The position numbers and the translations under genes were made by a program. Positions 1 through 64,000 of a stretch of 64,000 nt of DNA are shown here, one piece after another; the first letter of the stretch is position 1, and the number at the start of each line of letters is the position of its first letter. Origin of the DNA: Escherichia coli (lineage in GTDB: Bacteria > Pseudomonadota > Gammaproteobacteria > Enterobacterales > Enterobacteriaceae); assembly GCF_046105845.1 (NCBI RefSeq), contig NZ_CP151004.1; one strand, given 5' to 3'. The notes under the pieces are model-generated. The model had not been told where the DNA came from. It did no database searches and saw only the letters and a program-made list of their open reading frames with translations.

Positions 1-232
1 CGTTACCGCGACGTCTTGCCGGGTAAAAACGGCCTGCGGAGAAGAACGCTGCGCCAATCGGGTAGCCGCGTCCGGGGTGTAAATCTGGCATCCCTACTAC
101 GCGCTGCATGTTGGGTAAATTTGCCGTGGTGTGTAATTGTTGGATCGCTAAACTCTCGATCCACAGGTCATCAGATGCGATGGTAAATACCGCATAGGAT
201 AAGGGACGAATATATTTGCCCATGTATCATTC
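1..232 (-). CDS. 5' end of an RtcB-family RNA ligase-like gene, partial (continues beyond window start)
   Basis: Reverse-strand ATG at 232 gives MGKYIRPLSY...VVGMPDLHPGRGYPIGAAF, resembling the conserved N-terminal motif of RtcB; in E. coli the rtcB2/prfH locus lies next to yafP. Not in the ORF track because it is cut by the window edge. Confidence 0.4.
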
Positions 233-467
233 CATTTATACTCGTCATACTTCAAGTTGCATGTACTGCGACTCGAATTATTTAGAGTATATAAATATAA
301 AAATCAGGAAATGGCAGACGAATCCAGGGCAAGAAAAAAGAATTAATCCTGGAAAGGTCTGCAAAGAGTCATTGATAAAGGATTTGTCATGATTTACCTC
401 CTTGCAGTTTGTGGAATAAGAAAACGCGCACATACCAGGCGGGTGTTATTTTCATTGCAAGCTGAAT

Positions 468-920
468 TTAATGTTGCGGTTTATATCGCATAGAAAAATT
501 AGTAAACCACGCTCCCCTGCATTCAACGCGCTGCTGCTTAACTGTCTGAAAACCATAACGTTCAAAAAAGGGTTTTGCGGTTATGCTGGCGTCCACCGTA
601 AGTTCGGATTCAGACTTAATCAAAGGTTTTAACAAAGCGCTGGCAACCCCACAGCGGGTGTATTCAGGGTCAACAAATAACATATCGATATAGTGTTCAA
701 TGCGGGAAATAAAACCAACCGATTGTGCATTAATGATCGCAACCCACACTTGTGATTTCGCGAATTTCTCCTTCCAGCGAGATTCGTCAATCTGCGCCCA
801 GGCGGCAATTTGCTGCGGAGAATAGTGCTGACTGGCAGTCATCGTAACCGCTCGAAGGAAAATAGCGCATAGTTGCTGAAAATCGCCAGGCTGATAGTTT
901 CTTATTTGTATGTTATTCAT
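468..920 (-). CDS. yafP: GNAT-family N-acetyltransferase YafP
   Basis: 150 aa ORF; last gene of the dinB-yafN-yafO-yafP arrangement; acetyltransferase-like sequence. Confidence 0.85.
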   Translation of the reverse strand: MNNIQIRNYQPGDFQQLCAIFLRAVTMTASQHYSPQQIAAWAQIDESRWKEKFAKSQVWVAIINAQSVGFISRIEHYIDMLFVDPEYTRCGVASALLKPLIKSESELTVDASITAKPFFERYGFQTVKQQRVECRGAWFTNFSMRYKPQH

Positions 921-929
921 AATATAAAT

Positions 930-1328
930 TCAAAAACGCATGCGAAACGCTTCTGCCATTTTTCCAATTTTATGCATTTGGTTGTTATCTCGAGCCAGTT
1001 TATGAGGTTCAGGCTTCAGAATGGCAATGAGCAACCATGCTTGCTCATCAAACGCACCCTGACAATATACCAAATGCGCTTCGTCATTCGTTCTGCTGAA
1101 TTGGCGCAACTGTGGCGGAAATGGATTATTCACATTTGCCAGATGAATATGAGCAACTCGCTCAAATTTGATTAATGGCCAGGTAAACGAGTCGTCGTAG
1201 AGTGCATCGCGACCAAATATATCTGGCAAAACACCGTCACGCTTATAGGAAATAAAATCCGCCGTTAACGCATCAAGTTCCTCTGCTGTAAGTTGCAGGC
1301 GAATAAGTTTTGTTTTGAATACCCGCAT
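930..1328 (-). CDS. yafO: Type II toxin YafO (ribosome-dependent mRNA interferase)
   Basis: 132 aa ORF immediately downstream of yafN (2-bp spacing); position and size as in the dinB operon. Confidence 0.85.
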   Translation of the reverse strand: MRVFKTKLIRLQLTAEELDALTADFISYKRDGVLPDIFGRDALYDDSFTWPLIKFERVAHIHLANVNNPFPPQLRQFSRTNDEAHLVYCQGAFDEQAWLLIAILKPEPHKLARDNNQMHKIGKMAEAFRMRF

Positions 1329-1330
1329 CC

Positions 1331-1624
1331 TTATTCCTTAAAGTCATTGAAATCATCATCCGTCATATCATTAAGATATTGTTCAGCGCGGCGTGTAATT
1401 TCCTCTAATCTTGCAGCACTTGGACGGAAGCGCGCCTTTATGGGCTTTTTCTCCTCTTGTTCAGCAAGCATGTCCATTAACGCTTCGAATGCGCTGGCAC
1501 TTAAGAGATATCCTGCGGGGCGATTATTAGAAAGAACCGCAACCGGTTGATCAATAAAGTATTTAGCTGGGTTTTTACGTAACTCAGTAATATTGACCGA
1601 TTTTTCAGCGAGAATTCGATGCAT
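1331..1624 (-). CDS. yafN: Type II antitoxin YafN (Phd/YefM-like)
   Basis: 97 aa ORF starting MHRILAEKSVNITELRKNPAKYF; antitoxin-before-toxin order with yafO. Confidence 0.85.
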   Translation of the reverse strand: MHRILAEKSVNITELRKNPAKYFIDQPVAVLSNNRPAGYLLSASAFEALMDMLAEQEEKKPIKARFRPSAARLEEITRRAEQYLNDMTDDDFNDFKE

Positions 1625-1675
1625 ACAGTGATCCCCTCATAATAATGCACACCAGAATAGACATAATAGTATACA

Positions 1676-2731
1676 TCATAATCCCAGCACCAGTTGTCTT
1701 TCCATTTGCGGGTCAAGTAACGTCACATGCAGCCCCACCAGACGCACACCGCGCCCGCCACGGCGTTCATCCCAGGTTTTACGCGCAGTGGCGATCAAGT
1801 CAGCTTTATTCAGCCGTGGCCAGACGTGCTCCTGAGTAGTTTGCTGAAAATCATCAAACTTTAATTTCACCCCCTGGCGAGCAATCAGTAAATCAGGTTT
1901 AACCTTTGCCAGGCGGCGTTCAAGTTCCGGGTACAGCCGCTCGATAATCGCTTCACATTCAGACCAGTGATGAATATCTTCCGCCATCGTGCGTTCCACG
2001 CCGACGGATTTTCGCAACCGTTCGCTGTTAACGTCGCGCTCGTCAATCCCCTGACTACGCTCCCACAAAATGCGGCCAAATTTGCCAAAACGTTTGAGCA
2101 GAGTCACCAGATCACACTTTTGCACATCACCGCAGGTCCGCAGCCCCATCGCTTCCAGTTTTGCCGCCGAAACTTTGCCGACGCCGGGAATTTTTGCCAG
2201 CGGTAAGGTTTGCAGAAATGCCGGAACTTCTGCCGGAGTAATCACAAACTGACCGTTGGGTTTATTCATGTCGGAAGCAATTTTGGCGAGAAACTTTACC
2301 GGCGCAACGCCCGCAGATGCCGTCAGTTGCAGCTCGTTAAAGATCGTCTGACGGATTTCCTGGGCGATGAGGGTCGCGGAGCCGTGGCAATGCACACTAT
2401 CGGTGACGTCGAGATAGGCTTCATCCAGTGATAACGGTTCAATGCGCGAGGTGAAGCGCGAGAAAATTTCGCGGATATGATTTGAGGCTTCTTTGTAGGC
2501 GTCAAAGCGCCCTGGAAGCAGCGTGAGATGTGGGCATAATTTGAGTGCCATCCCTGTCGGCATAGCGCTACGTACGCCAAATTTACGCGCGGGATAATTG
2601 GCGGTGCTGATCACCCCCCGACGTTCGCGGCTGCCGCCAATAGCAATAGGGATATCGCGCAGGGCGGGATTGTCGCGCATCTCCACCGCTGCGAAAAAGC
2701 AGTCCATATCCACATGAATGATTTTACGCAT
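1676..2731 (-). CDS. dinB: DNA polymerase IV (Y-family translesion polymerase)
   Basis: 351 aa ORF starting [33 protein letters not shown], the DinB N-terminus. Confidence 0.95.
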
Positions 2732-2745
2732 TGCTCACCTCTCAA

Positions 2746-2765
2746 CACTGGTAAAGTATACAGTG
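2746..2765 (-). promoter_or_regulatory. LexA (SOS) box of the dinB promoter
   Basis: Plus strand cactggtaaagtatacagtg; reverse complement CACTGTATACTTTACCAGTG fits the CTGT-N8-ACAG LexA consensus, about 15 bp upstream of the dinB start. Confidence 0.8.
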
Positions 2766-2801
2766 ATTTCAGGGTTTGAGAAATGCGTAAAGATTCAGCA
2801 T

Positions 2802-3500
2802 CTAGCGCGTTCGCTGCGAATGCACCTGCTGCTTATCCAGCTTTTGCACCAGCGGCTGCACCACTTTATCCCCATGCTGACCAAAGTATTGATACAGCGT
2901 ATCGGACGCACTTTTGGTCAGCACCATAATCTCAATGCGTCGGTTGCCCGCGCTTTGCGGATTTTTCGCGTCCAGCAGCATCTGGTCCGCCATCGCGCTC
3001 ACCTGCATCACTTTATCTTCCGGCATTCCGGCCTCTTCCAGCACCCGACGAGCCGAAAGCGCGCGATCGCCCGAAAGGTTCCAGTTGTTGTAGATATTGT
3101 TTTTGTAGGCCATCGCATCGGTATGCCCGGTAATAATAATTTTGTTATCGAGCGAGTCGAACACTGGCGCGAGCTCCACCAGCAAAGTTTTAAAGAACGG
3201 CATAATCTGTGCGCTGCCGCGTTCAAACATATTGCGGTTCTGGTCATCTTTAATCAGCACGCGCAGTCCCTGGGGAACAATCTCCATCTCCAGATTCGCT
3301 TCCATATGTGCATCACGGGCAATGGTGTTGATACTGGTCGCCAGCTCGCCAAGCTCAGTAGCGGATTTCTTCTTCAGCAGCGCCGTTTTCTCATTGACGT
3401 CACGCGCTTTTTTCTCCGTCTCTTCCGGCACCGCCACGGTGGCAGGTTTTGGCGGATGAGACGGGCTGATTTTATTTAACGGCGACAACCCGCCGCCATT
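2802..3500 (-). pseudogene. lafU: lafU remnant (MotB-like lateral-flagellar motor protein, C-terminal OmpA-like part only)
   Basis: ORF 2802..3692 has an OmpA/MotB C-terminal domain (NWNLSGDRALSARRVLEEAG...NRRIEI) but no N-terminal transmembrane helix; its first ~65 codons are antisense to lfhA, so the real 5' part is missing. Confidence 0.7.
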
Positions 3501-5271
3501 GAAAATCGACTGCCCGTGCAGCGCGGCGATAATGCTTTCACGCTCGGATTTACTGACGCTGTTGACAATCAACTTTATCGTCGTCACCAAAGGGGCCGAG
3601 CGTATTTCCGAGGTTTCTGCCCGCTTTACCTTAGACGCGATGCCCGGTAAACAGATGGCGATTGACGCCGATCTTAACGCTGGGTTGATCAACCAGGCGC
3701 AGGCGCAAACCCGGCGTAAAGATGTTGCCAGCGAGGCCGATTTCTACGGCGCGATGGACGGGGCATCGAAGTTTGTGCGCGGGGACGCCATCGCCGGGAT
3801 GATGATTCTGGCGATCAACCTGATCGGCGGCGTCTGTATCGGCATCTTCAAATACAACCTGAGCGCCGACGCCGCCTTCCAGCAGTATGTGCTGATGACC
3901 ATCGGCGACGGGCTGGTGGCGCAGATCCCGTCCCTGCTGCTCTCCACCGCGGCGGCAATTATCGTCACCCGCGTCAGCGACAATGGCGATATCGCCCATG
4001 ACGTGCGCCACCAGCTGCTGGCAAGCCCGTCGGTGCTCTACACCGCCACCGGGATCATGTTTGTGCTGGCGGTGGTGCCGGGGATGCCGCATCTGCCATT
4101 TTTGCTGTTCAGCGCCCTGCTGGGTTTTACCGGCTGGCGGATGAGCAAACGCCCGCAGGCGGCGGAGGCGGAGGAGAAAAGCCTCGAAACGCTGACCCGC
4201 ACCATCACCGAAACCAGCGAGCAACAGGTCAGTTGGGAGACTATTCCGCTGATCGAACCCATCAGTTTAAGCCTCGGTTACAAACTGGTGGCGCTGGTCG
4301 ATAAAGCGCAGGGTAACCCACTCACCCAGCGTATTCGCGGCGTGCGGCAAGTGATATCCGACGGCAACGGCGTGCTGCTGCCGGAGATCCGTATTCGGGA
4401 AAACTTCCGCCTCAAGCCCAACCAGTACGCCATATTCATCAACGGCATTAAGGCCGATGAAGCGGATATTCCGGCGGATAAACTGATGGCCCTGCCCTCC
4501 AGCGAAACCTACGGCGAGATTGACGGCGTGCTGGGGAACGACCCGGCGTACGGGATGCCGGTCACCTGGATTCAGCCTGCGCAGAAAGCGAAGGCGCTGA
4601 ATATGGGGTATCAGGTGATCGACAGCGCCAGCGTGATTGCCACCCATGTGAACAAGATTGTCCGCAGCTATATTCCTGATTTGTTTAACTATGACGATAT
4701 TACTCAGCTGCATAACCGTTTGTCGTCGATGGCACCGCGACTGGCGGAAGATTTGAGCGCGGCGCTCAATTACAGCCAGTTGCTGAAAGTGTACCGGGCG
4801 CTACTGACTGAAGGCGTTTCCCTACGCGATATCGTCACCATCGCCACCGTGCTGGTCGCCAGTAGCACAGTGACCAAAGATCATATTCTGCTGGCAGCTG
4901 ATGTGCGCCTGGCGCTACGGCGCAGCATTACCCATCCGCTCGTTCGCAAGCAGGAGCTGACGGTGTATACGCTGAATAATGAGCTGGAAAATCTGCTGAC
5001 CAACGTGGTGAATCAGGCGCAACAGGCCGGCAAAGTGATGCTCGACAGCGTGCCGGTGGACCCGAATATGCTTAACCAGTTCCAGAGTACGATGCCACAG
5101 GTGAAGGAGCAGATGAAAGCGGCGGGGAAAGACCCGGTGCTGCTGGTGCCGCCGCAACTGCGTCCATTGCTGGCGCGCTATGCAAGGTTGTTTGCGCCGG
5201 GGCTGCATGTGCTGTCGTATAACGAAGTGCCGGATGAGCTGGAGTTGAAGATTATGGGGGCGCTGAGTTGA
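3499..5271 (+). pseudogene. lfhA: lfhA remnant (FlhA-family export gate protein lacking the N-terminal membrane region)
   Basis: ORF begins inside the FlhA signature (ITKGAERISEVSARFTLDAMPGKQMAIDADLNAG) without the ~130 aa transmembrane N-terminus; C-terminus looks complete. It converges on and overlaps lafU. Confidence 0.75.
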
Positions 5272-5307
5272 TGCCTTTTAAGAAACACAATACGATGACA
5301 TCAATTT

Positions 5308-5703
5308 ATGACGTCAGGGATTGATAAGATGATGAAAACGCGTTTATTAATATCTCAAGCATCGAACATTATCACCATTAAAGGTCAACCAGCCGCAGTG
5401 ACATTTGAAGCCGATATCAACGCATTTCGCGGCAAATTTCTCAATGTAAATGGTTATTGCGACTTTGTAGCGACAAGCATTGAGGCGTTATACCGGGAAG
5501 GTGAAAGTGCGCTGGATGAGTGGATGGCGGATTGTGAAGAGGACGGCATTGCCCCTTTTCGTGAAGAAGAGCAAAAACGCCTGACGCTTCGTGTTCCTCA
5601 TCACATCGATTCACGACTGACCATTGTCGCCAGACAACATTCCATTTCAAAAAATCAGCTCATTGTTGATGTATTAGAACGTGAGTTTTCATCCCAGATG
5701 TAA
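5308..5703 (+). CDS. HicB-like antitoxin-family protein with C-terminal ribbon-helix-helix (no HicA partner seen)
   Basis: 131 aa ORF; C-terminus ...RLTIVARQHSISKNQLIVDVLEREF looks RHH-like; likely start at ATG 5329/5332 after an aggga Shine-Dalgarno. Family assignment is from memory. Confidence 0.5.
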   Translation: MTSGIDKMMKTRLLISQASNIITIKGQPAAVTFEADINAFRGKFLNVNGYCDFVATSIEALYREGESALDEWMADCEEDGIAPFREEEQKRLTLRVPHHIDSRLTIVARQHSISKNQLIVDVLEREFSSQM

Positions 5704-5709
5704 ACAGGT

Positions 5710-5738
5710 CGGATGCCGTGTGGCATCCGATTTTTTTC
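5710..5738 (+). terminator. Rho-independent terminator after the HicB-like gene
   Basis: cggatgcc-gtgt-ggcatccg hairpin followed by a T-run (attttttt). Confidence 0.55.
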
Positions 5739-5759
5739 CTGATCGTCAGTATTCTCCGT

Positions 5760-6518
5760 TTACAAAATCGTCTCTTCCGTCAAAATCCTGCGCGCGCCTA
5801 AAAAATGATCCTGCCAGAAAGGCTCAGCTAACCGACTTACCCGAATGGTTTCCCCCGTGCGCGGCGACTCGATAAACTGACCGTCTCCCAGATACACGCC
5901 CATATGATCGGCTATCTCGCGGCTGTGGATATGGAAAAACAGCAAATCTCCCCGGCGCAGGTCGTTGTTCGCCACAATCGTTGCCCGATGGTAGTGATAC
6001 ATCTCATTAGCCGTACGCGGGAGCTTCGCCTCGAGGATCTTGTTGTAGGCATAAAAAACCAACCCGCTACAGTCGAAGCCTTGATCAGGCCGCGTGCCGC
6101 CCCAGACGTAAGGTTTGCCAAGCTGCTGCTCCAGGCGGTGAATCGCCACTTCGGTGATGTTGTGTAGATGGTCGCTGCTTAAGAAATGGTTGTTCTCCGC
6201 CAGCGCCTGCCAGCGTCTGTCACTCGCCTTGAGCGGCGCAGGAAACCATTCTGGATGCTGTTTTATCTGTTCGCGGTTGTGCTGGCGCAGCGCCTTTCTG
6301 CTTTCGGCATTGCCTTCCACAATGTAGCTGGCCTGCTTTTTCAGATGGGTTTGGTACTGTTTTAATAAACGCGCCCGGTTTTGCATCCGCTGGCGGGCGG
6401 CGTAGCTGAAAGAGATATGTGATGTGGTGGCGCTGGCGAGTAAAGGGAGCAAAACGCATAACGAAAACACGCCTGGATGCAGAAATCTGCCGTGAAAGAA
6501 CGAAGACATGAAGGACAT
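5760..6518 (-). CDS. yafL: NlpC/P60-family lipoprotein peptidase YafL
   Basis: 252 aa ORF; signal peptide plus NlpC/P60 catalytic region (YVWGGTRPDQGFDCSGLVFYAY). Confidence 0.85.
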   Translation of the reverse strand: MSFMSSFFHGRFLHPGVFSLCVLLPLLASATTSHISFSYAARQRMQNRARLLKQYQTHLKKQASYIVEGNAESRKALRQHNREQIKQHPEWFPAPLKASDRRWQALAENNHFLSSDHLHNITEVAIHRLEQQLGKPYVWGGTRPDQGFDCSGLVFYAYNKILEAKLPRTANEMYHYHRATIVANNDLRRGDLLFFHIHSREIADHMGVYLGDGQFIESPRTGETIRVSRLAEPFWQDHFLGARRILTEETIL

Positions 6519-6809
6519 AAACTAGCTGAATGAAGGAGAGAATTTTAAAAGGTTGGGGGAGTAAACGGGATTATTAATTGCTTATTTGCATATTAGTTAC
6601 GAGGTTTCATAATCTTAGGAAATAAGTGATACATGCGCTTTTCGGACTAATGAAAACTGCCCCTGTGCTAAATTTGTAAACCCTGCGCCGACAGGCTTGC
6701 GTAAAACTCTTTTGGTGATAATGTGAGCCTTCCAAATCCAGACTATTCCGATTTGGGATCCATTTTGCCGTCCTGGCGTGTGTAACCGTTTTATCAAGGA
6801 ATAAGCAGT

Positions 6810-7550
6810 ATGCGTAAAATCGCATTAATTCTTGCGATGTTGTTGATCCCGTGCGTTTCGTTTGCCGGTTTGCTGGGCAGCAGTAGCTCAACCACGCCAG
6901 TGAGCAAAGAGTATAAGCAGCAGTTGATGGGATCCCCTGTCTACATCCAGATCTTCAAGGAAGAACGTACGCTCGATCTCTACGTCAAAATGGGCGAGCA
7001 ATATCAGCTGCTCGACAGTTATAAAATCTGTAAATATTCCGGCGGCTTAGGGCCAAAACAGCGTCAGGGCGATTTCAAAAGCCCGGAAGGGTTTTATAGC
7101 GTCCAGCGTAATCAGTTAAAACCAGACAGCCGTTACTACAAAGCAATTAATATTGGATTCCCCAATGCCTATGACCGTGCGCATGGTTATGAAGGGAAAT
7201 ACCTGATGATCCACGGCGATTGTGTTTCCATCGGCTGCTACGCGATGACCAATCAGGGTATTGATGAGATCTTCCAGTTCGTTACTGGTGCGCTGGTGTT
7301 TGGTCAGCCGAGCGTGCAAGTGAGTATTTACCCGTTCCGCATGACCGACGCCAATATGAAGCGCCATAAGTATTCCAACTTTAAGGACTTCTGGGAGCAA
7401 CTGAAACCGGGCTACGACTACTTTGAGCAAACCCGTAAGCCACCGACCGTTTCTGTGGTCAATGGCCGTTACGTGGTCAGCAAGCCGTTAAGCCACGAAG
7501 TTGTGCAACCACAGCTGGCATCAAACTACACGCTCCCCGAGGCAAAATAA
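6810..7550 (+). CDS. yafK: L,D-transpeptidase-family periplasmic protein YafK
   Basis: 246 aa ORF with signal peptide [19 protein letters not shown] and a YkuD-like domain with [14 protein letters not shown]. Confidence 0.88.
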
Positions 7551-8288
7551 GCGCCATTCGCCTGGCATAATCTTTTGCCAGGTTTCATTGCCCGTCAGCG
7601 GCTGTGTCGCAATCACCGTGACCACATCATTCGGTGTGGTCTGCGAGCTGAAGTCGATTTCCACATCCTGATCCAGCAACGTTGCCACGCCAAACGGCGC
7701 GCGGCGGGTGATCCAGTGTAAATTAGTCGAGCAATACGCCATTACATAGCGCCCGTCAGAAAGCAGCATGTTGAAAACGCCCTTCTGCCGCAGTTCATCC
7801 GCCAGTGAGGCGATATATTTAAACACTGCCGCCATGTTGCCCGGTGTGCGCGGGTAACGCTGCGTTAATTTATGCAGGAGCCAGCAGAAGGCTTTTTCGC
7901 TGTCGGTTTCACCGACCGGGCGGAAGTTGCCGGTTTCCAGTGATTTATAGCCCGTCAGTTGCCCATTATGGGCATAAGTCCAGTTACGCCCCCATAACTC
8001 GCGGGTAAACGGGTGAGTATTTTCCAGCGCCACCTCGCCCCGATTCGCCTGGCGAATATGAGCCACCACCGAACAGGATTTTATCGGGTAGTCCTGGACA
8101 AGTTTGGCGATGGGAGAATTAAAGCTGGGTTGCGGATCTTTAAATGTGCGACAGCCTTTACCTTCGTAAAAGGTAATGCCCCAGCCATCTTTATGTGGCC
8201 CGGTTCCACCACCACGCTGTACAAGCCCGGTGAAACTAAAGCAGATATCGGTAGGGACGTTGGCGCTCATCCCGAGCAATTCGCACAT
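7521..8288 (-). CDS. yafJ: Class-II glutamine amidotransferase-like protein YafJ
   Basis: ORF 7521..8303; probable start at [11 protein letters not shown], typical of Ntn-type amidotransferases. Confidence 0.85.
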
Positions 8289-8403
8289 GGGTAACCTCCA
8301 CAACAGCGGGAGCGCATGGCCCCCGGCGAAGATTGATTAAAAAGTACAAAGGTTCAGGCTGTTACCCTCACCCCGGCCCTCTCCCTGAAAGGGAGAAAAG
8401 ACC

Positions 8404-8982
8404 TTACTTAACCATCTCTTTTTCAATCAACTGGATCAGGATATGGATCACTTTAATGTGAATCTCCTGAATGCGGTCGGCATAACCAAAGTGCGGTACG
8501 CGAATTTCGATATCCGCTGTGCCAGCCATTTTACCGCCGTCTTTACCGGTCAGGGTGATCACTTTCATCCCCTTCTCACGCGCCGCCGCGATCGCTTTGA
8601 TCACGTTTGCAGAGTTACCGGAGGTGGAGATCCCCAGCAGTACATCGCCTTCGCGACCTACCGCTTCAACGTAACGGGAGAAAATATCATTGAAACCAAA
8701 ATCGTTACCGACGCAGGAAATATGACTAACGTCAGAAATGGCAATCGCCGGATAGCCCGGACGGTTTTCACGGTAGCGACCGGTCAACTCTTCGGCAAAG
8801 TGCATGGCGTCGCAATGGGAGCCGCCGTTGCCGCAGGAAAGCACTTTACCACCGGCTTTAAAGCTGTCTGCTAACAGGACCGCCGCGCGCTGAATGGCGT
8901 GAATATTGGCGTCATCTTTTAAAAAGTTAGCCAGCGTTTCCGCCGCTTCGTTCAGTTCATTACGAATAAGATCCTGGTACAT
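8404..8982 (-). CDS. gmhA: Phosphoheptose (sedoheptulose-7-phosphate) isomerase GmhA
   Basis: 192 aa from [21 protein letters not shown]...; the ORF track extends 30 codons upstream of the real start. Confidence 0.92.
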
Positions 8983-9182
8983 GAGGATATCCTTCAGCAT
9001 AAATGTAATAGACAAAATGCAGTGTACCGGATACCGCCAAAAGCGAGAAGTACGGGCAGGTGCTATGACCAAGACTTTTTGACCTGAAGTGCGGATAAAA
9101 ACAGCAACAATGTGAGCTTTGTTGTAATTATATTGTAAACGTATTGCTAAATGTTTTTACATCCACTACAACCATATCATCA

Positions 9183-9199
9183 CAAGTGGTCAGACCTCC
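9183..9199 (+). promoter_or_regulatory. Putative FadR operator in the fadE promoter
   Basis: caagtggtcagacctcc resembles the FadR consensus (TGGTCNGACC core) about 25 bp upstream of the fadE start. Confidence 0.55.
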
Positions 9200-9221
9200 T
9201 ACAAGTAAGGGGCTTTTCGTT

Positions 9222-11666
9222 ATGATGATTTTGAGTATTCTCGCTACGGTTGTCCTGCTCGGCGCGTTGTTCTATCACCGCGTGAGCTTATTTATCAGCA
9301 GTCTGATTTTGCTCGCCTGGACAGCCGCCCTCGGCGTTGCTGGTCTGTGGTCGGCGTGGGTACTGGTGCCTCTGGCCATTATCCTCGTGCCATTTAACTT
9401 TGCGCCTATGCGTAAGTCGATGATTTCCGCGCCGGTATTTCGCGGTTTCCGTAAGGTAATGCCGCCGATGTCGCGCACTGAGAAAGAAGCGATTGATGCG
9501 GGCACCACCTGGTGGGAGGGCGACTTGTTCCAGGGCAAGCCGGACTGGAAAAAGCTGCATAACTATCCGCAGCCGCGCCTGACCGCAGAAGAGCAAGCGT
9601 TTCTCGACGGCCCGGTAGAAGAAGCCTGCCGGATGGCGAATGATTTCCAGATTACTCATGAGATGGCTGATTTGCCGCCGGAGTTGTGGGCGTACCTTAA
9701 AGAGCATCGTTTCTTCGCGATGATCATCAAAAAAGAGTACGGCGGGCTGGAGTTCTCGGCTTATGCCCAATCTCGTGTGCTGCAAAAACTCTCCGGCGTG
9801 AGCGGGATCCTGGCAATTACCGTCGGCGTGCCGAACTCATTAGGCCCGGGCGAGCTACTGCAACATTACGGCACTGATGAGCAGAAAGATCACTATCTGC
9901 CACGTCTGGCGCGTGGTCAGGAGATCCCTTGCTTTGCACTGACCAGCCCGGAAGCGGGTTCCGATGCGGGCGCGATTCCGGACACCGGGATTGTCTGCAT
10001 GGGCGAATGGCAGGGCCAGCAGGTGCTGGGGATGCGTCTGACCTGGAACAAGCGTTACATTACGCTGGCACCGATTGCGACTGTGCTTGGCCTGGCATTT
10101 AAACTCTCCGACCCGGAAAAACTGCTGGGTGGCGCAGAAGATTTAGGTATTACCTGTGCGCTGATCCCGACTACCACGCCGGGCGTGGAAATTGGTCGTC
10201 GCCACTTCCCGCTGAACGTACCGTTCCAGAACGGACCGACGCGAGGTAAAGATGTGTTCGTGCCGATCGATTACATCATCGGCGGGCCGAAAATGGCCGG
10301 GCAAGGCTGGCGGATGCTGGTGGAGTGCCTCTCGGTAGGCCGCGGCATCACCCTGCCTTCCAACTCAACCGGCGGCGTGAAATCGGTAGCGCTGGCAACG
10401 GGTGCGTATGCGCACATCCGCCGTCAGTTCAAAATCTCTATTGGTAAGATGGAAGGGATTGAAGAGCCGCTGGCGCGTATTGCCGGAAACGCTTATGTAA
10501 TGGATGCTGCGGCATCGCTGATTACCTACGGCATTATGCTCGGTGAAAAACCTGCCGTGCTGTCGGCTATCGTTAAGTATCACTGTACCCACCGTGGGCA
10601 GCAGTCGATTATTGATGCGATGGATATCACTGGTGGCAAAGGCATTATGCTCGGGCAGAGCAACTTCCTGGCCCGTGCTTACCAGGGCGCACCGATTGCC
10701 ATCACCGTTGAAGGGGCTAACATTCTGACCCGCAGCATGATGATCTTCGGACAAGGAGCGATTCGTTGCCATCCGTACGTGCTGGAAGAGATGGAAGCGG
10801 CGAAGAACAATGACGTCAACGCGTTCGATAAACTCCTGTTTAAACATATCGGTCACGTCGGTAGCAACAAAGTTCGCAGCTTCTGGCTGGGCCTGACGCG
10901 CGGTTTAACCAGCAGCACGCCAACCGGCGATGCCACTAAACGCTACTATCAGCACCTGAACCGCCTGAGCGCCAACCTCGCCCTGCTTTCTGATGTCTCG
11001 ATGGCTGTGCTGGGCGGCAGCCTGAAACGTCGTGAGCGTATCTCGGCACGTCTGGGGGATATTTTAAGCCAGCTTTACCTCGCCTCTGCCGTTCTGAAGC
11101 GTTATGACGACGAAGGCCGTAATGAAGCCGACCTGCCGCTGGTGCACTGGGGCGTACAGGATGCGCTGTATCAGGCTGAACAGGCGATGGATGATTTACT
11201 GCAAAACTTCCCGAACCGCGTGGTTGCCGGGCTGCTGAATGTGGTGATCTTCCCGACCGGACGTCATTATCTGGCACCTTCTGACAAGCTGGATCATAAG
11301 GTGGCGAAGATTTTACAAGTGCCGAACGCCACCCGTTCACGTATTGGTCGCGGTCAGTACCTGACGCCGAGCGAGCATAACCCGGTTGGTTTACTGGAAG
11401 AGGCGCTGGTGGATGTGATTGCCGCCGACCCAATTCATCAGCGGATCTGTAAAGAGCTGGGTAAAAACCTGCCGTTTACCCGTCTGGATGAACTGGCGCA
11501 CAACGCGCTGGCGAAGGGGCTGATTGATAAAGATGAAGCCGCTATGCTGGTGAAAGCTGAAGAAAGCCGTCTGCGCAGTATTAACGTTGATGACTTTGAT
11601 CCGGAAGAGCTGGCGACGAAGCCGGTAAAGTTGCCGGAGAAAGTGCGGAAAGTTGAAGCCGCGTAA
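9222..11666 (+). CDS. fadE: Acyl-CoA dehydrogenase FadE
   Basis: 814 aa from [22 protein letters not shown] (aagggg Shine-Dalgarno upstream); the ORF track begins 26 codons earlier. Confidence 0.92.
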
Positions 11667-11674
11667 TTGAATAA

Positions 11675-11699
11675 CGGAGCCGAAAGGCTCCGTTTCTTT
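11675..11699 (+). terminator. Rho-independent terminator after fadE
   Basis: cggagcc-gaaa-ggctccg hairpin followed by tttcttt. Confidence 0.6.
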
Positions 11700-11708
11700 A
11701 TCCGCTAA

Positions 11709-12182
11709 TTATTTAAAATTAAAGCCATCCGGATGGTTTTCCAGGCTGCCGGTCAACGCCGCGAACAGCACCGTTTTACCATCAATCGAAAGCGCATCGT
11801 TCACATTCAACCAGGTGAGTTTCTCTTGCGACGTTTTCTCATCAATGGTCGAGAACAGCCCCGTCATCTGATTAGATTTCTCGGACCACATCACAGCGAT
11901 ACGTTGCGAGCCACAGTCATGCGGTTTGCACGCGCTCATCACCTGATACGTCTCATCTCCCAATGTCACGGTTTGTGCAGGGGTATAAGTCCCGCCTTTC
12001 ATCACCCAAGCAGGCAGCTTATGCCCTTGCACCATCTGATTAAACGCAGCTTTGGTGGTTTCGCCCTTTGCAAGGCTGCTAATGGTTAAATCATCCTGCG
12101 CCATTGCACTGGTGGCGATGACCAGAGCGGCGACTGTCGTTATTGCCTTAAACATCATTCCTCCCGAGCTTATCCTGCCCAT
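11709..12182 (-). CDS. ivy: Inhibitor of vertebrate C-type lysozyme (Ivy)
   Basis: 157 aa ORF with signal peptide and the CKPHDCG motif. Confidence 0.9.
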   Translation of the reverse strand: MGRISSGGMMFKAITTVAALVIATSAMAQDDLTISSLAKGETTKAAFNQMVQGHKLPAWVMKGGTYTPAQTVTLGDETYQVMSACKPHDCGSQRIAVMWSEKSNQMTGLFSTIDEKTSQEKLTWLNVNDALSIDGKTVLFAALTGSLENHPDGFNFK

Positions 12183-12335
12183 GTTATTAACCTCCTAAAG
12201 CCTGGCGATAACACGATAATTTGCAAATCAGATATTTCCAATATCAGCATTTGTTATCAATTTATTCTGCGCTAAGGCAACTGCCTGATAAGGTGTTAGA
12301 GTTATAAAACCCTTCGCATAAAGGAGTTGTACACC

Positions 12336-13106
12336 GTGCCTGGTTTGAAGATTACGCTTTTACAGCAACCACTGGTGTGGATGGATGGTCCTGCCAACCT
12401 GCGTCATTTTGATCGTCAACTGGAAGGCATTACCGGGCGCGATGTGATCGTTCTACCGGAGATGTTTACCAGCGGCTTTGCCATGGAAGCGGCAGCTGCG
12501 TCGCTAGCACAAGATGACGTAGTGAACTGGATGACAGCCAAAGCGCAGCAGTGCAATGCGCTGATTGCAGGCAGTGTTGCATTACAAACGGAGTCTGGTT
12601 CGGTTAACCGCTTTTTGCTGGTTGAGCCGGGCGGCACGGTACATTTTTATGATAAGCGTCATCTGTTCCGCATGGCAGATGAGCATCTGCATTATAAAGC
12701 GGGCAATGCGCGAGTGATTGTGGAATGGCGCGGCTGGCGTATTTTGCCGCTGGTGTGCTACGACTTACGTTTTCCGGTGTGGTCGCGCAATCTCAACGAT
12801 TACGACCTCGCCCTGTACGTCGCCAACTGGCCTGCTCCGCGCTCTCTGCACTGGCAGGCATTGCTGACGGCCCGCGCGATTGAGAATCAAGCGTATGTGG
12901 CGGGATGCAATCGCGTCGGCAGCGATGGCAACGGCTGCCATTATCGCGGTGACAGCCGGGTGATTAATCCACAGGGCGAGATTATCGCCACCGCCGACGC
13001 GCATCAGGCAACGCGCATTGATGCGGAGCTGTCGATGGTGGCGTTGCGGGAGTATAGAGAAAAGTTTCCGGCATGGCGGGATGCGGATGAGTTTAGGTTG
13101 TGGTGA
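12336..13106 (+). CDS. yafV: Nitrilase-superfamily omega-amidase YafV
   Basis: Likely GTG start at 12336 (aaggag Shine-Dalgarno at 12321-12326) giving (M)PGLKITLLQQ...; carbon-nitrogen hydrolase fold. Confidence 0.85.
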   Translation: MPGLKITLLQQPLVWMDGPANLRHFDRQLEGITGRDVIVLPEMFTSGFAMEAAAASLAQDDVVNWMTAKAQQCNALIAGSVALQTESGSVNRFLLVEPGGTVHFYDKRHLFRMADEHLHYKAGNARVIVEWRGWRILPLVCYDLRFPVWSRNLNDYDLALYVANWPAPRSLHWQALLTARAIENQAYVAGCNRVGSDGNGCHYRGDSRVINPQGEIIATADAHQATRIDAELSMVALREYREKFPAWRDADEFRLW

Positions 13107-13162
13107 GTGGGTGTTGTGTTTAGGGCCGGGGAGAGTCGGGGTATGACTACGAAAGCCCCTAA

Positions 13163-13702
13163 CTTAAACACGATATTACGCCAGAAGTCACCATTTCCAA
13201 AACACAACGCCGTTGTACCGTGGGATATCTGCCCAACAGCAGCGACACGCCGGTGATCAAAATCAGCGCCAAATGGCTGAGAGAAGCGGGATTTGAGATC
13301 GGCACGGGCGTTACCGTGAAGATCCCGGAAGGTTGCCTGATCCTGCTTGCGGATAACAACGAAGTACAGGAACTGAGGAAGGAACTTTATAAGGTTAAAC
13401 AGGCTGTCTTCAATATAGAACCGGAGCGATTACGCCAGTCAGGATCTGACTTTAGTTGCCTTCTCTTTATTCTCATCATGGCTATTTGTTCTGCGGGATC
13501 AAGCTTTCCCTTTGCTATTCTCGCCTTCATATATTCAATTTGTTTCTCCAGATATGAAATCCCTGCCAGTGCGATGTGCTTCGGTATGTTCCATTTTTCA
13601 CGATATTCGTCAGCGCGTATTCCATGCACAAACCAGATATGGCGCGGTAAAAAAATGAGCAACTTGCCACACTCCAGACAGGGTATTTTTTCCCGCTTAT
13701 GA
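13163..13702 (+). CDS. SymE-family (type I toxin-like) ORF, possibly degenerate
   Basis: Residues TVGYLPNSSDTPVIKISAKWLREAGFEIGTGVTVKIPEGCLILLA align with E. coli SymE; no ATG (track start at 13220 is GTG; in-frame stop at 13160); the 3' ~250 nt lacks a stop only because it runs antisense to the MucR-like gene. Confidence 0.35.
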   Translation, partial: LKHDITPEVTISKTQRRCTVGYLPNSSDTPVIKISAKWLREAGFEIGTGVTVKIPEGCLILLADNNEVQELRKELYKVKQAVFNIEPERLRQSGSDFSCLLFILIMAICSAGSSFPFAILAFIYSICFSRYEIPASAMCFGMFHFSRYSSARIPCTNQIWRGKKMSNLPHSRQGIFSRL

Positions 13703-13758
13703 TATGCCAGAACCTCTTCACGCGTTTCGAATGGCCTGTTCCTCTCTTTTTTGTACAC
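13387..13758 (-). CDS. Ros/MucR-family zinc-finger DNA-binding protein (short form lacking the usual N-terminal domain)
   Basis: 123 aa ORF with CLECGKLLIFLPRHIWFVHGIRADEYREKWNIP, close to the Ros/MucR signature. Confidence 0.6.
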   Translation of the reverse strand: MYKKERNRPFETREEVLAYHKREKIPCLECGKLLIFLPRHIWFVHGIRADEYREKWNIPKHIALAGISYLEKQIEYMKARIAKGKLDPAEQIAMMRIKRRQLKSDPDWRNRSGSILKTACLTL

Positions 13759-13822
13759 AAAGACTCCTTTTAAAAAATGGCAAGGTCACATATCCCTTAT
13801 TGGTACATAAATCCCCCGACGT

Positions 13823-15199
13823 TTACTGACTTTGTTCCACCTTCGTATCCAGTAAAATTACATAGCGATTCAGCAACTGATTTAACCGGGTATCTATCTG
13901 CGTCAACAGCGTCGGCGAAACCTCTCCGGTCTGTTTTTGCTCTTCCAGTTGCCGAAGCAGTTCTTCCAGCGGCGGCTCCTTTAACGACTGCCGGATGCCG
14001 TACACCGCCGTTTTTAGTTCCGAGCCGGTCAGATATCTCCCCTTACGCTCATCCAGTGCATCCAGCTGCGCCGACAGGCGCTGTAGCTGGCTTTGCGCCT
14101 GTGCGTAGCCATTCAATGCCTCAGCAGACATGGCGCTCAGCTCCCGCTGCTTACGCCACTGCGCGTTCAGCGCCCTGACCTGAGGATTATCCGGCCACAG
14201 GGCATCAAGCTGGCGTAGCTGGCGATATCCCTGCTCCAGCGGCCAGCGGGCAGGCAATTTGTTTAACTGCTCCAGCTGCATCTGACTTGCCGCAATTGTT
14301 CTGTCCTGAGCCAGCAGCGCCTTATCCTTTACATCCAGCTTTGCCAGTTCGCCGCTCTCCAGCGACTGCGGCAACGGCATGACAGACAGTTGTATTCGCT
14401 GGATTAGCGCGTCCGGCTGATTAAGCTGCGACCAGCCCCATAATCCTGTTCCGCCGAGACAGGCCATCACAACCATTCCGGCCATAAATATCGGCCATGC
14501 CCGCTGCCGGGAGATTTCAGGGGATGGCACGGATGGACTGGCATCCTTATCGTTTTGCTGAGCGGGTCTGGTTGCAAAAACCGGCTGTGGACTTTCTTCT
14601 GACTTTTTCGGTTGCTTCATTTCCTTGCGGGGTAATTCAGGGGGAGTGATAGTGGTTTCCGCTCCCTGTGGTGCCAGCCGCTCCAGACGTAGCGCCGCAT
14701 TACGAAACTGCCCGGCCAGCACATCCAGTTTCGTCATATGCCACAGTTCACACTGTTGCAGCGTGGTTTCGATGGCGGAAAGATGCTGTACACAACGGTA
14801 AATCTGCGGCAGATCCTGATACTGAATATCCAGCGTTCTCAGTGCCTGCTGCATTTTTTCTGTGACCCAGCTGAGCAGTGATATTCTGGAATGTACCTGT
14901 ACCGGCCAGAAGTCGGCCCATCGCTGGAGCAGTATGTCCAGTGAACCGAGTCCGTCTGCCATCCCTGCCAGCCCCTGCCGTCTGGTTATCGCCAGTACGT
15001 AACAGACCAGCGTCTGTAATTCCACGCCATTTTGCCGGAACAGCGCGAGGCTGAGTTTTTCCACCTGACGCCAGTCCACATCCGGTCGGGCCGGGTGAGT
15101 CAGTTTACTCATTTCAGCCTGCAGTTCACCGGATTCCTTATAAGTACAGGGATCGCCGCCCATGACGAACTGGCTGATAAAATTCGCGTTACTTGCCAT
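13823..15199 (-). CDS. tagA: T6SS accessory protein with ImpA-like N-terminal domain (TagA-like)
   Basis: 458 aa; TssA/ImpA-like N-terminus, central hydrophobic segment (AWPIFMAGMVVMACLGGTGLWGW), coiled-coil C-terminus; last gene of the T6SS cluster. Confidence 0.55.
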   Translation of the reverse strand: MASNANFISQFVMGGDPCTYKESGELQAEMSKLTHPARPDVDWRQVEKLSLALFRQNGVELQTLVCYVLAITRRQGLAGMADGLGSLDILLQRWADFWPVQVHSRISLLSWVTEKMQQALRTLDIQYQDLPQIYRCVQHLSAIETTLQQCELWHMTKLDVLAGQFRNAALRLERLAPQGAETTITPPELPRKEMKQPKKSEESPQPVFATRPAQQNDKDASPSVPSPEISRQRAWPIFMAGMVVMACLGGTGLWGWSQLNQPDALIQRIQLSVMPLPQSLESGELAKLDVKDKALLAQDRTIAASQMQLEQLNKLPARWPLEQGYRQLRQLDALWPDNPQVRALNAQWRKQRELSAMSAEALNGYAQAQSQLQRLSAQLDALDERKGRYLTGSELKTAVYGIRQSLKEPPLEELLRQLEEQKQTGEVSPTLLTQIDTRLNQLLNRYVILLDTKVEQSQ

Positions 15200-15627
15200 C
15201 AGTACGCCCGCTCCTGCTGTTTGAGATGACGCAGAACAATTCGTCCTTCCGGAGAAAATACGCCATCAAAGCGTATCCAGCCGGTATCGGGAAGCTGCGC
15301 GTGGATCAGGTAATTAAGATGCCCCGGACGGGGCTGGGGGAGTAACTCCACCTGTATCTGACTCAGGCGTGGTTCATAACGCAGCAGCGTTTCTTCAATC
15401 TGACGCATCAGGCCATGAATACCCGCAGCCATCCCCTGATGGATCAGACTGAGATCCGGCAGACCGTAATCCGGCAAATGCGCCAGCGTGCCTGCCCGAC
15501 AGTTGATAATGCGTTGCATATTGTCCATCACGGAAAGGATAAGCTGATCCCGCTCGCTGACCTGTTCCAGTGGTAACTCGCCGCTGAAACTGAACGTCAG
15601 CATTTCATATAAGGAAGGTGTCGACAT
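15199..15627 (-). CDS. tssE: T6SS baseplate subunit TssE (gp25-like)
   Basis: 142 aa; size and sequence typical of TssE; within the T6SS gene run. Confidence 0.85.
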   Translation of the reverse strand: MSTPSLYEMLTFSFSGELPLEQVSERDQLILSVMDNMQRIINCRAGTLAHLPDYGLPDLSLIHQGMAAGIHGLMRQIEETLLRYEPRLSQIQVELLPQPRPGHLNYLIHAQLPDTGWIRFDGVFSPEGRIVLRHLKQQERAY

Positions 15628-15630
15628 CGG

Positions 15631-16167
15631 TTATTTATCCTTGAGAGGCAGCAGTCGCAGGTCGCTTCTCATCAGTTCAATCGAGCGCGGCTTGTCGGCC
15701 TCCAGTTCGTCCCTTTTGATCACCAGACGCCAGCTGTCGCTTTTTTCATCAGGGTGATAAAACTGCCCGATAATGGCGACAAACTGCGTCTCTTTATCCA
15801 GCGGCTCATTCAGGGATGCCGTGCCTTCCGGTTTTACCCAGACGGTGTGTTTTGCCAGTACGTCCTTCTCCAGCGTCTTCTCTTCCTGCATAAACAGGGT
15901 GTCATAATCCGCCTTGTCAAAATCTTCGCGGGTTTTCAGTTGCCAGACATGCACCATCGTGGAAAGCGGCGTATCTTCCGCATCCGTATTCAGGGCACTT
16001 CGGGAGAAGAAATCGAGATGCAGTATTTTGATTTGCTTGTAGAAAACGGCTGAGGCCACGCTTTTCGATTCATCCACCACTTTCTGAATCAGCCCGCAGC
16101 CACTCAGAACAACCGTCAGCATCGCCATACAGAGCAGCGCCGGACGTTTAAAACGAATAGGAAACAT
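15631..16167 (-). CDS. tssJ: T6SS outer-membrane lipoprotein TssJ
   Basis: 178 aa with lipoprotein signal (LTVVLSGCG); size and context of TssJ/SciN. Confidence 0.8.
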   Translation of the reverse strand: MFPIRFKRPALLCMAMLTVVLSGCGLIQKVVDESKSVASAVFYKQIKILHLDFFSRSALNTDAEDTPLSTMVHVWQLKTREDFDKADYDTLFMQEEKTLEKDVLAKHTVWVKPEGTASLNEPLDKETQFVAIIGQFYHPDEKSDSWRLVIKRDELEADKPRSIELMRSDLRLLPLKDK

Positions 16168-17236
16168 GAGTCATACACTCCCTGTTACGAATGGATAAAG
16201 CGGGTATTAATCCCTGATAACGCCCCAGACTGACCGTCACTGTTCCGGTCGCGGGCGCGGCAAAGGAGGCGCGAAGGATGCCGGTACGGCTAATCTGTAC
16301 GCGCTGTTTTCCCAGCCGGGCAGCAGGCAACAGGCTGACGGGCAGTGTCAGTTGCAGACGGGCCTGACAGCGCCAGCCCAGATAAACGCGCAGCAGTACC
16401 AGCAAATCGCTGTGCAGCTGTCCGCCAGGCAGCCAGCCACGCGCTTCTGCGGCATCTTCGGTATACAGTTTCAGCAGCAACTGGCTGTTGACGTCGGTGC
16501 CGGTACGCCCCAGCAGCGTTCGCGTTTTCAGGCTGATGCGTGAATTTTTTGACAGACCCGCAGGGGCCGGGAGAATAACAGGCTGCGGATCATGAGGCAC
16601 CACCGTCGCTTTCGTCAGCGGGGCAAGCAGTCCCACCAGTGCCGTAACGCCTTCCGCCGTGCGCGTCGGCAGGCGCATCACGCTGAGCAGGGCCAGAAAA
16701 CGGGATACCGGCGTGGCGATATGGTTCTCGCTGCCGGGAATACCCAGCCCGATGAGTCCCAGCAGACAACGGGAAATGTCATCCACAGCACCTGCTTCAA
16801 ACGACGCCGGGTAGTTATATTTGCGCCAGATGCGGTAATACTGGGTGATAAAGCGGTGGTTAAAAATATCGAGAAACGCCATCACTGCGTCATGTCCGTC
16901 ATGACGCTGGGTAATGTAGTCCAGATAGGCGGTTGGCAGCGGCGAATCCACGCCGTACAGGCCGAAAAAGGTGGTGCGCACCGTGGGTGGTGCGTCGGGA
17001 TTGTCCACGTCACGTTCAACGTTCTTTAACTCGCTGACCGGAAAGCCCATTCCGGGATGGGGACGAAAGCGCACCGCATCGGCGGCGGGGCTGTCGGTAC
17101 TGCCCAGCGGCGCTTTCTGTTGGCTCTGTTCCAGCAACTGGCAAAAACGGTAAAAATTGATCCGCGCAATATCCGGGGCCAGCCGGTCGGTCAGCCCGGT
17201 ACGCGCTGGCTGTGATGCTCTGTCCATTGCAGGCAC
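16148..17236 (-). CDS. tssG: T6SS baseplate subunit TssG
   Basis: 362 aa ORF overlapping the tssF stop; TssG-like sequence. Confidence 0.85.
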   Translation of the reverse strand: MPAMDRASQPARTGLTDRLAPDIARINFYRFCQLLEQSQQKAPLGSTDSPAADAVRFRPHPGMGFPVSELKNVERDVDNPDAPPTVRTTFFGLYGVDSPLPTAYLDYITQRHDGHDAVMAFLDIFNHRFITQYYRIWRKYNYPASFEAGAVDDISRCLLGLIGLGIPGSENHIATPVSRFLALLSVMRLPTRTAEGVTALVGLLAPLTKATVVPHDPQPVILPAPAGLSKNSRISLKTRTLLGRTGTDVNSQLLLKLYTEDAAEARGWLPGGQLHSDLLVLLRVYLGWRCQARLQLTLPVSLLPAARLGKQRVQISRTGILRASFAAPATGTVTVSLGRYQGLIPALSIRNRECMTHVSYSF

Positions 17237-18951
17237 TTTCCTGTGGGTTGCAGAATTAAGGTCAGTTGAGTGAATAAGTGGATATCGGCATACAGTGCGA
17301 AGAAGCGGTGCAGCAGTTCACCAAACAGTGTGATATCACCTTCTCCGGCAAAGCCGTTACTGTCCAGCGTTACCTGAATATCCACGCCACGCAGCAGAAA
17401 GCCTCTTTCAAAACGCTGTATCAGGCTGTGCTGAACGTCGACAATCGCCTCCAGACGACGGCGGTTCATCTCGCTTTCGGTCCAGTCGTACAACGCCAGC
17501 GTGCCGCGCACAATTTCGGCGTTATCCATCATCGATAAAAAGTTAGAACCAAGGTGGCTGAGCACCCGCCAGTGGAAGCGGTCACGCGCCGGGGGATAGC
17601 AGGGCTGCGTCGGGGCGCACAGGTTGCGCACCCGCAGGACGTTCTGTGAGGCGTGGACTGGCGTATCGAGTAGCGTGCTCTGTAAAGCTTTACGGGGAAG
17701 CTGCCCGTTAGTGCCGGTCAGACTTAAGGACAGAGTTTCATCCTCCAGCATCCGGTCAGAATCAAACGCATCGCCGCCCAGAATCAGCCAGGTATCATGC
17801 AGGCCGGAAGGGCCGCGCTTAACCCGCGTATGGTAATAACGTTCCGGCGCATCGTGGCGCAGCATCCCGCCCCGGTGACGAAAGCTGGAGAATGGCACAT
17901 ACGCCTGACTGCCGGTATGGCGCGAAGAAATAATGTTGTCGACGGAATAAATCTCGGTATGCCCGTCCTGAATTCGCATCGGGCGCAGCAGAAATTCGTT
18001 TTCCAGTGGCGAAAGGTGTAACGGATCGGCTTCCAGCGGGAACAGGTTGATAACCGGCACGCAGTGCAGGCGGAGATTGTCGGTATTAAACGGCAAATCA
18101 TGAGGCCAGCTTTCCGCCAGCACCACGTCAATCTCAAAGCCGGTTATCCCTTCCGGCCAGATGACGTTCTCCAGCCCGTTGAGTGCCACAAACATAAACT
18201 TCTCGCGGAAGGTGAAATACTCCAGCAGCAACTGGTAGCCGCTGAACGCCGACTCGCCTTTTGGCCAGAGCCTGTCATTATCCTCAAAGCCCAACGGGGA
18301 AAAGTGTGCGTCAAGCGTCCGGCGATCCTGCCCCGGCAGACGCAACCAGAACTGCTGCGTACCAAGCGTTAAAGCCCGGTGCAGCGCACAGGCCACCGGA
18401 CTGTCGGCATTGAGATAGAGCGGCAGGCGGGATAAATCGATCTGTGACCAGTCACCGACCAGCGGGCCGCATTCAAAGCGCAGACGAATAACCGAACGTC
18501 CGTCCGGTTCATATTGCAATGACACGTCCGGCAACGCCAGCGGATGCAGCGTGATATCCCGCGTGGCGCTGTAGAAACAGCGGGTTCTGCGCTCGCCAAC
18601 AGGGCGCGACAATACCTGAAAATCGCTCAGCGTTTCGCTCTGCTTCATCTGCCGGTGATCTGTCGACAGTTCAACCACGGAAAGTGACGGGATAGTTCGC
18701 AGGTAGTGAGGCCACAGCAGGCTGACCAGCCCTTCAGTCAGCTCCGGCAGATCGTCGTCCAGCTTCTCGCGCAGGCGGCCCATTAAAAAAGCAAAGCCTT
18801 CGAACAGGCGTTCCACATAGGGATCGCGTGCGCCGGGTTTATCAAGATTGAGCATCGCGGCGCGGTCGGGGTAAGCCTGCGCAAATTCTTTCCCCGCTTC
18901 ACGCAGGTAGCGCATTTCGGCTTCGTAGTAGCGTTGGGTTAAGTCGTCCAT
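17191..18951 (-). CDS. tssF: T6SS baseplate subunit TssF
   Basis: About 586 aa from MDDLTQRYYEAEMRYLREAGKEFA (Shine-Dalgarno upstream); the ORF track starts 13 codons earlier. Confidence 0.85.
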   Translation of the reverse strand: MDDLTQRYYEAEMRYLREAGKEFAQAYPDRAAMLNLDKPGARDPYVERLFEGFAFLMGRLREKLDDDLPELTEGLVSLLWPHYLRTIPSLSVVELSTDHRQMKQSETLSDFQVLSRPVGERRTRCFYSATRDITLHPLALPDVSLQYEPDGRSVIRLRFECGPLVGDWSQIDLSRLPLYLNADSPVACALHRALTLGTQQFWLRLPGQDRRTLDAHFSPLGFEDNDRLWPKGESAFSGYQLLLEYFTFREKFMFVALNGLENVIWPEGITGFEIDVVLAESWPHDLPFNTDNLRLHCVPVINLFPLEADPLHLSPLENEFLLRPMRIQDGHTEIYSVDNIISSRHTGSQAYVPFSSFRHRGGMLRHDAPERYYHTRVKRGPSGLHDTWLILGGDAFDSDRMLEDETLSLSLTGTNGQLPRKALQSTLLDTPVHASQNVLRVRNLCAPTQPCYPPARDRFHWRVLSHLGSNFLSMMDNAEIVRGTLALYDWTESEMNRRRLEAIVDVQHSLIQRFERGFLLRGVDIQVTLDSNGFAGEGDITLFGELLHRFFALYADIHLFTQLTLILQPTGKCLQWTEHHSQRVPG

Positions 18952-19026
18952 CGGAGGATTTATCTTTCCTTTTATTGAAATTAATACCAACGAGTAGTGA
19001 GATTAGAATTTTTTATTTTCAGAATC

Positions 19027-19431
19027 CTAAGGACATATAGATGGATCATTTATTTCAAAAGAAAAATCGGACTCCATACTAGATGAGGATTTTTTCAATA
19101 AAGAGGAGATATGATATCCAGATAAAGTTTTAGAATTGTTACCATCAGATATCAAAATACTAAGTTCAGAAACAATATTTACAGGGTTTTTATTAAAAAC
19201 ATCTGACTCTCTACCTGTGTAAATAAAGTATACAATTGGCTTCCGCTCTCCGATATCAAGATGAAAATTATCTCTTACTTTACCATCATAATGTGTTGAA
19301 TTATTGACCGTCGAAATGTTAATAGATACTTTGCATGTATTTACCATGACAATGGAACAAGAATAGAATGGTTGAGATAAACATCCAGCACACAGCGTAC
19401 ATAATAAAAAAAAGAATATTAATCTAGTCAT
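19027..19431 (-). CDS. Small lipoprotein, candidate immunity protein for the upstream PAAR toxin
   Basis: 134 aa, lipoprotein signal MTRLIFFFLLCTLCAGC; 8-bp overlap with the PAAR-toxin gene; AT-rich. Confidence 0.5.
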   Translation of the reverse strand: MTRLIFFFLLCTLCAGCLSQPFYSCSIVMVNTCKVSINISTVNNSTHYDGKVRDNFHLDIGERKPIVYFIYTGRESDVFNKNPVNIVSELSILISDGNNSKTLSGYHISSLLKKSSSSMESDFSFEINDPSICP

Positions 19432-20863
19432 GAAATTTCACCCGAGATAACCATATCATTGCACATACATCGTTTTCGACAGCAACCGACCTTGCATATA
19501 GATCACTGGTGTATATATGCCCATTATAATATTTCATTAAATCTATCTCGCCAGTTCCTGGATAAACTGAATGAGGCAGTGCATATTGAGGTGGTACAAG
19601 ATTAGAGGTCCCTTTATGCTCCCATGAATACGTATTCCCACCGTAACTTTTTAATATCATATGACCAGTCTCATGGGCTACATCAAGTTTAAATTCTAAT
19701 CCAGCCTTAAAAACAGGATCCGCGCCTTTCTGATACCCACGGCCATATTCATAATACCCCCTATTGAAATAAATGTTCATACGTCCCATAAAAGCACTAG
19801 ACCTGACGCTTTCTAGATCTTGCTCCTCAATTAAATCAAAAGAATCCATGGCTGGATCAATATTTATTGATACAGAGATATTTACATTATATTTACCGTG
19901 CGGAGTAGTAATATTATTGCCAATTCCGGGATTCCTCATTCCATTTCGTGCCCAATAATACTCTATTCCATCCTTGGCAAGTTGCTTTAATTTTTCAAAC
20001 CCTACAGGTGCAATACGATCATCTTTATGACTCACACCATCATCTTCAAATTCTACTCGCCAACTGACATCAACTATTTTTTGATTCTTGTCTACTTTTA
20101 CATCAATCCAATCTTCCTCATTCGCAGAAGTTTTCAATGGATAATCAACTTTTATCATCATATCACCACATAAAGCAATCAGTCTTACGAGTAGTGATTT
20201 GCTTTTTAGCTTAGTTGTATCCAGTATGTCTTGATTACTGTAGCCATCCCATTGCCAGGCATGCTCTCCCTTATCAAAATATTTACCGGTCTGCTGTTCA
20301 CTATAAATCACTTCATTACCATCAAGCACTTCCAGAGAAAGCGCTTCAGCCTCATCGCCTTTATTTGTGATGGTAAAATCTATTTTTTCTGTATTCTTCG
20401 TACTACCACCGCTAATCATTTCTTTATAATCAGGTATATTCAATGGCGTCAGTATCTTATTACCTGATAATTTAATTCTGTAATCCAGTTTTACATCATC
20501 TGAGGATGAATCAGAACCAGAAGTCAGATCCTTTTTCGCCGACTGCGCATGTTGTTCCGCTTCACTTCCCCCGTCATCCGTCTCATACACATCATCCATC
20601 ATTGACGCAATAAATCGCGCCTTACACGGGCAACTGCTCTGACTGTCCAGCGATCCCGCCATCAGCCTGCCGTGAATATCCGTTTCCGGCACGCCGCCGA
20701 CGATAATAAACATCCCCGAATGTTTACCGCAGGTCACTCTGTCCATATCCCGCGCCTGCGGGATACCCATGATCGTATGGTCGTCCGCCCCTTCAATAAT
20801 TTTGCCGCCGCAGGTGGTCTTATCGCCCCTGACCAGAAAATAGCCTCTTCCCATCGTCATCAC
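19424..20863 (-). CDS. PAAR-domain T6SS effector with C-terminal HExxH (zinc-metallopeptidase-like) domain
   Basis: 479 aa; N-terminal PAAR-like region (GDKTTCGGKIIEGADDHT...VTCGKHSG...IIVGG), acidic/Ser-rich linker, C-terminal domain with VAHETGHM; AT-rich C-terminal half. Confidence 0.65.
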   Translation of the reverse strand: MMTMGRGYFLVRGDKTTCGGKIIEGADDHTIMGIPQARDMDRVTCGKHSGMFIIVGGVPETDIHGRLMAGSLDSQSSCPCKARFIASMMDDVYETDDGGSEAEQHAQSAKKDLTSGSDSSSDDVKLDYRIKLSGNKILTPLNIPDYKEMISGGSTKNTEKIDFTITNKGDEAEALSLEVLDGNEVIYSEQQTGKYFDKGEHAWQWDGYSNQDILDTTKLKSKSLLVRLIALCGDMMIKVDYPLKTSANEEDWIDVKVDKNQKIVDVSWRVEFEDDGVSHKDDRIAPVGFEKLKQLAKDGIEYYWARNGMRNPGIGNNITTPHGKYNVNISVSINIDPAMDSFDLIEEQDLESVRSSAFMGRMNIYFNRGYYEYGRGYQKGADPVFKAGLEFKLDVAHETGHMILKSYGGNTYSWEHKGTSNLVPPQYALPHSVYPGTGEIDLMKYYNGHIYTSDLYARSVAVENDVCAMIWLSRVKFHD

Positions 20864-22497
20864 TCCTTATGCTGCGTATCACACAGTACCGCTGCCCGTA
20901 CCGGATCGATTGTCACCAGCGTTCCCAGCAGGATTTCCATTTTTCGGTTCAGCAGGGCTTTATCCGCATAGCGGTGCGCCCGCAGGCGCAGCAGTTTCAG
21001 TTGCCGGGCTTTTACCTCAAACAGCAGTTCCGGCTCCCACTGCGTCAGCGTTATTCCCTGTGCGGCGGTATCCAGTTCTTCCAGCAGCAGGAGTGCCATC
21101 TCGTTTTTACCGTACTGTTCCGCCACCCGCGCCATCAGCAGCCGCAATAACAGGCGCTGTCGTGCCGTGGTGATGCCCGGACGGGTCTGTATCCAGCCCA
21201 GCGCCGCTTCCACGCCCTGACTGTCTGCCATCTCCAGTGCTTCCGGCTCCAGCGCCAGTACGTCATTTGTGGCGTCGTCTGTCGGTACAGCGGCTTTCCC
21301 CGCAAGCCATGCGCCGTCTTCCCGCATCATGACCTGCTGCGCTATCCAGTTGCGCGTCACCTCATCGGCGAACGGTGTGCCGTCGTTCCATGCCAGATTT
21401 TCCAGCCCCGGCAGGCGTTCCAGCAGTAACGCCAAGTCCTGACGGATAACGGCTGTCCACCTGTCCCACGGTACGCCCGCCTTAGTCAGCGCCTGATGCA
21501 GATACCACTGAATGTCCAGCCAGAAATGGCTGACGCCGGTGCTGAACATCAGGTCGGCCTGCTCCAGCAGTTCCGTCCAGTTCTGCTGGGCATACAGCCG
21601 CTTAAGCTGATTGCGTGACTCGGTGCGCGGCGGGGCCAGCCGGGTTTTGCCGTCCACATCCGGCGGCAGTTCATGCACCGTGTCCCAGCGCAGGGTTTTC
21701 ATCAGCCGGTGCGCCGAAAGCCAGCCCTGCGGCTGTTCATTCAGATAACGGGCCAGCACTTTCGCCTGGTCGAGCAGGTCACGCCCGGAGGTGATGGTCT
21801 GTACCTGTGGCGCATCCACCGGGGATGACGGTGCAGGAACGCTGCTGCTGTTTTGCGGCACCACTGCGTTCATCCCTCCCGACTGCGCCAGACGCGATTC
21901 CAGCGCGTTAATCAGCGGCATCAGGGAGGGGGAATGCTGGTCTTCGGGCCATGCAGTGAAGGAAACCGTCAACTGACTGAGGGCAGCAACAATGTTCGCA
22001 AAATCCTCTTTTGCCACTTCCGGGTAGCGGGCAAGGCTGTCGAGCATCTTTTCCCCCGCCAGCCACTCCAGCGCCATTTTCCGGCTGGCCGGTCGCGAGG
22101 GCAGCAGTTGCGTACCGAAGCGTTCCACCAGTCCGGTCAGCAGCGCCAGTCCTTCCGCCAGTCCGCGCTCACCGTCGCGGTGCAGTCGCGCCCAGATGTA
22201 GTAAGTGGCGATGCGCACGTCTTTTGCCTGCGTCAGCAGCAGGGATTCGGCAAGCTGGCAGATGAGGTCCGTATCCGCGCCGGAAAGTTTGTTCATCTCG
22301 TCGCGGATACGCAGAAAATCGTCGTGGTAGCCGGGGTCTTCCCCGACCGGCGTATCTGTCGTCACCGGCAGCAGCCATGTCTGCCACAGTGCCGCCTGTG
22401 CTCGCGCCACATCCAGTGCATCCCGGTCGGCAAAACAGCTACGGGTCAGCTTTTGCAACAGTTCACTCATCGGCGTCTTCCCCGTATTCTTCCGCAT
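20860..22497 (-). CDS. tssA: T6SS protein TssA (ImpA-family cap protein)
   Basis: About 536-545 aa (possible start at MSELLQKL); TssA-like; immediately downstream of tssM. Confidence 0.8.
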   Translation of the reverse strand: MRKNTGKTPMSELLQKLTRSCFADRDALDVARAQAALWQTWLLPVTTDTPVGEDPGYHDDFLRIRDEMNKLSGADTDLICQLAESLLLTQAKDVRIATYYIWARLHRDGERGLAEGLALLTGLVERFGTQLLPSRPASRKMALEWLAGEKMLDSLARYPEVAKEDFANIVAALSQLTVSFTAWPEDQHSPSLMPLINALESRLAQSGGMNAVVPQNSSSVPAPSSPVDAPQVQTITSGRDLLDQAKVLARYLNEQPQGWLSAHRLMKTLRWDTVHELPPDVDGKTRLAPPRTESRNQLKRLYAQQNWTELLEQADLMFSTGVSHFWLDIQWYLHQALTKAGVPWDRWTAVIRQDLALLLERLPGLENLAWNDGTPFADEVTRNWIAQQVMMREDGAWLAGKAAVPTDDATNDVLALEPEALEMADSQGVEAALGWIQTRPGITTARQRLLLRLLMARVAEQYGKNEMALLLLEELDTAAQGITLTQWEPELLFEVKARQLKLLRLRAHRYADKALLNRKMEILLGTLVTIDPVRAAVLCDTQHKE

Positions 22498-25400
22498 CCT
22501 TCATACTCCTGCCGGTCAGAAATACCTGTCCCGGCAGGCGGAAATTTTTCAGCTCCAGCAGCGCCATCGGCCCTTTGCCCTGTTCAACCCGCAGCAGGTA
22601 ATTCAGCGGCAGGCCGTCCTGCGCTTTCCACACCACTTTAAAGGTACTGCTGTCCACCGGTGTCACCTGCGCCTGTTCCAGCAGACGAATTAGGCTCCAG
22701 CTTCCCCGGTAATCCGCCAGTATACGTTCCATCGCCTGCGTGCTGGTCCAGCTCAGCGATGCGCCGGGTTGCCACTGTTCATCCGGCCAGTTAAAACGCT
22801 GCCAGCGTTCTTTCTGGTTGAAATACTCCAGTTCCTGCCCGTCAATCACCAGATGTGTTTTCATCACGTCTCGGGCCGGTTTTGCCCGCAGTTCAAAATG
22901 TATTCCGGCATCGCCGCTGGCAAAGGCGGTGTCAGCCACGTCACGCAGGCGGTTCAGGGCGCGAATAAAGTCCGGGTTGACCGTCAGCCCCTGCGTGTTC
23001 ATGGCGTCCGCCACCCAGTAGCGGCCTTCACGTTTCAGAACGCCGGAAAGGTTGGCGGCAATAAACTGGTTGATGCGCCCGTCATCGCGCAGATACTGCG
23101 CCAGCAGGGGGAGGGAAGCATCGTTCTGTGAGGCTTTGAACGGGTAGCGACCAGCGAAGTCCTGATTCCAGTGGCTGACAATCGCCCGCTGCCACTGGCG
23201 GTTCAGGCTGTCCGCCGCAGGCGTCAGCACCTGCCGCCACGACTGCTCCACCGGGCGGACGAACAGCGCCTGACCGAAGCCACTCCATTCCTCGCCCAGA
23301 CTGGCGGCGATTAACCGTCCGTAGTCGCGGGTGTCGGTGAGGTCAACGGTTTTGCCCTGCAAGACTGTCTGCGCCAGTTGTTGGGTCATCTCCTGTGGGT
23401 CGGGGGCGTTGGTCACCTGTTGCAGTTTGAGGCGCACGCGGGTGACGCGGGTCAGATACGTTTGCAGGCTGAGTTGCGTATCGCCACCACCGCCTCCGGC
23501 CTTATCGCCCAGCAAACGCAGCAGCGGCGCGAAGGTTTTATCCAGTGGCCCGACAGGCACGTCGTCTTCACGGGATTGCTGCGGCGTTTTCTCCTTGCCG
23601 TTAAACAGTTCCTGTGCCGATTTCGCCAGCGAGTCCGACAGGCCACGGTTTTCCCTGCCAGCCGCCGCCTGCCAGGCGAGGGTGTCCGTCAGCGCAATCA
23701 GCGGCGACTGACGGGCATCGGCCATCAGCGTCAGCTGGTCGAGAATGCCGGAGAGTGAGTCTTCCTTTTTCCAGCGAATGCTGTTGAGAAACGCCAGCCA
23801 GCTTCCGGCAAAGTCGGTAAAGTAGCGTGAGGTGAGACGGTTACGCAGCGTATCCGGCGAGATATCCGCAGAGGTATCCTGCTGGCGGTCGCTGAGTACC
23901 CAGTCGATTTCCTCGCGCCGCGCCGTCACCACCTGCTCGATGGCTTCCCTGACCTGTCCTTCCCACGCCTGACGGGTGAACATCCCCGGCACCGTCTGTT
24001 CCGTACTGAAAAGAGATTCGGTGAGCGTATCCCCGGTCATGTCCGCCAGCGTCATATCGGCGTAGTTGCGGGACACCTGTTGCAGTACGTTCTGGTAGAG
24101 GGTGTTTTCGGCATTGCGCACACCAATCTGGCGCAGCAGGATTTTACGCACCGCGCCGGTCAGTTCCGGTGGCGGCGAGGTTTTCCACTGCGGGTGTTCC
24201 GGCAGGTTCGCCATCCAGAAGGTCAGCAGTGACGGCAACACGCTCTGACGCACACCTTCCGGGATATTTTCATAGCGCAGGCCGTCCGCCATCAGCGTGG
24301 TACTGAAAAAGGCAGCGTCGGCCTTTTCCGGGCGGGAAGTCATCAGCAATGCCTTAAGCTGCTTATAGCGTTGTTCACCAGTGGCGGTACGCTGAGGACT
24401 GTTGGGCGGCAGCGCGACAAAGGCGTTCAGTTGCTGTTGCAGATGGTCAACGGCCACGTCGCGCACCAGCCGGTTTGCCGCCTGTGCATAGCCAGGAAAG
24501 GCGGCGGCGAGCAGTTGCTGGTTACGTTCAAGGCCAAAACGCTGATACCACGGCGCACCTTCGCGGATACGATATTGCAGGCGCTCCAGTTCGCCCTGCA
24601 GGGTATGCAGCGCCACCAGTTGTTCAGACAGCGGCAGCCGGGTATCAAGCGCTCGTGCAGTCTGGATGCTGGTTTCCTGAACAAGCGCGCGGTTGGCGAA
24701 GAAAGAGGTCGTCATTCCGGCCCCCCATATCGCCAGCATGCAGATGCCGCTTATCAGCGCGGCGCGTAGCCACGGAAAGCCCACTGTACGCCCCCGTGCG
24801 TTATCGCCGGTCACGCCCGCCCAGACCGGTGACGGCAGCCACGCATGAGGTGCGGCCTCCGGTACGGCGGTAAGCGGCGGGCTGAACATCAGACCGCGCA
24901 GGCGCAGGGAAGAGAATGCGCCGCCTGCCAGCAGCGGTTTCAGGACGGTCTGCCAGTGAGCGATACCCCGCTCTGCAAGGGTATGAGCCAGACGCAGCAG
25001 GAAATCATGGCGGTTATCGGTCAGCAGTTGCGACATGCCCTGTTCCGTCAGCGGCAGGGTTTGTGCTTCCAGCATTACAGCCAGTTGTTCCGGGGGACAG
25101 CGTTCCGGCAGCAGGCAGCCGACGCTTTGCAGAGGGCGTCCGGTCTGATAATCACCGTTGTCACAGACCTGCCACAAATAGAGTGGGGCCTGAAAACCGA
25201 GTCGCTTACTGCCGTTTATCAGTTCGCGCCAGCCTTTGTCGAGTTGCGCTGTCTGGCGGCTCTGTTCTTCTGTCAGCGCCCAGATGATGCCATCCAGCGG
25301 ACGGCTGCGACGCAGTTTTTTTAAGGCGGTCAGCAGTGTGACATCAGGCTCCGCTGATGGCCTGCCGCCATATATCAGCACCGTGTGGTCGCCCTCCAGC

Positions 25401-25900
25401 CAGTGTTGCCCGGTCAGCCCCGGCGCGATGGCTTCTGCCTGTTCAGGCTCGCCGGTCACCTGCAGCAGGCGGACTTTACGCCGCCAGAACGGACCGTAGC
25501 GGTCGCGCAGGAAGGCGGCGAGTTCCACCATTGCCGGATGACGGCTGTCGGCTTTCTTTGTCGTCACCGCCCGATAGTCATCCCCGGCGGCAAGCTGTCT
25601 GCGGAGTTCAAAGTTCTGTACGGCAGCGTGGCGGTTCAGCAGATGATAAACCCCCATGATAATCAAAAAGACCACGCCTGCGGCAATCACGCCCGCCATC
25701 CAGTACATCTGCTGCGGGCTGCCCGGCTCGACGCCCAGCAATGCCGGTTTACGGTGAATGAGCGTACAAAGTGCAACCACGACAGCCACGGTCATGACGA
25801 TTACTGGCCCTGAGAGCGAACGGGGCCGGAGACGGCTTAATCCCGGAACCACTATGATGCCTCCTGCGGTAAAACGAACGGCGACACCACGGTCGCCCAT
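22463..25900 (-). CDS. tssM: T6SS membrane-complex protein TssM (IcmF-like)
   Basis: Over 1100 aa with N-terminal transmembrane helices; ORF-track N-terminus (to 26113) is over-extended; real start near 25900 or 25795 (uncertain). Confidence 0.85.
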   Translation of the reverse strand: MGDRGVAVRFTAGGIIVVPGLSRLRPRSLSGPVIVMTVAVVVALCTLIHRKPALLGVEPGSPQQMYWMAGVIAAGVVFLIIMGVYHLLNRHAAVQNFELRRQLAAGDDYRAVTTKKADSRHPAMVELAAFLRDRYGPFWRRKVRLLQVTGEPEQAEAIAPGLTGQHWLEGDHTVLIYGGRPSAEPDVTLLTALKKLRRSRPLDGIIWALTEEQSRQTAQLDKGWRELINGSKRLGFQAPLYLWQVCDNGDYQTGRPLQSVGCLLPERCPPEQLAVMLEAQTLPLTEQGMSQLLTDNRHDFLLRLAHTLAERGIAHWQTVLKPLLAGGAFSSLRLRGLMFSPPLTAVPEAAPHAWLPSPVWAGVTGDNARGRTVGFPWLRAALISGICMLAIWGAGMTTSFFANRALVQETSIQTARALDTRLPLSEQLVALHTLQGELERLQYRIREGAPWYQRFGLERNQQLLAAAFPGYAQAANRLVRDVAVDHLQQQLNAFVALPPNSPQRTATGEQRYKQLKALLMTSRPEKADAAFFSTTLMADGLRYENIPEGVRQSVLPSLLTFWMANLPEHPQWKTSPPPELTGAVRKILLRQIGVRNAENTLYQNVLQQVSRNYADMTLADMTGDTLTESLFSTEQTVPGMFTRQAWEGQVREAIEQVVTARREEIDWVLSDRQQDTSADISPDTLRNRLTSRYFTDFAGSWLAFLNSIRWKKEDSLSGILDQLTLMADARQSPLIALTDTLAWQAAAGRENRGLSDSLAKSAQELFNGKEKTPQQSREDDVPVGPLDKTFAPLLRLLGDKAGGGGGDTQLSLQTYLTRVTRVRLKLQQVTNAPDPQEMTQQLAQTVLQGKTVDLTDTRDYGRLIAASLGEEWSGFGQALFVRPVEQSWRQVLTPAADSLNRQWQRAIVSHWNQDFAGRYPFKASQNDASLPLLAQYLRDDGRINQFIAANLSGVLKREGRYWVADAMNTQGLTVNPDFIRALNRLRDVADTAFASGDAGIHFELRAKPARDVMKTHLVIDGQELEYFNQKERWQRFNWPDEQWQPGASLSWTSTQAMERILADYRGSWSLIRLLEQAQVTPVDSSTFKVVWKAQDGLPLNYLLRVEQGKGPMALLELKNFRLPGQVFLTGRSMKDAEEYGEDADE

Positions 25901-27066
25901 GAATAATGTCCACCCTGAACGCCGCTGAGCGTCAGTTGGGGTTGTTGTAAATGCACTGACGCCAGCGCCGCAGCGGCGACGGACAGCCACGGCGCAGCCG
26001 GGCCGGAGCGCCCCAGAAAGGCATCCAGCTCGTACATCAGGGCTTCCTGAGCAAACGGCTGGTTCAGGCTTAACAACGCGGCACGCTGTTCCCTGTCCAG
26101 TTCGGCAGTCCACATGCCGGATATTGCATCTGGCTGCACCGGCATCCAGTCCAGCGCCTGTGCAATGCCTGACACCATCATCTCTGTATCAGTGATACGT
26201 TCAGGACGATGCAGCAGGGCCAGCGGCGTCAGCGCGGTTTGCGTCAACCGGTTTGCCAGCAACAGCGCGGTGGCGGATTCTGCCGTCCGTTCCGGGTTCT
26301 TCGGTTCAAGTCGTACGGAAATCACCAGCAGTACGGCCTTTTCCTGAATAAAGTTGTCCAGCCAGTCGTCCACGGCGGCCAGCCCCGGCTCCGGGGCAGA
26401 AAACAGACGGGCTTCCGGGAGTCCGGCTTTTTGCCATTCGTCCTGCCAGATAGCCATAACCGTTGACTCAGAAAGCGACGTACTGGTTTCTAAAAGCACG
26501 TTGATATGAAAATCATCGGGTAGCAGCGTCAGTTGCAGCCTGATATCGCTGAACAGACGGGAAAAAACTTCGGATAGACGTCCGGTAACCGGTTTATTGG
26601 TTAATACAGGGATGACACTGCGACGCACAGTATCTTCTCCGCGCAAATCAGCGTAAGTATTCAACACCTGCTGACGCGCCAGAAATGCTGTTGTAGTTTC
26701 TGCAACGGAATCACCATTCAGCGCGGTTTGTACGGAAAAACTGAGTATCTGCAACGCCCGTCGTCCCCGTCGCGTTTCCTGCAAAATCACCTCTTCCCGG
26801 CGCTTATTCCAGGCATCAGCCCGAATGTACTGCGTGATAAAAAACAGCCAGCGAACTGAAGCAACCAGCGACCAGATAAAGGCAGGCACACCACAGGCCA
26901 GCCCCCAGAAATACGGGCCGTTTTTTGCCAGTTCATCGCTGGCAAATAATGAAGTCAGGGCCACACCTGTGGACAGCATCAGTAATAAGGCTGACAGCCA
27001 TTTAATGCGGGCTGGCGGTGTGGGATAGGGTTCTGCGTCGGGAATGGCATGGAGTCGAACAGGCAT
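25852..27066 (-). CDS. Hypothetical inner-membrane protein (two N-terminal transmembrane helices) upstream of tssM
   Basis: 404 aa; hydrophobic segments LSALLLMLSTGVALTSLFA and GLACGVPAFIWSLVASVRWLFFI; GC-rich like the T6SS core; no family recognised. Confidence 0.5.
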   Translation of the reverse strand: MPVRLHAIPDAEPYPTPPARIKWLSALLLMLSTGVALTSLFASDELAKNGPYFWGLACGVPAFIWSLVASVRWLFFITQYIRADAWNKRREEVILQETRRGRRALQILSFSVQTALNGDSVAETTTAFLARQQVLNTYADLRGEDTVRRSVIPVLTNKPVTGRLSEVFSRLFSDIRLQLTLLPDDFHINVLLETSTSLSESTVMAIWQDEWQKAGLPEARLFSAPEPGLAAVDDWLDNFIQEKAVLLVISVRLEPKNPERTAESATALLLANRLTQTALTPLALLHRPERITDTEMMVSGIAQALDWMPVQPDAISGMWTAELDREQRAALLSLNQPFAQEALMYELDAFLGRSGPAAPWLSVAAAALASVHLQQPQLTLSGVQGGHYSWATVVSPFVLPQEAS

Positions 27067-27126
27067 AAAAATAATCCGCTATTAAATTAGGTATATGATG
27101 TGGTTATATCCCGCTTTTCGATTAAA

Positions 27127-27504
27127 TTACTCTGATACATTTATGGTATATATTTTGCCAAACCGTCCTCTGCCACCACCACCTATGGAGAATCCTCCGA
27201 TTTCAATGACTATCGCCCCTTTTACAACAGGGATACCCTGAACAATAAGGCAACTATTTTGGTCTGGCTCAAAAACATCAATAGTCAAACCCGAATTCTC
27301 AGGCCTGAAATCTTTCAATGGAAAAAAAGGTACAGGCCCAACTCCTCCTGAAATCTCGATTTTTGCATAGTAACTCTGACCTAATTTTGCATCAGGCAAG
27401 GAGTCTGGGGAAACAGTAGTTTTTGGGATGATTAGCATATGTAAACATCCAGTTAGTGATATTGATAATGAACATATGAGTAAAAATTGAATTGTCTTTT
27501 TCAT
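27127..27504 (-). CDS. Small lipoprotein (candidate immunity protein)
   Basis: 125 aa; MKKTIQFLLICSLSISLTGC lipobox; AT-rich; in the cargo block downstream of the second vgrG. Confidence 0.5.
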   Translation of the reverse strand: MKKTIQFLLICSLSISLTGCLHMLIIPKTTVSPDSLPDAKLGQSYYAKIEISGGVGPVPFFPLKDFRPENSGLTIDVFEPDQNSCLIVQGIPVVKGAIVIEIGGFSIGGGGRGRFGKIYTINVSE

Positions 27505-28397
27505 GACTTGTTAGTGTCAATGTCAATATAAACCTGATTGGATCTAATGTTAAATTTATCTTCAAGTTTTTCACCCGACATATCAAGATTTAGCAGTAAT
27601 TTTTTAATTCCATCGTCGTTATTATCACCTAAGCATGAATTATCTGGTTCGAGGTGGCTATTATCTTTATTAAAGAAGCATATGTATTTCTGGCTCAATA
27701 GATTAAACATTTTTTTATAGATGCGCTGCCGAACAAGCCATTGTTCATTGACAAACGGATATTCAAGAGTACCTACCTTGTAACGCCGTAAGCCCGGCGG
27801 AAAAGCATATAAAGATTTATTCAAATAAATACTGACAACATACTTTTCCCCGGATTTAATCTCGAACCAGTTTCCAGAATCAGGATCGTCATCATAGCCA
27901 TTACAAAATGAACCCAGAAAATCCAGTCTTGAGTTATCAGTAATAATAAGAAAGTCTTGTTTACATGATGAGGTATATGCCATGTCTTGTTTATTTTTTT
28001 TAAAAAAAGTCAGAAAAATATCAGGAAGATAGAATGAATGGTGGCTTTTATTTTCAAATTCTATAGTCATTACAACTTCTTTTTTAGATTTTTGCTCTGC
28101 AAATAAACGGATAAACATGTTGATTTCAGACTGTAGCTTTTTATTTTCTTTATCATCCAATAAGTATCCTGGTGAGAGGAAAACATACTTCTCATCATCA
28201 CGTAATGGATAAAAAAAAGGTGAGTCAGTTACTATTCTGCTTTCCCCATAACCATAACCATACTTCTTAAAAACCAGTAAGTCATCGGCAATTGAATTAA
28301 GTGAAAACAGCAATAAGAAACAAAAAATTGCATAATTAATAAATTTACTAAATGTATGCAAAATAACCTCCTTCAATAAAAAATCAAAAAAAAACAC
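27501..28397 (-). CDS. Hypothetical exported protein (candidate immunity protein)
   Basis: 298 aa; N-terminal hydrophobic signal-like segment (YAIFCFLLLFSLNSIADD); very AT-rich; 4-bp overlap with the downstream lipoprotein gene. Confidence 0.45.
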   Translation of the reverse strand: MFFFDFLLKEVILHTFSKFINYAIFCFLLLFSLNSIADDLLVFKKYGYGYGESRIVTDSPFFYPLRDDEKYVFLSPGYLLDDKENKKLQSEINMFIRLFAEQKSKKEVVMTIEFENKSHHSFYLPDIFLTFFKKNKQDMAYTSSCKQDFLIITDNSRLDFLGSFCNGYDDDPDSGNWFEIKSGEKYVVSIYLNKSLYAFPPGLRRYKVGTLEYPFVNEQWLVRQRIYKKMFNLLSQKYICFFNKDNSHLEPDNSCLGDNNDDGIKKLLLNLDMSGEKLEDKFNIRSNQVYIDIDTNKS

Positions 28398-28448
28398 AAG
28401 TTACATTTTACTCTAAATATAACTTGATTGATTAACAATTAAAGAAGA

Positions 28449-29252
28449 TTACTCGGGTGGTGGTGGGGGATTATTATCAACTATAATTTTTAAATCCTTA
28501 CTCATGTCCTCTTCCACAGATTTTTTTATATCTATTAAAATCTCTTCATTCAGAGCTATCTGAAAATATTTCTCAACATTATAAGCACTTCTGAAAACGG
28601 CCTGATTGTGTTGACTAACCATTGTTTTTGCAGCAGCCAAATGAGCATCACCACTCATAAATGCCGGTTTCCCTTGCGCATTCATATCATGTGTGCTCAT
28701 TCCACCACCAATACCACCTTTGCCGGTCCTACAAAAATGAGACATTTCATGACACAGCGTTGAAACCTGAGAATCAACACCACATAATGGTTTGTCCTTA
28801 AACTTTCCAGCTATAAAAATATGATAATCTTTATCAATAAATTCATTAACTCTGGCAGTGAAATTCCCACATACCGTATTATTAATATAATAGCAAGTTA
28901 ACACTCCATCCTTATCATATCTGAACATTTGATTATGAATTGTTTTAATCCTCTTGATACCATCCTGCATTATTAACAATGCAGTCTGTTTAGTTTCATC
29001 ATCATCTCCTATCAATTCATCACCTTTGGTGCCAAATATTTTATAAAACTCGCTTATCTCTTTTTCCTTCCCCCCCTTATTCCAACCCTCAAGAGAATGT
29101 TCGCGAATCTCAAGAACTTTTTCTTGGGCTTTGTGTGCTCGTAATATCATCTCTTTAAATTTATTAGTAATAACAACTTCAGCGACACAAATCTCTACAG
29201 TAGCTGGAGCTGGAGCTGGCTTGCCGTTTGATATTTTATTTCCCATATACAT
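28449..29252 (-). CDS. Candidate T6SS effector with HExxH metallopeptidase-like motif
   Basis: 267 aa; LCHEMSHF motif; Pro/Ala-rich ends; 7 bp downstream of vgrG copy B; AT-rich. Confidence 0.5.
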   Translation of the reverse strand: MYMGNKISNGKPAPAPATVEICVAEVVITNKFKEMILRAHKAQEKVLEIREHSLEGWNKGGKEKEISEFYKIFGTKGDELIGDDDETKQTALLIMQDGIKRIKTIHNQMFRYDKDGVLTCYYINNTVCGNFTARVNEFIDKDYHIFIAGKFKDKPLCGVDSQVSTLCHEMSHFCRTGKGGIGGGMSTHDMNAQGKPAFMSGDAHLAAAKTMVSQHNQAVFRSAYNVEKYFQIALNEEILIDIKKSVEEDMSKDLKIIVDNNPPPPPE

Positions 29253-29258
29253 TCCCTG

Positions 29259-39181: not shown

Positions 39182-40891
39182 TTATTTCACGTCCTGACAG
39201 GCGTCAGAACGCGGAACAAGACTGATTTCGACGCGCCGGTTGACTGCCCGGCCCTGTGGCGTATCGTTGGTCGCCGCAGGCTGGCTCTCACCCAGTCCCT
39301 GTACGGCAAAACAGGTGGCCGGGATGTCGCTGGTCTGCAGCATCCAGTTACGCACCGCTTCGGCACGTCGCAGCGATAACTGCTGATTGCTTTTTTCGTC
39401 GCCGGTGGCGTCGGTATATCCGGCCACGAGGATAAGCCAGCCCGGTTTTGCCCGGATGTTCACCAGTGCGTCCACCAGCACTTTTGTCGAGCCGTCTTTC
39501 AGGCGGGCCTGTCCGACGTCAAACAGCGACATACTGTCAAGACGCACGGTCTGTGCCTGAAGCGAGGCTGTCACTTCCATTTTTTGCTCAGGCGGACGCC
39601 AGTCACGAATGGCGCGTAATACCGGCTGGCGGATTTGTTCACCGGGGTATAACCCCAGACCGAGACGCAGTGGCTCTCCTTCCCGGTAATACCCATCGAG
39701 CATGACCGCATCGTCTTTCAGCACCGACAGACGACGGGCTTTGGTGATAAATTCCTCCGCCGGAACGGCATAAAACTGGTGCAGATCATCACCGATATGC
39801 CGTAATAACTGGCGATTCGCCGTGGCTGACAGACACAGCGCGGCGATACCCGCCGCGGTGGTGATGCCCAGCATGGTCACGCAGGCCCGCCGCAGCGGGG
39901 TAAAGCCCGACTGACGCGGCAACCGCCGTAACAGGGCATCCGGAAACGGTAGCGTGGCGTCTGTGCCGGTGTCCGCGATATCCGTCGTCAGGCCGGTTCT
40001 GGCGGTGATCCACACTTGCCACAGGTTGTTATCCACTGCAGGCAACGAGGGGACCAGCCCCACGGCCATCGCCAGTGGCGGACATTTCGTTTCCGGGCCG
40101 TTCAGTGCCGCCAGCACATTAAGATTCAGCCACTGCATCAGGCTTTCGGCTTTCAGCAGGTAACAGAGTGGCTGGCTGCGCTCCTGTGTGCTGGTCTGCG
40201 TGAGCCACTGCGCAGGGGAGGTAGTCTCAGCAGACGTCGCTACCTGAATTTCGCCGCCGGTACAGATAAGCCACGGCGAATGCGCCTTCTCCGGCAAGGG
40301 CGAGCCAGACAGCCCGCTCCAGAGAAGCCACGGCGAATGCGCCTTCTCCGGCAAGGGCGAGCCAGACAGCCCGCTCCAGAGAAGCCAGGGGACGTTTACG
40401 CCCGCCCGGCGACGCACTGTCGCCATACTGTGGGCGAACCGTCGCAGTTGCCCGGCCAGAACCGCCACATCCCGGTGTATGCCGGGCATGACGGTATACG
40501 CCACGGCAAGCTGCGATGCCCACGCCGGGCGAAGGGTCAGTAATCGCTCCGCCTGCGCCACAAGCTGTTCTTCATCAGAAACATGCAGATACAGCCCTTC
40601 TGAAACCTGCCGGACCGGGCTGTCAGTGAACAGGCGCGCCGACATATCGCCACAGACCAGCACTACCGGTTGTCGGTACGTTTCCGGCGGCAGCGATGAC
40701 AACCCGGCATCGCCGGTCATCTCCGTCCACGCCTGCCTGCGCCGGTAAATCAGCAACGCGGCAACCGCCAGAACGATAGCCGCCGCCCCGGCCCATCTCA
40801 GTACGCCAGACGGACTGATAAACACCGACCACAGCACCAGCAGTAACACCATTCCCCACAGCACGATGGCCTGTTTCAGCGTGTTCCTCAC
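39182..40891 (-). CDS. tagL: T6SS accessory membrane protein with C-terminal OmpA-like peptidoglycan-binding domain (TagL-like)
   Basis: 569 aa; N-terminal transmembrane segments; C-terminal OmpA motif (LVAGYTDATGDEKSNQQLSLRRAEAV...NRRVEI); between tssL and hcp. Confidence 0.8.
   Translation of the reverse strand: MRNTLKQAIVLWGMVLLLVLWSVFISPSGVLRWAGAAAIVLAVAALLIYRRRQAWTEMTGDAGLSSLPPETYRQPVVLVCGDMSARLFTDSPVRQVSEGLYLHVSDEEQLVAQAERLLTLRPAWASQLAVAYTVMPGIHRDVAVLAGQLRRFAHSMATVRRRAGVNVPWLLWSGLSGSPLPEKAHSPWLLWSGLSGSPLPEKAHSPWLICTGGEIQVATSAETTSPAQWLTQTSTQERSQPLCYLLKAESLMQWLNLNVLAALNGPETKCPPLAMAVGLVPSLPAVDNNLWQVWITARTGLTTDIADTGTDATLPFPDALLRRLPRQSGFTPLRRACVTMLGITTAAGIAALCLSATANRQLLRHIGDDLHQFYAVPAEEFITKARRLSVLKDDAVMLDGYYREGEPLRLGLGLYPGEQIRQPVLRAIRDWRPPEQKMEVTASLQAQTVRLDSMSLFDVGQARLKDGSTKVLVDALVNIRAKPGWLILVAGYTDATGDEKSNQQLSLRRAEAVRNWMLQTSDIPATCFAVQGLGESQPAATNDTPQGRAVNRRVEISLVPRSDACQDVK
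40270..40383. repeat. Perfect in-frame 57-bp tandem duplication (2 copies) inside tagL
   Basis: gccacggcgaatgcgccttctccggcaagggcgagccagacagcccgctccagagaa occurs twice back-to-back, encoding SPWLLWSGLSGSPLPEKAH twice. Confidence 0.9.
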
Positions 40892-40903
40892 TCACGACTC
40901 CCT

Positions 40904-41569
40904 TTAACGCAGGCTTTGCGGCAGCAGTTCATCTACCAGTACATTCAGCCAGTGGTGTAGCCCCCACCAGACGCCCGCCAGTAGCAGCGCCAGTGTTACC
41001 AGCCAGAAAAACGGCGAATGCAGCAAAGGGTGCTGACGGGTGGATAACGGCACGTTCAGTACCGCCGTTTCCGGCAGCACGCCAAATGGCGCGACCTGCC
41101 CGTTGAGCGTCGAAATAAGCTGGTCGCGCTCCGGGGCCACCGGATCCTGATAACGCCCGCGAAATCCCAGCAGCAGGACACGGTGAAAGCAGGTCAGCAC
41201 AGCCTGTGCAGGTGCGGGCTCCTGCAACACCTGCTTCATCCGTTCGTACAGCAGCTCGCCTGCCTGCAGGGTGTTGAAGAAATGCGACTGGAGTGGATCC
41301 TTCATCCAGATGGCCTGACCGTCGTCCATGCCGCCACGGCTCAGGACCGTTTCGTCCAGCAGGGCGCACTGTGCGTAAGTTATGTGCTCCACGCTCTCCC
41401 GGCTGAACCCGGCATCTTTCAGGCGTTCGCGGACCCCTTCCACCTGCCGCTGGCAGTGGCGATACAGCTCCATACCGTGACGCACGGTGGTTCCCTGACG
41501 CAGTTCCACCACCGTCAGAAACGTGTCGCGCAGCAGCGCGTCGATATTGATATCCGTCTCTTTTTTCAT
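40904..41569 (-). CDS. tssL: T6SS membrane-complex protein TssL (DotU-like)
   Basis: 221 aa; cytoplasmic DotU-like domain with C-terminal transmembrane helix (FFWLVTLALLLAGVWWGL). Confidence 0.85.
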   Translation of the reverse strand: MKKETDINIDALLRDTFLTVVELRQGTTVRHGMELYRHCQRQVEGVRERLKDAGFSRESVEHITYAQCALLDETVLSRGGMDDGQAIWMKDPLQSHFFNTLQAGELLYERMKQVLQEPAPAQAVLTCFHRVLLLGFRGRYQDPVAPERDQLISTLNGQVAPFGVLPETAVLNVPLSTRQHPLLHSPFFWLVTLALLLAGVWWGLHHWLNVLVDELLPQSLR

Positions 41570-42903
41570 GTGCGCAGCACCGCAAACAGTTCAGGTTTCA
41601 GGTCGCCCATGGTTCCCGGCGCATAAATCATGCAGCACCCGGACTCCAGCATCGATTTGGCCGCGTCACTGTGCATATCCAGCGCAAAATACTGGTTCTC
41701 CAGTCGCAGCGGCAGCGCCGCCGGAACTGAGGTCAGTGGCACCAGTGAAACACCGTTCAGCGCCACATTGATAAGCAGCGTGACGTCATCAGGCGCACCG
41801 ATTTTGCAGACCAGCGGTAGCTGGTGCAGTACCTGATGTGCCGGCAGAGAGGAACGAACGGACAGGTAAAAATCGGCCTCTTCCCGCAGGCGCGGATCGT
41901 GCAGGTCTGCTTTCCAGCGGTTGCCCGGCAGGGACGCCAGCTCCAGTGCGATCACCCGTGACGGCAGGCTGGCTTCCAGCAGTTCGCTGAGCAGGGAGAA
42001 CAGTGGCGGAAAGACGGTGGACGGCGATTCGTGGACATAGGGCGGAACGGCGCTGACGTTATGTTCAAGGGAAAACGTCAGCAGCGCTCCGGCAAGCCTC
42101 GCCAGCTCCCGCCAGACCAGTTCGGGATGAACTGCCGGGTAGCGCAGGAAATCTCTCAGTACCGGCTCAGCAGAATTCAGCGCGTTAAGCAGCCAGAACA
42201 GGGAGACATCGGCGATGGCGAAGTCCGCCATACGCTGGTTGCTTTCCCGGCGCATCGCCATCAGACGCTGACATTTGGCCCGTAGCTGCAACAGCAGCGT
42301 GTCCAGACGCTGTACCAGTCCGTCATGGGCGTTAAACGCCAGTAACGGTGGAATGTAATCGCCGTCCTGCGTCCAGTTGCCCTGAACATCCCGCACCAGA
42401 CGCGCCAGTGGGCAGGTGATGTAATCCTGATTGTTATCATGGACAAAGCGCAGGGACAGCGCATGACGCTCAACGGCCATATCTTCACTGTCACTGCCGT
42501 AGATATCCTGCACCTTTTGCCATTCCTGACGATAGCGTAGCGGTCTTTCAGTCTGCTCACCCTGACCGAGATTACCGCCGTTACCATGGGCAAGCGGCAG
42601 CGCCAGCAGAACAACCGCGCTGTCGTTCGTCAGCGCGTGCAGATCGCAGGCGAGAGGCAGAACATCGCTCACATCTGAATCGATCAGCGTGCCATCAGCA
42701 AAACGCAGGCGTACTGCCTGCGTTTTCAGCTTTCCGGACGTCAGGGCATCGCGGTCAAAGAGCACATTCGCGATCCCCCACGGATGACGAATACAAAGTT
42801 GCGCAATGCTGTCATTGCTGAACGCTTCCCAGCGGGCCTGCTGCTGAAACTGCTGAGAGGACAGGAATGTCCCCTCAGCCCACAGTGGTCGATGAATTTT
42901 CAT
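41566..42903 (-). CDS. tssK: T6SS baseplate protein TssK
   Basis: 445 aa starting MKIHRPLWAEGTFLSSQQFQQQ; TssK-like; 4-bp overlap with tssL. Confidence 0.85.
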   Translation of the reverse strand: MKIHRPLWAEGTFLSSQQFQQQARWEAFSNDSIAQLCIRHPWGIANVLFDRDALTSGKLKTQAVRLRFADGTLIDSDVSDVLPLACDLHALTNDSAVVLLALPLAHGNGGNLGQGEQTERPLRYRQEWQKVQDIYGSDSEDMAVERHALSLRFVHDNNQDYITCPLARLVRDVQGNWTQDGDYIPPLLAFNAHDGLVQRLDTLLLQLRAKCQRLMAMRRESNQRMADFAIADVSLFWLLNALNSAEPVLRDFLRYPAVHPELVWRELARLAGALLTFSLEHNVSAVPPYVHESPSTVFPPLFSLLSELLEASLPSRVIALELASLPGNRWKADLHDPRLREEADFYLSVRSSLPAHQVLHQLPLVCKIGAPDDVTLLINVALNGVSLVPLTSVPAALPLRLENQYFALDMHSDAAKSMLESGCCMIYAPGTMGDLKPELFAVLRT

Positions 42904-42920
42904 ATCACACCACTTCCCGG

Positions 42921-44465
42921 TCAGGCTTTCGCTTTCGGCATCTGGGAAACCAGTGACAGGTTGATATCCATCCCTTCAATCTGGAAATGCGGCACGGCAA
43001 AGAGTCTGACGCGGAAGAAGCCCGGATTGTCCTCAATATCTTCCACGATAACCTTGCCGTCGCGCAGCGGGTGAGACGCCTGCAGTTCATCACCCGGATC
43101 GGTCATCTCCGTCACCAGTGTGCGGATCCAGGTGTTCAGTTCCAGTTCCAGTACGCGGCGGTCTTTGGTGGTACCGATATTCTCGCGCTGGATGATTTTC
43201 AGGTAATGCGCAATGCGGGACAGCAGGAAGATATAGGGTAAACGGGCGTTAATACGGCTGTTGGCAGTGGCATCAGCGGTATCATACAACGCCGGTTTCT
43301 GGGCAGAGTTTGCCGAGAAGAAGCAGGCGTAATCGCGATTCTTATAATAAGAGAGCGGAATAAAGCCAAGGTTGGCAAATTCAAATTCGCGGGTTTCCGG
43401 GATCATCACTTCGGACGGAATTTTGACCTGATTGCCGGTGCCGAGATCGTAAAGATGGATGGGCAGATCGGTCACTGCGCCACCTGCCTGTGGACCACGG
43501 ATCTGCACACACCAGCCATTATTCACAAAGCTCTTCACCATATTGGCGGCAAAAGCGAACGAGGCGTTTGTCCACAGGTACTTTTCGTGATCCGGACCTT
43601 TGACTTCTTCCACATAGTTAAAGCTGCGTACCGGCACCGTGTCCGGCCCGTACGGCAGACGCCCCAGTACGCGCGGCATCACTAATCCCACATAGCGACT
43701 GTCATCCGTATCGCGGAACGATTTCCATTTAATATATTCTGCGCGGTCAAAGTAGTTGCCGATATCTTTAATCGCGGCGACTTCTTCCATCGAATTTTTA
43801 AGGAAGAATTTCGGCCCGACAGAACCTATAAATGGCATATGGGAAGCGGCAGACACTCTGGAAATATTGCGCAGCAGGGCAATATCCTGCGGGCTGTTAT
43901 CAAATTCATAGCTGGAAATTAATGAGGCAACAGGTTCGCCACCCGGCGTATCGTACTCCTGAATGTATGTATGACGATATAAACCGCTCTGAATGATTTC
44001 CGGGGAGTCGTCGAAATCCTGACGCAGATGCTCTTTGCTGATATCCAGCAATTCAATTCTGACATTTTTGCGAAAATCAGTGCGCTGTACGACGAACCAT
44101 GTGCCGCGCCACAGCGACTCGACTTTCTGGAATTCAGGATGGTGCATTACCGCATCAAGCTGCTTACTGATTTTCTGATCCAAATCGTCGATATGAAAAT
44201 CCAGCAGGCTCTTGTCGAGCTTGACCACGTTCTCGCCTGATTTCGCCAGACAGGAAAGCAGAACGTGAATCGCCGCTGTCACGCGCTCATCGGGTGAGGC
44301 ATCCGCCAGTGTTTCGCTGTTTTGCCATAAATCTATTTCCTGAATGGAAGACACCGGGGTTAAATTAATTTTATCAAACAGGGACTGATAAACGCCGCCG
44401 GACTCAGTGGTGGTCAGTGTTGCAGTTTCAGAGGTGGCATGTTCTTGTTGTACAGACATCAGCAT
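42921..44465 (-). CDS. tssC: T6SS contractile sheath large subunit TssC (VipB)
   Basis: About 512 aa; TssC-like; downstream of tssB. Confidence 0.9.
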   Translation of the reverse strand: MLMSVQQEHATSETATLTTTESGGVYQSLFDKINLTPVSSIQEIDLWQNSETLADASPDERVTAAIHVLLSCLAKSGENVVKLDKSLLDFHIDDLDQKISKQLDAVMHHPEFQKVESLWRGTWFVVQRTDFRKNVRIELLDISKEHLRQDFDDSPEIIQSGLYRHTYIQEYDTPGGEPVASLISSYEFDNSPQDIALLRNISRVSAASHMPFIGSVGPKFFLKNSMEEVAAIKDIGNYFDRAEYIKWKSFRDTDDSRYVGLVMPRVLGRLPYGPDTVPVRSFNYVEEVKGPDHEKYLWTNASFAFAANMVKSFVNNGWCVQIRGPQAGGAVTDLPIHLYDLGTGNQVKIPSEVMIPETREFEFANLGFIPLSYYKNRDYACFFSANSAQKPALYDTADATANSRINARLPYIFLLSRIAHYLKIIQRENIGTTKDRRVLELELNTWIRTLVTEMTDPGDELQASHPLRDGKVIVEDIEDNPGFFRVRLFAVPHFQIEGMDINLSLVSQMPKAKA

Positions 44466-44517
44466 TTCCTTTTCAGTGATCCTTTCTTCTCCGGTTTAAC
44501 CTGAATATCACTTCGGG

Positions 44518-45018
44518 TTAAACGTTCTCCTGCGGCGCAATTTTCGCCAGTTCATCACGCAGTTCTGAACTGAGCGTTGGGTCTTTCAGGATATTTTCCA
44601 GTTCACGGCGAAACGTTGCGTTATCCAGCAGATTGGATTTGAGGTCACGTAATAAATTGCGCATAGCGAGTAATACACGAAGCTGTGGGATATTTTTTGC
44701 TACCTGTTCGGGTTCAAAATCTTTCAGGCTTTTAAATTCAAGCGCGATATTTTGTTCATTACCGCTTCCGCTTAGTGTGTCTTCTACTGTTAAATTAACC
44801 GCAGGCGAAAACTCAGCCATGACACTGTTGAAGTTGTTTTTATTGATATCAATCTTGTCCCGTTCGGACAGCGGACGTTGCTCTTTTCCGTTACTGTAAT
44901 CGCCAACAGCAAGAAGCTTGAGGGGGAGTTCAACTTTCTTTTTAGCATTGCCTGTATGCAGGTCAAGCTTGATATTTACACGAGCGGCGGGAACTTCATT
45001 CTGGAAACTGTCGGCCAT
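44518..45018 (-). CDS. tssB: T6SS contractile sheath small subunit TssB (VipA)
   Basis: About 166 aa from MADSFQNEVPAARVNIKLDL; first gene of the T6SS operon. Confidence 0.9.
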   Translation of the reverse strand: MADSFQNEVPAARVNIKLDLHTGNAKKKVELPLKLLAVGDYSNGKEQRPLSERDKIDINKNNFNSVMAEFSPAVNLTVEDTLSGSGNEQNIALEFKSLKDFEPEQVAKNIPQLRVLLAMRNLLRDLKSNLLDNATFRRELENILKDPTLSSELRDELAKIAPQENV

Positions 45019-45045
45019 ATCCTTTTCCTCATCATCCACTTTCAT

Positions 45046-45657
45046 CAGGAGTGCGAGATAATCACGCGTGTGACTATCCCATAAGGATTATGACTATATA
45101 AAGATAAAAAACAAGAACAAATATAGAGACAGAAATATCATTTATAATTGCTGTGAATAATTATACGTCTATCTCGAAATTATATTATTTGAGAACATCA
45201 TCCCATTTTTAGGCGTTTTAGCTGTTAAGCAGACGGTTAAACCTATACATGTGTATACATGCATGAAAATACTGAAAAACAACAAGATCCACATCACAAA
45301 AATTTATTTTTCAGAATGACGGAATTCATGTTTTTTTCGCAAATTATTCACCATGCAAATATTTAATTTTTTTCATGCTTAATAAAATATGATGTTTACT
45401 CATATGCCAACTATGCTACCTGTTGACGCCACACACCAATACACAAAACAAATGCAACAATCACAAACCATAAAAATAAAATATGATTTAGCTATAGTTA
45501 TCAACAAAATAACATCACCACCATTTATAATTTTACTATTGATAAAAAATAGAAACTACGATAAATAATAAAGCATTACTTACCAATCATTCTTTTAAAT
45601 GATTCTGGAATGCAGTCTCCACTGCATAATTGGGCTGTGTTTTTTAAGGAGCAAGTA
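45046..45657. promoter_or_regulatory. About 600 bp AT-rich divergent intergenic region: T6SS (tssB) promoter region and promoter of the 313-aa gene
   Basis: Strongly AT-rich; contains a GATC site (around 45287-45290) and AT-rich Fur-box-like stretches; in the EAEC sci-1 cluster Fur/Dam control is established. Confidence 0.4.
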
Positions 45658-46599
45658 ATGCATACCATTCCTTATTATAGCAATAACACCTCTATGCCTG
45701 TCTGGGTTACTGTTAGCGAAGCAACTGATATTATCAATAAGTATACTAACAGCCATATTAAAGATTGTGACTTATGGCGTTATGCACTTTATGGTCACTT
45801 ACCTCTTTCAATTTATTTCCAGTCACAAATAAAGCTTAGAAAAATTTGCCTGAGCGGCGATGAAATCATGCTGGATAACATCGAAGAAAGCATTATTGAG
45901 AAGATAGCTCAGTTAAGTGATACGTGCATATACAATGGGAAAAATAAAATAATAAAGACAGAAGGTGACTATATTTCCCCAGAGCATCATATTATTGATA
46001 CACCATTAATTGGTCATGAATATATTGTATTACAAAGATTACTTGCTCACTCATTAAAAATACCAAAACCTATTACAGGACAGTATAATTCTCATTATGG
46101 TGTTGTCGTCCGTGAAAATGGAATAATTTATCAGGTCTTCGAATCAACTACACTGGAAAACAGAATAACCCAGCGCCTTCGCCATCTTTCAATCCCCGTT
46201 GCAACATACTTTTACGAATCAACAAAATCCCAGGATCTCAAACAGGCAGGAACCCGGTATTTCCCGGTTTATCATTTTCCTGACGATGCCTGGTTCGTTA
46301 TCAAACGCACTGCTCTTGAGCAATTCATAAATACTTTTCTCCCTCCCACTCATAAAAATACCCCTAAAAATGGAACCCGCATTTCTACACCGCTATCACG
46401 ATTTCTCTGGCTAGCGTGTAAGCACAATCATGATATTAGCGCACTGATGGGGCACCCCTACAAACTCCTCTCCGTGTTCGAAGAATGGGCCCGCTCCGAC
46501 GGTATCACTGAACGACTAAATGGAGATACGCTGAAAACCGCACTGGAACGCGGTTCTCCGGTTTTAGCCTACCGTAACTCCGAATTAATGAAATCCTAA
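45658..46599 (+). CDS. Hypothetical protein (island cargo, no family recognised)
   Basis: Likely start MHTIPYYSNN (ggagcaagta Shine-Dalgarno-like sequence upstream); about 313 aa; AT-rich 5' two-thirds. Confidence 0.5.
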   Translation: MHTIPYYSNNTSMPVWVTVSEATDIINKYTNSHIKDCDLWRYALYGHLPLSIYFQSQIKLRKICLSGDEIMLDNIEESIIEKIAQLSDTCIYNGKNKIIKTEGDYISPEHHIIDTPLIGHEYIVLQRLLAHSLKIPKPITGQYNSHYGVVVRENGIIYQVFESTTLENRITQRLRHLSIPVATYFYESTKSQDLKQAGTRYFPVYHFPDDAWFVIKRTALEQFINTFLPPTHKNTPKNGTRISTPLSRFLWLACKHNHDISALMGHPYKLLSVFEEWARSDGITERLNGDTLKTALERGSPVLAYRNSELMKS

Positions 46600-46699
46600 C
46601 TTAGAGTCCAGAAATCCTTACTTAGAGGTCTGCTGCTTTCCTTCGGTAGGTCTGATGATGTTGAATTGACTAGCACATCATCAACTACCGGAGGATAAA

Positions 46700-46885
46700 A
46701 TGACGTCACAACGATTTCTGCGGCTGGCACAGGTTATGGATAAAACCGGACTGAAACGCTCACAGGTCTATGCTTATATGAAAACAGGGGATTTCCCAAA
46801 ATCCGTCAAAATTGGCCCGTCCAGCGTAGCATGGCTGGAATCGGAAATTGACGAATGGATCAATACAAAAATAAATAACCGCTAA
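46700..46885 (+). CDS. alpA: AlpA-family phage/island transcriptional regulator (excisionase-like)
   Basis: 61 aa MTSQRFLRLAQVMDKTGLKRSQVYAYMKTGDFPKSVKIGPSSVAWLESEIDEWI, AlpA-like helix-turn-helix. Confidence 0.8.
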   Translation: MTSQRFLRLAQVMDKTGLKRSQVYAYMKTGDFPKSVKIGPSSVAWLESEIDEWINTKINNR

Positions 46886-46924
46886 TGTAGTATTCTCATT
46901 ATTAGTTTGTTTGAGGTCATTAAT

Positions 46925-47719
46925 ATGAACGATGATCACGGTATTCTTATGCCTGTCGCACTAAATCAGCTACGGGCATTTGATTTAAATCCACGCCTTA
47001 CCAAAAATCCAGAATATGATGAAATTAAAGAATCGATTCGCAACCGCGGGCTGGATTATCCGCCACAAATAACACAACGTCCGGGAGAATCTTTTTATAT
47101 TATTGCCAATGGAGGTAATACCCGGCTGGCAATACTCAACGAGTTATGGCTGGAAACTCACGATAAAAAATACTGGAATATTGTCTGTCATTTCTGGAAG
47201 TGGCATACAGACTGGAGCATTGAAGAAGGTAATTTACACTGCCTGCTTGGTCATCTCGTAGAAAATGATAAACGCGGTTCACTGACATTTATTGAACGGG
47301 CATTAGGGGTTCAAAGTGCAATAAACCTGTATCAAAGTATCCGGGGAAGCTCACAAAGAGATCTGGTACAAATGCTCTGTCAGGCGGGATATCCAGTATC
47401 CACCACGAAACTAAGTATTATGTCCGCGACTATCACATTTCTTTTACCCTATATTCCGGAAGCACTTTACGGTGGTCTGTCGAGACGTATTATCGATAAA
47501 TTGCTGGCACTTCGTTCCAATACGCTAAAATTCTGGGACAACTTCTGCCAGACGTTGCCTCCCGAAAAGGAACAGCAACTCCCTCTATTTGACGATATTT
47601 TTGCTATGGCCCTGACTCCCTTTAATGAACCGATGACAGGTTTTTCACTGGAGCATATTCAGGATGAGCTGACAGGGATTATCAGCAAGACACTTAATGT
47701 GGACTCTGCCCAGCGATAA
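46925..47719 (+). CDS. ParB/Srx-like N-terminal-domain protein (island-associated)
   Basis: Start MNDDHGIL after a gaggt Shine-Dalgarno; the motif YIIANGGNTRLAIL resembles the ParB N-terminal box; assignment tentative. Confidence 0.45.
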   Translation: MNDDHGILMPVALNQLRAFDLNPRLTKNPEYDEIKESIRNRGLDYPPQITQRPGESFYIIANGGNTRLAILNELWLETHDKKYWNIVCHFWKWHTDWSIEEGNLHCLLGHLVENDKRGSLTFIERALGVQSAINLYQSIRGSSQRDLVQMLCQAGYPVSTTKLSIMSATITFLLPYIPEALYGGLSRRIIDKLLALRSNTLKFWDNFCQTLPPEKEQQLPLFDDIFAMALTPFNEPMTGFSLEHIQDELTGIISKTLNVDSAQR

Positions 47720-47916
47720 CGGGATGGCCAGATTTGCGCCGGTGATATATTCAATGCCTCCGCAATCAACCGCTCACCTTTCGGCCAGTGGCTCCTGAGT
47801 GCATTTGCCAGCGTACCGGAGGCCAGCCCGGCTTTGCGGGAAACCGCTGCCAGCGACGTTCCCTGTTTTTTCAGTGCCGCGATAATATCTGCGGGGTGCC
47901 AGTCCTGCTGCATCAT
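47659..47916 (-). CDS. Ner/Nlp-family small DNA-binding protein
   Basis: From MMQQDWHPADIIAALKKQGTSLAAVSRKAGLASGTLANAL...; Ner-like helix-turn-helix; start overlaps the integrase stop. Confidence 0.55.
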   Translation of the reverse strand: MMQQDWHPADIIAALKKQGTSLAAVSRKAGLASGTLANALRSHWPKGERLIAEALNISPAQIWPSRYRWAESTLSVLLIIPVSSS

Positions 47917-49137
47917 ACTGCCCTCCCACAAACCAGCCGTTCGGACGGGATACCACATACACGCTGGCTCCACCACGCCATCACGTCGGTTCTCTGCTCA
48001 AGATAGGTCGAGCGGTTATAAGCGGCGCGCGTCTGATTAGTATCCGCATGAGCCAGTACAGCTTCTATCACATCAGGGGAAAATCCGGCCTCATTCAGCG
48101 TGGTGCTACCCAGCGCCCGGAAACCATGTGACACCAGCTCCCCGCAATACCCCATACGCCGTAGTGCCTTATTGACCGTTTCGCTATTCATTGGTTGCGA
48201 GGGCTTAACCCGACCCGGAAACAGGAACGGCGAGTGTCCACTTATCGGTTTAAGTTGCTCCAGTATCCACAGCATTTCATCAGTCAGGGGCACCAGATGC
48301 TCACGGCGTTTTTTCATACGCTCAGCCGGAATAGTCCATAGCTTTTTCTCCGTATCAATCTCACGCCACATGGTGCCTGACGCTTCTCCGGGGCGCACCA
48401 GCGTCAGCAACTGCCACTTAATCAGATAACGAGTCATCAGCGATAGATTGGTGGTTTCAATCCGCTGTACCAGCTCCGGCAGGCGTTCCGGGCGGATAGA
48501 CGCCATATGCTGTTTTTTCGGCTTCTCAAAGACCTTACCGATGGTCGAGGCTGGATTCGCATCAAGCAGGCCGGAATTGACAGCAAATACCATCACTTCG
48601 TTGATACGCTGGGTTAGACGACGCAGGGTTTCCAGCGCACCTCGTGCCCGGACCGGCTCAAGGGCGGCAATCAGAGTATGTGCTTTCAATTCAGCTACCG
48701 GCATCTGTCCGATTGACGGAAGAACATCCCGTTCCATCGAACGCCAGATATCATCTGCATGCACTTCTGAAATGCCACTGGTCTTTTTAATAGCAAACCA
48801 TCTTGTCGCCACATTGATAAACAGGCTGTCGATTGCTTTCTTTTCCTGTTCTGCGGCTTCCTGCTCCAGCTTTTTCGGATCTACACCCTGAGCCAGCAGA
48901 CCAAGATATTCATCATGTACTGCGGGCAGCAGCAAGAGTTACAGCAGGATAATAACCCAGCGTGATATTGGTACGGGCAGTGGAGTTTGGACGCTGGTAA
49001 CGAAAACGCCAGATTTTCTTCCCGGAAGTACGAACAGAAAGCGTCAGACCATGCCCGTCAGGCAGGTCGTAATCTTTATCGGCGGGTTTTGCTTTTTGTA
49101 CTGCGGCAGCAGTCAGCAGGCGGCGGGTAATGGTCAT
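47913..49137 (-). pseudogene. int: P4-type tyrosine integrase, interrupted by a frameshift
   Basis: N-terminal 74-aa ORF (48913..49137, arm-binding-like domain) and C-terminal 340-aa ORF (47913..48935, catalytic domain) lie in different frames with a junction near 48915-48935. Confidence 0.8.
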
Positions 49138-49320
49138 GATTTACTCCTCAGTTATCGTCAATGTTAAGCGACGAGGCTGACGTAATATCCTGTTCCACCA
49201 CCACTTTTTCAGCCATAAACTCAGAAATGGCCTACGAAATTTGTCCTCTGGTCGCATAGGCCATTTCATGGGCCATTTTGCACCGGATACAGGAGTATCC
49301 AGCAGGACAAATTCAGACGA

Positions 49321-49353
49321 AAAAAAACCGTATCACCTTGATAGCGATACGGT
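49321..49353 (-). terminator. Rho-independent terminator downstream of aspV
   Basis: On the minus strand accgtatc...gatacggt hairpin followed by ttttttt. Confidence 0.55.
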
Positions 49354-49398
49354 TTTCTTACTTCACAGGATGTATAAAAACACCCTGAAATTTGTAAG

Positions 49399-49475
49399 TG
49401 GCGGAACGGACGGGACTCGAACCCGCGACCCCCTGCGTGACAGGCAGGTATTCTAACCGACTGAACTACCGCTCC
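49399..49475 (-). tRNA. aspV: tRNA-Asp (GUC)
   Basis: Reverse complement reads GGAGCGGTAGTTCAGTCGGTTAGAATACCTGCCTGTCACGCAGGGGGTCGCGGGTTCGAGTCCCGTCCGTTCCGCCA. Confidence 0.97.
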
Positions 49476-49607
49476 GCGTTGTGTTCCGTTGGGAACGAGG
49501 CGAATATTACGGATTGCCTCGTCCTTCGTCAACGATTTTTCTCATCTTTTGAATCGTTTGCTGCAAAAATCGCCCAAGTCGCTATTTTTAGCGCCTTTTA
49601 CATGTAT

Positions 49608-50339
49608 TTATGCCCGCCAGAGGCAGCTTCCGCCCTTCTTCTGCACCAGATCAAGACGGGCTTCATGAGCTGCAAGCTCTTCATCTGTCGCAAAAACAAC
49701 GCGTAACTTACTTGCCTGACGTACAATGCGCTGAATTGTTGCTTCACCTTGTTGCTGCTGTGTCTCTCCTTCCATCGCAAAAGCCATCGACGTTTGACCA
49801 CCGGTCATCGCCAGATAAACTTCCGCAAGGATCTGGGCATCGAGTAATGCCCCGTGCAGCGTTCGTTTACTGTTATCTATTTCGTAGCGGGCACATAACG
49901 CATCGAGGCTGTTGCGTTTACCGGGAAACATTTTCCTCGCCACCGCAAGGCTATCGGTGACCTTACAGAAGGTATTGGTCTTCGGAATATCGCGCTTAAG
50001 CAACGAAAACTCGTAGTCCATAAAGCCGATATCGAACGCTGCGTTATGGATCACCAGCTCCGCGCCGCGGATATAGTCCATGAACTCATCGGCTACCTCT
50101 GCAAACGTGGGCTTATCGAGCAAAAATTCATCGGCAATACCATGTACGCCAAAGGCTTCCGGATCCACCAGCCGATCGGGTTTGAGATAAACATGGAAGT
50201 TATTGCCCGTCAGGCGACGGTTCACCACTTCAACGGCACCAATCTCAATGATCTTGTGGCCTTCATAGTGCGCACCAATCTGGTTCATACCGGTGGTTTC
50301 GGTATCGAGAACGATCTGGCGTGTAATTGCAGTGCTCAT
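49608..50339 (-). CDS. dnaQ: DNA polymerase III epsilon subunit (3'-5' proofreading exonuclease)
   Basis: 243 aa from [22 protein letters not shown]..., the DnaQ sequence. Confidence 0.95.
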
Positions 50340-50403
50340 AGCGGTCATTTATGTCAGACTTGTCGTTTTACAGTTCGATTCAATTACAGGAAGTCTACCA
50401 GAG

Positions 50404-50871
50404 ATGCTTAAACAGGTAGAAATTTTCACCGATGGTTCGTGTCTGGGTAATCCTGGACCTGGGGGTTACGGTGCTATTTTACGCTATCGTGGACGCGAAA
50501 AAACTTTTAGCGCTGGCTACACCCGCACCACCAACAACCGTATGGAGTTGATGGCCGCTATTGTCGCGCTGGAAGCGTTAAAAGAACACTGTGAAGTCAT
50601 TCTGAGTACCGACAGCCAGTATGTCCGCCAGGGGATCACCCAGTGGATCCATAACTGGAAAAAACGTGGCTGGAAAACAGCAGACAAAAAACCAGTAAAA
50701 AATGTCGATCTCTGGCAACGTCTTGATGCTGCGTTGGGGCAGCATCAAATCAAATGGGAATGGGTTAAAGGCCATGCCGGTCATCCAGAAAACGAACGTT
50801 GCGATGAGCTGGCTCGTGCCGCAGCGATGAATCCCACACTGGAAGATACGGGCTATCAAGTCGAAGTTTAA
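50404..50871 (+). CDS. rnhA: Ribonuclease HI
   Basis: 155 aa [28 protein letters not shown]...; divergent from dnaQ. Confidence 0.95.
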
Positions 50872-51590
50872 GCCTGTGGTTTACGACATTGCCGGGTGGC
50901 TCCAACCGCCTGGCGAATTCGTGGCTTGTTTTTACTCTGTTTCATCGGATTTAGCGTTAAAGGAATAGTCCGTTTCCGGGCGACAATAAGTTGTAAGCAA
51001 CCAAGCGCAGGAATATGCGCATTCAATAGTTTTCCACCGTGTTTGTTCCACGGGAGAACGTGGAAACGGCTGGCGTGTAGCACTTCAAAATTCAACAAAG
51101 AGAGCCAGTCCAGCTGCCGCATCAGAGTAAACATCCGGCTGTTATAAGGCGAGGTTTTTCGCAATACCGGCACAAGTTTGCGTAATCCCATTAAACTGAT
51201 GGGATTGAAGCCACTAATCACCAGCCAGCCATCATCAATCAATACCCGATCGGCTTCACGCAATAAACGATGCGGATCGGTGCACCACGGCAATGTATGT
51301 GCCAGTAGACAAACATCAACGGATTTATCGGCAAAAGGAAGATGAAGTGGGTCCGCCTGCACCTGGACGGGCAGTCCTTGCGCAGAAACATTCACTTGAT
51401 GAGAAACCGCGCACGCTTCGCAATTGATTTCTGCGCTTAAATTGCCAATCTTAAGCAGATGAAAACCATACATTTTAGTGAACCACGGGTTGAGCTGGCG
51501 CTCCAGCGCCTTGCGATAAAGCTCTCCCCAGGGCAAATCGCCCCAGCAATCAGGAGCCACGACAGTTTGAGGGACTCTTGCCGGTTTCAT
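50868..51590 (-). CDS. yafS: SAM-dependent methyltransferase YafS
   Basis: About 240 aa from [25 protein letters not shown] track starts 6 codons earlier. Confidence 0.85.
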
Positions 51591-51620
51591 CACAACCTTC
51601 CGTTTCACACTGAGAGGTAA

Positions 51621-52379
<759 letters not shown>

Positions 52380-52450
52380 TAAAACTTTCTTGTCATCGGC
52401 TCCGTTCGCCGTTATGATCGGTCGTCTTTTAAGCAACTATTGACACACAC

Positions 52451-53809
52451 ATGAAGGCAAAAGCGATATTACTCGCCTCTGTCCTGCTCGTGGGTTGCCA
52501 GAGTACCGGCAACGTTCAACAGCACGCACAGAGCCTTTCTGCAGCTGGTCAAGGGGAAGCAGCAAAGTTTACAAGTCAGGCACGATGGATGGACGATGGG
52601 ACGTCTATCGCGCCAGATGGTGACTTGTGGGCTTTCATTGGCGACGAGCTAAAGATGGGAATTCCGGAAAATGACCGGATTCGCGAACAGAAACAGAAAT
52701 ATTTACGCAATAAGAGCTATCTCCACGATGTAACTTTACGGGCAGAGCCGTATATGTACTGGATAGCCGGGCAAGTTAAAAAACGTAACATGCCTATGGA
52801 ACTGGTACTACTACCCATAGTGGAGAGCGCTTTTGATCCTCACGCAACGTCTGGCGCCAATGCAGCAGGCATCTGGCAGATCATTCCGAGCACGGGGCGC
52901 AATTATGGTTTGAAACAGACCCGCAATTATGACGCGCGTCGCGATGTTGTTGCTTCAACAACTGCCGCGCTGAACATGATGCAGCGTCTGAACAAGATGT
53001 TTGACGGCGACTGGCTTCTGACCGTAGCGGCTTATAACAGCGGCGAAGGTCGAGTCATGAAGGCAATTAAAACGAACAAAGCGCGTGGGAAATCCACGGA
53101 CTTCTGGTCGTTACCGTTGCCGCAGGAAACGAAGCAGTACGTGCCTAAAATGCTGGCATTGAGTGATATTCTCAAAAACAGCAAGCGTTATGGCGTACGT
53201 CTGCCAACGACCGATGAAAGCCGTGCTCTGGCGCGTGTGCACCTGAGCAGCCCAGTTGAAATGGCGAAGGTTGCAGATATGGCGGGGATTTCCGTCAGCA
53301 AGCTGAAGACATTCAACGCTGGCGTGAAAGGCTCCACGCTGGGCGCAAGTGGTCCGCAGTACGTGATGGTGCCAAAGAAGCATGCAGATCAACTGCGTGA
53401 ATCTCTGGCTTCGGGCGAAATTGCTGCTGTACAGTCGACGCTGGTTGCCGACAATACGCCGCTTAACAGCCGTGTTTACACCGTACGCTCTGGCGACACG
53501 CTTTCAAGTATCGCTTCACGTCTCGGCGTTAGCACCAAAGATTTGCAGCAGTGGAACAAACTGCGCGGATCTAAGCTGAAGCCAGGCCAAAGCTTGACGA
53601 TTGGCGCAGGTAGTAGCGCACAGCGGTTGGCAAACAACAGCGATAGCATTACGTATCGTGTGCGCAAAGGCGATTCGCTTTCAAGCATTGCTAAACGCCA
53701 CGGCGTGAACATCAAAGATGTGATGCGCTGGAACAGCGATACTGCGAATCTGCAACCAGGCGATAAGCTGACGTTGTTTGTGAAAAACAACAACATGCCA
53801 GATTCCTGA
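52451..53809 (+). CDS. mltD: Membrane-bound lytic murein transglycosylase D
   Basis: 452 aa; lipoprotein signal (LLVGCQS), transglycosylase domain and C-terminal LysM repeats. Confidence 0.92.
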   Translation: MKAKAILLASVLLVGCQSTGNVQQHAQSLSAAGQGEAAKFTSQARWMDDGTSIAPDGDLWAFIGDELKMGIPENDRIREQKQKYLRNKSYLHDVTLRAEPYMYWIAGQVKKRNMPMELVLLPIVESAFDPHATSGANAAGIWQIIPSTGRNYGLKQTRNYDARRDVVASTTAALNMMQRLNKMFDGDWLLTVAAYNSGEGRVMKAIKTNKARGKSTDFWSLPLPQETKQYVPKMLALSDILKNSKRYGVRLPTTDESRALARVHLSSPVEMAKVADMAGISVSKLKTFNAGVKGSTLGASGPQYVMVPKKHADQLRESLASGEIAAVQSTLVADNTPLNSRVYTVRSGDTLSSIASRLGVSTKDLQQWNKLRGSKLKPGQSLTIGAGSSAQRLANNSDSITYRVRKGDSLSSIAKRHGVNIKDVMRWNSDTANLQPGDKLTLFVKNNNMPDS

Positions 53810-53823
53810 CAAACCAGATAATG

Positions 53824-53856
53824 AAAGGCACCGATTCCCCCGGTGCCTTTTTTATT
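53824..53856 (+). terminator. Rho-independent terminator after mltD
   Basis: aaaggcaccg-attcccc-cggtgccttt hairpin followed by tttattt. Confidence 0.6.
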
Positions 53857-54626
53857 TATGCTGCTTTATGTGCTTCTACCATGATGATATCACTGGTGAA
53901 AGAGCCATCATTCTGCAAGGCAAAATACGTTTTCACCTCTGTCGATGCGCTCTGTTGGTAAATGCGAATAGCGTCTACTAACGCTTCTGGCGTACGCATT
54001 CTCGCGACCCATGAAGAAAATTCCAGCGGTAACTTATCTGTAATTAAATTATCAACTATCAGATTGGCCTCATTGATTAACGTCAACCACTCACCGCTGG
54101 CGTAGTTTCGTACGTGAGAGGTATCGCGTAATGCTTCTACCGTCTGTAACCAGACGTCGCGCACTGGGTGACCCGGAGACATTACGTCCATCACAATCAG
54201 CCTACCGCCAGGTTTCAATATCCTATTCACTTCTCGCAGTGCTGCACCAACATCATGCCAGTGATGGGCAGAATAACGGCTGATAACAATATCAAATGCG
54301 TTATCGGCAAATGGCAGACTTTCGGCATAACCCTGGCGGGTGGTGATATTTTTCAGTTGCCGGGCTTCGGCAGCTTGTGCCACGACATCCAGCATTTGGG
54401 CAGATAAGTCATACGCCACCACCGCGCTCACGTTCTGCGCAGCGACAAAGCTGGCATGCCCTGCTCCGCAGCCCATATCAAGTACACTTGCATCAGGATA
54501 ATCAGCCAGACGCACCGCCAGGCGCTGTAAATCTCGCCCGGATGCATGTACGGTACTGGTTAAATACTCACTGGCCTGCGAGCTAAACTGCTTTTCTACG
54601 TGGTCATGGTGGGATTGTGTTGTCAT
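53856..54626 (-). CDS. yafE: SAM-dependent methyltransferase YafE
   Basis: 256 aa ORF with methyltransferase motif LDMGCGAGH. Confidence 0.8.
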   Translation of the reverse strand: MTTQSHHDHVEKQFSSQASEYLTSTVHASGRDLQRLAVRLADYPDASVLDMGCGAGHASFVAAQNVSAVVAYDLSAQMLDVVAQAAEARQLKNITTRQGYAESLPFADNAFDIVISRYSAHHWHDVGAALREVNRILKPGGRLIVMDVMSPGHPVRDVWLQTVEALRDTSHVRNYASGEWLTLINEANLIVDNLITDKLPLEFSSWVARMRTPEALVDAIRIYQQSASTEVKTYFALQNDGSFTSDIIMVEAHKAA

Positions 54627-54702
54627 TGCGCTGTCCTTTTATTGTTTGATTAAAAAGGGCAGCGCCAAACGTTGGTCTGCCCTGTGGCAGACCTGACATA
54701 CC

Positions 54703-55554
<852 letters not shown>

Positions 55555-55743
55555 CTACTGTTATAGGGATTTTAGCTCACTCTTTCAACGAGCAATTGTA
55601 TATTGTTATGTAAGCAAGTGCTTACACCGGTCAGAAATTTGCTCATTATTGAGAACATTAAATCGGATGACATATCACGCATCCTGATGGTTTAATGACA
55701 AATAAATTCAAAATATCTCATCTATTTTGCAACAGGAGCAAAA

Positions 55744-56658
55744 ATGAAAGCCACGTCGGAAGAACTCGCCATTTTTGTTTCGGTCGTCGAAAGCGGCAGC
55801 TTTAGCCGGGCAGCGGAACAATTAGGGCAAGCAAACTCAGCGGTAAGCCGGGCGGTGAAGAAGCTGGAGATGAAACTTGGCGTTAGCCTGCTTAATCGGA
55901 CCACGCGGCAACTTAGCCTGACGGAAGAAGGCGAGCGTTATTTTCGTCGCGTACAGTCAATTTTGCAGGAGATGGCAGCGGCAGAATCAGAAATTATGGA
56001 GACGCGTAATACACCGCGTGGACTGTTGCGCATCGATGCCGCAACTCCAGTAGTGCTGCACTTTCTGATGCCGTTGATTAAGCCTTTCCGTGAACGCTAT
56101 CCGGAAGTCACTTTATCACTAGTCTCCTCCGAAACGATTATTAATTTGATCGAAAGAAAAGTGGATGTCGCGATACGCGCCGGTACGTTAACGGATTCCA
56201 GCTTACGTGCCAGGCCGTTATTTAACAGTTATCGAAAAATTATAGCCTCCCCCGATTATATTTCCCGCTATGGGAAGCCAGAAACGATCGACGATTTAAA
56301 GCAACATGTTTGCCTGGGATTCACTGAACCCGCTTCCCTCAATACCTGGCCGATAGCCTGTAGCGATGGACAATTACATGAGGTGAAGTACGGTTTGTCA
56401 TCCAATAGTGGGGAAACACTGAAACAGCTTTGCCTGAGTGGCAACGGGATTGCGTGTTTGTCCGACTACATGATCGACAGAGAAATCGCTCGCGGAGAAT
56501 TGGTGGAGCTAATGGCAGATAAAGTGTTGCCAGTGGAAATGCCATTCAGTGCAGTCTATTACAGCGACCGTGCGGTAAGTACGCGCATCCGGGCTTTTAT
56601 CGATTTCCTTAGCGAGCATGTAAAAACAGCTCCCGGAGGAGCTGTCAGAGAGGCTTAA
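55744..56658 (+). CDS. yafC: LysR-family transcriptional regulator YafC
   Basis: 304 aa; N-terminal LysR helix-turn-helix ([36 protein letters not shown]). Confidence 0.85.
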
Positions 56659-57458
56659 TCCCATTCAGGAGCCAGACCTTCCGGGCTAACCAGGCGGTCG
56701 TTGCAATCCAGTGCGGCGATCGCTTTTTTATCTTCGGCATCAAGCTGTAAATTTTGTGCCTTAAGATTACTTTCCAGGTTTTTACGTTTAGTAGAAGAAG
56801 GAATTACTGAGTAACCTTCCCCCATAGCCCACGCCAGAATCACTTGTGCCGGAGTCGCATTGTGTTTAGCTGCGATACGAGCAATAACCTCATCTTTCAG
56901 GGCCTTACCATACGCCAGCGTCATATAGGAAGTAATATGGATGCCGTGCTGTTTAGCCCAGGCAACCACTTTACGGTTTTGCAGATAAGGAGAGAGTTCA
57001 ATCTGGTTAGTAGCGATGTTTTCAGCACCAACAGCAGCAATCGCTTTTTCCATCAATGGGATCGTGAAGTTGGAAATACCGATCTCACGCGTCAGCCCTT
57101 GTTTTTTGGCTTCCAGCAGCGCCTGCATAAACTCTTCAACAGAGACTTCATCGTTTGGTGACGGCCAGTGGATTAGCGTCAGATCAACATAATCAGTACG
57201 CAATTTTTGCAGGCTCTCTTGCAGACTCGGGATCAATTTGTCTTTGCTGAGATTTTCAATCCAGATTTTAGTGGTGATGTAGAGTTCATGACGTGGCACG
57301 CCACTTTCTGCAATCGCCTGACCTACGGCAGCTTCGTTATCATAGATTTGTGCGGTATCAATTGCGCGATAACCAAGTTCAAGCGCCGTTTTCACAGATG
57401 AAATAACAACGTCGTCTTTGAGACGGAAAGTACCTAAACCAAATGCAGGGATAGCCAT
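56655..57458 (-). CDS. dkgB: 2,5-diketo-D-gluconate reductase B (aldo-keto reductase)
   Basis: 267 aa; aldo-keto reductase motifs; 4-bp overlap with the yafC stop. Confidence 0.92.
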
Positions 57459-57580
57459 AATATGCCTCTTTTAATGCTATTTTCGTTAACTGAGGTGATT
57501 ATGGGCTTCAGACTGTTGCGGAAAAAGAGCGTAAAATGCAGAGGATTTTTGCGATTCTGGCAATAATAGATATACAGACG

Positions 57581-57608
57581 AAAAAAAACCTCGAGCGTTA
57601 ACTCGAGG
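57581..57608 (-). terminator. Rho-independent terminator at the end of the rrnH operon (after aspU)
   Basis: On the minus strand cctcgag-ttaacg-ctcgagg hairpin followed by tttttttt. Confidence 0.65.
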
Positions 57609-57620
57609 CTTCTTAATAAG

Positions 57621-57697
57621 TGGCGGAACGGACGGGACTCGAACCCGCGACCCCCTGCGTGACAGGCAGGTATTCTAACCGACTGAACTACCGCTCC
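57621..57697 (-). tRNA. aspU: tRNA-Asp (GUC), distal gene of rrnH
   Basis: Identical 77-nt sequence to aspV. Confidence 0.97.
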
Positions 57698-57888
57698 ACC
57701 GAATTCTTTTACAACCACCGGTTTTATGACCGGCTTACTGCTTAATTTGATGCCTGGCAGTTTATGAATCACTTCGTGATTCACCCTTCGGGCCGTCGCT
57801 TCGCAACGTTCAAAAGCTTTCGCTTTTGTCCTACTCTCTTATCGAGTAGTGAACTGCCTCAAAGGTCAGTGCCATTCTTCGTAATTTG

Positions 57889-58008
57889 ATGCCTGGCAGT
57901 TCCCTACTCTCGCATGGGGATACCCCACACTACCATCGGCGCTACGGCGTTTCACTTCTGAGTTCGGCATGGGGTCAGGTGGGACCACCGCGCTACGGCC
58001 GCCAGGCA
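57889..58008 (-). rRNA. rrfH: 5S ribosomal RNA
   Basis: 120 nt; reverse complement matches E. coli 5S (TGCCTGGCGGCCGTAGCGCGGTGGTCCCACCTGACCCCATGCCGAACTCAG...). Confidence 0.97.
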
Positions 58009-58101
58009 AATTCTGTTTCATCAGACCGCTTCTGCGTTCTGAGTTAATCTGTATCAGGCTGAAAATCTTCTCTCAATCCGCCAAAACATCTTCGGCGTTG
58101 T

Positions 58102-61006
<2,905 letters not shown>

Positions 61007-61190
61007 TCACAACCCGAAGATGTTTCTTTCGACTCATCATCGTGTTGCGAAAATTTGAGAGACTCACGAACAACTTTCGTTGTTCAGTGTTTCAATTTTC
61101 AGCTTGATCCAGATTTTTAAAGAGCAAAACTTCGCAGTGAACCTTTGCAGGTACACTCTGAAGTATTTTTTATTTAATCACTACAGATGA

Positions 61191-61266
61191 TGGTGGAGCT
61201 ATGCGGGATCGAACCGCAGACCTCCTGCGTGCAAAGCAGGCGCTCTCCCAGCTGAGCTATAGCCCC
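61191..61266 (-). tRNA. alaV: tRNA-Ala (UGC), 16S-23S spacer
   Basis: Reverse complement reads GGGGCTATAGCTCAGCTGGGAGAGCGCCTGCTTTGCACGCAGGAGGTCTGCGGTTCGATCCCGCATAGCTCCACCA. Confidence 0.97.
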
Positions 61267-61308
61267 ATAACATGTAGTTAAAACCTCTTCAAATTTGCCG
61301 TGCAAATT

Positions 61309-61385
<77 letters not shown>

Positions 61386-61453
61386 GTAGAGGTTTTACTG
61401 CTCATTTTCATCAGACAATCTGTGTGAGCACTGCAAAGTACGCTTCTTTAAGG

Positions 61454-62995
<1,542 letters not shown>

Positions 62996-63179
62996 AAAAG
63001 TTTGATGCTCAAAGAATTAAACTTCGTAATGAATTACGTGTTCACTCTTGAGACTTGGTATTCATTTTTCGTCTTGCGACGTTAAGAATCCGTATCTTCG
63101 AGTGCCCACACAGATTGTCTGATAAATTGTTAAAGAGCAGTTGCGACGCGGCTTTCAGCTCACTGTCGCGAGGTGGCGT

Positions 63180-63207
63180 ATACTACGCTTTCCTCTTTCA
63201 GAGTCAA
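63180..63207 (-). promoter_or_regulatory. rrnH P2 promoter
   Basis: Minus strand TTGACT-16 bp-TAGTAT followed by a GC-rich discriminator, matching the rrn P2 pattern. Confidence 0.6.
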
Positions 63208-63290
63208 CCCTGAATTTCAGGATTTTTTCTCTTCAACCGAACCGGCTGTTTGTGTGAAGTGATTCACATCCGCCGTGTCGATGGAGGCGC

Positions 63291-63345
63291 ATTATAGGGA
63301 GTCGGCTCAGGAAGACAAGCGGAAAAATGCATTTTTATTTCAACC
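63291..63345 (-). promoter_or_regulatory. rrnH P1 promoter with A/T-rich UP element
   Basis: Minus strand cTTGTC (-35), TATAAT (-10, from plus-strand attata at 63291-63296) and GCGC discriminator; A/T-rich UP-like stretch at about 63325-63345. Confidence 0.7.
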
Positions 63346-63361
63346 GCTCATCTTTTAATCA

Positions 63362-63934
63362 TCACGCCGGTTTTTGCTGCTTTTTTATCGCTTGCGGCAG
63401 GTCTGCCAGGCTATTTAACACCCAATCCGCCGCGTTTTCTGCTTCAGGCGTAACAGGTTTACCCGTACGCACCAGCACTTTTGTTCCCACGTTCGCCGCA
63501 GCTGCTGCCTGCATATCTTCTAATTTATCGCCCACCATATAAGAAGCGGCCATATCAATATGCAAATAATCGCGTGCTGACAAAAGCATCCCCGTATGTG
63601 GTTTGCGGCAGTCGCAGACCTGGCGAAACTCTTCAACACTACCCTGCGGATGATGCGGGCAATAATAGATACCATCCAGATCGACATCGCGGTCCGCCAG
63701 CGACCAGTCCATCCACTCGGTCAGCGTTTCAAACTGTGCTTCAGTAAATTTACCGCGAGCAATGCCAGACTGGTTGGTTACTACCACCAGCGCAAAGCCC
63801 ATTTTTTTTAGCTCGCGCATGGCGTCAATAACACCGTCGATAAATTCAAAGTTGTCGATCTCATGGACATAGCCGTGATCGACATTAATGGTGCCATCAC
63901 GATCAAGAAAAATTGCGGGTACGCTCTTCGCCAC
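63362..63934 (-). CDS. gmhB: D-glycero-D-manno-heptose 1,7-bisphosphate phosphatase
   Basis: 190 aa [24 protein letters not shown]...; HAD-family DxDGT motif; upstream of rrnH. Confidence 0.92.
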
Positions 63935-64000
63935 CTTTTATAGCTCCTTAATAAGGCATGTGACGCTAGTATCGCATGTTTCGACCAGCAAGAAAGTGCT

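What the first reader, a model, noticed from the sequence alone, without database searches (positions are those of the whole stretch)
1..232. RtcB-like gene start at the window edge
A partial reverse-strand ORF shows the RtcB-family N-terminal motif. In some E. coli an rtcB2-prfH ribosome-rescue pair sits next to yafP while K-12 keeps only fragments, so the state of this gene (intact or not) is of interest but cannot be resolved from 232 bp.
Basis: inference. Interest (0 to 1): 0.3.

Follow-up and report, generated by a model that had tools for sequence, protein, structure and literature searches.

The report
Dead stub of rtcB2 repair gene
This is the leftover first fifth of a ribosome-repair gene (rtcB2), destroyed by the same known 1-kb deletion found in laboratory E. 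coli K-12 and about half of sequenced E. coli; the finding is therefore ordinary, but the control region just upstream holds a small conserved reading frame and RNA hairpin that may be an undescribed switch for this repair operon.

Summary
A minus-strand ORF starts at ATG 223, and window 17-223 encodes RtcB2 residues 1-69 (97% identical to intact E. coli RtcB2).

RtcB2 homology stops at base 17. Bases 1-16 are prfH nt 99-114, joined out of frame. This is the known K-12 ykfJ/prfH scar: a 1,027-bp deletion between 9-bp near-repeats (TACCCGGCA/TACCCGACA).

The deletion removes RtcB2 residues 70-379, including all six catalytic or metal-binding residues, and the first 32 codons of PrfH. The same junction is in 2,690 of 5,426 complete E. 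coli genomes. The locus is a non-functional remnant, already described in the literature.

One lead lies outside the given coordinates. The upstream region (window about 297-460) is retained, and 12 genera or replicons share:
- a promoter-like site (11 of the 12);
- a Shine-Dalgarno-led 13-15-codon uORF;
- a hairpin with compensatory changes that overlaps the uORF;
- a segment able to pair with the rtcB2 ribosome-binding site.

I found no description of it in Rfam 15 or in the papers searched. It may be a ribosome-dependent leader for rtcB2-prfH. That reading is inference, not shown.

The parts
1..16 (-). prfH-derived bases (prfH nt 99-114, codons 33/34-38), fused out of frame to the rtcB2 stub
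   Evidence: 16/16 identical to intact prfH of SX48 and 504211 at that position. A 25-nt match spans the junction, E=7.8e-8. In CFSAN018748, AST215, K-12 and 7/2 the sequence continues into the prfH remnant.
17..25 (-). 9-bp junction microhomology TACCCGGCA (rtcB2 copy); the prfH copy in intact alleles is TACCCGACA
   Evidence: Breakpoint contexts in four intact operons. The two blastn matches overlap by 9 nt.
17..223 (-). rtcB2 5' remnant, codons 1-69 (the K-12 ykfJ equivalent); pseudogene
   Evidence: PGAP annotates the identical stretch in CFSAN018748 and AST215 as an RtcB family protein pseudogene missing its C-terminus.
227..233 (-). rtcB2 ribosome-binding segment (R5), here GGAATGA where other alleles have GGAATGG
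   Evidence: Alignments; duplex analysis; coordinates.
237..291 (-). Short ERIC-like repeat inserted in the 5' leader (K-12 has the long form with 72 extra internal bases; EC958, SX48 and CE0007a have none)
   Evidence: Alignments. Partial Rfam isrH match at 235-301, 26.8 bits, below the gathering score of 45. The ERIC identification rests on my memory of the consensus.
297..319 (-). U-rich tract (297-306), R4 CCATTTCC (307-314, can pair with the rtcB2 RBS) and R3 GTCTGC (314-319, 3' arm of the conserved hairpin)
343..390 (-). 15-codon upstream ORF MTNPLSMTLCRPFQD*; codons 8-12 (357-368) form R2, the 5' arm of the hairpin
   Evidence: Identical in 11 E. coli loci. A 13-15-codon uORF with a Shine-Dalgarno sequence sits at the same place in 12 genera/replicons.
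397..407 (-). uORF Shine-Dalgarno AAGGAGG (397-403) within R1 CTGCAAGGAG (398-407), complementary to R2
432..460 (-). Promoter-like site: -35 TTGCAA (455-460), 17-bp spacer, -10 TGGTAT (432-437; TAGTAT in all non-deleted alleles seen)
   Evidence: TTGnnn-17/18-TAnnnT lies 27-40 nt upstream of the uORF Shine-Dalgarno in 11 of 12 genera/replicons. The A/G difference is seen. This is a consensus match only.
468..920 (-). yafP (GNAT acetyltransferase), the upstream neighbour that fixes the locus

Best explanation
Window 1-223 (minus strand) is the K-12-type remnant of the rtcB2-prfH ribosome-repair operon. A 1,027-bp deletion between two 9-bp near-identical direct repeats joined rtcB2 codon 69 to prfH codon 33 out of frame. 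The repeats are TACCCGGCA in rtcB2 and TACCCGACA in prfH. Replication slippage or illegitimate recombination at these repeats is my inference.

What is left is an 84-codon ORF: 69 RtcB2 residues followed by a frameshifted tail, of which 74 codons lie in the window. It lacks every catalytic or metal-binding residue of the ligase (D74, C77, H137, H168, H239 and the GMP-accepting H294). The prfH start and its first 32 codons are also gone.

In intact strains PrfH releases the peptide from ribosomes whose 16S rRNA was cut between A1493 and G1494 by colicin E3 or CdiA-CT, and RtcB2 then religates the rRNA. This allele cannot do either. The strain should behave like K-12/BW25113, which is colicin-E3 sensitive (prediction). 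The promoter, leader and uORF upstream are still present but show a -10 A->G change and an RBS G->A change, consistent with decay.
For: Junction and alignment. The first 460 nt are 100% identical to E. coli CFSAN018748, where PGAP annotates an RtcB fragment at window-equivalent 17-223 and a prfH fragment from 21 leftwards. K-12 carries the same junction. A 120-nt junction probe is covered in one piece in 2,690 of 5,426 genomes; the rest match the two halves separately. The same split appears as matches starting at query base 1 versus base 17. Catalytic residue positions come from the alignment to P. horikoshii and T. thermophilus RtcB structures and from motif positions; H294 is named as the catalytic histidine in PMC9304027. 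Family profile hits cover only positions 1-69 of 379. No other RtcB2 or PrfH match exists in the window. [quoted passage not shown] The ancestral state is intact in four other Escherichia species representatives and syntenic in other Enterobacteriaceae.
Against: Only 16 bases on the prfH side lie inside the window, so the rest of the remnant is inferred from relatives. The source genome is not in the collection: the best identity over 13 kb is 97.6%. The stub ORF is still open, and there are no expression or phenotype data for this strain. The single-origin-plus-recombination and recurrent-deletion scenarios for the junction are not distinguished. The stub haplotype differs between K-12 and this lineage (6 versus 2 nt from CE0007a).
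Confidence: 0.95

Rival explanations
1. The ORF is the start of an intact rtcB2 whose remainder lies beyond the window edge. This is the possibility the first reader left open.
For: The ORF is open to base 1, and intact operons exist at this locus in other strains.
Against: After codon 69 the sequence is AGACGTCGCGGTAACG (prfH), not CTGGTCGGCAATGATATCGGCTGCGG (rtcB2). The encoded residues are ARRRGN instead of ALVGNDIGCGM. Genomes with a full-length rtcB2 match the window only from base 17.
Confidence: 0.01
2. The 84-88-residue YkfJ-like product (69 RtcB2 residues plus a frameshifted tail) is expressed and has acquired a function of its own, for example by binding ribosomes or RtcB partners.
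For: The stub ORF is uninterrupted in all five deletion alleles examined. The upstream leader is retained.
Against: No catalytic residue is retained. Lineage-specific substitutions are present: D10Y here and F59L in strain 7/2. The putative -10 hexamer lost its A at position 2 in all five deletion alleles, and the RBS is altered in this lineage. Knockouts in BW25113 showed no phenotype with colicin E3 (PMC9223846). K-12 annotates it as a pseudogene.
Confidence: 0.04
3. The K-12-type junction arose repeatedly at the 9-bp repeat (a deletion hotspot) rather than once. Its ~50% frequency would then reflect recurrent loss or selection against the operon.
For: The deletion is flanked by a repeat. 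Deletion alleles carry different flanking haplotypes: K-12 resembles EC958, while the window resembles CE0007a. The junction is in 2,690 of 5,426 genomes, including K-12 and O157:H7.
Against: All five deletion alleles share the linked -10 A->G change 200 nt upstream, which none of the ten non-deleted alleles has. That favours a single origin followed by recombination. The first 460 nt are identical to an otherwise 97%-identical genome, which shows recombination at this locus.
Confidence: 0.15

Closest known systems
E. coli K-12 ykfJ (b0235) / prfH (b0236) pseudogenes
   Same: Identical junction sequence, the same 1,027-bp deletion, the same position downstream of dinB-yafNOP, and the same frameshifted stub ORF.
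   Different: The window lineage has D10Y, a short rather than long ERIC-like insert in the leader, and GGAATGA at the RBS. Its nearest relatives also carry a second 169-bp deletion in the prfH remnant that removes the GGQ motif. That region lies outside the window, so this is inferred for the source strain.
Intact RtcB2-PrfH ribosome rescue/repair module (E. coli ATCC 25922, CFT073, EC958)
   Same: Orthologous locus, 95-99% nucleotide identity over the retained 207 nt, and the same leader and promoter region.
   Different: Intact strains have a 379-aa ligase and a 204-aa release factor with overlapping stop and start codons. Here 82% of RtcB2 and the start of PrfH are deleted, so the repair activity shown in PMC9304027, PMC9223846 and PMC13166195 cannot be present.
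RtcB1 of the rtcBA operon (the canonical E. coli RNA ligase)
   Same: Same protein family (PF01139).
   Different: It is a paralogue with only 28% identity (PMC9304027), a different locus, and mutually exclusive substrates. It is not in this window.
uORF/leader-peptide translational attenuators (ermCL-ermC, cat leaders, toiL-topAI)
   Same: For the upstream element only: a short Shine-Dalgarno-led ORF in a 5' leader, mutually exclusive pairings that overlap the uORF, and a segment complementary to the downstream RBS.
   Different: No sequence similarity. Conservation is at the RNA level rather than the peptide level, because the IncC plasmid copy reads the conserved motif in another frame. The first pairing segment overlaps the uORF's own Shine-Dalgarno sequence. 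Neither the inducing signal nor any regulation has been shown.

Membership tests
RtcB RNA ligase family (PF01139; NCBIfam NF007153; TIGR03073 'release_rtcB') | Profile match over the full length, above the curated cut-off | tested here: not met
   NF007153 scores 106 bits against a cut-off of 407 and covers profile positions 1-69 of 379 only. Pfam scores 24.1 against 27. Intact EC958 RtcB2 scores 642 and 250 bits in the same calls.
RtcB RNA ligase family (PF01139; NCBIfam NF007153; TIGR03073 'release_rtcB') | Metal-binding Asp/Cys/His residues and the GMP-accepting histidine (D74, C77, H137, H168, H239, H294 in EcRtcB2) | tested here: not met
   All of these lie after residue 69, where homology ends. 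H294 is described as catalytic in PMC9304027.
RtcB RNA ligase family (PF01139; NCBIfam NF007153; TIGR03073 'release_rtcB') | The retained part descends from an RtcB2 gene | tested here: met
   97% amino-acid and 95-99% nucleotide identity to intact rtcB2 codons 1-69 at the orthologous locus.
PrfH (TIGR03072, peptide chain release factor H) | Complete ORF with GGQ motif, translationally coupled to rtcB2 | tested here: not met
   Only prfH nt 99-114 are in the window, out of frame with the stub. The start codon and codons 1-32 are deleted. The rest of the remnant is outside the window. In the three nearest relatives the GGQ region is also deleted.
K-12-type ykfJ/prfH deletion allele | Junction TACCCGGCA|AGACGTCGCGG identical to K-12 | tested here: met
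   Alignment. The junction probe is covered in one piece in 2,690 genomes, including K-12-like strains.
K-12-type ykfJ/prfH deletion allele | Location between yafP and pepD | tested here: inconclusive
   The yafP side is met. The pepD side lies beyond window base 1, though it is present in all relatives.
Ribosome-dependent (uORF) leader attenuators - upstream element only | Conserved short ORF with a Shine-Dalgarno sequence in the 5' leader | tested here: met
   13-15 codons, 118-153 nt upstream of rtcB2, in 12 of 12 genera/replicons.
Ribosome-dependent (uORF) leader attenuators - upstream element only | RNA helix overlapping the uORF, supported by covariation | tested here: met
   R2:R3 hairpin: 91.7% of cells paired in the outer helix. 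Pair types are AU6/GC5/GU1 and AU9/GU2/GC1. The covariation score is 0.244 against 0.190+-0.024 for shuffles (7 of 500 reach it), and only 22-50% are paired when the partner is slid. RNAalifold predicts the same hairpin. Only 12 sequences were used, so support is moderate.
Ribosome-dependent (uORF) leader attenuators - upstream element only | Alternative pairing that competes with that helix, and sequestration of the downstream RBS | tested here: inconclusive
   R1:R2 is 95.7% paired but shows no double-sided changes. The R4:RBS duplex is -7 to -9.7 kcal/mol in 11 of 12. Matched species average -7.18 against -5.95 for mismatched pairs, permutation p=0.0066, not corrected for phylogeny.
Ribosome-dependent (uORF) leader attenuators - upstream element only | uORF is translated and its translation state changes downstream expression | not testable with these tools
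   Needs Ribo-seq, toeprinting or reporter assays.
ERIC (enterobacterial repetitive intergenic consensus) repeat | Match to the ERIC consensus termini and palindromic core | tested here: inconclusive
   Window 237-291 equals the two ends of the K-12 element joined without its 72-bp core. The identification as ERIC rests on my recollection of the consensus and primer sequences. No ERIC library was available. There is a partial Rfam isrH hit below threshold.

The most novel reading that the evidence does not exclude
The retained region upstream of the stub (window about 297-460) is an undescribed, widely conserved 5' leader of the rtcB2-prfH operon, made up of:
- its own promoter;
- a Shine-Dalgarno-led 13-15-codon uORF;
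- R1 (at the uORF Shine-Dalgarno), which can pair with R2 (uORF codons 8-11);
- R2, which can alternatively pair with R3 to form a covarying hairpin;
- R4, directly after the hairpin, which can pair with the rtcB2 ribosome-binding site.

The most novel reading is that this is a sensor of stalled or decoding-defective ribosomes. A ribosome that initiates on the uORF but cannot elongate, for example one whose 16S rRNA was cut by colicin E3, would hold R1. R2:R3 would then form, the rtcB2 start region would be released, and the repair enzymes would be made only when ribosomes are damaged. In this window, as in K-12, the sensor would be a vestige in front of a dead operon.
Probability: 0.3. Interest if true: 0.6.

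Novelty: already known. Interest (0 to 1): 0.25.

Why it matters
The finding itself settles a bookkeeping question. This strain, like K-12, O157:H7 and about half of complete E. coli genomes, has lost the RtcB2-PrfH system that repairs ribosomes cut by colicin E3-type toxins, so it should be sensitive to them. The 49.6% junction frequency also qualifies the published statement that all E. coli strains encode RtcB2.

The only part with wider interest is the leader. None of the functional papers on RtcB2-PrfH that I could read says how the operon is regulated. Because K-12 is a pseudogene at this locus, its upstream region has had little reason to be studied. A conserved uORF-plus-hairpin leader gives a concrete, testable regulatory hypothesis for a ribosome-repair system.

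Tried and rejected
1. An exact scan of one genome per species for the 31-nt junction found nothing. The species representatives that carry the locus have intact operons.
2. A 120-nt probe across the second (169-bp) prfH deletion could not count carriers, because the tool joins pieces that lie less than about 560 nt apart.
3. A metagenome scan with the pattern TTTGCRG-N55-85-GGAWTGGNNNNATGGRCAA returned 45 loci, none followed by an rtcB or prfH gene. These are chance matches, so the scan added no leader sequences.
4. Rfam at the gathering threshold and at E<=10 found no family for the leader. It gave only a sub-threshold isrH match on the ERIC-like insert and a weak plus-strand STnc350 hit, E=3.4.
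5. The 51-codon ORF at 278-433 (minus strand) that spans the conserved block was rejected as a gene. It has no Shine-Dalgarno sequence, and a T-run of 6, 7 or 9 bases inside it shifts the frame between strains.
6. A sigma-54 promoter was considered by eye and rejected because the GG/GC spacing does not fit.
7. A literal search for the uORF peptide and searches combining prfH or rtcB2 with leader, uORF or attenuation terms found nothing relevant. The four RtcB2/PrfH papers do not mention a leader, uORF or regulation.
8. Conservation at the peptide level of the uORF C-terminus (LCRPFQD) was considered. It was set aside in favour of RNA-level conservation, because the IncC plasmid copy reads the same nucleotides in another frame.
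9. Skermanella showed no comparable uORF, and Shinella has a 13-codon uORF without the recognisable motifs. The element may therefore be limited to Gamma- and Betaproteobacteria.

Full report
**Observation.** On the minus strand an ATG lies at window 223. Its translation to base 1 is MGKYIRPLSYAVFTIASDDLWIESLAIQQLHTTANLPNMQRVVGMPDLHPGRGYPIGAAFFSAGRFYPARRRGN.
- The first 69 residues match NCBIfam NF007153 (RNA ligase RtcB family protein) at E=1.9e-30 over profile positions 1-69 of 379. They match TIGR03073 'release_rtcB' at E=8e-29.
- Pfam RtcB scores 24.1 bits, below its cut-off of 27.
- tblastn with an intact E. coli RtcB2 (strain EC958) gives 97.1% identity over residues 1-69 at window 223..17, E=7e-40. 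It finds nothing else in the 64 kb.

The coordinates need trimming: the coding part is 17-223, and 224-232 is untranslated.

**The state of the gene can be read from the window.** I aligned the window against K-12, its closest relatives and an intact operon. I also inspected the breakpoints in four intact operons.
- Gene-orientation bases 1-207 (window 223-17) are rtcB2 nt 1-207, at 95-99% identity.
- Gene-orientation bases 199-223 (window 25-1) align to operon nt 1226-1250, that is prfH nt 90-114.
- The two matches overlap by 9 nt. Intact alleles read TTTTACCCGGCA|CTGGTCGGC in rtcB2 and GCTACCCGACA|AGACGTCGCGG in prfH. The window reads TTTTACCCGGCA|AGACGTCGCGG.

This is a 1,027-bp deletion between 9-bp near-identical direct repeats. 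Because 1,027 is not a multiple of three, the stub continues out of frame (ARRRGN... instead of ALVGNDIGCGM). Read through the junction in the identical CFSAN018748 sequence, the ORF stops after 84 codons. K-12 annotates the same ORF as ykfJ, starting four codons earlier. The junction is base-for-base that of K-12.

**What was lost.** Intact RtcB2 is 379 aa and PrfH is 204 aa, with overlapping stop and start codons.
- Alignment to solved RtcB structures, together with motif positions, places the metal-binding and catalytic residues at D74, C77 (NDIGCG), H137 (GGGNHF), H168 (HSGSRG), H239 and H294 (HGAGR).
- PMC9304027 used H294N as the catalytic-dead mutant.
- All of these residues lie after residue 69. 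The prfH start codon and its first 32 codons are also deleted.

From the literature, PrfH hydrolyses peptidyl-tRNA on ribosomes whose 16S rRNA is cut between A1493 and G1494 by colicin E3 or CdiA-CT(ECL). RtcB2 then religates the rRNA (PMC9304027; PMC13166195). The truncated operon of BW25113 is non-functional and that strain is colicin-E3 sensitive (PMC9223846). The K-12/O157:H7 deletion of about 1,000 nt was described in 2006 (PMC1586002). The remnant here is therefore an already known kind of pseudogene. That the strain is colicin-E3 sensitive is my prediction.

**Population context.**
- A 120-nt probe centred on the junction is covered in one piece in 2,690 of 5,426 complete E. coli genomes (49.6%). 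The others match the two halves separately.
- The same split appears as matches that start at query base 1 versus base 17.
- Other decay states exist at the locus: a full-length operon with a frameshift and an internal stop (EC7072022), and an IS110-family insertion (O145:H28 RM12761).
- All four Escherichia species representatives that carry the locus (an E. coli-named representative, E. whittamii and two unnamed Escherichia species) have full-length rtcB2. Three of them also show prfH; the fourth locus ends within rtcB2.
- The arrangement dinB-(yafP)-rtcB2-prfH-pepD is conserved in Citrobacter, Salmonella, Klebsiella, Kosakonia and Cronobacter.

Intact is therefore the ancestral state.

**Source and proxies.** The source genome is not among the complete E. 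coli genomes.
- The best identity is 97.6% over window 1-13,000 and 99.2% over 49,500-57,500.
- The first 460 nt, however, are 100% identical to strain CFSAN018748, which is only about 97% identical further on. The locus is a recombination mosaic.
- The three nearest relatives by different measures (CFSAN018748, AST215, 7/2) all have a 353-bp prfH remnant, because a second 169-bp deletion removes the GGQ region.

Whether the source strain shares the second deletion cannot be seen from the window.

**Upstream region (outside the given coordinates).** In the yafP-rtcB2 spacer, a block of about 135 nt (window about 300-437) is nearly invariant.
- It is nearly invariant in 11 E. coli loci, including alleles about 7% diverged elsewhere, and in the four other Escherichia species representatives. 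The flanks vary.
- It contains AAGGAGG followed by a 15-codon ORF (window 343-390).
- The orthologous position in Citrobacter, Salmonella, Klebsiella, Kosakonia, Cronobacter, Providencia, Proteus, Limnobaculum, Pseudomonas, the Ralstonia megaplasmid and an IncC plasmid has a Shine-Dalgarno-led uORF of 13-15 codons, 118-153 nt before rtcB2.
- The N-terminal half of the uORF varies freely, while the nucleotide motif CUUUGCRG is kept.
- In the IncC copy that motif is read in another frame (SFAG instead of LCR), so the constraint is on the RNA rather than the peptide.

**Structure tests on the leader.**
- RNAalifold predicts a hairpin whose 5' arm is uORF codons about 10-12 (R2) and whose 3' arm is GYCYGC (R3).
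- On a 12-sequence alignment the outer helix is 91.7% paired. Compensatory changes occur at two fully paired positions (AU6/GC5/GU1 and AU9/GU2/GC1), and a third, weaker outermost pair also shows them.
- The whole structure is 86% paired, against 22-50% when the partner is slid. The covariation score is 0.244 against 0.190+-0.024 for shuffles, and 7 of 500 shuffles reach it.
- R2 can alternatively pair with R1, which overlaps the uORF Shine-Dalgarno. This pairing is 95.7% paired but has only one-sided, wobble-compatible changes, so it is consistent but unproven. Single-sequence MFE folds choose it in most of the sequences.
- The segment right after the hairpin (R4, CCAnnUCC) can pair with the rtcB2 ribosome-binding site GGAWUGG in 11 of 12 sequences, at -7 to -9.7 kcal/mol. 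Matched species pair better than mismatched ones (-7.18 against -5.95, permutation p=0.0066, not corrected for phylogeny).
- A TTGnnn-17/18-TAnnnT promoter-like site lies 27-40 nt upstream of the uORF Shine-Dalgarno in 11 of 12.

**Status of the leader in this window.** Rfam 15 has no match for the leader. None of the RtcB2/PrfH papers or library searches mentions a leader or uORF.
- In the window all elements are present.
- The -10 reads TGGTAT in all five deletion alleles and TAGTAT in all ten non-deleted ones.
- The RBS reads GGAATGA in this lineage.
- A short ERIC-like repeat sits between R4 and the RBS.

**Interpretation of the leader (inference).** The architecture resembles uORF-dependent translational attenuators. 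One reading is that a ribosome arrested at the start of the uORF occupies R1. R2 then pairs with R3, and the rtcB2 start region is released. For a system that repairs decoding-centre damage this would be a fitting sensor. No step of this has been shown, and the direction of the switch is a guess.

**Verdict.** The finding as given is confirmed and fully explained by a known pseudogene allele. Its novelty is nil and its interest is low. The overall score is raised modestly by the conserved leader, which deserves a separate look in strains with an intact operon.

Noticed in passing
window 297-460 (minus strand): Conserved promoter-like site, a Shine-Dalgarno-led 15-codon uORF (343-390), a covarying hairpin (R2 357-368 with R3 314-319) and an anti-RBS segment (307-314) upstream of rtcB2. 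These are shared by 12 genera/replicons and are absent from Rfam 15 and from the papers searched.
   Followed up: partly
window 432-437 and 227-233: The putative -10 hexamer is TGGTAT in all five deletion alleles examined and TAGTAT in all ten non-deleted alleles. The rtcB2 RBS is GGAATGA in this lineage and GGAATGG elsewhere. This may be secondary decay or simple linkage.
   Followed up: partly
window 237-291: A short ERIC-like repeat, consisting of the two ends of the element without its 72-bp core. K-12, O145:H28 RM12761 and Escherichia sp. MOD1-EC7003 have the long form at the same site. EC958, SX48, CE0007a and E. whittamii have none. A partial Rfam isrH hit below threshold falls here.
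   Followed up: partly
left of window base 1 (seen in L001, L002, L011): The nearest relatives carry a second 169-bp deletion inside the prfH remnant, flanked by GCAT, which removes the GGQ motif. K-12 lacks this second deletion.
   Followed up: partly
window 1-13000 versus 49500-57500: No close relative exists among 5,426 complete E. coli genomes: the best identity is 97.6% over the first 13 kb and 99.2% over a core stretch. Bases 1-460 are nevertheless 100% identical to strain CFSAN018748. The region is a recombination mosaic in an unusual lineage.
   Followed up: partly
window about 13100-49400: A ~36-kb type VI secretion island lies next to tRNA-Asp (49399-49475). It differs from the island at this site in CFSAN018748 and is only about 95% identical to its best E. 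coli match. K-12 has only about 14 kb between this tRNA and dinB.
   Followed up: no
window 2802-5271: The lafU ORF and a 5'-truncated flhA-like ORF (590 codons) lie back to back. This is the same scar of the lateral-flagella (Flag-2) cluster that K-12 shows as lafU/lfhA pseudogenes.
   Followed up: no
window 57621-62995: A complete rRNA operon on the minus strand: 16S, tRNA-Ile, tRNA-Ala, 23S, 5S and tRNA-Asp. An Rfam StyR-44 match lies at 61014-61122, just upstream of the 23S gene. This is consistent with rrnH.
   Followed up: no
literature: PMC9304027 states that all E. coli strains encode RtcB2. Here 49.6% of complete genomes carry the K-12-type deletion, and others carry frameshifts or IS insertions.
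   Followed up: partly

Follow-up and report, generated by a model that had tools for sequence, protein, structure and literature searches.

A complete dinB-yafN-yafO-yafP operon preceded by a poorly fitting LexA box in Escherichia coli

A four-gene operon and its products

We found dinB, yafN, yafO and yafP complete on the minus strand of the 64-kb stretch of Escherichia coli DNA that was analysed (the window), with a LexA box in front of them and no internal stop or frameshift (Table 1). The segment under study runs from the yafP stop codon at 468 to the far end of the LexA box at 2765, the -35-like hexamer lying just beyond the latter. The 3' end of the box is 14 nt ahead of the dinB ATG, and the two putative promoter hexamers match their consensus at nine of 12 positions with a 16-nt spacer (consensus scan), as they do in K-12. 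A preliminary description of this DNA had proposed an intact operon of these four genes in this order, tightly packed with spacings of 2-9 bp. The gaps are 2 bp between yafN and yafO and 9 bp between yafO and yafP, in agreement with that description, which had given no figure for the 51 bp that separate dinB from yafN. Gene identities and order were also upheld: all four open reading frames are full length and pass the cut-offs of their families, alignment with K-12 disclosed no disruption, all four lengths equal those of K-12, and homologous stretches are labelled dinB, yafN, yafO and yafP in RefSeq. No intrinsic terminator was detected after yafP by a pattern scan of the minus strand below position 468, the folding of the 101-nt region downstream of yafP is no more stable than that of shuffled sequence (z = +1.3), and no Rfam RNA family matched inside the operon. 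We are confident that this locus is the canonical dinB-yafN-yafO-yafP operon of Escherichia, with none of its four genes missing.

Table 1. Coordinates of the genes and candidate regulatory features of the operon, in order of transcription
Feature	Coordinates	Strand	Basis or remark
-35-like hexamer TTCTCA, dinB promoter	2782..2777	-	Consensus scan; putative function, from consensus match
LexA (SOS) box CACTGTATACTTTACCAGTG	2765..2746	-	Core CTG-N10-CAG at 2763..2748
-10-like hexamer TATACT, within LexA box	2760..2755	-	Consensus scan; putative promoter, assigned by consensus match
Shine-Dalgarno region GAGAGGTGAG ahead of dinB ATG	2743..2734	-	Sequence reading
dinB, DNA polymerase IV, 351 aa	2731..1676	-	Pfam, NCBIfam, PDB match
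ATGA repeat 1, over dinB stop codon	1679..1676	-	Sequence
dinB-yafN spacer, 51 bp; site of the proximal YafN-autoregulated yafNO promoter of K-12	1675..1625	-	K-12 comparison
yafN, Phd/YefM-family antitoxin, 97 aa	1624..1331	-	NCBIfam, Pfam
yafO, ribosome-dependent mRNA interferase toxin, 132 aa	1328..930	-	Pfam, NCBIfam
yafP, GNAT-family N-acetyltransferase, 150 aa	920..468	-	Pfam, NCBIfam
ATGA repeat 2, over yafP start codon	920..917	-	Sequence

DinB matches the Pfam IMS family (PF00817, 172.9 bits), exceeds the cut-offs of IMS_HHH, IMS_HHH_1 and IMS_C (PF11798, PF21999, PF11799) and of the NCBIfam equivalog NF002677 (545 bits versus a cut-off of 256), and matches PDB entry 4IR1 (E = 1e-235). 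Residues D8, D103, E104, F13 and Y79 and the C-terminal QLVLGL are all at their K-12 positions; we take D8, D103 and E104 to be the catalytic carboxylates, F13 the steric gate and QLVLGL the beta-clamp-binding motif. There are two amino acid changes relative to K-12, M210T and the conservative Y93F.

The yafN gene is directly upstream of yafO on the same strand. Its product is identical to that of K-12 and well above the cut-off of the equivalog NF007300 (196.7 bits versus 99), with a marginal match to Pfam PF02604 (31.5 versus 29.8). YafO matches PF13957 (132.4 bits) and NF007377 (246.5 bits versus a cut-off of 153), and a sequence search of the PDB returned no solved structure for it. A single residue distinguishes it from its K-12 counterpart (V66 in the window, E66 in K-12), and V66 is also present in six of the seven other intact alleles sampled. 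In K-12, YafO blocks translation via ribosome-dependent mRNA cleavage, and YafN neutralises it and autoregulates the proximal yafNO promoter (PMC2814082); by analogy, the pair in the window would have the same toxin and antitoxin activities.

YafP matches PF13673 (Acetyltransf_10, 71 bits), PF13508 and PF00583 (Acetyltransf_7 and _1) and the equivalog NF007338 (316 bits versus a cut-off of 146), and differs from K-12 YafP at six residues. The allele in the window carries L53F, P67S and R90C. The acetyl-CoA-binding motif A loop of GNAT enzymes is Q/R-x-x-G-x-G/A; the putative loop in the window is T88-R89-C90-G91-V92-A93, in which G91 and A93 are retained, and R90 is found in K-12 and in all other sampled alleles except those of CFSAN018748 and L004.

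Could the operon look intact and be partly non-functional, disabled by these YafP substitutions, by Y93F and M210T in DinB or by changes in the dinB-yafN spacer? YafP evolves fast (dN/dS of 0.23 versus 0.02 for dinB), R90C is within the putative acetyl-CoA-binding loop, and single genes have decayed in other strains (dinB is frameshifted in E23, and codon 66 of yafO is a stop in E. coli 042). However, every open reading frame is full length, the DinB residues that were checked are intact, and YafP still scores more than twice the cut-off of its equivalog model. In addition, the exact YafP protein of the window occurs on at least nine contigs in varied operon contexts, one of them a two-gene operon (L010), and this speaks for maintenance of the allele. 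We therefore consider partial loss of function improbable.

The LexA box and the control of transcription

To score the box, we derived a weight matrix from 17 published K-12 boxes, the dinB box being held out. The box reached 13.3 bits on the operon strand and 13.66 on the plus strand, the latter ranking first in the window ahead of a runner-up site of 10.25 bits. With the same held-out matrix the dinB box is the lowest-scoring of the 18 published K-12 boxes, and 0.22 sites scoring this high are expected per random 64-kb window, so that the motif score alone is only moderately convincing. Both the CTG and CAG triplets are present, but seven of the 20 positions are mismatched to TACTG(TA)5CAGTA, and because of these mismatches a search for the idealised consensus TACTGTATATATATACAGTA, allowing up to three mismatches, returned no match anywhere in the window.

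Such figures are what one might expect if the LexA-like sequence were a chance palindrome and dinB were controlled by other factors only, such as RpoS. That reading is nevertheless highly implausible, because the 70 bp upstream of dinB, LexA box and promoter hexamers included, are identical to K-12 at 70 of 70 positions, and the K-12 dinB box printed in Table 4 of PMC3009722, among the listed SOS boxes, is the same sequence as that in the window. Furthermore, the 16-nt core of the box is invariant in 12 E. coli-type sequences, despite a dS of about 0.18 in dinB, and in two other Escherichia species (it is conserved in E. whittamii and Escherichia sp. E1V33), and it is kept, at 14 of 16 positions, in another genus, Pseudocitrobacter. 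Judged from sequence, the box is genuine, a question settled by its position over the -10 hexamer together with the identity to K-12. In K-12, dinB induction is LexA-dependent (PMC11228462, Table 1), and LexA binding and induction by damage would be expected at the box in the window by extension from the identical K-12 DNA.

The preliminary description had called this a textbook LexA box. It is the authentic dinB operator, but "textbook" is not a fitting word for a box with so many mismatches, a heterology index (HI) of 9.4, which places it among the poorest consensus fits of the classic SOS genes (PMC11228462), and the weakest score of the published set. That description had also suggested a formal motif scan in which a poor score would count against the box; the scan ranked the box at the top of the window and yet came close to such a poor score for a site that is genuine. 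A true SOS operator can score low in a formal scan, which cautions against the use of motif score as the sole test for refutation.

How would the operon be controlled? In overlapping the -10-like hexamer, the box has the arrangement typical of operators at which a repressor acts by occlusion, and in an undamaged cell a LexA dimer on the box would probably cover the dinB -10 hexamer and keep transcription low. Upon DNA damage, RecA-stimulated self-cleavage of LexA would free the promoter, and a single transcript, as experiments in K-12 suggest, would then carry dinB, yafN, yafO and yafP. The products would be the error-prone translesion polymerase Pol IV, a Phd/YefM-type antitoxin with its ribosome-dependent mRNA-cleaving toxin, and a GNAT acetyltransferase whose proposed substrates are genotoxic nitroaromatic compounds. 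Given the poor fit of the box to the consensus, repression of dinB by LexA would be expected to leak, in agreement with the substantial basal level of Pol IV reported in K-12.

The SOS coupling of the operon claimed earlier is supported, since in K-12 LexA control has been established by experiment for the entire transcription unit: induction of yafNO by mitomycin C is abolished by deletion of the dinB promoter (PMC2814082), and YafP is inducible by mitomycin C (PMC3105422). LexA control is only part of the regulation of the toxin-antitoxin pair, though, since K-12 has two promoters, the dinB promoter (PdinB), from which alone SOS induction occurs, and a proximal, Lon-induced yafNO promoter in the 51-bp dinB-yafN spacer (PMC2814082). 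In the window the spacer is identical to that of K-12 at 49 of 51 positions, the two substitutions falling within the proximal promoter region, and its middle is polymorphic between strains. We infer that yafNO is probably not under SOS control alone, given that the spacer holds the second promoter described in K-12, at which YafN would repress and Lon degradation of YafN would relieve repression. A putative LexA box has been mentioned at the proximal promoter (PMC2814082); our matrix gave no positive score there, the best being -5.4 bits in the window and K-12 alike, which agrees with SOS induction from PdinB only.

Variation of the yafN-yafO pair

The four-gene operon is only one among several forms that circulate in E. 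coli. At least 80% of the query is covered in 2,835 of 5,416 matching complete E. coli genomes (~52%), and in the lower-coverage genomes that were sampled dinB is fused directly to yafP, with the junction GGGATTATGAATAAC in L010 and a 4-nt overlap of the dinB and yafP coordinates in L016-L018. Gutierrez et al. proposed that the two-gene form arose by recombination between two ATGA sequences (PMC3105422). In four further loci (L005-L007, L021) a yafO deletion of ~373 bp has spared yafN.

Sequence divergence within Escherichia is much lower in yafNO than in dinB. Mean dS is 0.03-0.09 for yafNO (0.03 for yafO) versus 0.18 for dinB, yafNO is far less diverged than its flanks (Fisher p = 3e-7), and between the window and E. 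whittamii identity is 97.6-98.7% in yafN/yafO, 93.1% in dinB and 91.4% in lafU. It is possible, but in our opinion doubtful, that homologous recombination has recently carried one yafNO allele into deeply diverged dinB/yafP backgrounds and even across species; the published model is one of vertical inheritance of yafN-yafO with repeated loss. Were such a spread true, yafNO would be a selfishly sweeping toxin-antitoxin module within a conserved SOS operon.

A broader question is whether yafN-yafO is a selfish addiction cassette in an older dinB-yafP SOS operon, in which case SOS read-through would be incidental, the pair's own promoter the real control, and there would be no partnership with Pol IV or YafP. 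Consistent with a cassette are its polymorphic presence, with dinB-yafP fusions in the sampled remainder, the toxin-inactivated forms (the yafO stop of 042 and the deletion that leaves yafN), its low divergence, its own promoter (PMC2814082) and the lack of any reported yafNO role in Pol IV-dependent phenotypes (as summarised in PMC3105422). On the other hand, the four-gene order and the LexA box also occur in Pseudocitrobacter, where the genes are similarly diverged from those of the window (77-79% nucleotide identity), which argues for a long-standing association that has been retained. The four-gene form is likewise present in E. fergusonii and was inferred to be ancestral (Gutierrez et al., PMC3105422), and SOS induction of yafNO via PdinB is real in K-12 (PMC2814082). 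Nor were natural plasmid copies found in PLSDB: its 14 matches were mostly F' plasmids of laboratory origin with the K-12 segment, or records of chromosome size that had been deposited as plasmids. One match of 80% identity, CP044308.1 (L020), was set aside as an error-ridden copy of the chromosomal region in which dinB, yafP, pepD and other genes are frameshifted. We consider a selfish cassette rather unlikely, and it would in any case touch only the biological meaning of the operon, its anatomy and regulation being undisputed.

The operon, its LexA control, the second promoter and its variable presence among strains are already known from published work. Consequently, our observations carry little weight as a discovery but are useful for annotating the window, and they indicate that a divergent lineage keeps the complete, apparently functional four-gene form while decayed or fused forms occur in other strains.

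Comparison with known systems

The other type II toxin-antitoxin pair of this part of the K-12 chromosome, dinJ-yafQ, which is ~4.4 kb from dinB and among the SOS-induced mRNA interferases listed in PMC2814082, resembles yafNO in having a ribosome-dependent mRNA interferase toxin with its antitoxin upstream, but it stands alone as a two-gene locus, and its proteins belong to other families. Nothing in the window matches it, and the gap between yafL and dpaA there is just 291 bp.

The two-gene operon of E. coli CFT073, E2348/69 and others has the LexA box, dinB and yafP in common with the window. It is without yafN-yafO, and its dinB stop overlaps the yafP start in ATGA (PMC3105422), whereas the window keeps both ATGA copies with the toxin-antitoxin pair between them.

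The operon of Pseudocitrobacter vendiensis (L023) is, like that in the window, made up of a LexA box (TACTGTATACTTGTCCAGTA), a 351-aa dinB, yafN, a 132-aa yafO and a GNAT gene, with the same 2-bp gap between yafN and yafO. It differs in having 15 bp between yafO and yafP, box flanks that are nearer to the consensus, and a YafP-like protein of 147 aa that is only 55% identical. That this layout of a LexA box and four genes is found in another genus leads to the conclusion that it is old.

The closest operon among complete RefSeq E. coli genomes is 98.0% identical (97.0% over 25 kb), and DNA that is 100% identical over 5,400 bases was located, by exact-protein look-up, in GCA_044249515.1 and in the SRR28309099 assembly. 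Compared with the operon of K-12 MG1655 (b0231-b0234), the window has the same gene order, strand relationship, protein lengths and spacings, an identical LexA box, -35 and -10 hexamers and Shine-Dalgarno region, and the same flanks: upstream the lfhA'/'lafU scar left by the Flag-2 deletion, downstream the remnant ykfJ'. The two operons differ at 77 of 2,334 nucleotides (3.3%), unevenly distributed between dinB (5.1%), yafN (0.3%), yafO (1.3%) and yafP (3.3%), and the four proteins are 96-100% identical to their K-12 counterparts.

Anatomy of the operon and its LexA box

The observation of an SOS-controlled dinB-yafN-yafO-yafP operon was confirmed, and its interpretation holds up, subject to two refinements: the LexA box fits the consensus poorly and yafNO has a second promoter. 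The limits in the preliminary description, 468-2765, coincide precisely with the yafP stop codon and the outer boundary of the LexA box, and its 2-bp and 9-bp gene spacings are correct, the dinB-yafN gap being 51 bp. No convincing candidate for an intrinsic terminator 3' of yafP was found in the window.

Features of the dinB operon, in window coordinates
Feature	Position	Strand	Detail
-35-like hexamer TTCTCA	2782..2777	minus	consensus scan
LexA box CACTGTATACTTTACCAGTG	2765..2746	minus	
-10-like TATACT	2760..2755	minus	within LexA box
Shine-Dalgarno GAGAGGTGAG	2743..2734	minus	
dinB	2731..1676	minus	351 aa
dinB-yafN spacer	1675..1625	minus	51 bp
yafN	1624..1331	minus	97 aa
yafN-yafO gap			2 bp
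yafO	1328..930	minus	132 aa
yafO-yafP gap			9 bp
yafP	920..468	minus	150 aa

All four ORFs are uninterrupted and equal in length to K-12 b0231-b0234. Relative to K-12, DinB carries Y93F and M210T, YafN is unchanged, YafO carries E66V and YafP differs at six amino acids. Each protein exceeds its curated Pfam gathering score and its NCBIfam equivalog cut-off (DinB, 545 against 256; YafN, 197 against 99; YafO, 246 against 153; YafP, 316 against 146). The window DinB retains D8, D103, E104, F13, Y79 and the C-terminal QLVLGL and aligns with solved structures of E. coli Pol IV (E = 1e-235); in other E. coli genomes, RefSeq labels the homologous region dinB, yafN, yafO and yafP. At yafO codon 66 (1131-1133) the window and six of seven other intact sampled alleles encode V, K-12 (L001) encodes E and E. 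coli 042 (L011) has a stop, so that the laboratory K-12 allele is the odd one. The YafP allele of the window (468-920) carries L53F, P67S and R90C, positions that are L, P and R in all sampled sequences except CFSAN018748 and L004; R90C lies within a T-R-R-G-V-A loop that is the putative motif A for acetyl-CoA binding.

The LexA box had been called "textbook", which it is not. Its heterology index of 9.4 lies toward the poor end among classic SOS genes (PMC11228462 Table 1), and because it has seven mismatches to TACTG(TA)5CAGTA, a search of the window allowing up to three returned no match. With a symmetrised weight matrix built from the 17 other boxes of PMC3009722 Table 4, dinB being held out, it ranks lowest of the 18 known boxes, scoring 13.3 bits on the operon strand and 13.66 on the plus strand (the latter served for its ranking in the window scan). 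This is the best score in the 64-kb window (runner-up, 10.25), and first-order Markov random windows would be expected to hold 0.22 chance sites per window scoring as high or higher. Judged by sequence and position, we nevertheless take the box to be authentic, because it lies over the -10 hexamer, because the 25-mer around it is the dinB entry in the K-12 SOS box table (PMC3009722 Table 4), because it is unchanged in 12 E. coli-type sequences whose dinB synonymous sites have diverged by ~18%, and because it is conserved in E. whittamii, Escherichia sp. E1V33 and Pseudocitrobacter vendiensis. The 70 bp from the lafU stop codon to the dinB ATG are the same, base for base, in the window and K-12. 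Elsewhere, the third-ranking matrix site of the window (9.5 bits) is TACTGTAATCGCCAACAGCA at 44892-44911, within an ORF of the type VI secretion region; its CTGT...ACAG ends are perfect, and it has probably arisen by chance.

Two probable promoters for yafNO

The anatomy is read directly from the window and its regulation is carried over from K-12 experiments, from which we infer that LexA on the -10 hexamer would repress the dinB promoter (PdinB) and that DNA damage, through LexA cleavage, would de-repress it. In K-12, lexA dependence of dinB is 6.9-fold (PMC11228462), deletion of the dinB promoter abolishes mitomycin C induction of yafNO mRNA (PMC2814082), and mitomycin C induces YafP-YFP (Gutierrez et al. 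2011; PMC3105422). The claim that the toxin-antitoxin pair is under SOS control is thus correct but incomplete, as yafNO in K-12 also has a promoter of its own, mapped directly upstream of yafN, under autoregulation by YafN and showing Lon-dependent induction by translation inhibition and amino-acid starvation (PMC2814082). A putative LexA-like box there has no role in SOS induction (PMC2814082). The dinB-yafN spacer of the window is identical to that of K-12 at 49 of 51 positions, and the weight-matrix scan found no LexA site of positive score within it.

Operon forms and uneven divergence

Nearly all complete E. coli genomes (5,416 of 5,426) match the region, 2,835 (52%) of them over at least 80% of it; sampled genomes below that threshold cover 69% of it and have only dinB and yafP. 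This reproduces both the 60/40 split and the ATGA-overlap fusion given in PMC3105422. The fusion junction was observed in L010, a two-gene operon with the window's YafP protein, and dinB and yafP overlap by 4 nt in three further fusions (L016, L017 and L018); the window retains both ATGA repeats. A third form, dinB-yafN-yafP with an orphan antitoxin, results from a deletion of ~373 bp (window 931-1303; e.g., L006 3887-4664) that removes nearly all of yafO and keeps yafN in L005-L007, whose DinB is identical to that of the window, and in Escherichia sp. E1V33 (L021). We found no mention of this form in the portion of Gutierrez et al. (2011) available. With dinB frameshifted in strain E23 and yafO an annotated pseudogene in E. 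coli 042, such decayed and reduced forms make intactness a real and non-trivial observation.

Divergence was compared across 468-2801 against L001 (K-12), L009, L011-L018 and L022. The window differs from K-12 at 54 of 1056 sites in dinB but at only 1 of 294 in yafN and 5 of 399 in yafO, and its identity to E. whittamii is 93.1% in dinB and 91.4% in lafU against 97.6% in yafN and 98.7% in yafO (Fisher p = 3e-7 for each contrast). Over 8-12 sequences, divergence changed steeply along the operon: mean dS was 0.18, 0.086, 0.031 and 0.10 for dinB, yafN, yafO and yafP, and dN/dS was 0.02 for dinB and 0.23 for yafP. The yafO-yafP segment differs from that of CFSAN018748 at 1 of 852 nt, and dinB at 41 sites. 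The window's operon is thus a recombinant mosaic. The uneven divergence suggests, as a lead rather than a result since the sample was small and picked to span identity levels, that one yafNO allele spread recently by recombination within Escherichia. Among PLSDB matches no natural plasmid copy of yafNO was found: L020 (CP044308.1, 'plasmid pC27A-3') holds an error-ridden copy of the chromosomal lfhA-lafU-dinB-yafNOP-pepD-gpt region in which most genes are frameshifted, and the record appears to be of low accuracy or misassembled, not a real plasmid copy.

Surroundings and age of the arrangement

No complete RefSeq E. coli genome is more than 98.0% identical to the window over the operon or 97.0% over the first 25 kb, and its opening 5,400 bases match GCA_044249515.1 and the SRR28309099 assembly at 100% identity. 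The flanks resemble K-12: the left end carries a remnant of ykfJ', and the lfhA'/'lafU Flag-2 deletion scar is common to both. At 2802-5271 an N-terminally truncated lafU (2803-3557, minus) adjoins lfhA (3559-5266, plus), as at the lateral-flagella deletion scar of K-12, and 302 nt spanning the junction align to K-12 at 97% identity with no gap. Two K-12 loci are missing. The window contains no match to dinJ-yafQ, which in K-12 lies between dpaA and yafL, where the intergenic gap of the window is only 291 bp (6519-6809), and none to rayT, whose position between lfhA' and yafL is occupied by a solo 131-aa ORF (5308-5703, plus); its product was assigned to the HicB family (PF05534) from the identical contig, with no HicA-sized partner visible beside it. 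Between yafP and the start of ykfJ' (an rtcB remnant) near 225 lies a 15-codon ORF, MTNPLSMTLCRPFQD (390..343, minus), with a strong Shine-Dalgarno AAGGAGGT (403..396); conserved in K-12, where the record has no annotated feature, it may encode a leader peptide of the rtcB-prfH unit. Farther right, a type VI secretion cluster (tssA, tssE, tssF, tssG, tssJ and ImcF-like genes, by homology to strain MEW) sits within ~13800-49475 in a block of large minus-strand ORFs ending near a tRNA-Asp gene (49399-49475), and the right end (57621-62995) carries a complete rRNA operon (5S, 23S, tRNA-Ala, tRNA-Ile, 16S and a second tRNA-Asp).

The dinB-yafNOP system is already known. A scan of species-representative genomes with a DNA pattern for the yafN/yafO junction gave three matches. 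In Pseudocitrobacter vendiensis a LexA box (TACTGTATACTTGTCCAGTA) is followed by dinB (351 aa), yafN, yafO (132 aa, 2 bp from yafN) and a GNAT gene (147 aa), with nucleotide identities to the window of 79% in dinB, 78% in yafN and 77% in yafO, which makes the LexA-controlled four-gene layout older than the genus Escherichia. This agrees with the inference of PMC3105422 that the four-gene form is ancestral, and extends it.

What the first reader, a model, noticed from the sequence alone, without database searches (positions are those of the whole stretch)
2802..5271. Flag-2 lateral-flagella deletion scar: convergent, overlapping lafU and lfhA remnants
An FlhA-family gene lacking its N-terminal membrane region and a MotB-family gene lacking its N-terminus converge and overlap by about 190 bp. 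This is the junction expected if a lateral-flagellar cluster once lay between them and was deleted, as described for K-12. The strain therefore carries the deletion, not an intact Flag-2 locus.
Basis: partly seen in the sequence, partly recalled or inferred. Interest (0 to 1): 0.35.

Follow-up and report, generated by a model that had tools for sequence, protein, structure and literature searches.

The report
Flag-2 lateral-flagella deletion scar, lafU'/lfhA'
This is the well-known scar left in most E. coli when the 36-kb lateral-flagella (Flag-2) gene cluster was lost, but the same codon-exact scar also occurs in several other genera, and its gene fragments evolve like working genes, which a single old deletion does not explain.

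Summary
Window 2802-5271 holds the K-12-type Flag-2 deletion allele between dinB and yafL. It consists of a 5'-truncated lafU (MotB-like, codons 53-307, minus strand, 2802-3569) and a 5'-truncated lfhA (FlhA-like, codons 131-697, plus strand, 3568-5271).

Three details are wrong:
- The genes are divergent (head-to-head), not convergent.
- They abut rather than overlap. The 194-bp "overlap" (3499-3692) is ORF run-on into the antisense of the other fragment.
- The junction is at 3568-3570, a 3-bp ATC microhomology inside an 11/15 imperfect repeat, not at 3480-3520.

About 36.0 kb is missing relative to E. coli 042. The same junction is contiguous in 4085 of 5426 complete E. coli genomes. This is already known (Ren et al. 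2005; De Maayer et al. 2020).

Three results were unexpected:
- The codon-exact junction recurs in E. albertii, Citrobacter, Kluyvera, Atlantibacter, and Siccibacter- and Cedecea-like lineages. Where a conspecific intact allele was available, the scar is near-identical to it.
- Twenty E. coli scars carry 335 synonymous, 47 nonsynonymous and 1 nonsense change, and no indels.
- Linkage disequilibrium collapses exactly at the junction.

A passively inherited dead scar does not fit these results. Recurrent precise excision, or an ancient maintained allele, remains open.

The parts
2802..3569 (-). lafU remnant (LafU/MotB-like). Codons 53-307 plus the stop codon at 2802-2804. The cytoplasmic N-terminus and the single transmembrane helix (codons 1-52) are missing.
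   Evidence: Blastn to 042 lafU. Pfam finds OmpA only. Full-length LafU proteins carry PF13677 MotB_plug plus PF00691, while truncated ones carry only PF00691. The hydrophobic segment at residues 35-53 ends at the break.
3568..5271 (+). lfhA remnant (LfhA/FlhA-like). Codons 131-697 plus the stop codon. Codons 1-130 are missing. The conserved FHIPEP cytoplasmic loop, the later transmembrane segments and the cytoplasmic domain are retained.
   Evidence: Blastn to 042 lfhA. Pfam FHIPEP matches profile positions 99-656 of 657. The break lies inside the hydrophobic segment at residues 118-136.
3568..3570 (.). Deletion junction. The 3-bp microhomology ATC is shared by both parental sites. The antisense Ile53 codon of lafU (AAT, 3567-3569) overlaps the Ile131 codon of lfhA (ATC).
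   Evidence: Three-way alignment of the window against both 042 sides. The same holds for three intact strains.
3559..3573 (.). Footprint of the imperfect direct repeat at the two breakpoints. The lafU side reads CTGTTGACAATCCAC and the lfhA side reads CTGATGATCATCAAC (11 of 15 match).
3571..3692 (-). Run-on of the lafU-frame ORF into the antisense strand of lfhA. This stretch is not lafU-derived. RefSeq annotation starts 'LafU' at the GVG... GTG codon at 3587.
3499..3567 (+). Run-on of the lfhA-frame ORF into the antisense strand of lafU. This stretch is not lfhA-derived.
1676..2731 (-). dinB, the conserved left anchor of the Flag-2 locus.
5760..6518 (-). yafL (NlpC/P60), the conserved right anchor of the Flag-2 locus.

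Best explanation
The region is the canonical Flag-2 (lateral flagella) deletion allele.

Shown:
- A single join between the Ile53 codon of lafU and the Ile131 codon of lfhA, at an ATC microhomology, removed about 36 kb. The lost DNA held 5' lafU, the other flagellar genes of the cluster and 5' lfhA.
- Two head-to-head, 5'-truncated outer genes remain between dinB and yafL.

Inferred:
- The strain cannot build lateral flagella from this locus. LafU' has lost its membrane anchor, and LfhA' has lost TM1-3 and most of TM4.
- This junction is not a private, passively decaying relic. The same codon-exact junction sits in at least 8-10 enterobacterial lineages.
- The fragments have spent roughly 97% or more of their history under protein-level constraint, and the two sides of the junction are genetically unlinked in E. 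coli.
- The allele therefore must be one of two things. Either it is re-created repeatedly in place from intact clusters, or it is an old allele kept open by selection and by recombination with intact alleles.

I put these two origin models at roughly equal odds, about 0.4 and 0.3. The classic single neutral scar model is at about 0.1.
For: Identity and anatomy:
- Pfam domains.
- Alignment to intact 042 and exact breakpoints.
- The same junction in K-12, O157:H7, B2 strains and others.
- A 120-bp junction probe is contiguous in 4085 of 5426 complete genomes.
- Literature: PMC6993521, PMC3032704 and PMC11420993.

Constraint on the fragments:
- Pairwise dN/dS is 0.01-0.05 in both fragments, the same as in dinB.
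- Twenty scars show 335 synonymous, 47 nonsynonymous and 1 stop change, with 0 indels. The mutational expectation is 24% synonymous, 73% nonsynonymous and 2.8% stop.

Scar and intact alleles match within species:
- K-12 against MARGA_4: 4 mismatches in 7.6 kb and none inside the fragments.
- Window lafU' against 042: 768 of 769 identical.
- Strain 205 against 613: 2337 of 2337 identical.
- Atlantibacter: 98.9%. Kluyvera: 98.75%.

Linkage collapse at the junction:
- Four-gamete violations reach 95% across the junction, against a 40% background.

Cross-genus junctions.
Against: - No mechanism for a precise recurrent excision is evident. There are only 2-3 bp of exact homology.
- No recombinase gene is annotated in the cluster.
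- The retained lafU-side nucleotides are not conserved in the deep lineages.
- The in-silico scar of 042 has no perfect natural counterpart; the best match is 99.0%.
- Only 20 scar genomes and 3 intact E. coli genomes were analysed at nucleotide level.
- SNP pairs in the LD test are not independent.
Confidence: 0.9

Rival explanations
1. Recurrent precise excision. The whole Flag-2 interior is excised again and again, in place, at the same two codons (lafU 52|53 and lfhA 130|131). The process would be conserved, either programmed or a strong hot spot. Scars would be evolutionarily young derivatives of co-occurring intact clusters.
For: - The junction is the same in two deep Flag-2 clades and in seven or more genera.
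- In every species where both alleles were seen, the scar is 98-100% identical to the conspecific intact allele right up to the junction.
- Both ORFs are open in all 8 non-Escherichia scars.
- There are no indels and only one stop in 20 E. coli scars.
- LD collapses exactly at the junction, as expected if the two sides were 36 kb apart until recently.
- The literature notes that truncated pairs occur mainly in taxa that also hold complete loci (PMC6993521).
Against: - No enzyme or repeat can be named.
- Exact homology is only AT or ATC.
- The 11/15 repeat and the 9-bp hairpin at the E. coli lafU site are not conserved in Kluyvera or in the L099/L100 lineages.
- The junction falls at the same codon even where the flanking retained bases differ. 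A DNA-level mechanism would then have to read only the deleted-side ends.
Confidence: 0.4
2. Ancient allele by descent. One illegitimate deletion in an early enterobacterial ancestor produced the junction. Both alleles have persisted, or been re-seeded by gene transfer. Homologous recombination with intact alleles homogenises the shared arms. The fragments stay open because LfhA' and/or LafU' are themselves useful.
For: - Codon-exact identity of a junction with almost no homology is most simply homology by descent, especially where nearby bases have diverged.
- The polymorphism pattern looks like that of a working gene, including isolated singletons at 14 synonymous, 6 nonsynonymous and 1 stop.
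- A fhiA (lfhA') transcript is detectable in EDL933 (PMC6863780).
- LfhA' would keep a topologically coherent set of parts: the loop, the later TM segments and the C-domain.
- The retained part of lfhA is 1.6-2.6 times more diverse at third codon positions than the deleted part among intact E. coli strains, consistent with a larger shared gene pool.
Against: - Both alleles would have to survive in many genera, and in two Flag-2 clades whose LafU proteins are only 44% identical.
- No scar-specific substitution is seen next to the junction in any species.
- LafU' has no signal peptide or membrane anchor.
- E2348/69 carries a stop, and the E. albertii type strain carries a frameshift and 6 gap openings.
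- The mbhA/lafU locus is routinely used as a neutral integration site.
Confidence: 0.3
3. Textbook view. A single deletion in an Escherichia ancestor left a neutral pseudogene scar that is simply inherited and slowly decaying.
For: - K-12 annotation as pseudogenes.
- One junction dominates E. coli.
- Occasional decay is seen: a stop in E2348/69 and a frameshift in E. albertii.
Against: - With 335 synonymous changes as the yardstick, neutrality predicts about 1000 nonsynonymous changes and about 39 stops. The observed counts are 47 and 1.
- Taking indels at about one tenth of the substitution rate (my own knowledge of mutation-accumulation data), tens to more than 100 indels are expected, and none was seen.
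- The same junction occurs outside Escherichia on lineage-specific sequence.
- The two sides of the junction are unlinked.
Confidence: 0.08
4. First reader's geometry. Two convergent genes genuinely overlap by about 190 bp at their ends.
For: The mechanical ORFs 2802-3692 (-) and 3499-5271 (+) overlap by 194 bp.
Against: - The overlapping stretches have no homology to lafU or lfhA. Homology switches within 3568-3570.
- The stop codons are at the outer ends (2802 and 5271), so the genes diverge.
- The run-on differs between genera: a stop lies 9 codons upstream in L094, and start positions vary.
Confidence: 0.02

Closest known systems
E. coli K-12 lfhA (b0229, formerly fhiA) / lafU (b0230, formerly mbhA) pseudogene pair, the Flag-2 scar of Ren et al. 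2005 (J Bacteriol 187:1430). That paper is not held in the library and is cited through PMC6993521, PMC3032704 and my own knowledge.
   Same: - The junction nucleotides are the same.
- The fragments retained are the same: 769 nt of lafU and 1704 nt of lfhA.
- The head-to-head orientation is the same.
- The position next to dinB is the same.
   Different: - The window is 95.5% identical to K-12 here. Its lafU' haplotype is that of intact strain 042 (768 of 769 identical).
- The neighbourhood differs. There is no rayT and no dinJ-yafQ, and an orphan hicB lies next to lfhA'.
Intact Flag-2 cluster of enteroaggregative E. coli 042 (NC_017626.1, 284.7-323.2 kb).
   Same: The outer genes and the chromosomal site are the same. 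The retained parts are 96.5-99.9% identical.
   Different: The window lacks 36,008 bp, including lfhB through lafT and the 5' ends of lfhA and lafU.
Truncated lfhA/lafU pairs reported across Enterobacterales (De Maayer et al. 2020, PMC6993521) and in E. albertii (PMC11420993).
   Same: The kind of allele is the same. I show that the junction is codon-exact the same in E. albertii, Citrobacter, Kluyvera, Atlantibacter, and Siccibacter-, Cedecea- and H16N7-like lineages.
   Different: In the passages I read, those papers report presence of the truncated pair and a deletion 'within the reading frames'. They do not state that the breakpoints are identical between genera. They also do not report the selection or LD signatures.
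Precise excision of elements bounded by inverted repeats and short direct repeats (for example RecA-independent Tn10/Tn5 precise excision), and integrase-mediated island excision.
   Same: - The outcome is a clean, reproducible junction with a very short direct repeat.
- The excised ends form an imperfect inverted repeat: 19 of 27 nt match between the TM-coding ends of lafU and lfhA.
   Different: - The inverted repeat is short and imperfect.
- No integrase or transposase is annotated in the cluster.
- The analogy rests on recall only and was not tested.

Membership tests
Flag-2 deletion scar (K-12-type lfhA'/lafU') | A lafU fragment corresponding to the 3' part of intact lafU, next to dinB. 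| tested here: met
   Window 17-3573 aligns to 042 dinB-lafU at 96.5%. The fragment covers codons 53-307.
Flag-2 deletion scar (K-12-type lfhA'/lafU') | An lfhA fragment corresponding to the 3' part of intact lfhA, on the yafL side. | tested here: met
   Window 3559-5278 aligns to 042 lfhA at 96.5%. The fragment covers codons 131-697.
Flag-2 deletion scar (K-12-type lfhA'/lafU') | The same junction as K-12 and other scar strains. | tested here: met
   In K-12 the two fragments meet with the same 3-nt overlap. Nineteen other scar genomes align without gaps across the junction. The 120-bp probe is contiguous in 4085 genomes.
Flag-2 deletion scar (K-12-type lfhA'/lafU') | Absence of the interior flagellar genes. 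| tested here: met
   There are no blastn hits of the 36-kb 042 interior anywhere in the 64-kb window. The rest of the genome is not available.
FlhA / FHIPEP export-gate family (functional member) | A full-length protein with the N-terminal transmembrane segments. | tested here: not met
   The Pfam match starts at profile position 99. Codons 1-130 are absent. The break lies inside the hydrophobic segment at residues 118-136.
MotB / LafU stator family (functional member) | An N-terminal transmembrane helix with the conserved Asp, plus the plug (PF13677), plus the OmpA-like domain. | tested here: not met
   Only PF00691 is found. Residues 1-52, including the FADFTLAMMALFMTLW helix, are missing.
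Site-specific (integrase/recombinase) excision system | A recombinase gene, and conserved att-like half-sites on both sides of each crossover. | tested here: not met
   No recombinase is annotated in three intact clusters. The retained lafU-side bases are not conserved across lineages. Protein-level searches of the unannotated cluster genes were not done.
Pseudogene evolving neutrally | dN/dS near 1, with frameshifts and stops accumulating. | tested here: not met
   dN/dS is 0.01-0.05. The counts are 335 synonymous, 47 nonsynonymous and 1 stop, with 0 indels in 20 genomes.

The most novel reading that the evidence does not exclude
The 'scar' is not a one-off accident. It is the product of a conserved, precise excision of the entire 35-36 kb Flag-2 cluster that recurs independently in Escherichia, Citrobacter, Kluyvera, Atlantibacter, Cedecea and relatives. 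The excision always falls between lafU codons 52|53 and lfhA codons 130|131. Intact clusters would act as the long-lived source, and scar-bearing lineages would be young offshoots.
Probability: 0.35. Interest if true: 0.8.

Novelty: already known. Interest (0 to 1): 0.45.

Why it matters
For this window, the finding only says that the strain lacks lateral flagella, like about 75% of E. coli. That is ordinary.

The wider pattern matters more. A large surface-organelle gene cluster is polymorphic within many enterobacterial species through one and the same codon-exact junction. The leftover fragments behave like constrained genes.

- If the junction is re-created by a precise excision, this would be a previously unrecognised way of switching off a costly, immunogenic organelle, and a new kind of programmed or hot-spot genome rearrangement.
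- If instead it is an ancient maintained allele, it would be an unusually deep presence/absence polymorphism. It would also mean that lfhA and lafU of K-12 are wrongly written off as dead pseudogenes.

Either way, the locus offers a clean PCR-testable system.

Tried and rejected
- Ren et al. 2005 could not be read. Its content is cited through later papers.
- The genome-contig scan was flooded by the ubiquitous DAMPGKQM peptide and gave only 3 close relatives. Other genera were reached through the protein database instead.
- Longer repeat in some intact strains: rejected. The repeat is the same 11/15 in 042, MARGA_4 and 613.
- Conserved hairpin at the lafU breakpoint: rejected as general. It has a 9-bp stem in E. 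coli but is degraded in 613 and Kluyvera.
- RayT (the REP transposase next to lfhA) as the agent: rejected. It is absent from the window, from SCU-102 and from the loci of other genera. REP copies flank rayT, not the breakpoints.
- A Chi-driven recombination hot spot as the cause of the LD collapse: rejected. Chi lies at 3912, but LD is highest between 3650 and 3800.
- Neutral scar refreshed by ordinary recombination with intact alleles: judged quantitatively insufficient, by inference and typical indel rates.
- In-silico scar of 042: no perfect natural match, best 99.0%. That lineage therefore gives no support for recent in-place excision.
- Interior-versus-arm divergence between genera: uninformative for horizontal transfer.
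- Protein-database clusters of shortened LfhA' forms: many are labelled 'partial', so they were not used as evidence of decay.
Full report
**What is in the window**

The ORF list and flanking genes place the region in the E. coli dinB neighbourhood:
- yafP (468-920, -), yafO, yafN and dinB (1676-2731, -)
- the two fragments
- a HicB-like ORF (5308-5703, +)
- yafL (5760-6518, -), dpaA/yafK, yafJ and gmhA

The minus-strand ORF 2802-3692 matches only the OmpA-like domain. The plus-strand ORF 3499-5271 matches FHIPEP from profile position 99 onward. RefSeq annotates the same stretch in other strains as 'lafU' and as 'FlhA, incomplete, missing N-terminus'. K-12 annotates lfhA (b0229) and lafU (b0230) as pseudogenes.

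**Breakpoints**

I aligned the window against the intact Flag-2 cluster of E. coli 042 (L003).
- Window 17-3573 aligns to 042 dinB-lafU.
- Window 3559-5278 aligns to 042 lfhA.
- Both alignments are at 96.5% identity.

Base by base, the lafU side matches perfectly up to 3570 and the lfhA side matches perfectly from 3568. The crossover therefore lies in the ATC at 3568-3570. This ATC sits inside a 15-bp patch in which the two parental sites agree at 11 positions.

The fragments are:
- lafU: codons 53-307, having lost 52 codons that include its only transmembrane helix.
- lfhA: codons 131-697, having lost 130 codons. The break lies inside the hydrophobic segment at residues 118-136.

The missing DNA is 36,008 bp in 042, 35,582 bp in MARGA_4 and 35,026 bp in strain 613. 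No interior Flag-2 DNA is found elsewhere in the window.

- The stop codons are at the outer ends (2802 and 5271), and the truncated 5' ends meet at the junction. The genes are therefore divergent, as I recall the original description of fhiA-mbhA stating (own knowledge of Ren et al. 2005).
- The 194-bp 'overlap' (3499-3692) is open reading frame that continues by chance into the antisense strand of the other fragment. It has no homology to either gene. It also differs between genera: there is a stop 9 codons upstream in L094, and start positions vary.
- The junction is at 3568-3570, not 3480-3520.
- The interpretation as the K-12-type scar is correct. K-12 and 18 other scar strains align across the junction without gaps. 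A 120-bp junction probe is contiguous in 4085 of 5426 complete E. coli genomes. About 1170 records hold the two ends separately.
- Other structures exist but are rare, for example an IS421-associated larger deletion in strain OkiPb01676.

The scar is established in the literature for E. coli, Shigella and E. albertii. Truncated lfhA/lafU pairs are reported in 531 of 4028 Enterobacterales genomes (PMC6993521, PMC3032704, PMC11420993).

**Unexpected result 1: the fragments do not evolve like a dead scar**

- Pairwise dN/dS among scar strains is 0.01-0.05 in both fragments, the same as in the functional neighbour dinB. dS is 0.1-0.35.
- In 20 scar genomes there are 361 segregating sites in 2470 nt and no indels.
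- The changes are 335 synonymous, 47 nonsynonymous and one stop (in E2348/69).
- Random mutation of these sequences would give 24% synonymous, 73% nonsynonymous and 2.8% stop changes.
- With the synonymous changes as the yardstick, about 1000 nonsynonymous changes and about 39 stops are expected. If indels arise at roughly a tenth of the substitution rate (own knowledge), many indels are expected too.
- So no more than a few percent of the history of these sequences passed without protein-level constraint.
- Even isolated singletons are 14 synonymous, 6 nonsynonymous and 1 stop.

**Unexpected result 2: scar and intact alleles share haplotypes up to the junction**

- K-12 (scar) and MARGA_4 (intact) differ at 1 of 4442 nt on the lafU side and 3 of 3175 nt on the lfhA side. 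They differ at none of the variable sites inside the fragments.
- The window's lafU' is 768/769 identical to intact 042. Its lfhA' is identical to 042 for the first roughly 410 nt.
- Strain 205 (scar) equals strain 613 (intact) over 2337 nt on the lafU side.
- Different scar haplotypes differ at third codon positions as close as 4-12 nt from the junction.

**Unexpected result 3: linkage collapses at the junction**

Among the 20 scars I took SNP pairs 30-200 nt apart.
- Pairs that straddle the junction violate the four-gamete test in 95% of cases (57 pairs, mean r2 0.062).
- Across 89 pseudo-junctions the mean is 40% (sd 16%), and the maximum away from the junction is 57%.
- The junction is the single extreme of the scan.

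The two sides behave as if they had been far apart for most of their history.

**Unexpected result 4: the junction is codon-exact in other genera**

The antisense Ile53 codon of lafU overlaps by 'AT' with the Ile131 codon of lfhA in each of these:
- the E. albertii type strain
- Atlantibacter subterranea
- a Siccibacter-like genome
- a lineage 99% identical to 'Enterobacteriaceae bacterium H16N7'
- a Cedecea neteri-like contig
- two unassigned lineages
- Kluyvera ascorbata, and Citrobacter species by protein signature and by DNA

LfhA identity to E. coli falls to 70% and LafU identity to 44% across these lineages. The Cedecea-type LafU belongs to a separate clade that is widespread in Enterobacter, Lelliottia and Kluyvera. 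The retained lafU-side bases next to the junction are not conserved (GTTGACA, GCTTAGA, ATTAATA, CCCCATA).

Both ORFs are open in all eight non-Escherichia scars. Where a conspecific intact allele was found, it is 98-99% identical to the scar:
- Atlantibacter 98.9% nt and Kluyvera 98.75% nt
- H16N7-like 98.95% aa and Cedecea 97.7% aa

**Interpretation**

The identity of the feature is secure. Its origin is not.

A single neutral scar fits neither the constraint signature, nor the unlinked sides, nor the cross-genus distribution.

Recurrent in-place precise excision explains all four unexpected results. It lacks a mechanism, however:
- Exact homology is 2-3 bp.
- The imperfect repeat and the E. 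coli hairpin are not conserved.
- No recombinase is annotated.
- The only feature conserved at both ends lies on the excised side: the TM-coding ends form a 19/27 imperfect inverted repeat.

Descent from one ancient deletion explains the exact junction without any mechanism. It has costs of its own:
- Both alleles must have persisted across many genera and two Flag-2 clades.
- The arms must be fully homogenised up to the boundary in every species.
- Direct selection on the fragments is also needed. I judge ordinary gene flow too weak to purge disruptions, which is an inference.

Evidence on function is thin. A fhiA transcript is measurable in EDL933 (PMC6863780). Against function, LafU' lacks any export signal, some strains carry disruptions, and the locus is used as a neutral integration site.

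I rate recurrent excision at about 0.4, the ancient maintained allele at about 0.3, and the classic neutral scar at about 0.1.

**Limits**

- Nucleotide-level analysis covered 20 scar genomes and 3 intact E. coli genomes.
- SNP pairs are not independent.
- The lineages of some contigs are inferred only from protein identity.
- The 042 in-silico scar has no perfect natural match.
- The original 2005 paper could not be read.

**Verdict**

The finding as submitted is a correct identification of a known feature, with wrong geometry. The wider behaviour of this junction deserves follow-up.

Noticed in passing
window 5272-5759: Between lfhA' and yafL the window has a 131-aa HicB-family ORF (5308-5703) but no hicA and no rayT. 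B2/F-type strains carry hicA-hicB here, K-12, 042 and O157 carry rayT, and SCU-102 carries neither. The window aligns to the hicAB strains only from the start of hicB onward.
   Followed up: partly
window 6519-6809: The dinJ-yafQ toxin-antitoxin pair that K-12 has between yafL and dpaA (yafK) is absent. 042 and SCU-102 also lack it.
   Followed up: partly
window 3547-3630, against L015 3701-3784: The E. albertii type strain is identical to the window over 84 nt centred on the junction, although the loci are 9.7% diverged overall. This could reflect very short-patch exchange of the junction between species, or unusual local constraint.
   Followed up: partly
window 3912-3919 (+): A Chi site (GCTGGTGG) lies 340 nt inside lfhA'. 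It does not coincide with the LD minimum.
   Followed up: yes
window 1676-2731 (dinB) and the whole locus: Synonymous divergence among E. coli strains is unusually high in this neighbourhood (dS 0.07-0.35 in dinB as well as in the fragments). LD is low even within 50 nt (mean r2 about 0.2). The region is strongly mosaic.
   Followed up: partly
L003, L010, L011 (intact lfhA): Among intact E. coli strains, the part of lfhA that scars retain is 1.6-2.6 times more diverged at third codon positions than the first 390 nt, which scars lack.
   Followed up: no
LafU residues 44-63 and LfhA residues 122-149 (L003): The two breakpoint regions resemble each other at protein level (LFMTLWIVN..SVSKSERE against VFIILMIINFIVVTKGAER). 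The ends of the excised DNA therefore form an imperfect inverted repeat, and the scar junction forms a small palindrome (GTTGA-CAA-TCAAC).
   Followed up: partly
L120 (E. coli OkiPb01676) and L119 (MS8320): These are alternative structures at the locus. In OkiPb01676 an IS421 copy sits next to only the last 142 nt of lfhA, with ecpA adjacent. MS8320 has an intact lafU end but no matching lfhA junction hit.
   Followed up: partly
L003 20471-20904 and L011 32316-34759: Intact clusters themselves carry inactivating lesions: the known lfgC (flgC) frameshift in 042 and a frameshifted glycosyltransferase in strain 613.
   Followed up: no

What the first reader, a model, noticed from the sequence alone, without database searches (positions are those of the whole stretch)
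5308..6809. Orphan HicB-like gene where K-12 carries rayT; no dinJ-yafQ between yafL and yafK
From memory, the K-12 order is yafK-yafQ-dinJ-yafL-rayT-lfhA. Here the yafL/yafK intergenic region is only about 290 bp with no toxin-antitoxin pair, and the position next to lfhA holds a 131-aa HicB/RHH-like ORF with no HicA partner. This suggests strain-specific turnover of toxin-antitoxin and REP-transposase content around the dinB region.
Basis: partly seen in the sequence, partly recalled or inferred. Interest (0 to 1): 0.4.

Follow-up and report, generated by a model that had tools for sequence, protein, structure and literature searches.

The report
Toxin-less remnant of hicAB cassette
This E. 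coli strain carries only the antitoxin half (HicB) of a toxin-antitoxin pair at a known swap site where K-12 has the rayT gene, and it never gained the neighbouring dinJ-yafQ pair; this is ordinary, largely published strain-to-strain variation.

Summary
The window is the E. coli dinB region, in reverse orientation to K-12. K-12 has dpaA(yafK)-yafQ-dinJ-yafL-rayT-lfhA'. The window has a 291-bp yafL/yafK spacer with no dinJ-yafQ, and a HicB-family ORF (Pfam PF05534) with no HicA between lfhA' and yafL.

The lone HicB is a decayed hicAB cassette. In 1,371 of 5,426 complete E. coli genomes the same site holds hicA-hicB. In 108 genomes (2%, including E. coli C) the exact window junction is found. 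That junction keeps the proximal hicA upstream region and the hicA start codon. A net 250 bp is missing, and the native hicB ATG is now ATA. The reading frame therefore runs from the hicA ATG (5329) into hicB codon 4, which predicts a 124-aa protein.

rayT occupies the site in 3,575 genomes. The rayT-to-hicAB replacement was published in 2012 (PMC3333891).

Lack of dinJ-yafQ is common (about 38% of genomes) and looks ancestral. The window's spacer and yafL signal-peptide segment align over their full length with Escherichia albertii. K-12 carries an insertion there that also replaced the 5' end of yafL.

Whether the lone HicB is expressed or selected is not resolved. The finding is real but of low novelty.

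The parts
3499..5271 (+). lfhA' (fhiA), the 3' remnant of the Flag-2 FlhA gene. It forms the conserved left border of the variable site.
   Evidence: ORF. It is collinear with the K-12 lfhA pseudogene at 96% identity.
5285..5333 (+). Retained proximal hicA upstream region, ending in the hicA-type start codon. It is about 78% identical to the matching stretch of intact hicAB alleles. The distal copy of the 21-bp TGACACCAT-N-TGACGTCA repeat seen in intact alleles is missing.
   Evidence: Alignments. Repeat analysis of the intact allele.
5300..5325 (.). Imperfect 13+13 palindrome ATCAATTTATGAC/GTCAGGGATTGAT, centred on TGACGTCA. It is a candidate operator for the ribbon-helix-helix HicB dimer; this role is inferred, not tested.
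   Evidence: The same TGACGTCA core occurs twice upstream of intact hicA.
5329..5358 (+). Ten junction codons (MMKTRLLISQ). The first nine or so resemble the HicA N-terminus (M-I/M-K-x-x-x-L-x-S). The junction includes ATA at 5350, where intact hicB has its ATG.
   Evidence: HicA N-termini of relatives. Residues 1-11 are modelled as disordered.
5329..5703 (+). Lone HicB-family antitoxin ORF, 124 aa from the hicA-type ATG. Alternative starts are ATG 5308 (131 aa) and the RefSeq ATA 5350 (117 aa). The part homologous to hicB is 5359-5700.
   Evidence: Pfam PF05534. All 31 family-invariant residues are present. The AlphaFold2 model's best PDB matches are all HicB structures.
5706..5740 (+). Intrinsic-terminator hairpin and T-run lying between the convergent hicB and yafL genes.
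   Evidence: Fold energy -19.8 kcal/mol, z = -4.2.
5760..6518 (-). yafL, an NlpC/P60 (C40) peptidase. Its first 27 or so codons (signal peptide) belong to the allele-specific segment.
   Evidence: Pfam NLPC_P60. Protein comparison with K-12.
6438..6669 (.). Allele-specific segment covering the yafL signal-peptide codons, the yafL upstream region and part of the spacer. In K-12 it is replaced by about 840 bp that carry a different yafL 5' end plus dinJ and yafQ.
   Evidence: Alignments. Present in 2,083 of 5,426 genomes. Homologous over its full length to E. albertii.
6519..6809 (.). The 291-bp yafL/yafK intergenic region. It holds no toxin-antitoxin pair.
6810..7550 (+). yafK (dpaA/ldtF). It forms the conserved right border.
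   Evidence: NCBIfam NF040599, 428 bits.

Best explanation
Two adjacent variable sites in E. coli are seen here in less familiar states.

Site 1 lies between the convergent ends of lfhA' and yafL. It holds one of several alternative inserts in different strains: the rayT REPtron, a hicA-hicB toxin-antitoxin cassette, or almost nothing. The window carries a decayed hicAB cassette. A net 250 bp comprising almost all of hicA is gone. The proximal hicA upstream region with one TGACGTCA palindrome remains, as does the hicA start codon. The native hicB start is ATA, and the frame runs from the hicA ATG at 5329 into hicB codon 4.

Inferred from this: a 124-aa HicB with an intact HicA-binding N-domain and a ribbon-helix-helix C-domain is still made, using hicA's translation signals. 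It probably represses its own promoter at the palindrome. It has no cognate toxin to neutralise, which makes it a lone antitoxin left by toxin-first decay of the module.

Site 2 lies between yafL and yafK. The window has the ancestral Escherichia arrangement. K-12-type strains carry an insertion that brought dinJ-yafQ together with a new yafL 5' end.
For: Shown:
- K-12 gene order and the two non-homologous segments.
- An intact hicA (Pfam HicA_toxin) followed by hicB at the same site in EC556, IDR and others.
- The window aligns to the hicA upstream region and start, then jumps to hicB codon 4.
- Genome counts: hicB 1,479, hicA 1,371, window junction 108. The difference 1,479-1,371 is 108.
- rayT in 3,575 genomes, dinJ-yafQ in 3,340, the window-type spacer in 2,083.
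- More distant relatives in Enterobacteriaceae LSJC7 and Klebsiella sp. all have hicA directly upstream, overlapping hicB.
- HicB fold: the top eight PDB matches include 6g26, 4p7d, 6u0i and 4p78.
- All family-invariant residues are kept.
- The ORF is intact and in frame with the upstream ATG in three diverged haplotypes: the window, EC190329 and E. coli C.
- E. albertii has the same dinJ-less spacer and the same yafL signal peptide type. A Citrobacter has neither cassette.
- The published rayT/hicAB replacement (PMC3333891).
Against: Expression, the true start codon, operator binding and any activity of the lone HicB are untested. The simple sigma-70 scan found no promoter-like site upstream on the + strand. 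The 24 nt between the hicA-type ATGAT and hicB codon 4 align only weakly to intact alleles, so the exact deletion end points are uncertain. No intact hicAB carrying this diverged upstream sequence was found. The ancestor may therefore have been a diverged cassette, not the common one. The low dN/dS between lone alleles (0.05-0.12) is confounded, because those alleles are recombinant mosaics with hicA-linked alleles.
Confidence: 0.8

Rival explanations
1. The lone HicB is kept by selection for a job of its own. It might neutralise HicA toxins brought in by plasmids or other mobile elements (an anti-addiction or immunity role), or it might have become a transcription factor.
For: The ORF is intact in three diverged haplotypes and is joined in frame to a usable ATG. 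All invariant residues of both domains are kept. Most differences between alleles are synonymous: 6S/1N, 9S/4N and 11S/3N. HicA relatives of this subfamily at 61-64% identity sit on 26-206-kb Salmonella plasmids. Lone antitoxins have been proposed to act this way (PMC7192599).
Against: Only 2% of genomes carry it. The synonymous excess can be explained by recombination that imports variation from hicA-linked alleles. E. coli C has three private amino-acid changes. There is no close HicA on E. coli plasmids other than mislabelled chromosomes, and none in coliphages. Nothing has been tested.
Confidence: 0.2
2. The lone hicB is a silent pseudogene. It lost its own start codon and part of its promoter, and it persists only because too little time has passed for it to decay.
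For: The native ATG is ATA. The distal operator-like repeat is missing. No sigma-70-like site was found upstream. The allele is rare.
Against: The allele occurs in distant backgrounds (E. coli C, ST405-like strains, a bovine isolate) with synonymous divergence of 0.08-0.16 between copies, yet none of the three haplotypes read has a frameshift or stop. The in-frame upstream ATG with a GGA/AGG motif 8-10 nt before it is conserved. Read-through from lfhA' is possible, since its stop lies only 57 nt upstream of the ATG.
Confidence: 0.2
3. The window's lineage once had dinJ-yafQ and lost it by deletion.
For: dinJ-yafQ is the majority state, found in 62% of genomes. E. coli C combines the lone hicB with dinJ-yafQ.
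Against: The dinJ-less segment is not a scar. It is a full alternative sequence that includes a different yafL signal peptide, and it aligns end to end with E. albertii. dinJ-less alleles are much more diverse (80-100% identity) than dinJ-yafQ alleles (nearly all at least 95%), as expected if the insertion is the younger state. No DinJ or YafQ remnant was found.
Confidence: 0.1

Closest known systems
The hicA-hicB cassette between yafL and fhiA (lfhA) in E. coli B1-type strains such as IAI1 (Ton-Hoang et al. 2012, PMC3333891)
   Same: It sits at the same chromosomal site with the same flanks. The hicB is 93% identical in DNA and differs in protein only by one Glu codon and one Ser/Ala. It has the same terminator hairpin.
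   Different: hicA is missing apart from about 9 diverged codons. The hicB start codon is ATA. Only one of the two upstream 21-bp repeats remains. The upstream DNA is only about 78% identical.
Structurally characterised HicB antitoxins: B. pseudomallei HicAB 6g26, Y. pestis HicB3 4p7d/4p78, E. coli K-12 HicB 6u0i
   Same: The predicted two-domain architecture is the same: a beta-rich N-domain plus a long helix, followed by a ribbon-helix-helix C-domain. These are the best structural matches.
   Different: Sequence identity is only 10-16% and there is no sequence-level PDB match. Foldseek E-values are weak (0.02-0.4), and whole-chain TM is about 0.4 because the domain orientation differs. K-12's own hicAB lies elsewhere in the genome and has a short 58-aa HicA, whereas this subfamily's HicA is 92 aa.
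Lone (orphan) antitoxins and toxin-first decay of chromosomal toxin-antitoxin modules, for example the K. pneumoniae survey (PMC7192599) and ccdO157 decay cited in PMC7167474
   Same: An antitoxin is left in the original genomic context after loss of the toxin gene, within an accessory and frequently exchanged module.
   Different: Here the loss fuses the toxin's start codon in frame to the antitoxin. That could keep the antitoxin translated even though its own start codon has mutated.
The rayT (tnpAREP, yafM) REPtron of K-12
   Same: It occupies the same intergenic slot between yafL and lfhA.
   Different: The sequence and function are unrelated. No REP/BIME sequences flank the hicB allele.

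Membership tests
HicB antitoxin family (Pfam PF05534) | Match to the family profile above the curated threshold | tested here: met
   41.1-41.3 bits against a cut-off of 21, E=1.5e-10, residues 67-116 of the 124-aa form.
HicB antitoxin family (Pfam PF05534) | Two-domain fold: an N-terminal HicA-binding domain plus a C-terminal DNA-binding (ribbon-helix-helix) domain | tested here: met
   AlphaFold2 model with mean pLDDT 78: four strands and a long helix, then two helices at 91-103 and 108-123. The top eight Foldseek PDB matches are HicB or HicB-like proteins, with probability up to 1.00 but E-values only 0.02-0.4.
HicB antitoxin family (Pfam PF05534) | Close relatives are encoded next to a HicA toxin | tested here: met
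   1,371 E. coli genomes have hicA overlapping hicB at this site. Relatives at 67-68% identity in two other Enterobacteriaceae do as well. The upstream protein matches Pfam HicA_toxin at 30.4 bits against a cut-off of 27.
Complete type II hicAB toxin-antitoxin system | A HicA toxin gene adjacent to hicB | tested here: not met
   Only 57 nt separate the lfhA' stop from the ATG at 5329, and only 56 nt separate the hicB stop from yafL. tblastn with three HicA proteins finds nothing below E=0.24 in 64 kb.
Complete type II hicAB toxin-antitoxin system | Antitoxin neutralises the toxin and represses the operon | not testable with these tools
   This needs toxicity-rescue and DNA-binding experiments.
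dinJ-yafQ toxin-antitoxin system | dinJ and yafQ lie between yafL and yafK | tested here: not met
   The spacer is 291 bp, tblastn finds no significant match, and the segment is an alternative allele.
rayT REPtron | A Y1 transposase gene flanked by REP/BIME repeats between yafL and lfhA | tested here: not met
   There is no similarity to K-12 rayT or to its REP arrays in 5272-5759.

The most novel reading that the evidence does not exclude
The toxin-less, start-codon-swapped hicB allele is kept by selection in lineages such as E. coli C and ST405-type strains as stand-alone immunity against HicA toxins delivered by plasmids or other mobile elements. It would be translated from the dead toxin's own initiation signals.
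Probability: 0.15. Interest if true: 0.4.

Novelty: new member of a known kind. Interest (0 to 1): 0.15.

Why it matters
It matters little beyond annotation and strain typing. The work shows that three adjacent polymorphisms assort independently in E. coli: whether Flag-2 is intact or truncated, which insert sits between lfhA and yafL (rayT, hicAB, hicB alone or nothing), and whether dinJ-yafQ is present. It also shows that K-12 is the derived state at the dinJ-yafQ site. It flags a probable start-codon mis-annotation of the 117-aa RefSeq HicB (ATA start). Because E. coli C is a laboratory strain that carries the lone allele, it offers an easy test of whether lone antitoxins are expressed and protect against incoming toxins.

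Tried and rejected
- I searched for a HicA, DinJ or YafQ remnant by tblastn over the whole window with word size 2 and E up to 100. Only chance-level hits appeared.
- I looked for an intact hicAB with the window's diverged upstream sequence. A sensitive blastn of the junction found only the 108 hicA-less genomes. A scan of species-representative genomes gave five loci, none of them of that type.
- A sequence search of the PDB found no real match.
- An Rfam scan of 5000-7000 found nothing meaningful: one hit at E=0.89, far below threshold.
- I tried to show purifying selection after the loss of hicA using dN/dS between lone alleles. I rejected this as a clean test because the site pattern shows the alleles are recombinant mosaics with hicA-linked alleles, and because yafL next door is itself hyperdiverse.
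- The simple promoter scan gave no + strand site upstream of hicB.
- The papers on dinJ-yafQ distribution among phylogroups (Fiedoruk 2015; Ramisetty and Santhosh 2016) are not held in the library. They are known here only through citations in PMC7167474 and PMC5120126.

Full report
**What is there.** The ORFs of the first 12 kb and a blastn against MG1655 show that the window is the E. coli dinB region in reverse orientation to K-12. The genes are:
- yafP 468-920(-), yafO 930-1328(-), yafN 1331-1624(-), dinB 1676-2731(-)
- the Flag-2 scar, 'lafU 2802-3692(-) and lfhA' 3499-5271(+)
- a HicB-like ORF 5308-5703(+)
- yafL 5760-6518(-) and yafK/dpaA 6810-7550(+), followed by yafJ, gmhA and fadE

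The window aligns to K-12 everywhere in this stretch except 5267-5754 and 6438-6669. The yafL/yafK spacer is 291 bp. tblastn with DinJ, YafQ and three HicA proteins finds only chance matches in the whole window (best E=0.24). The ORF matches Pfam HicB PF05534 at 41 bits against a cut-off of 21, and no other family passes.

**What the lone HicB is.** A megablast of 5200-6900 against 5,426 complete E. coli genomes shows a highly polymorphic locus. In strains such as EC556 and IDR1900005638 the same slot holds hicA (92 aa, Pfam HicA_toxin) overlapping hicB (118 aa) by 8 bp. Alignment shows the following:
- The window keeps a diverged copy (about 78% identity) of the proximal hicA upstream region.
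- It keeps the hicA start: GGATTGATAAGATGAT in the window against GGATTGATAGTATGAT in the intact allele.
- Homology then lapses for about 24 nt and resumes at hicB codon 4.
- The native hicB ATG reads ATA at 5350.

The distance from the hicA ATG to hicB codon 4 is 280 nt in intact alleles and 30 nt here. The net loss is therefore 250 nt. That figure exactly cancels the +1 frame offset between hicA and hicB, so the ATG at 5329 is in frame with hicB.

The predicted product is 124 aa, MMKTRLLISQ followed by HicB residues 4-118. Its first nine residues fit the HicA N-terminal pattern M-I/M-K-x-x-x-L-x-S seen in EC556, Klebsiella sp. and Enterobacteriaceae LSJC7. RefSeq annotates 117 aa from the ATA codon, which looks like a homology-driven start call. 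The 131-aa form is simply the longest ORF.

Intact alleles carry two 21-bp direct repeats (TGACACCAT-N-TGACGTCA) 40 bp apart. The window keeps only the proximal one, as part of a 13+13 imperfect palindrome at 5300-5325. A strong hairpin with a T-run follows the stop codon (5706-5740; -19.8 kcal/mol, z = -4.2).

**Family membership.** Twenty-one relatives at 50-97% identity align without difficulty. All start M-x-K-x-S/T-N, and all 31 invariant residues are present in the window protein. An AlphaFold2 model built on that alignment (mean pLDDT 78; residues 1-11, the junction peptide, below 50) has a four-stranded sheet plus a long helix, followed by a two-helix C-terminal domain. Its best Foldseek matches in the PDB are all HicB proteins: B. 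pseudomallei 6g26, Y. pestis HicB3 4p7d and 4p78, E. coli K-12 6u0i, and TTHA0281 2dsy. The E-values are modest (0.02-0.4). There is no sequence-level PDB match. The protein is therefore a HicB-family member. The locus is not a complete hicAB system, because the defining toxin gene is absent.

**Population frequencies, among 5,426 complete E. coli genomes:**

| Feature | Genomes |
|---|---|
| hicB of this locus | 1,479 |
| hicA of this locus | 1,371 |
| exact window junction (hicA-less) | 108 |
| rayT | 3,575 |
| dinJ-yafQ | 3,340 |
| window-type yafL/yafK segment | 2,083 |

- The gap between the hicB and hicA counts (1,479-1,371) equals the 108 junction genomes.
- hicB and rayT together leave roughly 370 genomes with neither. 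Two of these were read: SCU-102 and CLSC36 have only a 97-161-bp spacer.
- dinJ-yafQ and the window-type segment together account for essentially every genome.

The lone-hicB genomes include E. coli C and NCTC122, a tapir isolate, a bovine isolate with intact Flag-2 (XJ6.1), and many 5.0-5.3-Mb clinical isolates, among them strains labelled 405 and O102:H6. E. coli C combines the lone hicB with dinJ-yafQ. XJ6.1 combines it with an intact Flag-2 cluster. The window has neither. The three neighbouring polymorphisms therefore assort independently.

**Prior knowledge.** Ton-Hoang et al. 2012 (PMC3333891) reported tnpAREP (rayT) between yafL and fhiA in 74 of 110 E. coli/Shigella genomes. They also reported precise excision in 7 B2 strains, and replacement of rayT and its BIMEs by hicA-hicB in 24 strains, mostly B1. 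My frequencies (66% rayT, 25% hicAB) agree. Their text does not mention a hicB-only form. Toxin-antitoxin modules as accessory, decaying genes, and lone antitoxins as a common outcome, are established (PMC7167474; PMC7192599).

**Ancestral state of the dinJ-yafQ site.** The K-12 and window alleles differ by more than an insertion. The non-homologous stretch starts inside the yafL signal-peptide codons and ends at AAATTTGTAAACC, around position 6670. The two YafL proteins therefore have different N-termini. An E. albertii contig has a 312-bp yafK-yafL spacer and a YafL N-terminus of the window type, and it aligns with window 6380-6840 over the full length. A Citrobacter genome also lacks dinJ-yafQ, and it has only 37 bp between yafL and the FlhA-like gene. 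dinJ-less segments are very diverse (80-100% identity), whereas dinJ-yafQ segments are nearly uniform. I infer that the window shows the ancestral arrangement and that K-12-type strains gained dinJ-yafQ together with a new yafL 5' end. The E. albertii contig carries REP repeats and the start of a rayT gene after yafL. This fits the published view that rayT is old at this site.

**Is the lone HicB functional?** This is unresolved.

In favour:
- The ORF is intact and in frame with the upstream ATG in three haplotypes whose synonymous divergence is 0.08-0.16.
- Differences between them are mostly synonymous (6S/1N, 9S/4N, 11S/3N).

Against a clean inference:
- The variable-site pattern shows mosaics. 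EC190329 is window-like in the 5' half and identical to hicA-linked alleles in the 3' half. Much of the variation was therefore probably imported by recombination after being filtered in toxin-bearing backgrounds.
- yafL next door has dS of 0.15-0.5 between strains, so deep divergence is a property of the whole locus.
- The promoter scan found no + strand site upstream.
- HicA relatives of this 92-aa subfamily occur on a few Salmonella plasmids at 61-64% identity, but not on genuine E. coli plasmids or in coliphages. A protective role against incoming toxins is conceivable but unsupported.

**Most likely mechanism.** Shown: the toxin gene is lost, and the antitoxin frame is joined to the toxin's start. 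Inferred: the 124-aa HicB is translated from the hicA initiation region. Its ribbon-helix-helix domain dimerises and represses transcription at the retained TGACGTCA palindrome. With no partner toxin, it is a largely functionless survivor of toxin-first decay. I give about 0.2 each to the alternatives that it is selected (immunity or regulation) or that it is silent.

**Verdict.** The finding is real and correctly read, but ordinary. Both polymorphisms are common. The rayT/hicAB swap is published, and lone antitoxins are a known outcome of module decay. The modest additions are the anatomy of the hicA loss (an in-frame start-codon swap), its 2% frequency including the laboratory strain E. coli C, and the inference that the dinJ-yafQ-less arrangement is ancestral.

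Noticed in passing
window 13158-49395: About 36 kb has no K-12 counterpart between yafV and tRNA-Asp (aspV). K-12 has only yafT-ykfM-yafU-yafF there. The segment encodes a type VI secretion cluster: TssF, IcmF/TssM, two VgrG, a ClpV-like AAA+ ATPase, VasE/TssK, VipB/TssC, VasL and an OmpA-domain protein. From my own knowledge it looks like the familiar aspV-associated island.
   Followed up: partly
window 5760-6437 (yafL mature part) and the same gene in loci L002-L012: yafL is unusually diverse within E. coli. Synonymous divergence between strains is 0.15-0.5 while dN/dS stays at 0.01-0.09. This suggests old alleles kept or exchanged together with the neighbouring cassettes.
   Followed up: partly
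window 6438-6518 versus K-12 (L004 3713-3790): The two allele classes give YafL entirely different N-terminal signal-peptide sequences: MSFMSSFFHGRFLHPGVFSLCVLLPLLA in the window and MSLPSIPSFVLSGLLLICLPFSSFA in K-12. Both precede the same mature protein starting SATTSH. The dinJ-yafQ insertion therefore also rewired the yafL start and promoter.
   Followed up: partly
L001 3151-3504 (RefSeq WP_097420904.1) = window 5350-5703: RefSeq annotates the lone HicB from an ATA codon (117 aa). [quoted passage not shown]
   Followed up: yes
L013 (SFGJ01000062.1, labelled MAG: Clostridiales bacterium): This 3.4-kb contig carries E. coli lfhA'-hicA-hicB-yafL at 94% or higher protein identity. It is almost certainly an E. 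coli contaminant binned into a Clostridiales metagenome-assembled genome.
   Followed up: no
L005 1573-1733 and L007 1573-1669 (strains with neither rayT nor hicAB): The 'empty' lfhA-yafL spacers contain a GC-rich palindromic unit, CCTCGCCCCTTTGGGGAGAGGGTTAGGGTGAGGGG...CCCCAAAGGGGCGAGGG. It is present in a long and a short form, unlike the REP/BIME repeats of rayT strains, and was not identified further.
   Followed up: no
PLSDB records NZ_OL790696.1 (4.8 Mb), NZ_CP134663.1 (4.9 Mb), CP061270.1 and CP099174.1 (1.2-1.3 Mb): These records are listed as E. coli plasmids but are chromosome-sized and carry the chromosomal hicAB locus. They are probably mislabelled chromosomes or chromosome fragments in the plasmid collection.
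   Followed up: no

What the first reader, a model, noticed from the sequence alone, without database searches (positions are those of the whole stretch)
13107..49398. Complete T6SS island at tRNA-Asp aspV between yafV and dnaQ
All 13 core T6SS genes (tssA, B, C, E, F, G, J, K, L, M, hcp, clpV, vgrG) plus tagL and a tagA-like gene lie in a single minus-strand run starting from an AT-rich promoter region. The run is flanked by a tRNA gene, a P4-type integrase, alpA and other island genes. The layout matches the Sci-1-type clusters described in enteroaggregative and avian pathogenic E. coli, while the cargo differs from the Tle1/Tli1 pair I recall for the EAEC cluster.
Basis: partly seen in the sequence, partly recalled or inferred. 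Interest (0 to 1): 0.5.

Follow-up and report, generated by a model that had tools for sequence, protein, structure and literature searches.

The report
Complete T6SS-1 island at aspV
This is a complete, apparently intact type VI secretion "gun" of the well-known E. coli T6SS-1 kind; it is ordinary as a machine, but it sits at an unusual tRNA gene inside the decayed, now immobile remnant of a mobile element.

Summary
Window 13,159-49,396 is a 36.2-kb insert, absent from K-12, between yafV and tRNA-Asp aspV. It carries all 13 core T6SS genes plus TagL and a TagA-like gene in one minus-strand run. All 18 machine proteins align end to end with UPEC 536 proteins at 91-99% identity.

Gene order is colinear with EAEC Sci-1, but those proteins are only 35-82% identical. 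The real sibling is the "PAI-metV" T6SS-1, present in about 1,333 of 5,426 complete E. coli genomes.

The position is the unusual part. Only 2 of 5,426 complete genomes have this type at aspV, where E. coli normally carries T6SS-2. Salmonella SPI-20 is a published precedent.

The island is a locked-in remnant of a tRNA-Asp-specific integrative mobilizable element:
- the integrase has a 2-bp frameshift;
- ParB and the HTH gene are truncated by a deletion that removed the MobH relaxase module;
- the distal end is cut inside mucR, with no att repeat.

E. fergusonii has the same element at aspU with intact integrase, relaxase and 22-bp att repeats.

The cargo is not Tle1/Tli1. It comprises a glycine-zipper toxin, a divergent M35 aspzincin peptidase and a PAAR-HExxH toxin, each followed by a putative immunity gene.

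Identical sequence already exists in public assemblies. Verdict: a new member of a known kind, of modest interest.

The parts
12327..13106 (+). yafV (2-oxoglutaramate amidase), the chromosomal flank
   Evidence: NF007757 at 546 bits. 97.5% identical to K-12 up to 13158.
13159..13406 (.). Junction DNA with no match in K-12, 536, W, MEW or E. fergusonii. It contains a SymE-like N-terminal fragment (ORF 13220-13702 +, only residues 5-59 match).
13387..13758 (-). Truncated MucR/Ros-family regulator gene (123 aa instead of the 183-codon gene in W). Homology to the E. coli W and E. fergusonii copies stops at 13407.
13823..15199 (-). TagA-like protein (TssA-like ImpA_N N-terminus plus VasL domain), 458 aa
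   Evidence: TIGR03362 partial match. Pfam ImpA_N + VasL on homologues. 97.4% full-length identity to 536.
15199..15627 (-). tssE (baseplate)
   Evidence: TIGR03357 at 87 bits against a 53-bit cut-off.
15631..16167 (-). tssJ (outer-membrane lipoprotein)
   Evidence: TIGR03352 at 79 bits against a 32-bit cut-off.
16148..17236 (-). tssG (baseplate)
   Evidence: TIGR03347 at 261 bits.
17191..18990 (-). tssF (baseplate)
   Evidence: TIGR03359 at 573 bits.
19027..19431 (-). Putative immunity lipoprotein for the PAAR toxin (134 aa, signal peptide plus lipobox-like LCAGC, 30% GC)
   Evidence: Sequence. 95% identical to an unannotated ORF in 536.
19424..20863 (-). PAAR-domain effector with a C-terminal HETGH (HExxH) motif, 476-479 aa
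   Evidence: Pfam PAAR_motif E=2.7e-9. Motif visible. 96% identical to the 536 PAAR protein.
20860..22497 (-). tssA (cap protein)
   Evidence: TIGR03362 at 476 bits against a 230-bit cut-off.
22463..25795 (-). tssM (IcmF-type membrane-complex subunit). The real start is about 25795; the mechanical ORF runs to 26113.
   Evidence: TIGR03348 at 259 bits, below cut-off. 97% identical to the 1108-aa 536 protein from ORF residue 107.
25852..27066 (-). Conserved 404-aa accessory membrane protein of the 536-type cluster (named 'KPHS_23130 family T6SS system protein' in the MEW record)
   Evidence: No Sci-1 counterpart at E<1e-5.
27127..27504 (-). 125-aa lipoprotein (lipobox LTGC), a possible extra or orphan immunity protein
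   Evidence: The exact protein occurs in other E. coli assemblies. No counterpart in 536 or MEW.
27501..28397 (-). 298-aa exported protein, the putative immunity partner of the M35 effector
   Evidence: N-terminal hydrophobic segment. 27% identical to the partner gene in 536 and MEW.
28449..29252 (-). M35 aspzincin-fold zinc metallopeptidase effector (VgrG2 cargo), a divergent allele
   Evidence: Invariant H166-E167-H170-D187 in the family alignment. AF2 pLDDT 87.5. Foldseek top hits 1ge6 and AsaP1, probability 1.00. 27% identical to the 536/MEW M35 effector.
29259..31760 (-). vgrG2 (spike)
   Evidence: TIGR01646 at 451 bits.
31805..32422 (-). 205-aa putative immunity protein for the glycine-zipper effector
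   Evidence: Assigned by position. 98% identical to 536. No Pfam match.
32412..33302 (-). 296-aa glycine-zipper effector (VgrG1 cargo), 100% identical to the UPEC 536 protein
   Evidence: Named 'glycine zipper family protein' by NCBI.
33296..35785 (-). vgrG1 (spike)
   Evidence: TIGR01646 at 456 bits.
35797..38442 (-). tssH/clpV (sheath-recycling AAA+ ATPase)
   Evidence: TIGR03345 at 1109 bits against an 885-bit cut-off.
38633..39124 (-). hcp/tssD (tube)
   Evidence: TIGR03344 at 173 bits.
39182..40891 (-). tagL (peptidoglycan-anchoring OmpA-domain accessory protein), 569 aa. A mosaic breakpoint lies at about 40314-40333.
   Evidence: OmpA-type domain at residues 435-558. 90.7% identical to 536 with a 19-aa length difference. 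BLAST segment breaks.
40904..41569 (-). tssL (short form)
   Evidence: NF038239 at 286 bits.
41566..42903 (-). tssK (baseplate)
   Evidence: TIGR03353 at 394 bits.
42921..44465 (-). tssC (sheath, large subunit)
   Evidence: TIGR03355 at 663 bits.
44518..45045 (-). tssB (sheath, small subunit). The likely real start is about 45018.
   Evidence: TIGR03358 at 164 bits. The 536 protein aligns from ORF residue 10.
45046..45609 (.). AT-rich (28.5% GC) divergent intergenic and promoter region. It is not homologous to the region upstream of tssB at metV. No Fur box above chance; one GATC.
45610..46599 (+). o329, a backbone gene of an Enterobacterales integrative-element family (usually called as 308 aa); function unknown
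   Evidence: No Pfam or NCBIfam match. 278 homologues across Enterobacterales. Always followed by AlpA and ParB.
46700..46885 (+). alpA-family regulator (61 aa)
   Evidence: Pfam Phage_AlpA on the identical gene. RefSeq annotation in MEW.
46925..47719 (+). Truncated ParB (ICE PFGI-1 type), about 260 of roughly 480 codons. The deletion junction is at about 47702-47705.
   Evidence: TIGR03764 at 272 bits. Homology to every full-length copy ends at 47705.
47659..47916 (-). SfsB/Ner-like HTH_35 gene, C-terminally truncated (85 aa against 116 aa)
   Evidence: NF007670. Pfam HTH_35.
47913..49137 (-). P4-type tyrosine integrase pseudogene. A 2-bp (CA) deletion at about 48923 splits it into 74-aa and 340-aa ORFs.
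   Evidence: The same split occurs in independent assemblies.
49399..49475 (-). tRNA-Asp (GTC) aspV, the integration site
   Evidence: ARAGORN, Rfam and K-12 synteny.

Best explanation
The window carries a complete contractile type VI secretion system of the E. coli T6SS-1 class, 536/PAI-metV sublineage.

Inferred from established knowledge of the homologous EAEC Sci-1 machine:
- TssJ-TssL-TssM form the envelope-spanning complex, anchored to peptidoglycan by TagL.
- TssE/F/G/K and a VgrG trimer form the baseplate.
- TssA primes polymerisation of the Hcp tube and the TssBC sheath.
- The TagA-like protein stops and holds the extended sheath.
- Contraction fires Hcp/VgrG/PAAR with their cargo into neighbouring bacteria, and ClpV recycles the sheath.

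Three effector-immunity modules ride on the spike:
1. VgrG1 carries a 296-aa glycine-zipper protein, inferred to perturb membranes.
2. VgrG2 carries an M35 aspzincin-fold zinc peptidase. It is followed by an exported protein and a lipoprotein, inferred to be periplasmic immunity proteins.
3. A PAAR protein has a C-terminal HExxH domain and is followed by a lipoprotein.

The predicted role is contact-dependent killing of competing Gram-negative bacteria.

The cluster reached aspV as part of a tRNA-Asp-specific integrative mobilizable element. That element's gene order is int, HTH_35, MobH relaxase, ParA, TraR, DUF2857, ParB, AlpA, o329, T6SS-1, MucR, att. In this E. coli lineage the element has been immobilised by an integrase frameshift, a deletion from mid-ParB to the HTH gene that removed the relaxase module, and loss of the distal end and att repeat.
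For: Machine:
- All 13 core families are identified.
- All 18 machine and accessory proteins align full-length with UPEC 536 at 91-99% identity.
- Gene order is colinear with EAEC 042 Sci-1.

Cargo:
- PAAR motif and HETGH motif, with lipoboxes and signal peptides on the downstream ORFs.
- o267 has invariant HExxH...D, a confident model and M35 aspzincin fold hits at probability 1.00.
- Published tests show that E. coli T6SS M35 peptidases and a 'PAAR-Ex1' toxin are toxic only in the periplasm (PMC7904677). M35^PAR is neutralised by its downstream immunity gene and loaded via the VgrG DUF2345 domain (PMC10673891).

Island:
- It is absent from K-12, with a sharp edge at the tRNA 3' end.
- The E. 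fergusonii element at aspU has an intact 408-aa integrase, a MobH relaxase, ParA and TraR, plus two perfect 22-bp repeats of the tRNA 3' end that enclose the T6SS remnant and MucR.
- The window lacks the 6.1-kb mobilisation stretch.
- The integrase has a 2-bp deletion relative to the intact SC418 allele, and independent assemblies share the split.
- mucR is truncated at 13407, and no distal att repeat is present.
- A Salmonella enterica contig has the same T6SS-1/o329/AlpA/ParB junction.
Against: - No expression or secretion data exist for this locus.
- TssM scores below the NCBIfam curated cut-off, although so does the 536 orthologue, judging by its annotation as 'ImcF-related'.
- The 205-aa partner of the glycine-zipper protein has no signal peptide or transmembrane segment and no family match, so its immunity role rests on position alone.
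- No copy with both a full T6SS-1 and a full mobility module was found. The E. fergusonii copy has a degraded T6SS, and the Salmonella contigs end after TraR.
- In T6SS-less relatives, o329 abuts yafT with no recognisable att site. The usual distal boundary of this element family is therefore unresolved.
- The scan of species-representative genomes with o329 found nothing.
Confidence: 0.8

Rival explanations
1. Tandem islands. A T6SS-1 island ending in MucR was already sitting at tRNA-Asp. An unrelated ICE/IME later integrated into the same tRNA and pushed it distally. Under this reading the T6SS is a neighbour of the element, not its cargo.
For: tRNA genes commonly accumulate tandem islands. 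In S. salamae, K. pneumoniae and contig L029 the same backbone begins with o329 and has no T6SS-1 beside it. Homology between the window and the metV-type cluster ends within the first bases of tssB (about 45042), so the T6SS block behaves as a discrete module.
Against: No internal att remnant lies between o329 and tssB in the window, in E. fergusonii or in the Salmonella contig, even allowing 5 mismatches. The E. fergusonii element has only two att copies, and both lie outside the T6SS and MucR. The same o329-tssB junction is seen in three species.
Confidence: 0.15
2. Intragenomic relocation. The cluster moved from metV to aspV within E. coli by recombination, and the integrase and AlpA genes are unrelated leftovers of an earlier aspV island.
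For: The core genes are 95-98% identical to metV copies. The cluster is mosaic, with different best matches along its length, which shows recombination with other E. coli T6SS-1 alleles.
Against: The region upstream of tssB and the o329 junction are shared with E. fergusonii and Salmonella, not with metV loci. MucR also ends the cluster at metV, yet in E. fergusonii it lies inside the att-bounded element.
Confidence: 0.05
3. The locus is intact but functionally silent, or it serves mainly in host interaction rather than in interbacterial killing.
For: The 564-bp upstream region at 28.5% GC is typical of xenogeneic silencing targets (inference). It has no Fur box above chance and a single GATC, so the known Sci-1 Fur/Dam switch is not evident. 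The cluster-end MucR-family regulator is truncated. Reviews credit E. coli T6SSs with roles in both pathogenesis and antibacterial activity (PMC10711316).
Against: All ORFs are intact, which argues for ongoing selection. Every cargo gene is paired with a downstream putative immunity gene, the hallmark of antibacterial effectors. Related M35 and PAAR effectors are toxic to E. coli in the periplasm (PMC7904677, PMC10673891).
Confidence: 0.2

Closest known systems
T6SS-1 of UPEC 536/CFT073 ('PAI-metV' T6SS; 'Ec536' type)
   Same: It has the same gene content and order. All 18 machine and accessory proteins are 91-99% identical over their full length. The PAAR toxin (96%), its immunity gene (95%), the glycine-zipper effector (100%) and its partner (98%) are shared. 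The VgrG2 cargo has the same architecture: an M35-family effector followed by a roughly 300-aa partner.
   Different: In 536 and E. coli W the cluster lies at the metZWV tRNA genes between amiC and mltA, with no integrase. The window's cluster lies at aspV with integrative-element remnants. The region upstream of tssB is unrelated. The VgrG2 cargo is only 27% identical, and the window has an extra lipoprotein. MucR is truncated here.
EAEC 042/17-2 Sci-1 (the reference T6SS-1)
   Same: Gene order is colinear: tssB-C-K-L-tagL-hcp-clpV-vgrG ... tssM-tssA ... tssF-G-J-E-tagA. It is the same mechanistic class, so the structural and functional knowledge transfers.
   Different: Proteins are 35% (TagL) to 82% (Hcp) identical. 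Sci-1 lies on the pheU island, has a single VgrG with Tle1/Tli1 cargo and a small stand-alone PAAR. It has no counterpart of o404, MucR or any window cargo protein. No evidence here for its Fur/Dam-controlled promoter.
Salmonella enterica subsp. arizonae SPI-20
   Same: It is published as a T6SS adjacent to aspV whose closest relative is the PAI-metV T6SS of UPEC. It has 55-60% GC with low-GC patches and no obvious direct repeats (PMC2907695). That is the same cluster type, the same tRNA gene and the same missing repeats.
   Different: It is in a different genus. SPI-20 sequence was not compared directly here. A Salmonella enterica contig with the same T6SS-1/o329 junction is about 78-80% identical at the DNA level, but I did not establish that it is SPI-20.
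E. fergusonii tRNA-Asp (aspU) element, CP057357.1
   Same: It has the same integrase-HTH module (99.3% nt), the same o329-AlpA-ParB region and tssB-tssK (94.7%), and the same MucR end (98%). It also targets the 3' end of a tRNA-Asp gene.
   Different: The E. fergusonii copy keeps an intact integrase, a MobH relaxase, ParA, TraR, DUF2857 and both 22-bp att repeats, but has lost most of the T6SS. It sits at aspU next to dkgB and rrfH rather than at aspV.
E. coli T6SS-2 islands at tRNA-Asp (O157 OI#7, APEC O1, ECC-1470 types)
   Same: They occupy the same chromosomal hotspot, aspV within the yaf region (PMC8715443; bioRxiv 10.1101/2024.03.05.583533).
   Different: They belong to a different T6SS phylogenetic group with a different gene organisation. 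The window's cluster has the T6SS-1 organisation.

Membership tests
Canonical type VI secretion system | All 13 core components present (TssA, B, C, D/Hcp, E, F, G, H/ClpV, I/VgrG, J, K, L, M) | tested here: met
   NCBIfam equivalog models score above cut-off for 12 components. TssM is below cut-off (259 against 388 bits) but 97% identical over its full length to the 536 TssM.
Canonical type VI secretion system | Core genes intact, with no frameshifts or truncations | tested here: met
   End-to-end alignments with the annotated 536 proteins.
Canonical type VI secretion system | Hcp and VgrG secretion with sheath dynamics | not testable with these tools
   Requires secretion assays or microscopy.
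E. coli T6SS-1 organisation (Journet and Cascales classes, as cited in PMC8715443 and PMC10711316) | Gene order tssB-C-K-L-tagL-hcp-clpV-vgrG ... tssM-A ... tssF-G-J-E-tagA, with TagL present and no rhs gene inside the cluster | tested here: met
   Colinear with EAEC 042 Sci-1 and UPEC 536. No Rhs-type ORF appears in the run.
EAEC Sci-1 in the strict sense | Tle1 phospholipase and Tli1 cargo loaded on VgrG | tested here: not met
   No window protein hits Tle1 or Tli1 of strain 042 at E<1e-5.
EAEC Sci-1 in the strict sense | Location on the pheU island, with a Fur/Dam-controlled promoter | tested here: not met
   The window's cluster is at aspV. The best Fur-box match has 6 mismatches, no better than shuffles, and there is a single GATC. 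The promoter test is only a consensus scan.
PAI-metV / Ec536-type T6SS-1 | High sequence identity across the whole machine | tested here: met
   91-99% aa for 18 proteins. 95-98% nt.
PAI-metV / Ec536-type T6SS-1 | Insertion at the metZWV tRNA-Met genes | tested here: not met
   The window's cluster is at tRNA-Asp aspV. In 536 and W it is at metV.
tRNA-integrated integrative mobilizable/conjugative element | Tyrosine integrase adjacent to the tRNA 3' end | tested here: inconclusive
   The gene is present and 99% identical to intact alleles, but it is inactivated by a 2-bp deletion.
tRNA-integrated integrative mobilizable/conjugative element | Flanking direct repeats (att sites) derived from the tRNA 3' end | tested here: not met
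   There is no second copy in the window within 3-5 mismatches. The feature is met in the E. fergusonii relative, which has a perfect 22-bp repeat.
tRNA-integrated integrative mobilizable/conjugative element | Relaxase and transfer functions | tested here: not met
   Absent from the window. The MobH relaxase, ParA and TraR are present in E. fergusonii. The 6.1-kb stretch is deleted in the window.
M35 aspzincin metallopeptidases (o267) | HExxH motif plus a downstream Asp zinc ligand in a GTxD-type motif, and the aspzincin fold | tested here: met
   H166, E167, H170 and D187 are invariant. Foldseek hits 1ge6 and 2x3a at probability 1.00 with target TM-score 0.67. Sequence hit to 1g12 at E=4e-4. 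The Pfam hit is weak (E=0.057). Catalysis was not tested.
Salmonella SPI-20 | Sequence orthology to SPI-20 of S. arizonae | not tested
   Only the published description was compared (PMC2907695). No SPI-20 sequence was fetched.

The most novel reading that the evidence does not exclude
The T6SS-1 cluster is genuine cargo of a tRNA-Asp-specific integrative mobilizable element. The element belongs to an Enterobacterales ICE family with a MobH relaxase, PFGI-1-type ParB, AlpA and the o329 backbone gene. It has carried a complete roughly 32-kb secretion machine between Salmonella, E. fergusonii and E. coli, using either aspV or aspU, and then decayed in place. This would give a concrete vehicle for the patchy occurrence of T6SS-1 at several tRNA sites (metV, pheU, selC, aspV) and for SPI-20 in Salmonella.
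Probability: 0.4. Interest if true: 0.5.

Novelty: new member of a known kind. Interest (0 to 1): 0.3.

Why it matters
As a machine this is a textbook T6SS-1, and it adds nothing new mechanistically. There are two points of modest value.

First, it shows that the two E. coli T6SS classes are not tied to "their" tRNA sites. A T6SS-1 here occupies the hotspot that normally holds T6SS-2. That is relevant to the published argument that a shared insertion site explains the mutual exclusion of T6SS variants (PMC8715443).

Second, comparison with E. fergusonii and Salmonella links the cluster physically to an integrase/relaxase element bounded by att sites. That makes the horizontal spread of a whole T6SS experimentally testable through excision and mobilisation assays. 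The E. coli copies illustrate stepwise domestication: integrase frameshift, loss of the relaxase, loss of the distal end, and further ISEc31-associated erosion.

The divergent M35 effector allele (27% identical to the 536 allele) is a candidate for a new effector-immunity specificity.

Tried and rejected
- **att repeat searches.** I searched for a direct repeat of the tRNA-Asp 3' end at the yafV edge and between o329 and tssB and found none. I also looked for an att site between yafT and o329 in T6SS-less relatives and found none, so the usual distal boundary of the element family is unresolved.
- **Species-representative genome scan.** The scan with o329 returned 131 pattern hits, none confirmed.
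- **Family searches that returned nothing useful.** Pfam found nothing for o296, o205, o329 or o298. PDB sequence searches found nothing for the PAAR toxin or o296. NCBIfam found nothing for the cargo or immunity ORFs.
- **RNA and regulatory scans.** The Rfam scan of 12-51 kb found only the tRNA. The consensus promoter scan gave fewer sites than shuffles. The Fur-box scan was no better than chance.
- **Non-E. coli origin.** I considered that the window might come from another Escherichia species, given about 95% identity to the best T6SS matches. I rejected this because the flanks are 97.5-99.3% identical to K-12 and 100%-identical E. coli contigs exist.
- **Integrase frameshift as a sequencing error.** Rejected, because the same split occurs in several independent assemblies.
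- **An undeleted copy.** I looked for a copy with both a full T6SS-1 and a full mobility module and did not find one.

Full report

Yes. ARAGORN finds tRNA-Asp(GTC) at 49399-49475 on the minus strand. The ORF at 12327-13106 is YafV. A BLAST of the window against the K-12 MG1655 aspV region shows collinear flanks at 97.5-99.3% identity. The flanks break at 13158 and resume at 49397, the last bases of the tRNA. The window is therefore E. coli, in the opposite orientation to the K-12 map. It carries a 36.2-kb insert where K-12 has yafT-ykfM-yafU-yafF.

Curated NCBIfam models identify TssE, J, G, F, A, two VgrGs, ClpV/TssH, Hcp, TssL (short form), K, C and B above their cut-offs. TssM is below cut-off but is 97% identical over its full length to the protein annotated 'ImcF-related' in UPEC 536. 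TagL is a 569-aa protein with a C-terminal OmpA-type domain. The last gene of the run has a TssA-like N-terminus, and homologous loci record ImpA_N + VasL for it, which is the TagA architecture.

All of these genes lie on the minus strand, downstream of a 564-bp region of 28.5% GC. Every one of 18 machine and accessory proteins aligns end to end with its 536 counterpart at 91-99% identity, so nothing is truncated. Core genes are 56-60% GC, three cargo patches are 34-38% and the flanks are 49-52%.

**2. Which T6SS is it?**

Gene order is fully colinear with EAEC 042 Sci-1, which I fetched for direct comparison. The proteins are only 35% (TagL) to 82% (Hcp) identical, however. None of the cargo, the 404-aa accessory protein or MucR has a Sci-1 counterpart.

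The true sibling is the cluster of UPEC 536 and E. coli W. It is 95-98% identical at the DNA level, and its tagA-tssF segment is present in 1,333 of 5,426 complete E. coli genomes. In those strains it lies at the metZWV tRNA genes between amiC and mltA, with no integrase.

Published work states that in E. coli the 536-type T6SS-1 is inserted at tRNA-Met and the T6SS-2 variants at tRNA-Asp (PMC8715443). Other T6SS-1 islands are at pheU (PMC6730261) and selC (bioRxiv 10.1101/2024.03.05.583533). Junction-spanning searches show that only two complete genomes have this type at aspV: MEW from an ivory gull, and an O158:H23 strain. The closest published precedent is Salmonella arizonae SPI-20, a T6SS at aspV whose nearest relative is the UPEC PAI-metV system and which lacks obvious direct repeats (PMC2907695).

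The window's cluster is also mosaic. The stretch 40.3-47.4 kb is 99% identical to MEW, while 13.7-40.3 kb is about 94-95% identical to MEW and 536 and up to 97.9% identical to other strains. The breakpoint lies inside tagL.

**3. What surrounds it?**

Next to the tRNA lies a P4-type integrase. It is split into 74-aa and 340-aa ORFs by a 2-bp CA deletion at about 48923, relative to the intact 408-aa allele of strain SC418. The same split occurs in several independent assemblies, including a metagenome assembly, so it is real and inherited.

After the integrase come an SfsB/Ner-like HTH_35 gene, a PFGI-1-type ParB, AlpA and a 329-aa ORF, o329.

Exact-protein look-ups led to an Escherichia fergusonii chromosome, CP057357.1. 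There the same module belongs to a larger element with this order: tRNA-Asp, intact integrase, HTH_35, MobH-family relaxase (PFGI-1 class), ParA, an IS, a TraR-type zinc finger, DUF2857, ParB, AlpA, o329, a degraded T6SS-1 (tssB, tssC, tssK and fragments), full-length MucR, and then a perfect 22-bp repeat of the tRNA 3' end. That element sits next to dkgB and rrfH, at the other tRNA-Asp gene, aspU. In the window, aspU has the same 3' end as aspV.

Aligned to the E. fergusonii element, the window shows three lesions:
- It lacks a 6.1-kb stretch running from mid-ParB to the 3' end of the HTH gene, with the junction at about 47,702. Homology to every full-length 479-489-aa ParB stops at 47,705.
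- mucR is cut at 13,407, giving 123 aa against the 183-codon gene in W.
- The sequence 13,159-13,406 is unrelated DNA with a SymE-like fragment, and no att repeat is present.

In MEW, O158:H23 and several draft genomes, ISEc31 has additionally replaced the integrase and HTH genes. In SC418, only tRNA-Asp, the integrase, a partial HTH gene and ISEc31 remain next to yafV.

o329 has 278 homologues across Enterobacterales. In S. salamae and K. pneumoniae it begins a long ICE backbone (AlpA, ParB, DUF2857, TraR, AcaB, DUF3158, SSB, DUF3577, DUF3275, DUF6094) with no T6SS-1 beside it. In a Salmonella enterica contig, a T6SS-1-type run abuts o329 exactly as it does in the window.

The most economical reading is that a member of this element family acquired the T6SS-1 plus MucR block inside its att-bounded span. 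It then integrated at tRNA-Asp genes and has been progressively immobilised in E. coli. I did not find a copy with both a full T6SS and a full mobility module. I also could not locate the distal att site in T6SS-less relatives. The cargo-versus-tandem-insertion question is therefore not closed.

**4. Cargo**

There are three modules.

- **VgrG1 module.** VgrG1 is followed by a 296-aa protein ending in a long glycine-zipper segment. It is 100% identical to the 536 protein and is named 'glycine zipper family protein' by NCBI. A 205-aa ORF with no recognisable features follows it.
- **VgrG2 module.** VgrG2 is followed by o267, which is only 27% identical to the M35-family effector at the same position in 536 and MEW. 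A 27-sequence family alignment shows invariant H166-E167-x-x-H170 and D187 in a GGMGTxD consensus. The AlphaFold2 model is confident, with pLDDT 87.5. Its top six Foldseek hits are the M35 aspzincins from Grifola and Aeromonas AsaP1, at probability 1.00. It is followed by an exported 298-aa protein, 27% identical to the 536 partner, and an extra 125-aa lipoprotein.
- **PAAR module.** Between tssA and tssF lies a PAAR protein with a C-terminal HETGH motif, followed by a 134-aa lipoprotein-like ORF. Both are shared with 536, at 96% and 95% identity.

Published experiments on related E. coli proteins show periplasm-dependent toxicity of an M35 peptidase and a 'PAAR-Ex1' toxin (PMC7904677). They also show immunity-neutralised toxicity and DUF2345-dependent loading of M35^PAR on VgrG (PMC10673891). 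I did not establish that PAAR-Ex1 is the same protein as the window's PAAR toxin. The periplasmic targets and immunity roles proposed here are inferences from these precedents and from the signal peptides and lipoboxes.

**5. Regulation**

Homology to the metV-type cluster ends within the first few bases of tssB (about 45042), so the upstream region differs. A consensus scan finds no Fur box better than chance and a single GATC. The generic promoter scan is uninformative. The Fur/Dam switch known for Sci-1 is therefore not evident here. AT-richness suggests H-NS silencing, but that is inference only.

**6. Novelty and verdict**

Contigs 100% identical to the window over 6-21 kb already exist in public assemblies, and the machine and effector families are known. 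The searched literature does not describe either the placement of a 536-type T6SS-1 at aspV in E. coli or its physical link to an integrase/MobH element. That search is limited to open-access papers.

I rate this a new member of a known kind.

Noticed in passing
window 47913-49137: The P4-type integrase is a pseudogene. A 2-bp CA deletion at about 48923 relative to the intact SC418 allele splits it into 74-aa and 340-aa ORFs. The same lesion is present in several independent assemblies.
   Followed up: yes
window 47659-47719 (junction at about 47702): The ParB and HTH_35 ORFs converge and overlap because a deletion fused mid-ParB (about codon 260 of roughly 480) to the 3' part of the HTH gene. 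The deletion removed DUF2857, TraR, ParA and the MobH relaxase that are present in E. fergusonii.
   Followed up: yes
window 13159-13758: The MucR-family regulator that ends the T6SS-1 module is truncated at 13407. It is joined to 248 bp of unmatched DNA that encodes a SymE-like N-terminal fragment (ORF 13220-13702, only residues 5-59 match SymE).
   Followed up: partly
window 57621-57697 (aspU) and L008 4301-4322, 19885-19961: The second tRNA-Asp gene, aspU downstream of rrfH, has the same 3' end as aspV. It is the site used by the related element in E. fergusonii, where a perfect 22-bp att repeat survives.
   Followed up: yes
L001 15303-15704 (UPEC 536, NZ_CP066743.1): The RefSeq record of UPEC 536 leaves the 134-aa lipoprotein ORF downstream of the PAAR toxin unannotated. 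It is 95% identical to the window's putative immunity gene.
   Followed up: partly
window 40314-40333 (inside tagL): This is a mosaic breakpoint. To the right of it the cluster is 99% identical to strains MEW and O158:H23; to the left it is only about 94-95% identical to them. TagL is 569 aa here against 550 aa in 536 (90.7% identity).
   Followed up: partly
window 5266-5752 and 6445-6670: Relative to K-12, the left flank lacks the rayT (yafM) segment, which is replaced by 486 bp with a 131-aa ORF at 5308-5703. It also lacks the dinJ-yafQ toxin-antitoxin segment. Neither K-12 stretch has a BLAST match in the window.
   Followed up: no
window 27127-27504: An extra 125-aa lipoprotein follows the M35 effector's partner gene and has no counterpart in 536 or MEW. 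It may be an orphan or second immunity gene. Annotators elsewhere mostly call it as 103 aa.
   Followed up: partly
L005 (SC418), L002/L003 (MEW, O158:H23), L018, L021, L022: ISEc31 sits at different points of this island in different strains. In some it replaces the integrase and HTH genes. In SC418 it replaces everything from the HTH gene to yafV. This suggests repeated IS-associated erosion of the element.
   Followed up: partly
L024, L029 (S. salamae and an unassigned contig): In T6SS-1-less relatives, the o329 end of the ICE backbone abuts yafT and a different-type T6SS (VasI/VasJ/VasL, Hcp, AcrVA2-like protein). No recognisable att repeat lies between them.
   Followed up: partly

What the first reader, a model, noticed from the sequence alone, without database searches (positions are those of the whole stretch)
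13163..13758. Truncated Ros/MucR-like zinc-finger gene overlapping a SymE-like toxin remnant at the island edge
A 123-aa protein carries the Ros/MucR zinc-finger signature (CLECGK...RH...H...EYREKW) but lacks the long N-terminal oligomerisation region of classical MucR. MucR-type proteins silence AT-rich horizontally acquired DNA in alpha-proteobacteria, so one at the edge of a T6SS island suggests an island-encoded regulator of the cluster. On the opposite strand a SymE-like toxin ORF without an ATG start converges on and overlaps it.
Basis: partly seen in the sequence, partly recalled or inferred. Interest (0 to 1): 0.55.

Follow-up and report, generated by a model that had tools for sequence, protein, structure and literature searches.

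The report
Deletion scar joining two gene remnants
At the yafV edge of an E. coli type VI secretion (T6SS) island, one deletion or recombination junction fused the front part of a SymE-like toxin gene to the front part of a MucR-type zinc-finger regulator gene, so the "overlapping convergent genes" are two truncated remnants, not a designed gene pair.

Summary
Both sequence observations are real, but the anatomy was misread.

- **MucR-like ORF.** ORF 13387..13758 (-), 123 aa, has a significant Ros/MucR zinc-finger domain (Pfam E 1.8e-11; PDB Ros87 E 1e-12).
- **SymE-like frame.** The + frame from 13163 carries a SymE_toxin domain (Pfam E 1e-12).
- **Junction.** Both genes are cut at their 3' ends at one point, 13407/13408. 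Left of it the DNA is 99.3% identical to a yafV–SymE locus. Right of it, 98.7% identical to the mucR–vasL end of a T6SS cluster.
- **What mucR lost.** The intact E. coli orthologue is 182 aa: zinc finger plus a conserved C-terminal helix-turn-helix. The window copy keeps residues 1–117 and has no HTH. The missing N-terminal MucR oligomerisation region is a trait of the whole family, not the truncation.
- **What SymE lost.** The SymE-like gene loses its last 15 codons and its stop. It then reads for 98 codons through the antisense of mucR'.
- **Reality of the junction.** It occurs in at least 14 independent contigs but in none of 5,426 complete E. coli genomes.
- **Regulator idea.** Full-length ZnF–HTH genes stay next to T6SS clusters in E. 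coli, Salmonella, Cronobacter, Lelliottia and two further contigs from metagenomic/read-archive (Logan) data. A regulatory role for the family is plausible but untested. This copy is probably crippled.

Interest is low to moderate.

The parts
12327..13106 (+). yafV (2-oxoglutaramate amidase), the core-genome gene flanking the island
   Evidence: NCBIfam NF007757 E 8e-165. Annotated yafV in syntenic E. coli loci.
13163..13407 (+). SymE-like toxin gene remnant. The frame is open from 13163. Possible starts are ATT 13193 or GTG 13220, as PGAP uses in intact copies. Homology ends at 13407, after codon 62 of the 77-aa form.
   Evidence: Pfam SymE_toxin E 1e-12. Window 13000-13407 is 99.3% identical to ETEC1738 yafV–SymE. 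The alignment shows divergence after ...CAGGCTGT. The intact genes are 77 or 86 aa.
13408..13702 (+). Read-through tail of the SymE' ORF: 98 codons with no SymE homology, being the antisense of mucR'
   Evidence: The SymE stop codon and last 15 codons are missing, and the next in-frame stop is at 13700-13702.
13407..13408 (.). Illegitimate-recombination or deletion junction with 1-2 nt of microhomology
   Evidence: The BLAST segments abut at 13407. Base-by-base comparison. The same junction is present in 8 retrieved independent contigs, 99.7-100% identical.
13387..13758 (-). mucR' ORF, 123 aa. 13408-13758 are codons 1-117 of the 182-aa ZnF–HTH regulator. 13387-13407 are 6 foreign codons (TACLTL) plus a stop supplied by SymE-derived DNA.
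   Evidence: Pfam ROS_MUCR E 1.8e-11. Comparison with the full-length orthologue. Strong Shine-Dalgarno: AAGGAG, 5 nt, GTG.
13823..15199 (-). VasL/ImpA_N-domain T6SS protein, the gene immediately upstream of mucR in all E. coli and Salmonella copies
   Evidence: NCBIfam TssA-related hit. PGAP 'VasL domain-containing protein'. Pfam ImpA_N+VasL.
13190..13445 (-). Stretch homologous to the 3' ~245 nt of the Shigella sRNA Ssr1 and to Salmonella isrA, antisense to the SymE-like remnant. Both matches are below gathering score.
   Evidence: Rfam RF02627 192.9 bits (GA 820) and RF01385 31.8 bits (GA 51). An intact SymE-like locus gives a similar partial Ssr1 match.
45046..45609 (-). AT-rich (28.5% GC) region upstream of tssB. 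It is a candidate target of a MucR-type AT-rich DNA binder. This is inference only.
   Evidence: GC computed. In Cronobacter, Lelliottia and the metagenome/Logan contigs the ZnF–HTH gene is divergent from tssB across an equally AT-rich spacer.

Best explanation
The 13.16-13.76 kb segment is a recombination or deletion scar at the yafV edge of an aspV-linked T6SS island.

Shown:
- One illegitimate junction at 13407/13408, with 1-2 nt of microhomology, joins two genes that faced each other.
- One is a SymE-family toxin gene that normally follows yafV. It is cut after codon 62 of 77.
- The other is the terminal gene of the T6SS cluster, a 182-aa Ros/MucR-zinc-finger plus helix-turn-helix protein. 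It is cut after codon 117.
- Each remnant borrows its 3' end from the antisense of the other. That produces the apparent convergent overlap.

Inferred:
- mucR' keeps its Shine-Dalgarno, its start codon and the whole zinc-finger DNA-binding domain. It lacks the conserved HTH, so it is most likely a crippled or inactive regulator.
- SymE' has no ATG, no Shine-Dalgarno, and a 98-residue nonsense tail. It is most likely an unexpressed pseudogene.
- The intact ZnF–HTH family is probably a DNA-binding regulator tied to T6SS clusters, possibly acting on AT-rich promoter DNA such as the tssB upstream region. It would act through two DNA-binding modules, not through MucR-like oligomerisation.
For: - Junction: window 13000-13407 is 99.3% identical to ETEC1738 yafV–SymE. 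Window 13407-14100 is 98.7% identical to E24377A mucR–vasL. The two segments abut (base-level view).
- Full-length orthologue: 182 aa, ROS_MUCR 20-79 plus HTH_23 141-181. An AlphaFold model (pLDDT 89) shows three C-terminal helices. Its best fold hits are Ros87, then small HTH domains.
- The C-terminal domain is conserved in 14 homologues and under purifying selection.
- Intact SymE-like genes of 77/86 aa follow yafV in other strains.
- The junction is real: the exact 123-aa protein with a yafV neighbour occurs in at least 14 contigs from NCBI, ENA and Logan, with 0-9 mismatches per ~3.5 kb.
- mucR has been truncated independently at two other breakpoints: about 27 codons left in the O158:H23 aspV island, and about 10 codons left in ST131/B2 strains.
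- T6SS linkage of full-length genes.
Against: - No expression data exist, so mucR' could still be made (strong SD) and bind DNA like the isolated Ros87 domain.
- The SymE' remnant retains the entire Pfam SymE_toxin domain, model positions 1-52 of 54, so residual activity is not excluded.
- No ancestral arrangement with intact SymE and intact mucR side by side at yafV was found. Whether the event was an in-situ deletion or an illegitimate end-join during island replacement is therefore unresolved.
- The regulatory role of the family rests only on gene neighbourhood. One homologue, P0025, is not next to a T6SS.
Confidence: 0.85

Rival explanations
1. One reading: a functional short MucR-type silencer encoded at the island edge regulates the T6SS cluster, and the converging SymE-like ORF or transcript forms a sense/antisense regulatory pair with it.
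For: The zinc-finger domain is intact and significant. The SD and start are intact and the gene is co-oriented with the T6SS genes. The family is T6SS-linked across genera. Known sRNAs (Ssr1, isrA) map antisense to SymE-like genes.
Against: The overlap exists only because of the junction at 13407; in intact loci the two genes are never adjacent. The conserved HTH domain is deleted. The N-terminal oligomerisation region needed for H-NS-like silencing is absent from the whole family. About 1,100 E. coli genomes keep the T6SS with mucR almost entirely deleted.
Confidence: 0.12
2. The junction is an assembly chimera or misjoin, not a biological feature.
For: None of 5,426 complete E. coli genomes spans the junction.
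Against: The identical 123-aa ORF next to yafV was recovered from at least 14 contigs of independent projects (NCBI GCA_044249515.1, GCA_023859905.1, ENA, several Logan runs). They carry small sequence differences, 0-9 mismatches.
Confidence: 0.02
3. The ZnF–HTH gene is not a T6SS regulator but a mobile-element function, such as a transposase-like or transfer-gene regulator, that hitch-hikes at island and plasmid edges. Its loss here would be irrelevant to the T6SS.
For: The C-terminal domain resembles IS-type HTH domains: HTH_23 E 4e-4, PF01527 on P0024, fold hits TnpE and Cgl2762. About 42%-identical homologues sit after trbC on 249 conjugative plasmids and in an ICE-like contig. The gene always lies at the cluster edge and is frequently eroded.
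Against: In the clade at 52% identity or more, the gene stays with the T6SS although its position switches: after vasL in some genomes, divergent from tssB in others. This holds on chromosomes and on a plasmid. That pattern is more typical of a functional partner.
Confidence: 0.3

Closest known systems
Ros/MucR prokaryotic Cys2His2 zinc-finger regulators of alpha-proteobacteria (Pfam PF05443; Ros87 structure 2JSP)
   Same: Same DNA-binding zinc-finger domain with CX2CX9HX4H spacing and the EYREKW motif. Significant by HMM, and Ros87 is the top fold match.
   Different: There is no N-terminal oligomerisation region: the match starts at model position 60 of 123. The intact family carries an extra C-terminal HTH domain. 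It is found in Enterobacteriaceae next to T6SS clusters or on conjugative plasmids, not as a chromosomal global silencer. The window copy is also truncated.
E. coli 'MucR family transcriptional regulator' WP_000276887.1 (182 aa) at the amiC–vasL end of the T6SS cluster
   Same: Orthologous. Codons 1-117 differ by 3 nonsynonymous and 1 synonymous changes, with the same upstream vasL gene and intergenic region.
   Different: The window copy lacks residues 118-182 (the HTH). It lies at the yafV/aspV locus instead of amiC and ends in six foreign codons.
SymE type I toxin (E. coli K-12 SymE/SymR) and the short SymE-family genes that follow yafV or Rhs arrays
   Same: SymE_toxin (AbrB-like) domain. 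99.7% DNA identity to an annotated 77-aa SymE-family gene over 13107-13407.
   Different: Scores far below the NCBIfam SymE equivalog cut-off. The C-terminal 15 residues and the stop are lost. No LexA box was found. No SymR match; only partial sub-threshold matches to Ssr1 and isrA on the antisense strand.
Shigella sRNA Ssr1 (RF02627; PMC4782007) and Salmonella isrA (RF01385)
   Same: The minus strand at 13190-13445 aligns to the 3' third of Ssr1 and to isrA. Ssr1 was mapped between an Rhs gene and SF0269 in S. flexneri.
   Different: Scores are well below gathering thresholds, and about 400 nt of the Ssr1 model are absent. This shows shared SymE-like DNA, not a demonstrated sRNA gene here.

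Membership tests
Ros/MucR (PF05443) | Significant match to the zinc-finger DNA-binding domain | tested here: met
   Pfam E 1.8e-11, residues 20-79. Family profile against Ros87 2JSP, E 9.9e-13.
Ros/MucR (PF05443) | Cys2His2 zinc ligands with CX2CX9HX4H spacing | tested here: met
   C27, C30, H40 and H45 in the ORF are invariant in 15 homologues and align to the Ros87 ligands.
Ros/MucR (PF05443) | N-terminal oligomerisation region (model positions ~1-59) that underlies H-NS-like silencing | tested here: not met
   The match starts at model position 60, and only 19 residues precede the domain. This holds for both the truncated and the full-length protein.
Ros/MucR (PF05443) | Binds and represses AT-rich foreign DNA | not testable with these tools
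   Only the AT-richness of the tssB upstream region could be shown (28.5% GC).
Enterobacterial T6SS-linked ZnF–HTH protein (WP_000276887.1 group) | Orthology and position directly downstream of vasL | tested here: met
   98.7% DNA identity across mucR'–vasL, with the same gene order.
Enterobacterial T6SS-linked ZnF–HTH protein (WP_000276887.1 group) | Conserved C-terminal helix-turn-helix domain (residues ~130-181) | tested here: not met
   The ORF diverges after residue 117 and stops at residue 123. The HTH is seen only in full-length copies.
SymE type I toxin | SymE_toxin / AbrB-like domain | tested here: met
   PF08845 E 1e-12, model positions 1-52 of 54.
SymE type I toxin | Reaches the curated NCBIfam SymE equivalog score | tested here: not met
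   36.5 bits against a cut-off of 132. RefSeq names intact copies only 'SymE family'.
SymE type I toxin | Complete reading frame with its own stop codon | tested here: not met
   The last 15 codons and the stop are replaced at 13407.
SymE type I toxin | Cis-antisense RNA (SymR-like) and SOS (LexA) control | tested here: inconclusive
   No CTG-N10-CAG LexA box in 12900-13900. The antisense strand gives sub-threshold Ssr1 and isrA matches. No transcript data.
Ssr1 sRNA (RF02627) | Rfam gathering score | tested here: not met
   192.9 bits against GA 820. Only the 3' ~245 nt of a 654-nt model align.

The most novel reading that the evidence does not exclude
The Ros/MucR-zinc-finger plus HTH proteins found at the ends of enterobacterial T6SS clusters, with relatives on IncL/M-type conjugative plasmids, could be an uncharacterised class of element-encoded regulators or counter-silencers. 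They would control the AT-rich T6SS promoters. The three independent natural truncations, including the ZnF-only 123-aa form in this window, would then be natural hypomorphic or dominant-negative alleles that re-tune T6SS expression in particular E. coli lineages.
Probability: 0.25. Interest if true: 0.55.

Novelty: new variant of a known kind. Interest (0 to 1): 0.3.

Why it matters
For this window it mainly corrects the annotation. The two "genes" are remnants joined by one deletion junction and should not be read as an antisense toxin/regulator module.

The broader point is modest but usable. A MucR-type zinc finger fused to an HTH, without the MucR oligomerisation domain, tracks T6SS clusters across Enterobacteriaceae. 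I found no paper describing it. If it regulates T6SS expression, naturally truncated or deleted alleles would help explain strain-to-strain differences in T6SS activity in E. coli.

Tried and rejected
- **att repeat.** I searched for a direct repeat of the tRNA-Asp 3' end at the yafV edge. Only the two tRNA genes themselves matched.
- **LexA box.** A search for CTG-N10-CAG near the SymE-like gene found none.
- **Promoters and terminators.** The scan of 12.9-14.1 kb gave counts no higher than shuffled controls.
- **PADLOC.** The SymE-like protein, its neighbouring small ORFs and the full-length MucR gave no hits.
- **NCBIfam on mucR'.** No family matched.
- **Rfam at gathering threshold on intact SymE loci.** No Ssr1 hit. 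Only partial sub-threshold matches appeared, so I did not claim an sRNA gene.
- **Shared operator upstream of tssB.** I aligned the E. coli region with the Cronobacter-type clusters. There was no convincing common motif, only shared AT-richness.
- **Literature.** Searches for MucR + T6SS + E. coli, MucR + pOXA-48, and MucR + gammaproteobacteria + plasmid returned nothing on this protein. The EnrR and SrpA papers that came up are unrelated.
- **Ancestral arrangement.** I looked for intact SymE and intact mucR together at yafV. No such arrangement turned up in the loci inspected.
- **Assembly artefact.** Rejected because the junction recurs in independent assemblies.

Full report
**Setting.** The window is an Escherichia coli-type chromosome segment. 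The gene order is dinB … yafL–dpaA–yafJ–lpcA–fadE–ivy–yafV, then a roughly 36-kb T6SS island (13.1–49.4 kb), then tRNA-Asp (aspV)–dnaQ–rnhA … dkgB–tRNA-Asp (aspU)–rRNA operon. The order matches annotated syntenic loci. The finding lies exactly at the yafV edge of the island.

**Observation: the MucR-like ORF.** ORF 13387..13758 (-) encodes 123 aa containing CLECGKLLIFLPRHIWFVHGIRADEYREKW. Pfam gives ROS_MUCR at E 1.8e-11, residues 20-79 against model positions 60-119 of 123. A profile of the family hits the Ros87 NMR structure 2JSP at E 9.9e-13, and the four zinc ligands align. RefSeq annotates the orthologue as 'MucR family transcriptional regulator'.

**Observation: the SymE-like ORF.** On the + strand the frame is open from 13163 to 13702. 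It has no ATG, and GTG 13220 is the first start codon. It hits Pfam SymE_toxin at E 1e-12. It also hits NCBIfam SymE at E 3.5e-9, but at 36.5 bits this is far below the equivalog cut-off of 132.

**Anatomy: one junction, two truncated genes.**
- BLAST against two reference loci splits the region cleanly. Window 13000–13407 is 99.3% identical to the yafV–SymE locus of strain ETEC1738. Window 13407–14100 is 98.7% identical to the mucR–vasL end of the T6SS cluster of E24377A. The two segments abut.
- At base level the sequence reads …CAGGCTGT|CTTCAATATAG…, with only 1–2 nt shared by both parents. This is the signature of illegitimate recombination or deletion.
- In intact loci the SymE-family gene is 77 aa (GTG start) or 86 aa (ATT start, as annotated by PGAP). 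It ends …KQAVKGMRDGMFSVLNES*. The window copy stops being SymE after …KQAV. It loses 15 codons and the stop, then runs 98 more codons through the antisense of mucR'.
- The lack of an ATG is a trait of all copies at this locus, not a sign of decay.
- The intact mucR orthologue is 182 aa. The window copy matches residues 1–117, with 3 nonsynonymous and 1 synonymous differences from E24377A. It then acquires six foreign codons (TACLTL) and a stop from SymE-derived DNA.

**What was lost from the regulator.**
- The full-length protein has ROS_MUCR (20–79) plus a C-terminal HTH_23 match (141–181, E 4e-4).
- The AlphaFold model built on 18 homologues is confident (mean pLDDT 89) and shows a three-helix C-terminal module.
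- Foldseek ranks Ros87 first. Small HTH domains follow (PefI, IS-type TnpE and Cgl2762, DeoR DBD), none individually significant.
- The C-terminal block (IW-KSP-IK…ELK-EAI-RM…LY-W) is conserved in all 14 full-length homologues aligned.
- Both halves evolve under purifying selection: dN/dS is 0.09–0.19 overall and 0.16–0.24 for the C-terminal half.
- So the real truncation is C-terminal and removes a conserved domain.
- The absence of the classical N-terminal MucR region is a property of the whole family, because the Pfam match begins at model position 60. Oligomerisation is one of the features MucR/Ros shares with the silencer H-NS (PMC8857273). The family therefore probably does not work as a MucR-type xenogeneic silencer.

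**Is the junction real?**
- No complete E. coli genome out of 5,426 spans it.
- However, the exact 123-aa protein, with vasL on one side and yafV on the other, is on at least 14 contigs from independent NCBI, ENA and Logan assemblies.
- Eight retrieved contigs are 99.7–100% identical to the window across the junction, with 0–9 mismatches.
- It is an inherited allele of a minor lineage, not an assembly artefact.

**Edge erosion is recurrent.**
- The same T6SS cluster occurs at several chromosomal sites:
  - between amiC and the rest of the cluster, with intact mucR; 246 genomes carry the full-length gene, and every such locus inspected was at this site;
  - next to dkgB/aspU, with an 86%-identical intact allele;
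  - in a PTS/MalY metabolic island in ST131 and other B2 strains;
  - at aspV–yafV (and this window).
- mucR is cut at three different points: codon 117 here, about codon 27 next to an ISAs1 fragment in O158:H23, and about codon 10 in ST131-type strains.
- Roughly 1,100 genomes keep the cluster with essentially no mucR.
- mucR therefore looks like the ancestral terminal gene of the cluster, and it is dispensable for retaining the cluster.

**Is the family a T6SS regulator?**
- Gene neighbourhood gives moderate support.
- In E. coli and Salmonella (77% identity) the gene directly follows vasL.
- In Cronobacter turicensis (57%), on a Lelliottia plasmid (53%) and on two contigs from metagenomic/Logan data (53–56%), it sits at the other end of the cluster. 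There it is divergent from tssB across an AT-rich spacer of about 400 bp (32–37% GC).
- A gene that keeps its association while changing position is more likely a functional partner.
- Counter-points: one 54%-identical homologue has no T6SS neighbour. The next clade, at about 42% identity, lies after trbC on 249 conjugative (for example IncL/M) plasmids and in an ICE-like contig. The wider family is therefore 'mobile-element regulator', not T6SS-specific.
- I found no paper on this protein.

**Mechanism, with confidence.**
- The scar origin is shown (confidence about 0.85).
- Inferred: mucR' may still be transcribed and translated from the T6SS operon, because it has AAGGAG, a 5-nt spacer and GTG. 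It retains a Ros87-like DNA-binding domain. Lacking the second DNA-binding module, it is most likely inactive or hypomorphic.
- Inferred: SymE' lacks an ATG and an SD and carries a long, partly hydrophobic nonsense tail. It is most likely silent.
- Minus-strand transcription running out of mucR' would be antisense to SymE'. That strand shows partial, sub-threshold homology to the Shigella sRNA Ssr1 and to Salmonella isrA. Ssr1 was mapped beside an Rhs gene in S. flexneri (PMC4782007). This suggests that antisense transcripts of SymE-like genes are a general feature of these islands. It does not establish an sRNA gene here.

**Verdict.** The domain observations are confirmed. The structural interpretation (N-terminally short but otherwise whole regulator, deliberately overlapping a toxin remnant) is not. 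The 'island-encoded regulator' idea is plausible for the intact family and unlikely for this copy. The interest of the locus itself is low. The uncharacterised T6SS-linked ZnF–HTH family raises it to about 0.3.

Noticed in passing
L023:6001-8608 (E. coli GCA_043343895.1): Another E. coli carries the same T6SS with an intact, 86%-identical MucR–HTH gene next to dkgB/yafC (the aspU side). It is followed by a solo Cas1 gene (PF01867, 273 aa) and an AcrVA2-like gene. A Cas1-solo/anti-CRISPR-like pair at a T6SS island edge is unusual.
   Followed up: no
window 13190-13445 (-): Partial, sub-gathering Rfam matches to Shigella Ssr1 (192.9 bits) and Salmonella isrA (31.8 bits), antisense to the SymE-like remnant. 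An intact SymE-like locus (L003:5084-5525) gives the same kind of match. These published sRNAs may therefore be antisense transcripts of SymE-like genes.
   Followed up: partly
L028:4977-5486 and 249 conjugative plasmids: ZnF+HTH homologues at about 42% identity lie immediately after trbC on IncL/M-type conjugative plasmids of Klebsiella, Enterobacter, E. coli and Citrobacter. They are annotated only as 'MucR family transcriptional regulator'.
   Followed up: partly
L021:7184-7780, L029:6638-7252, L034:3181-3669: A DUF2913 gene follows the MucR–HTH gene in each of three loci with the tssB-divergent arrangement (L021, L029, L034) but not in the Cronobacter loci. It may be a partner gene.
   Followed up: no
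window 13640-13830 compared with L005 and L006: There are three independent 3' truncations of mucR at the island edge in different E. coli lineages: codon 117 here, about codon 27 beside an ISAs1 fragment, and about codon 10 in ST131/B2.
   Followed up: yes
window 47913-48935 (-): An integrase-domain ORF lies next to tRNA-Asp (aspV). It matches only positions 80-394 of the 413-position NF007246 model and scores just under its cut-off, so it is probably N-terminally truncated. No tRNA-derived direct repeat was found at the far (yafV) edge.
   Followed up: partly
window 13110-13124 / 13197-13211: A 15-nt inverted repeat (87% complementary, 72 nt apart) brackets the region just upstream of the SymE-like start codons. 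It could fold in the 5' leader.
   Followed up: no
window 19000-20900, 27000-29300, 32000-33300: Low-GC (0.32-0.37) blocks inside the T6SS island hold ORFs with no NCBIfam match. They lie beside the tssA gene (20860-22497) and the two ~830-aa ORFs (29259-31760, 33296-35785) placed like the Vgr genes of the related clusters, and are likely effector/immunity cargo.
   Followed up: no
window 45046-45609: The region upstream of tssB is only 28.5% GC and is nearly identical in the O158:H23 aspV island. The equivalent spacers in Cronobacter-type clusters are also AT-rich, but share no clear motif with it.
   Followed up: partly
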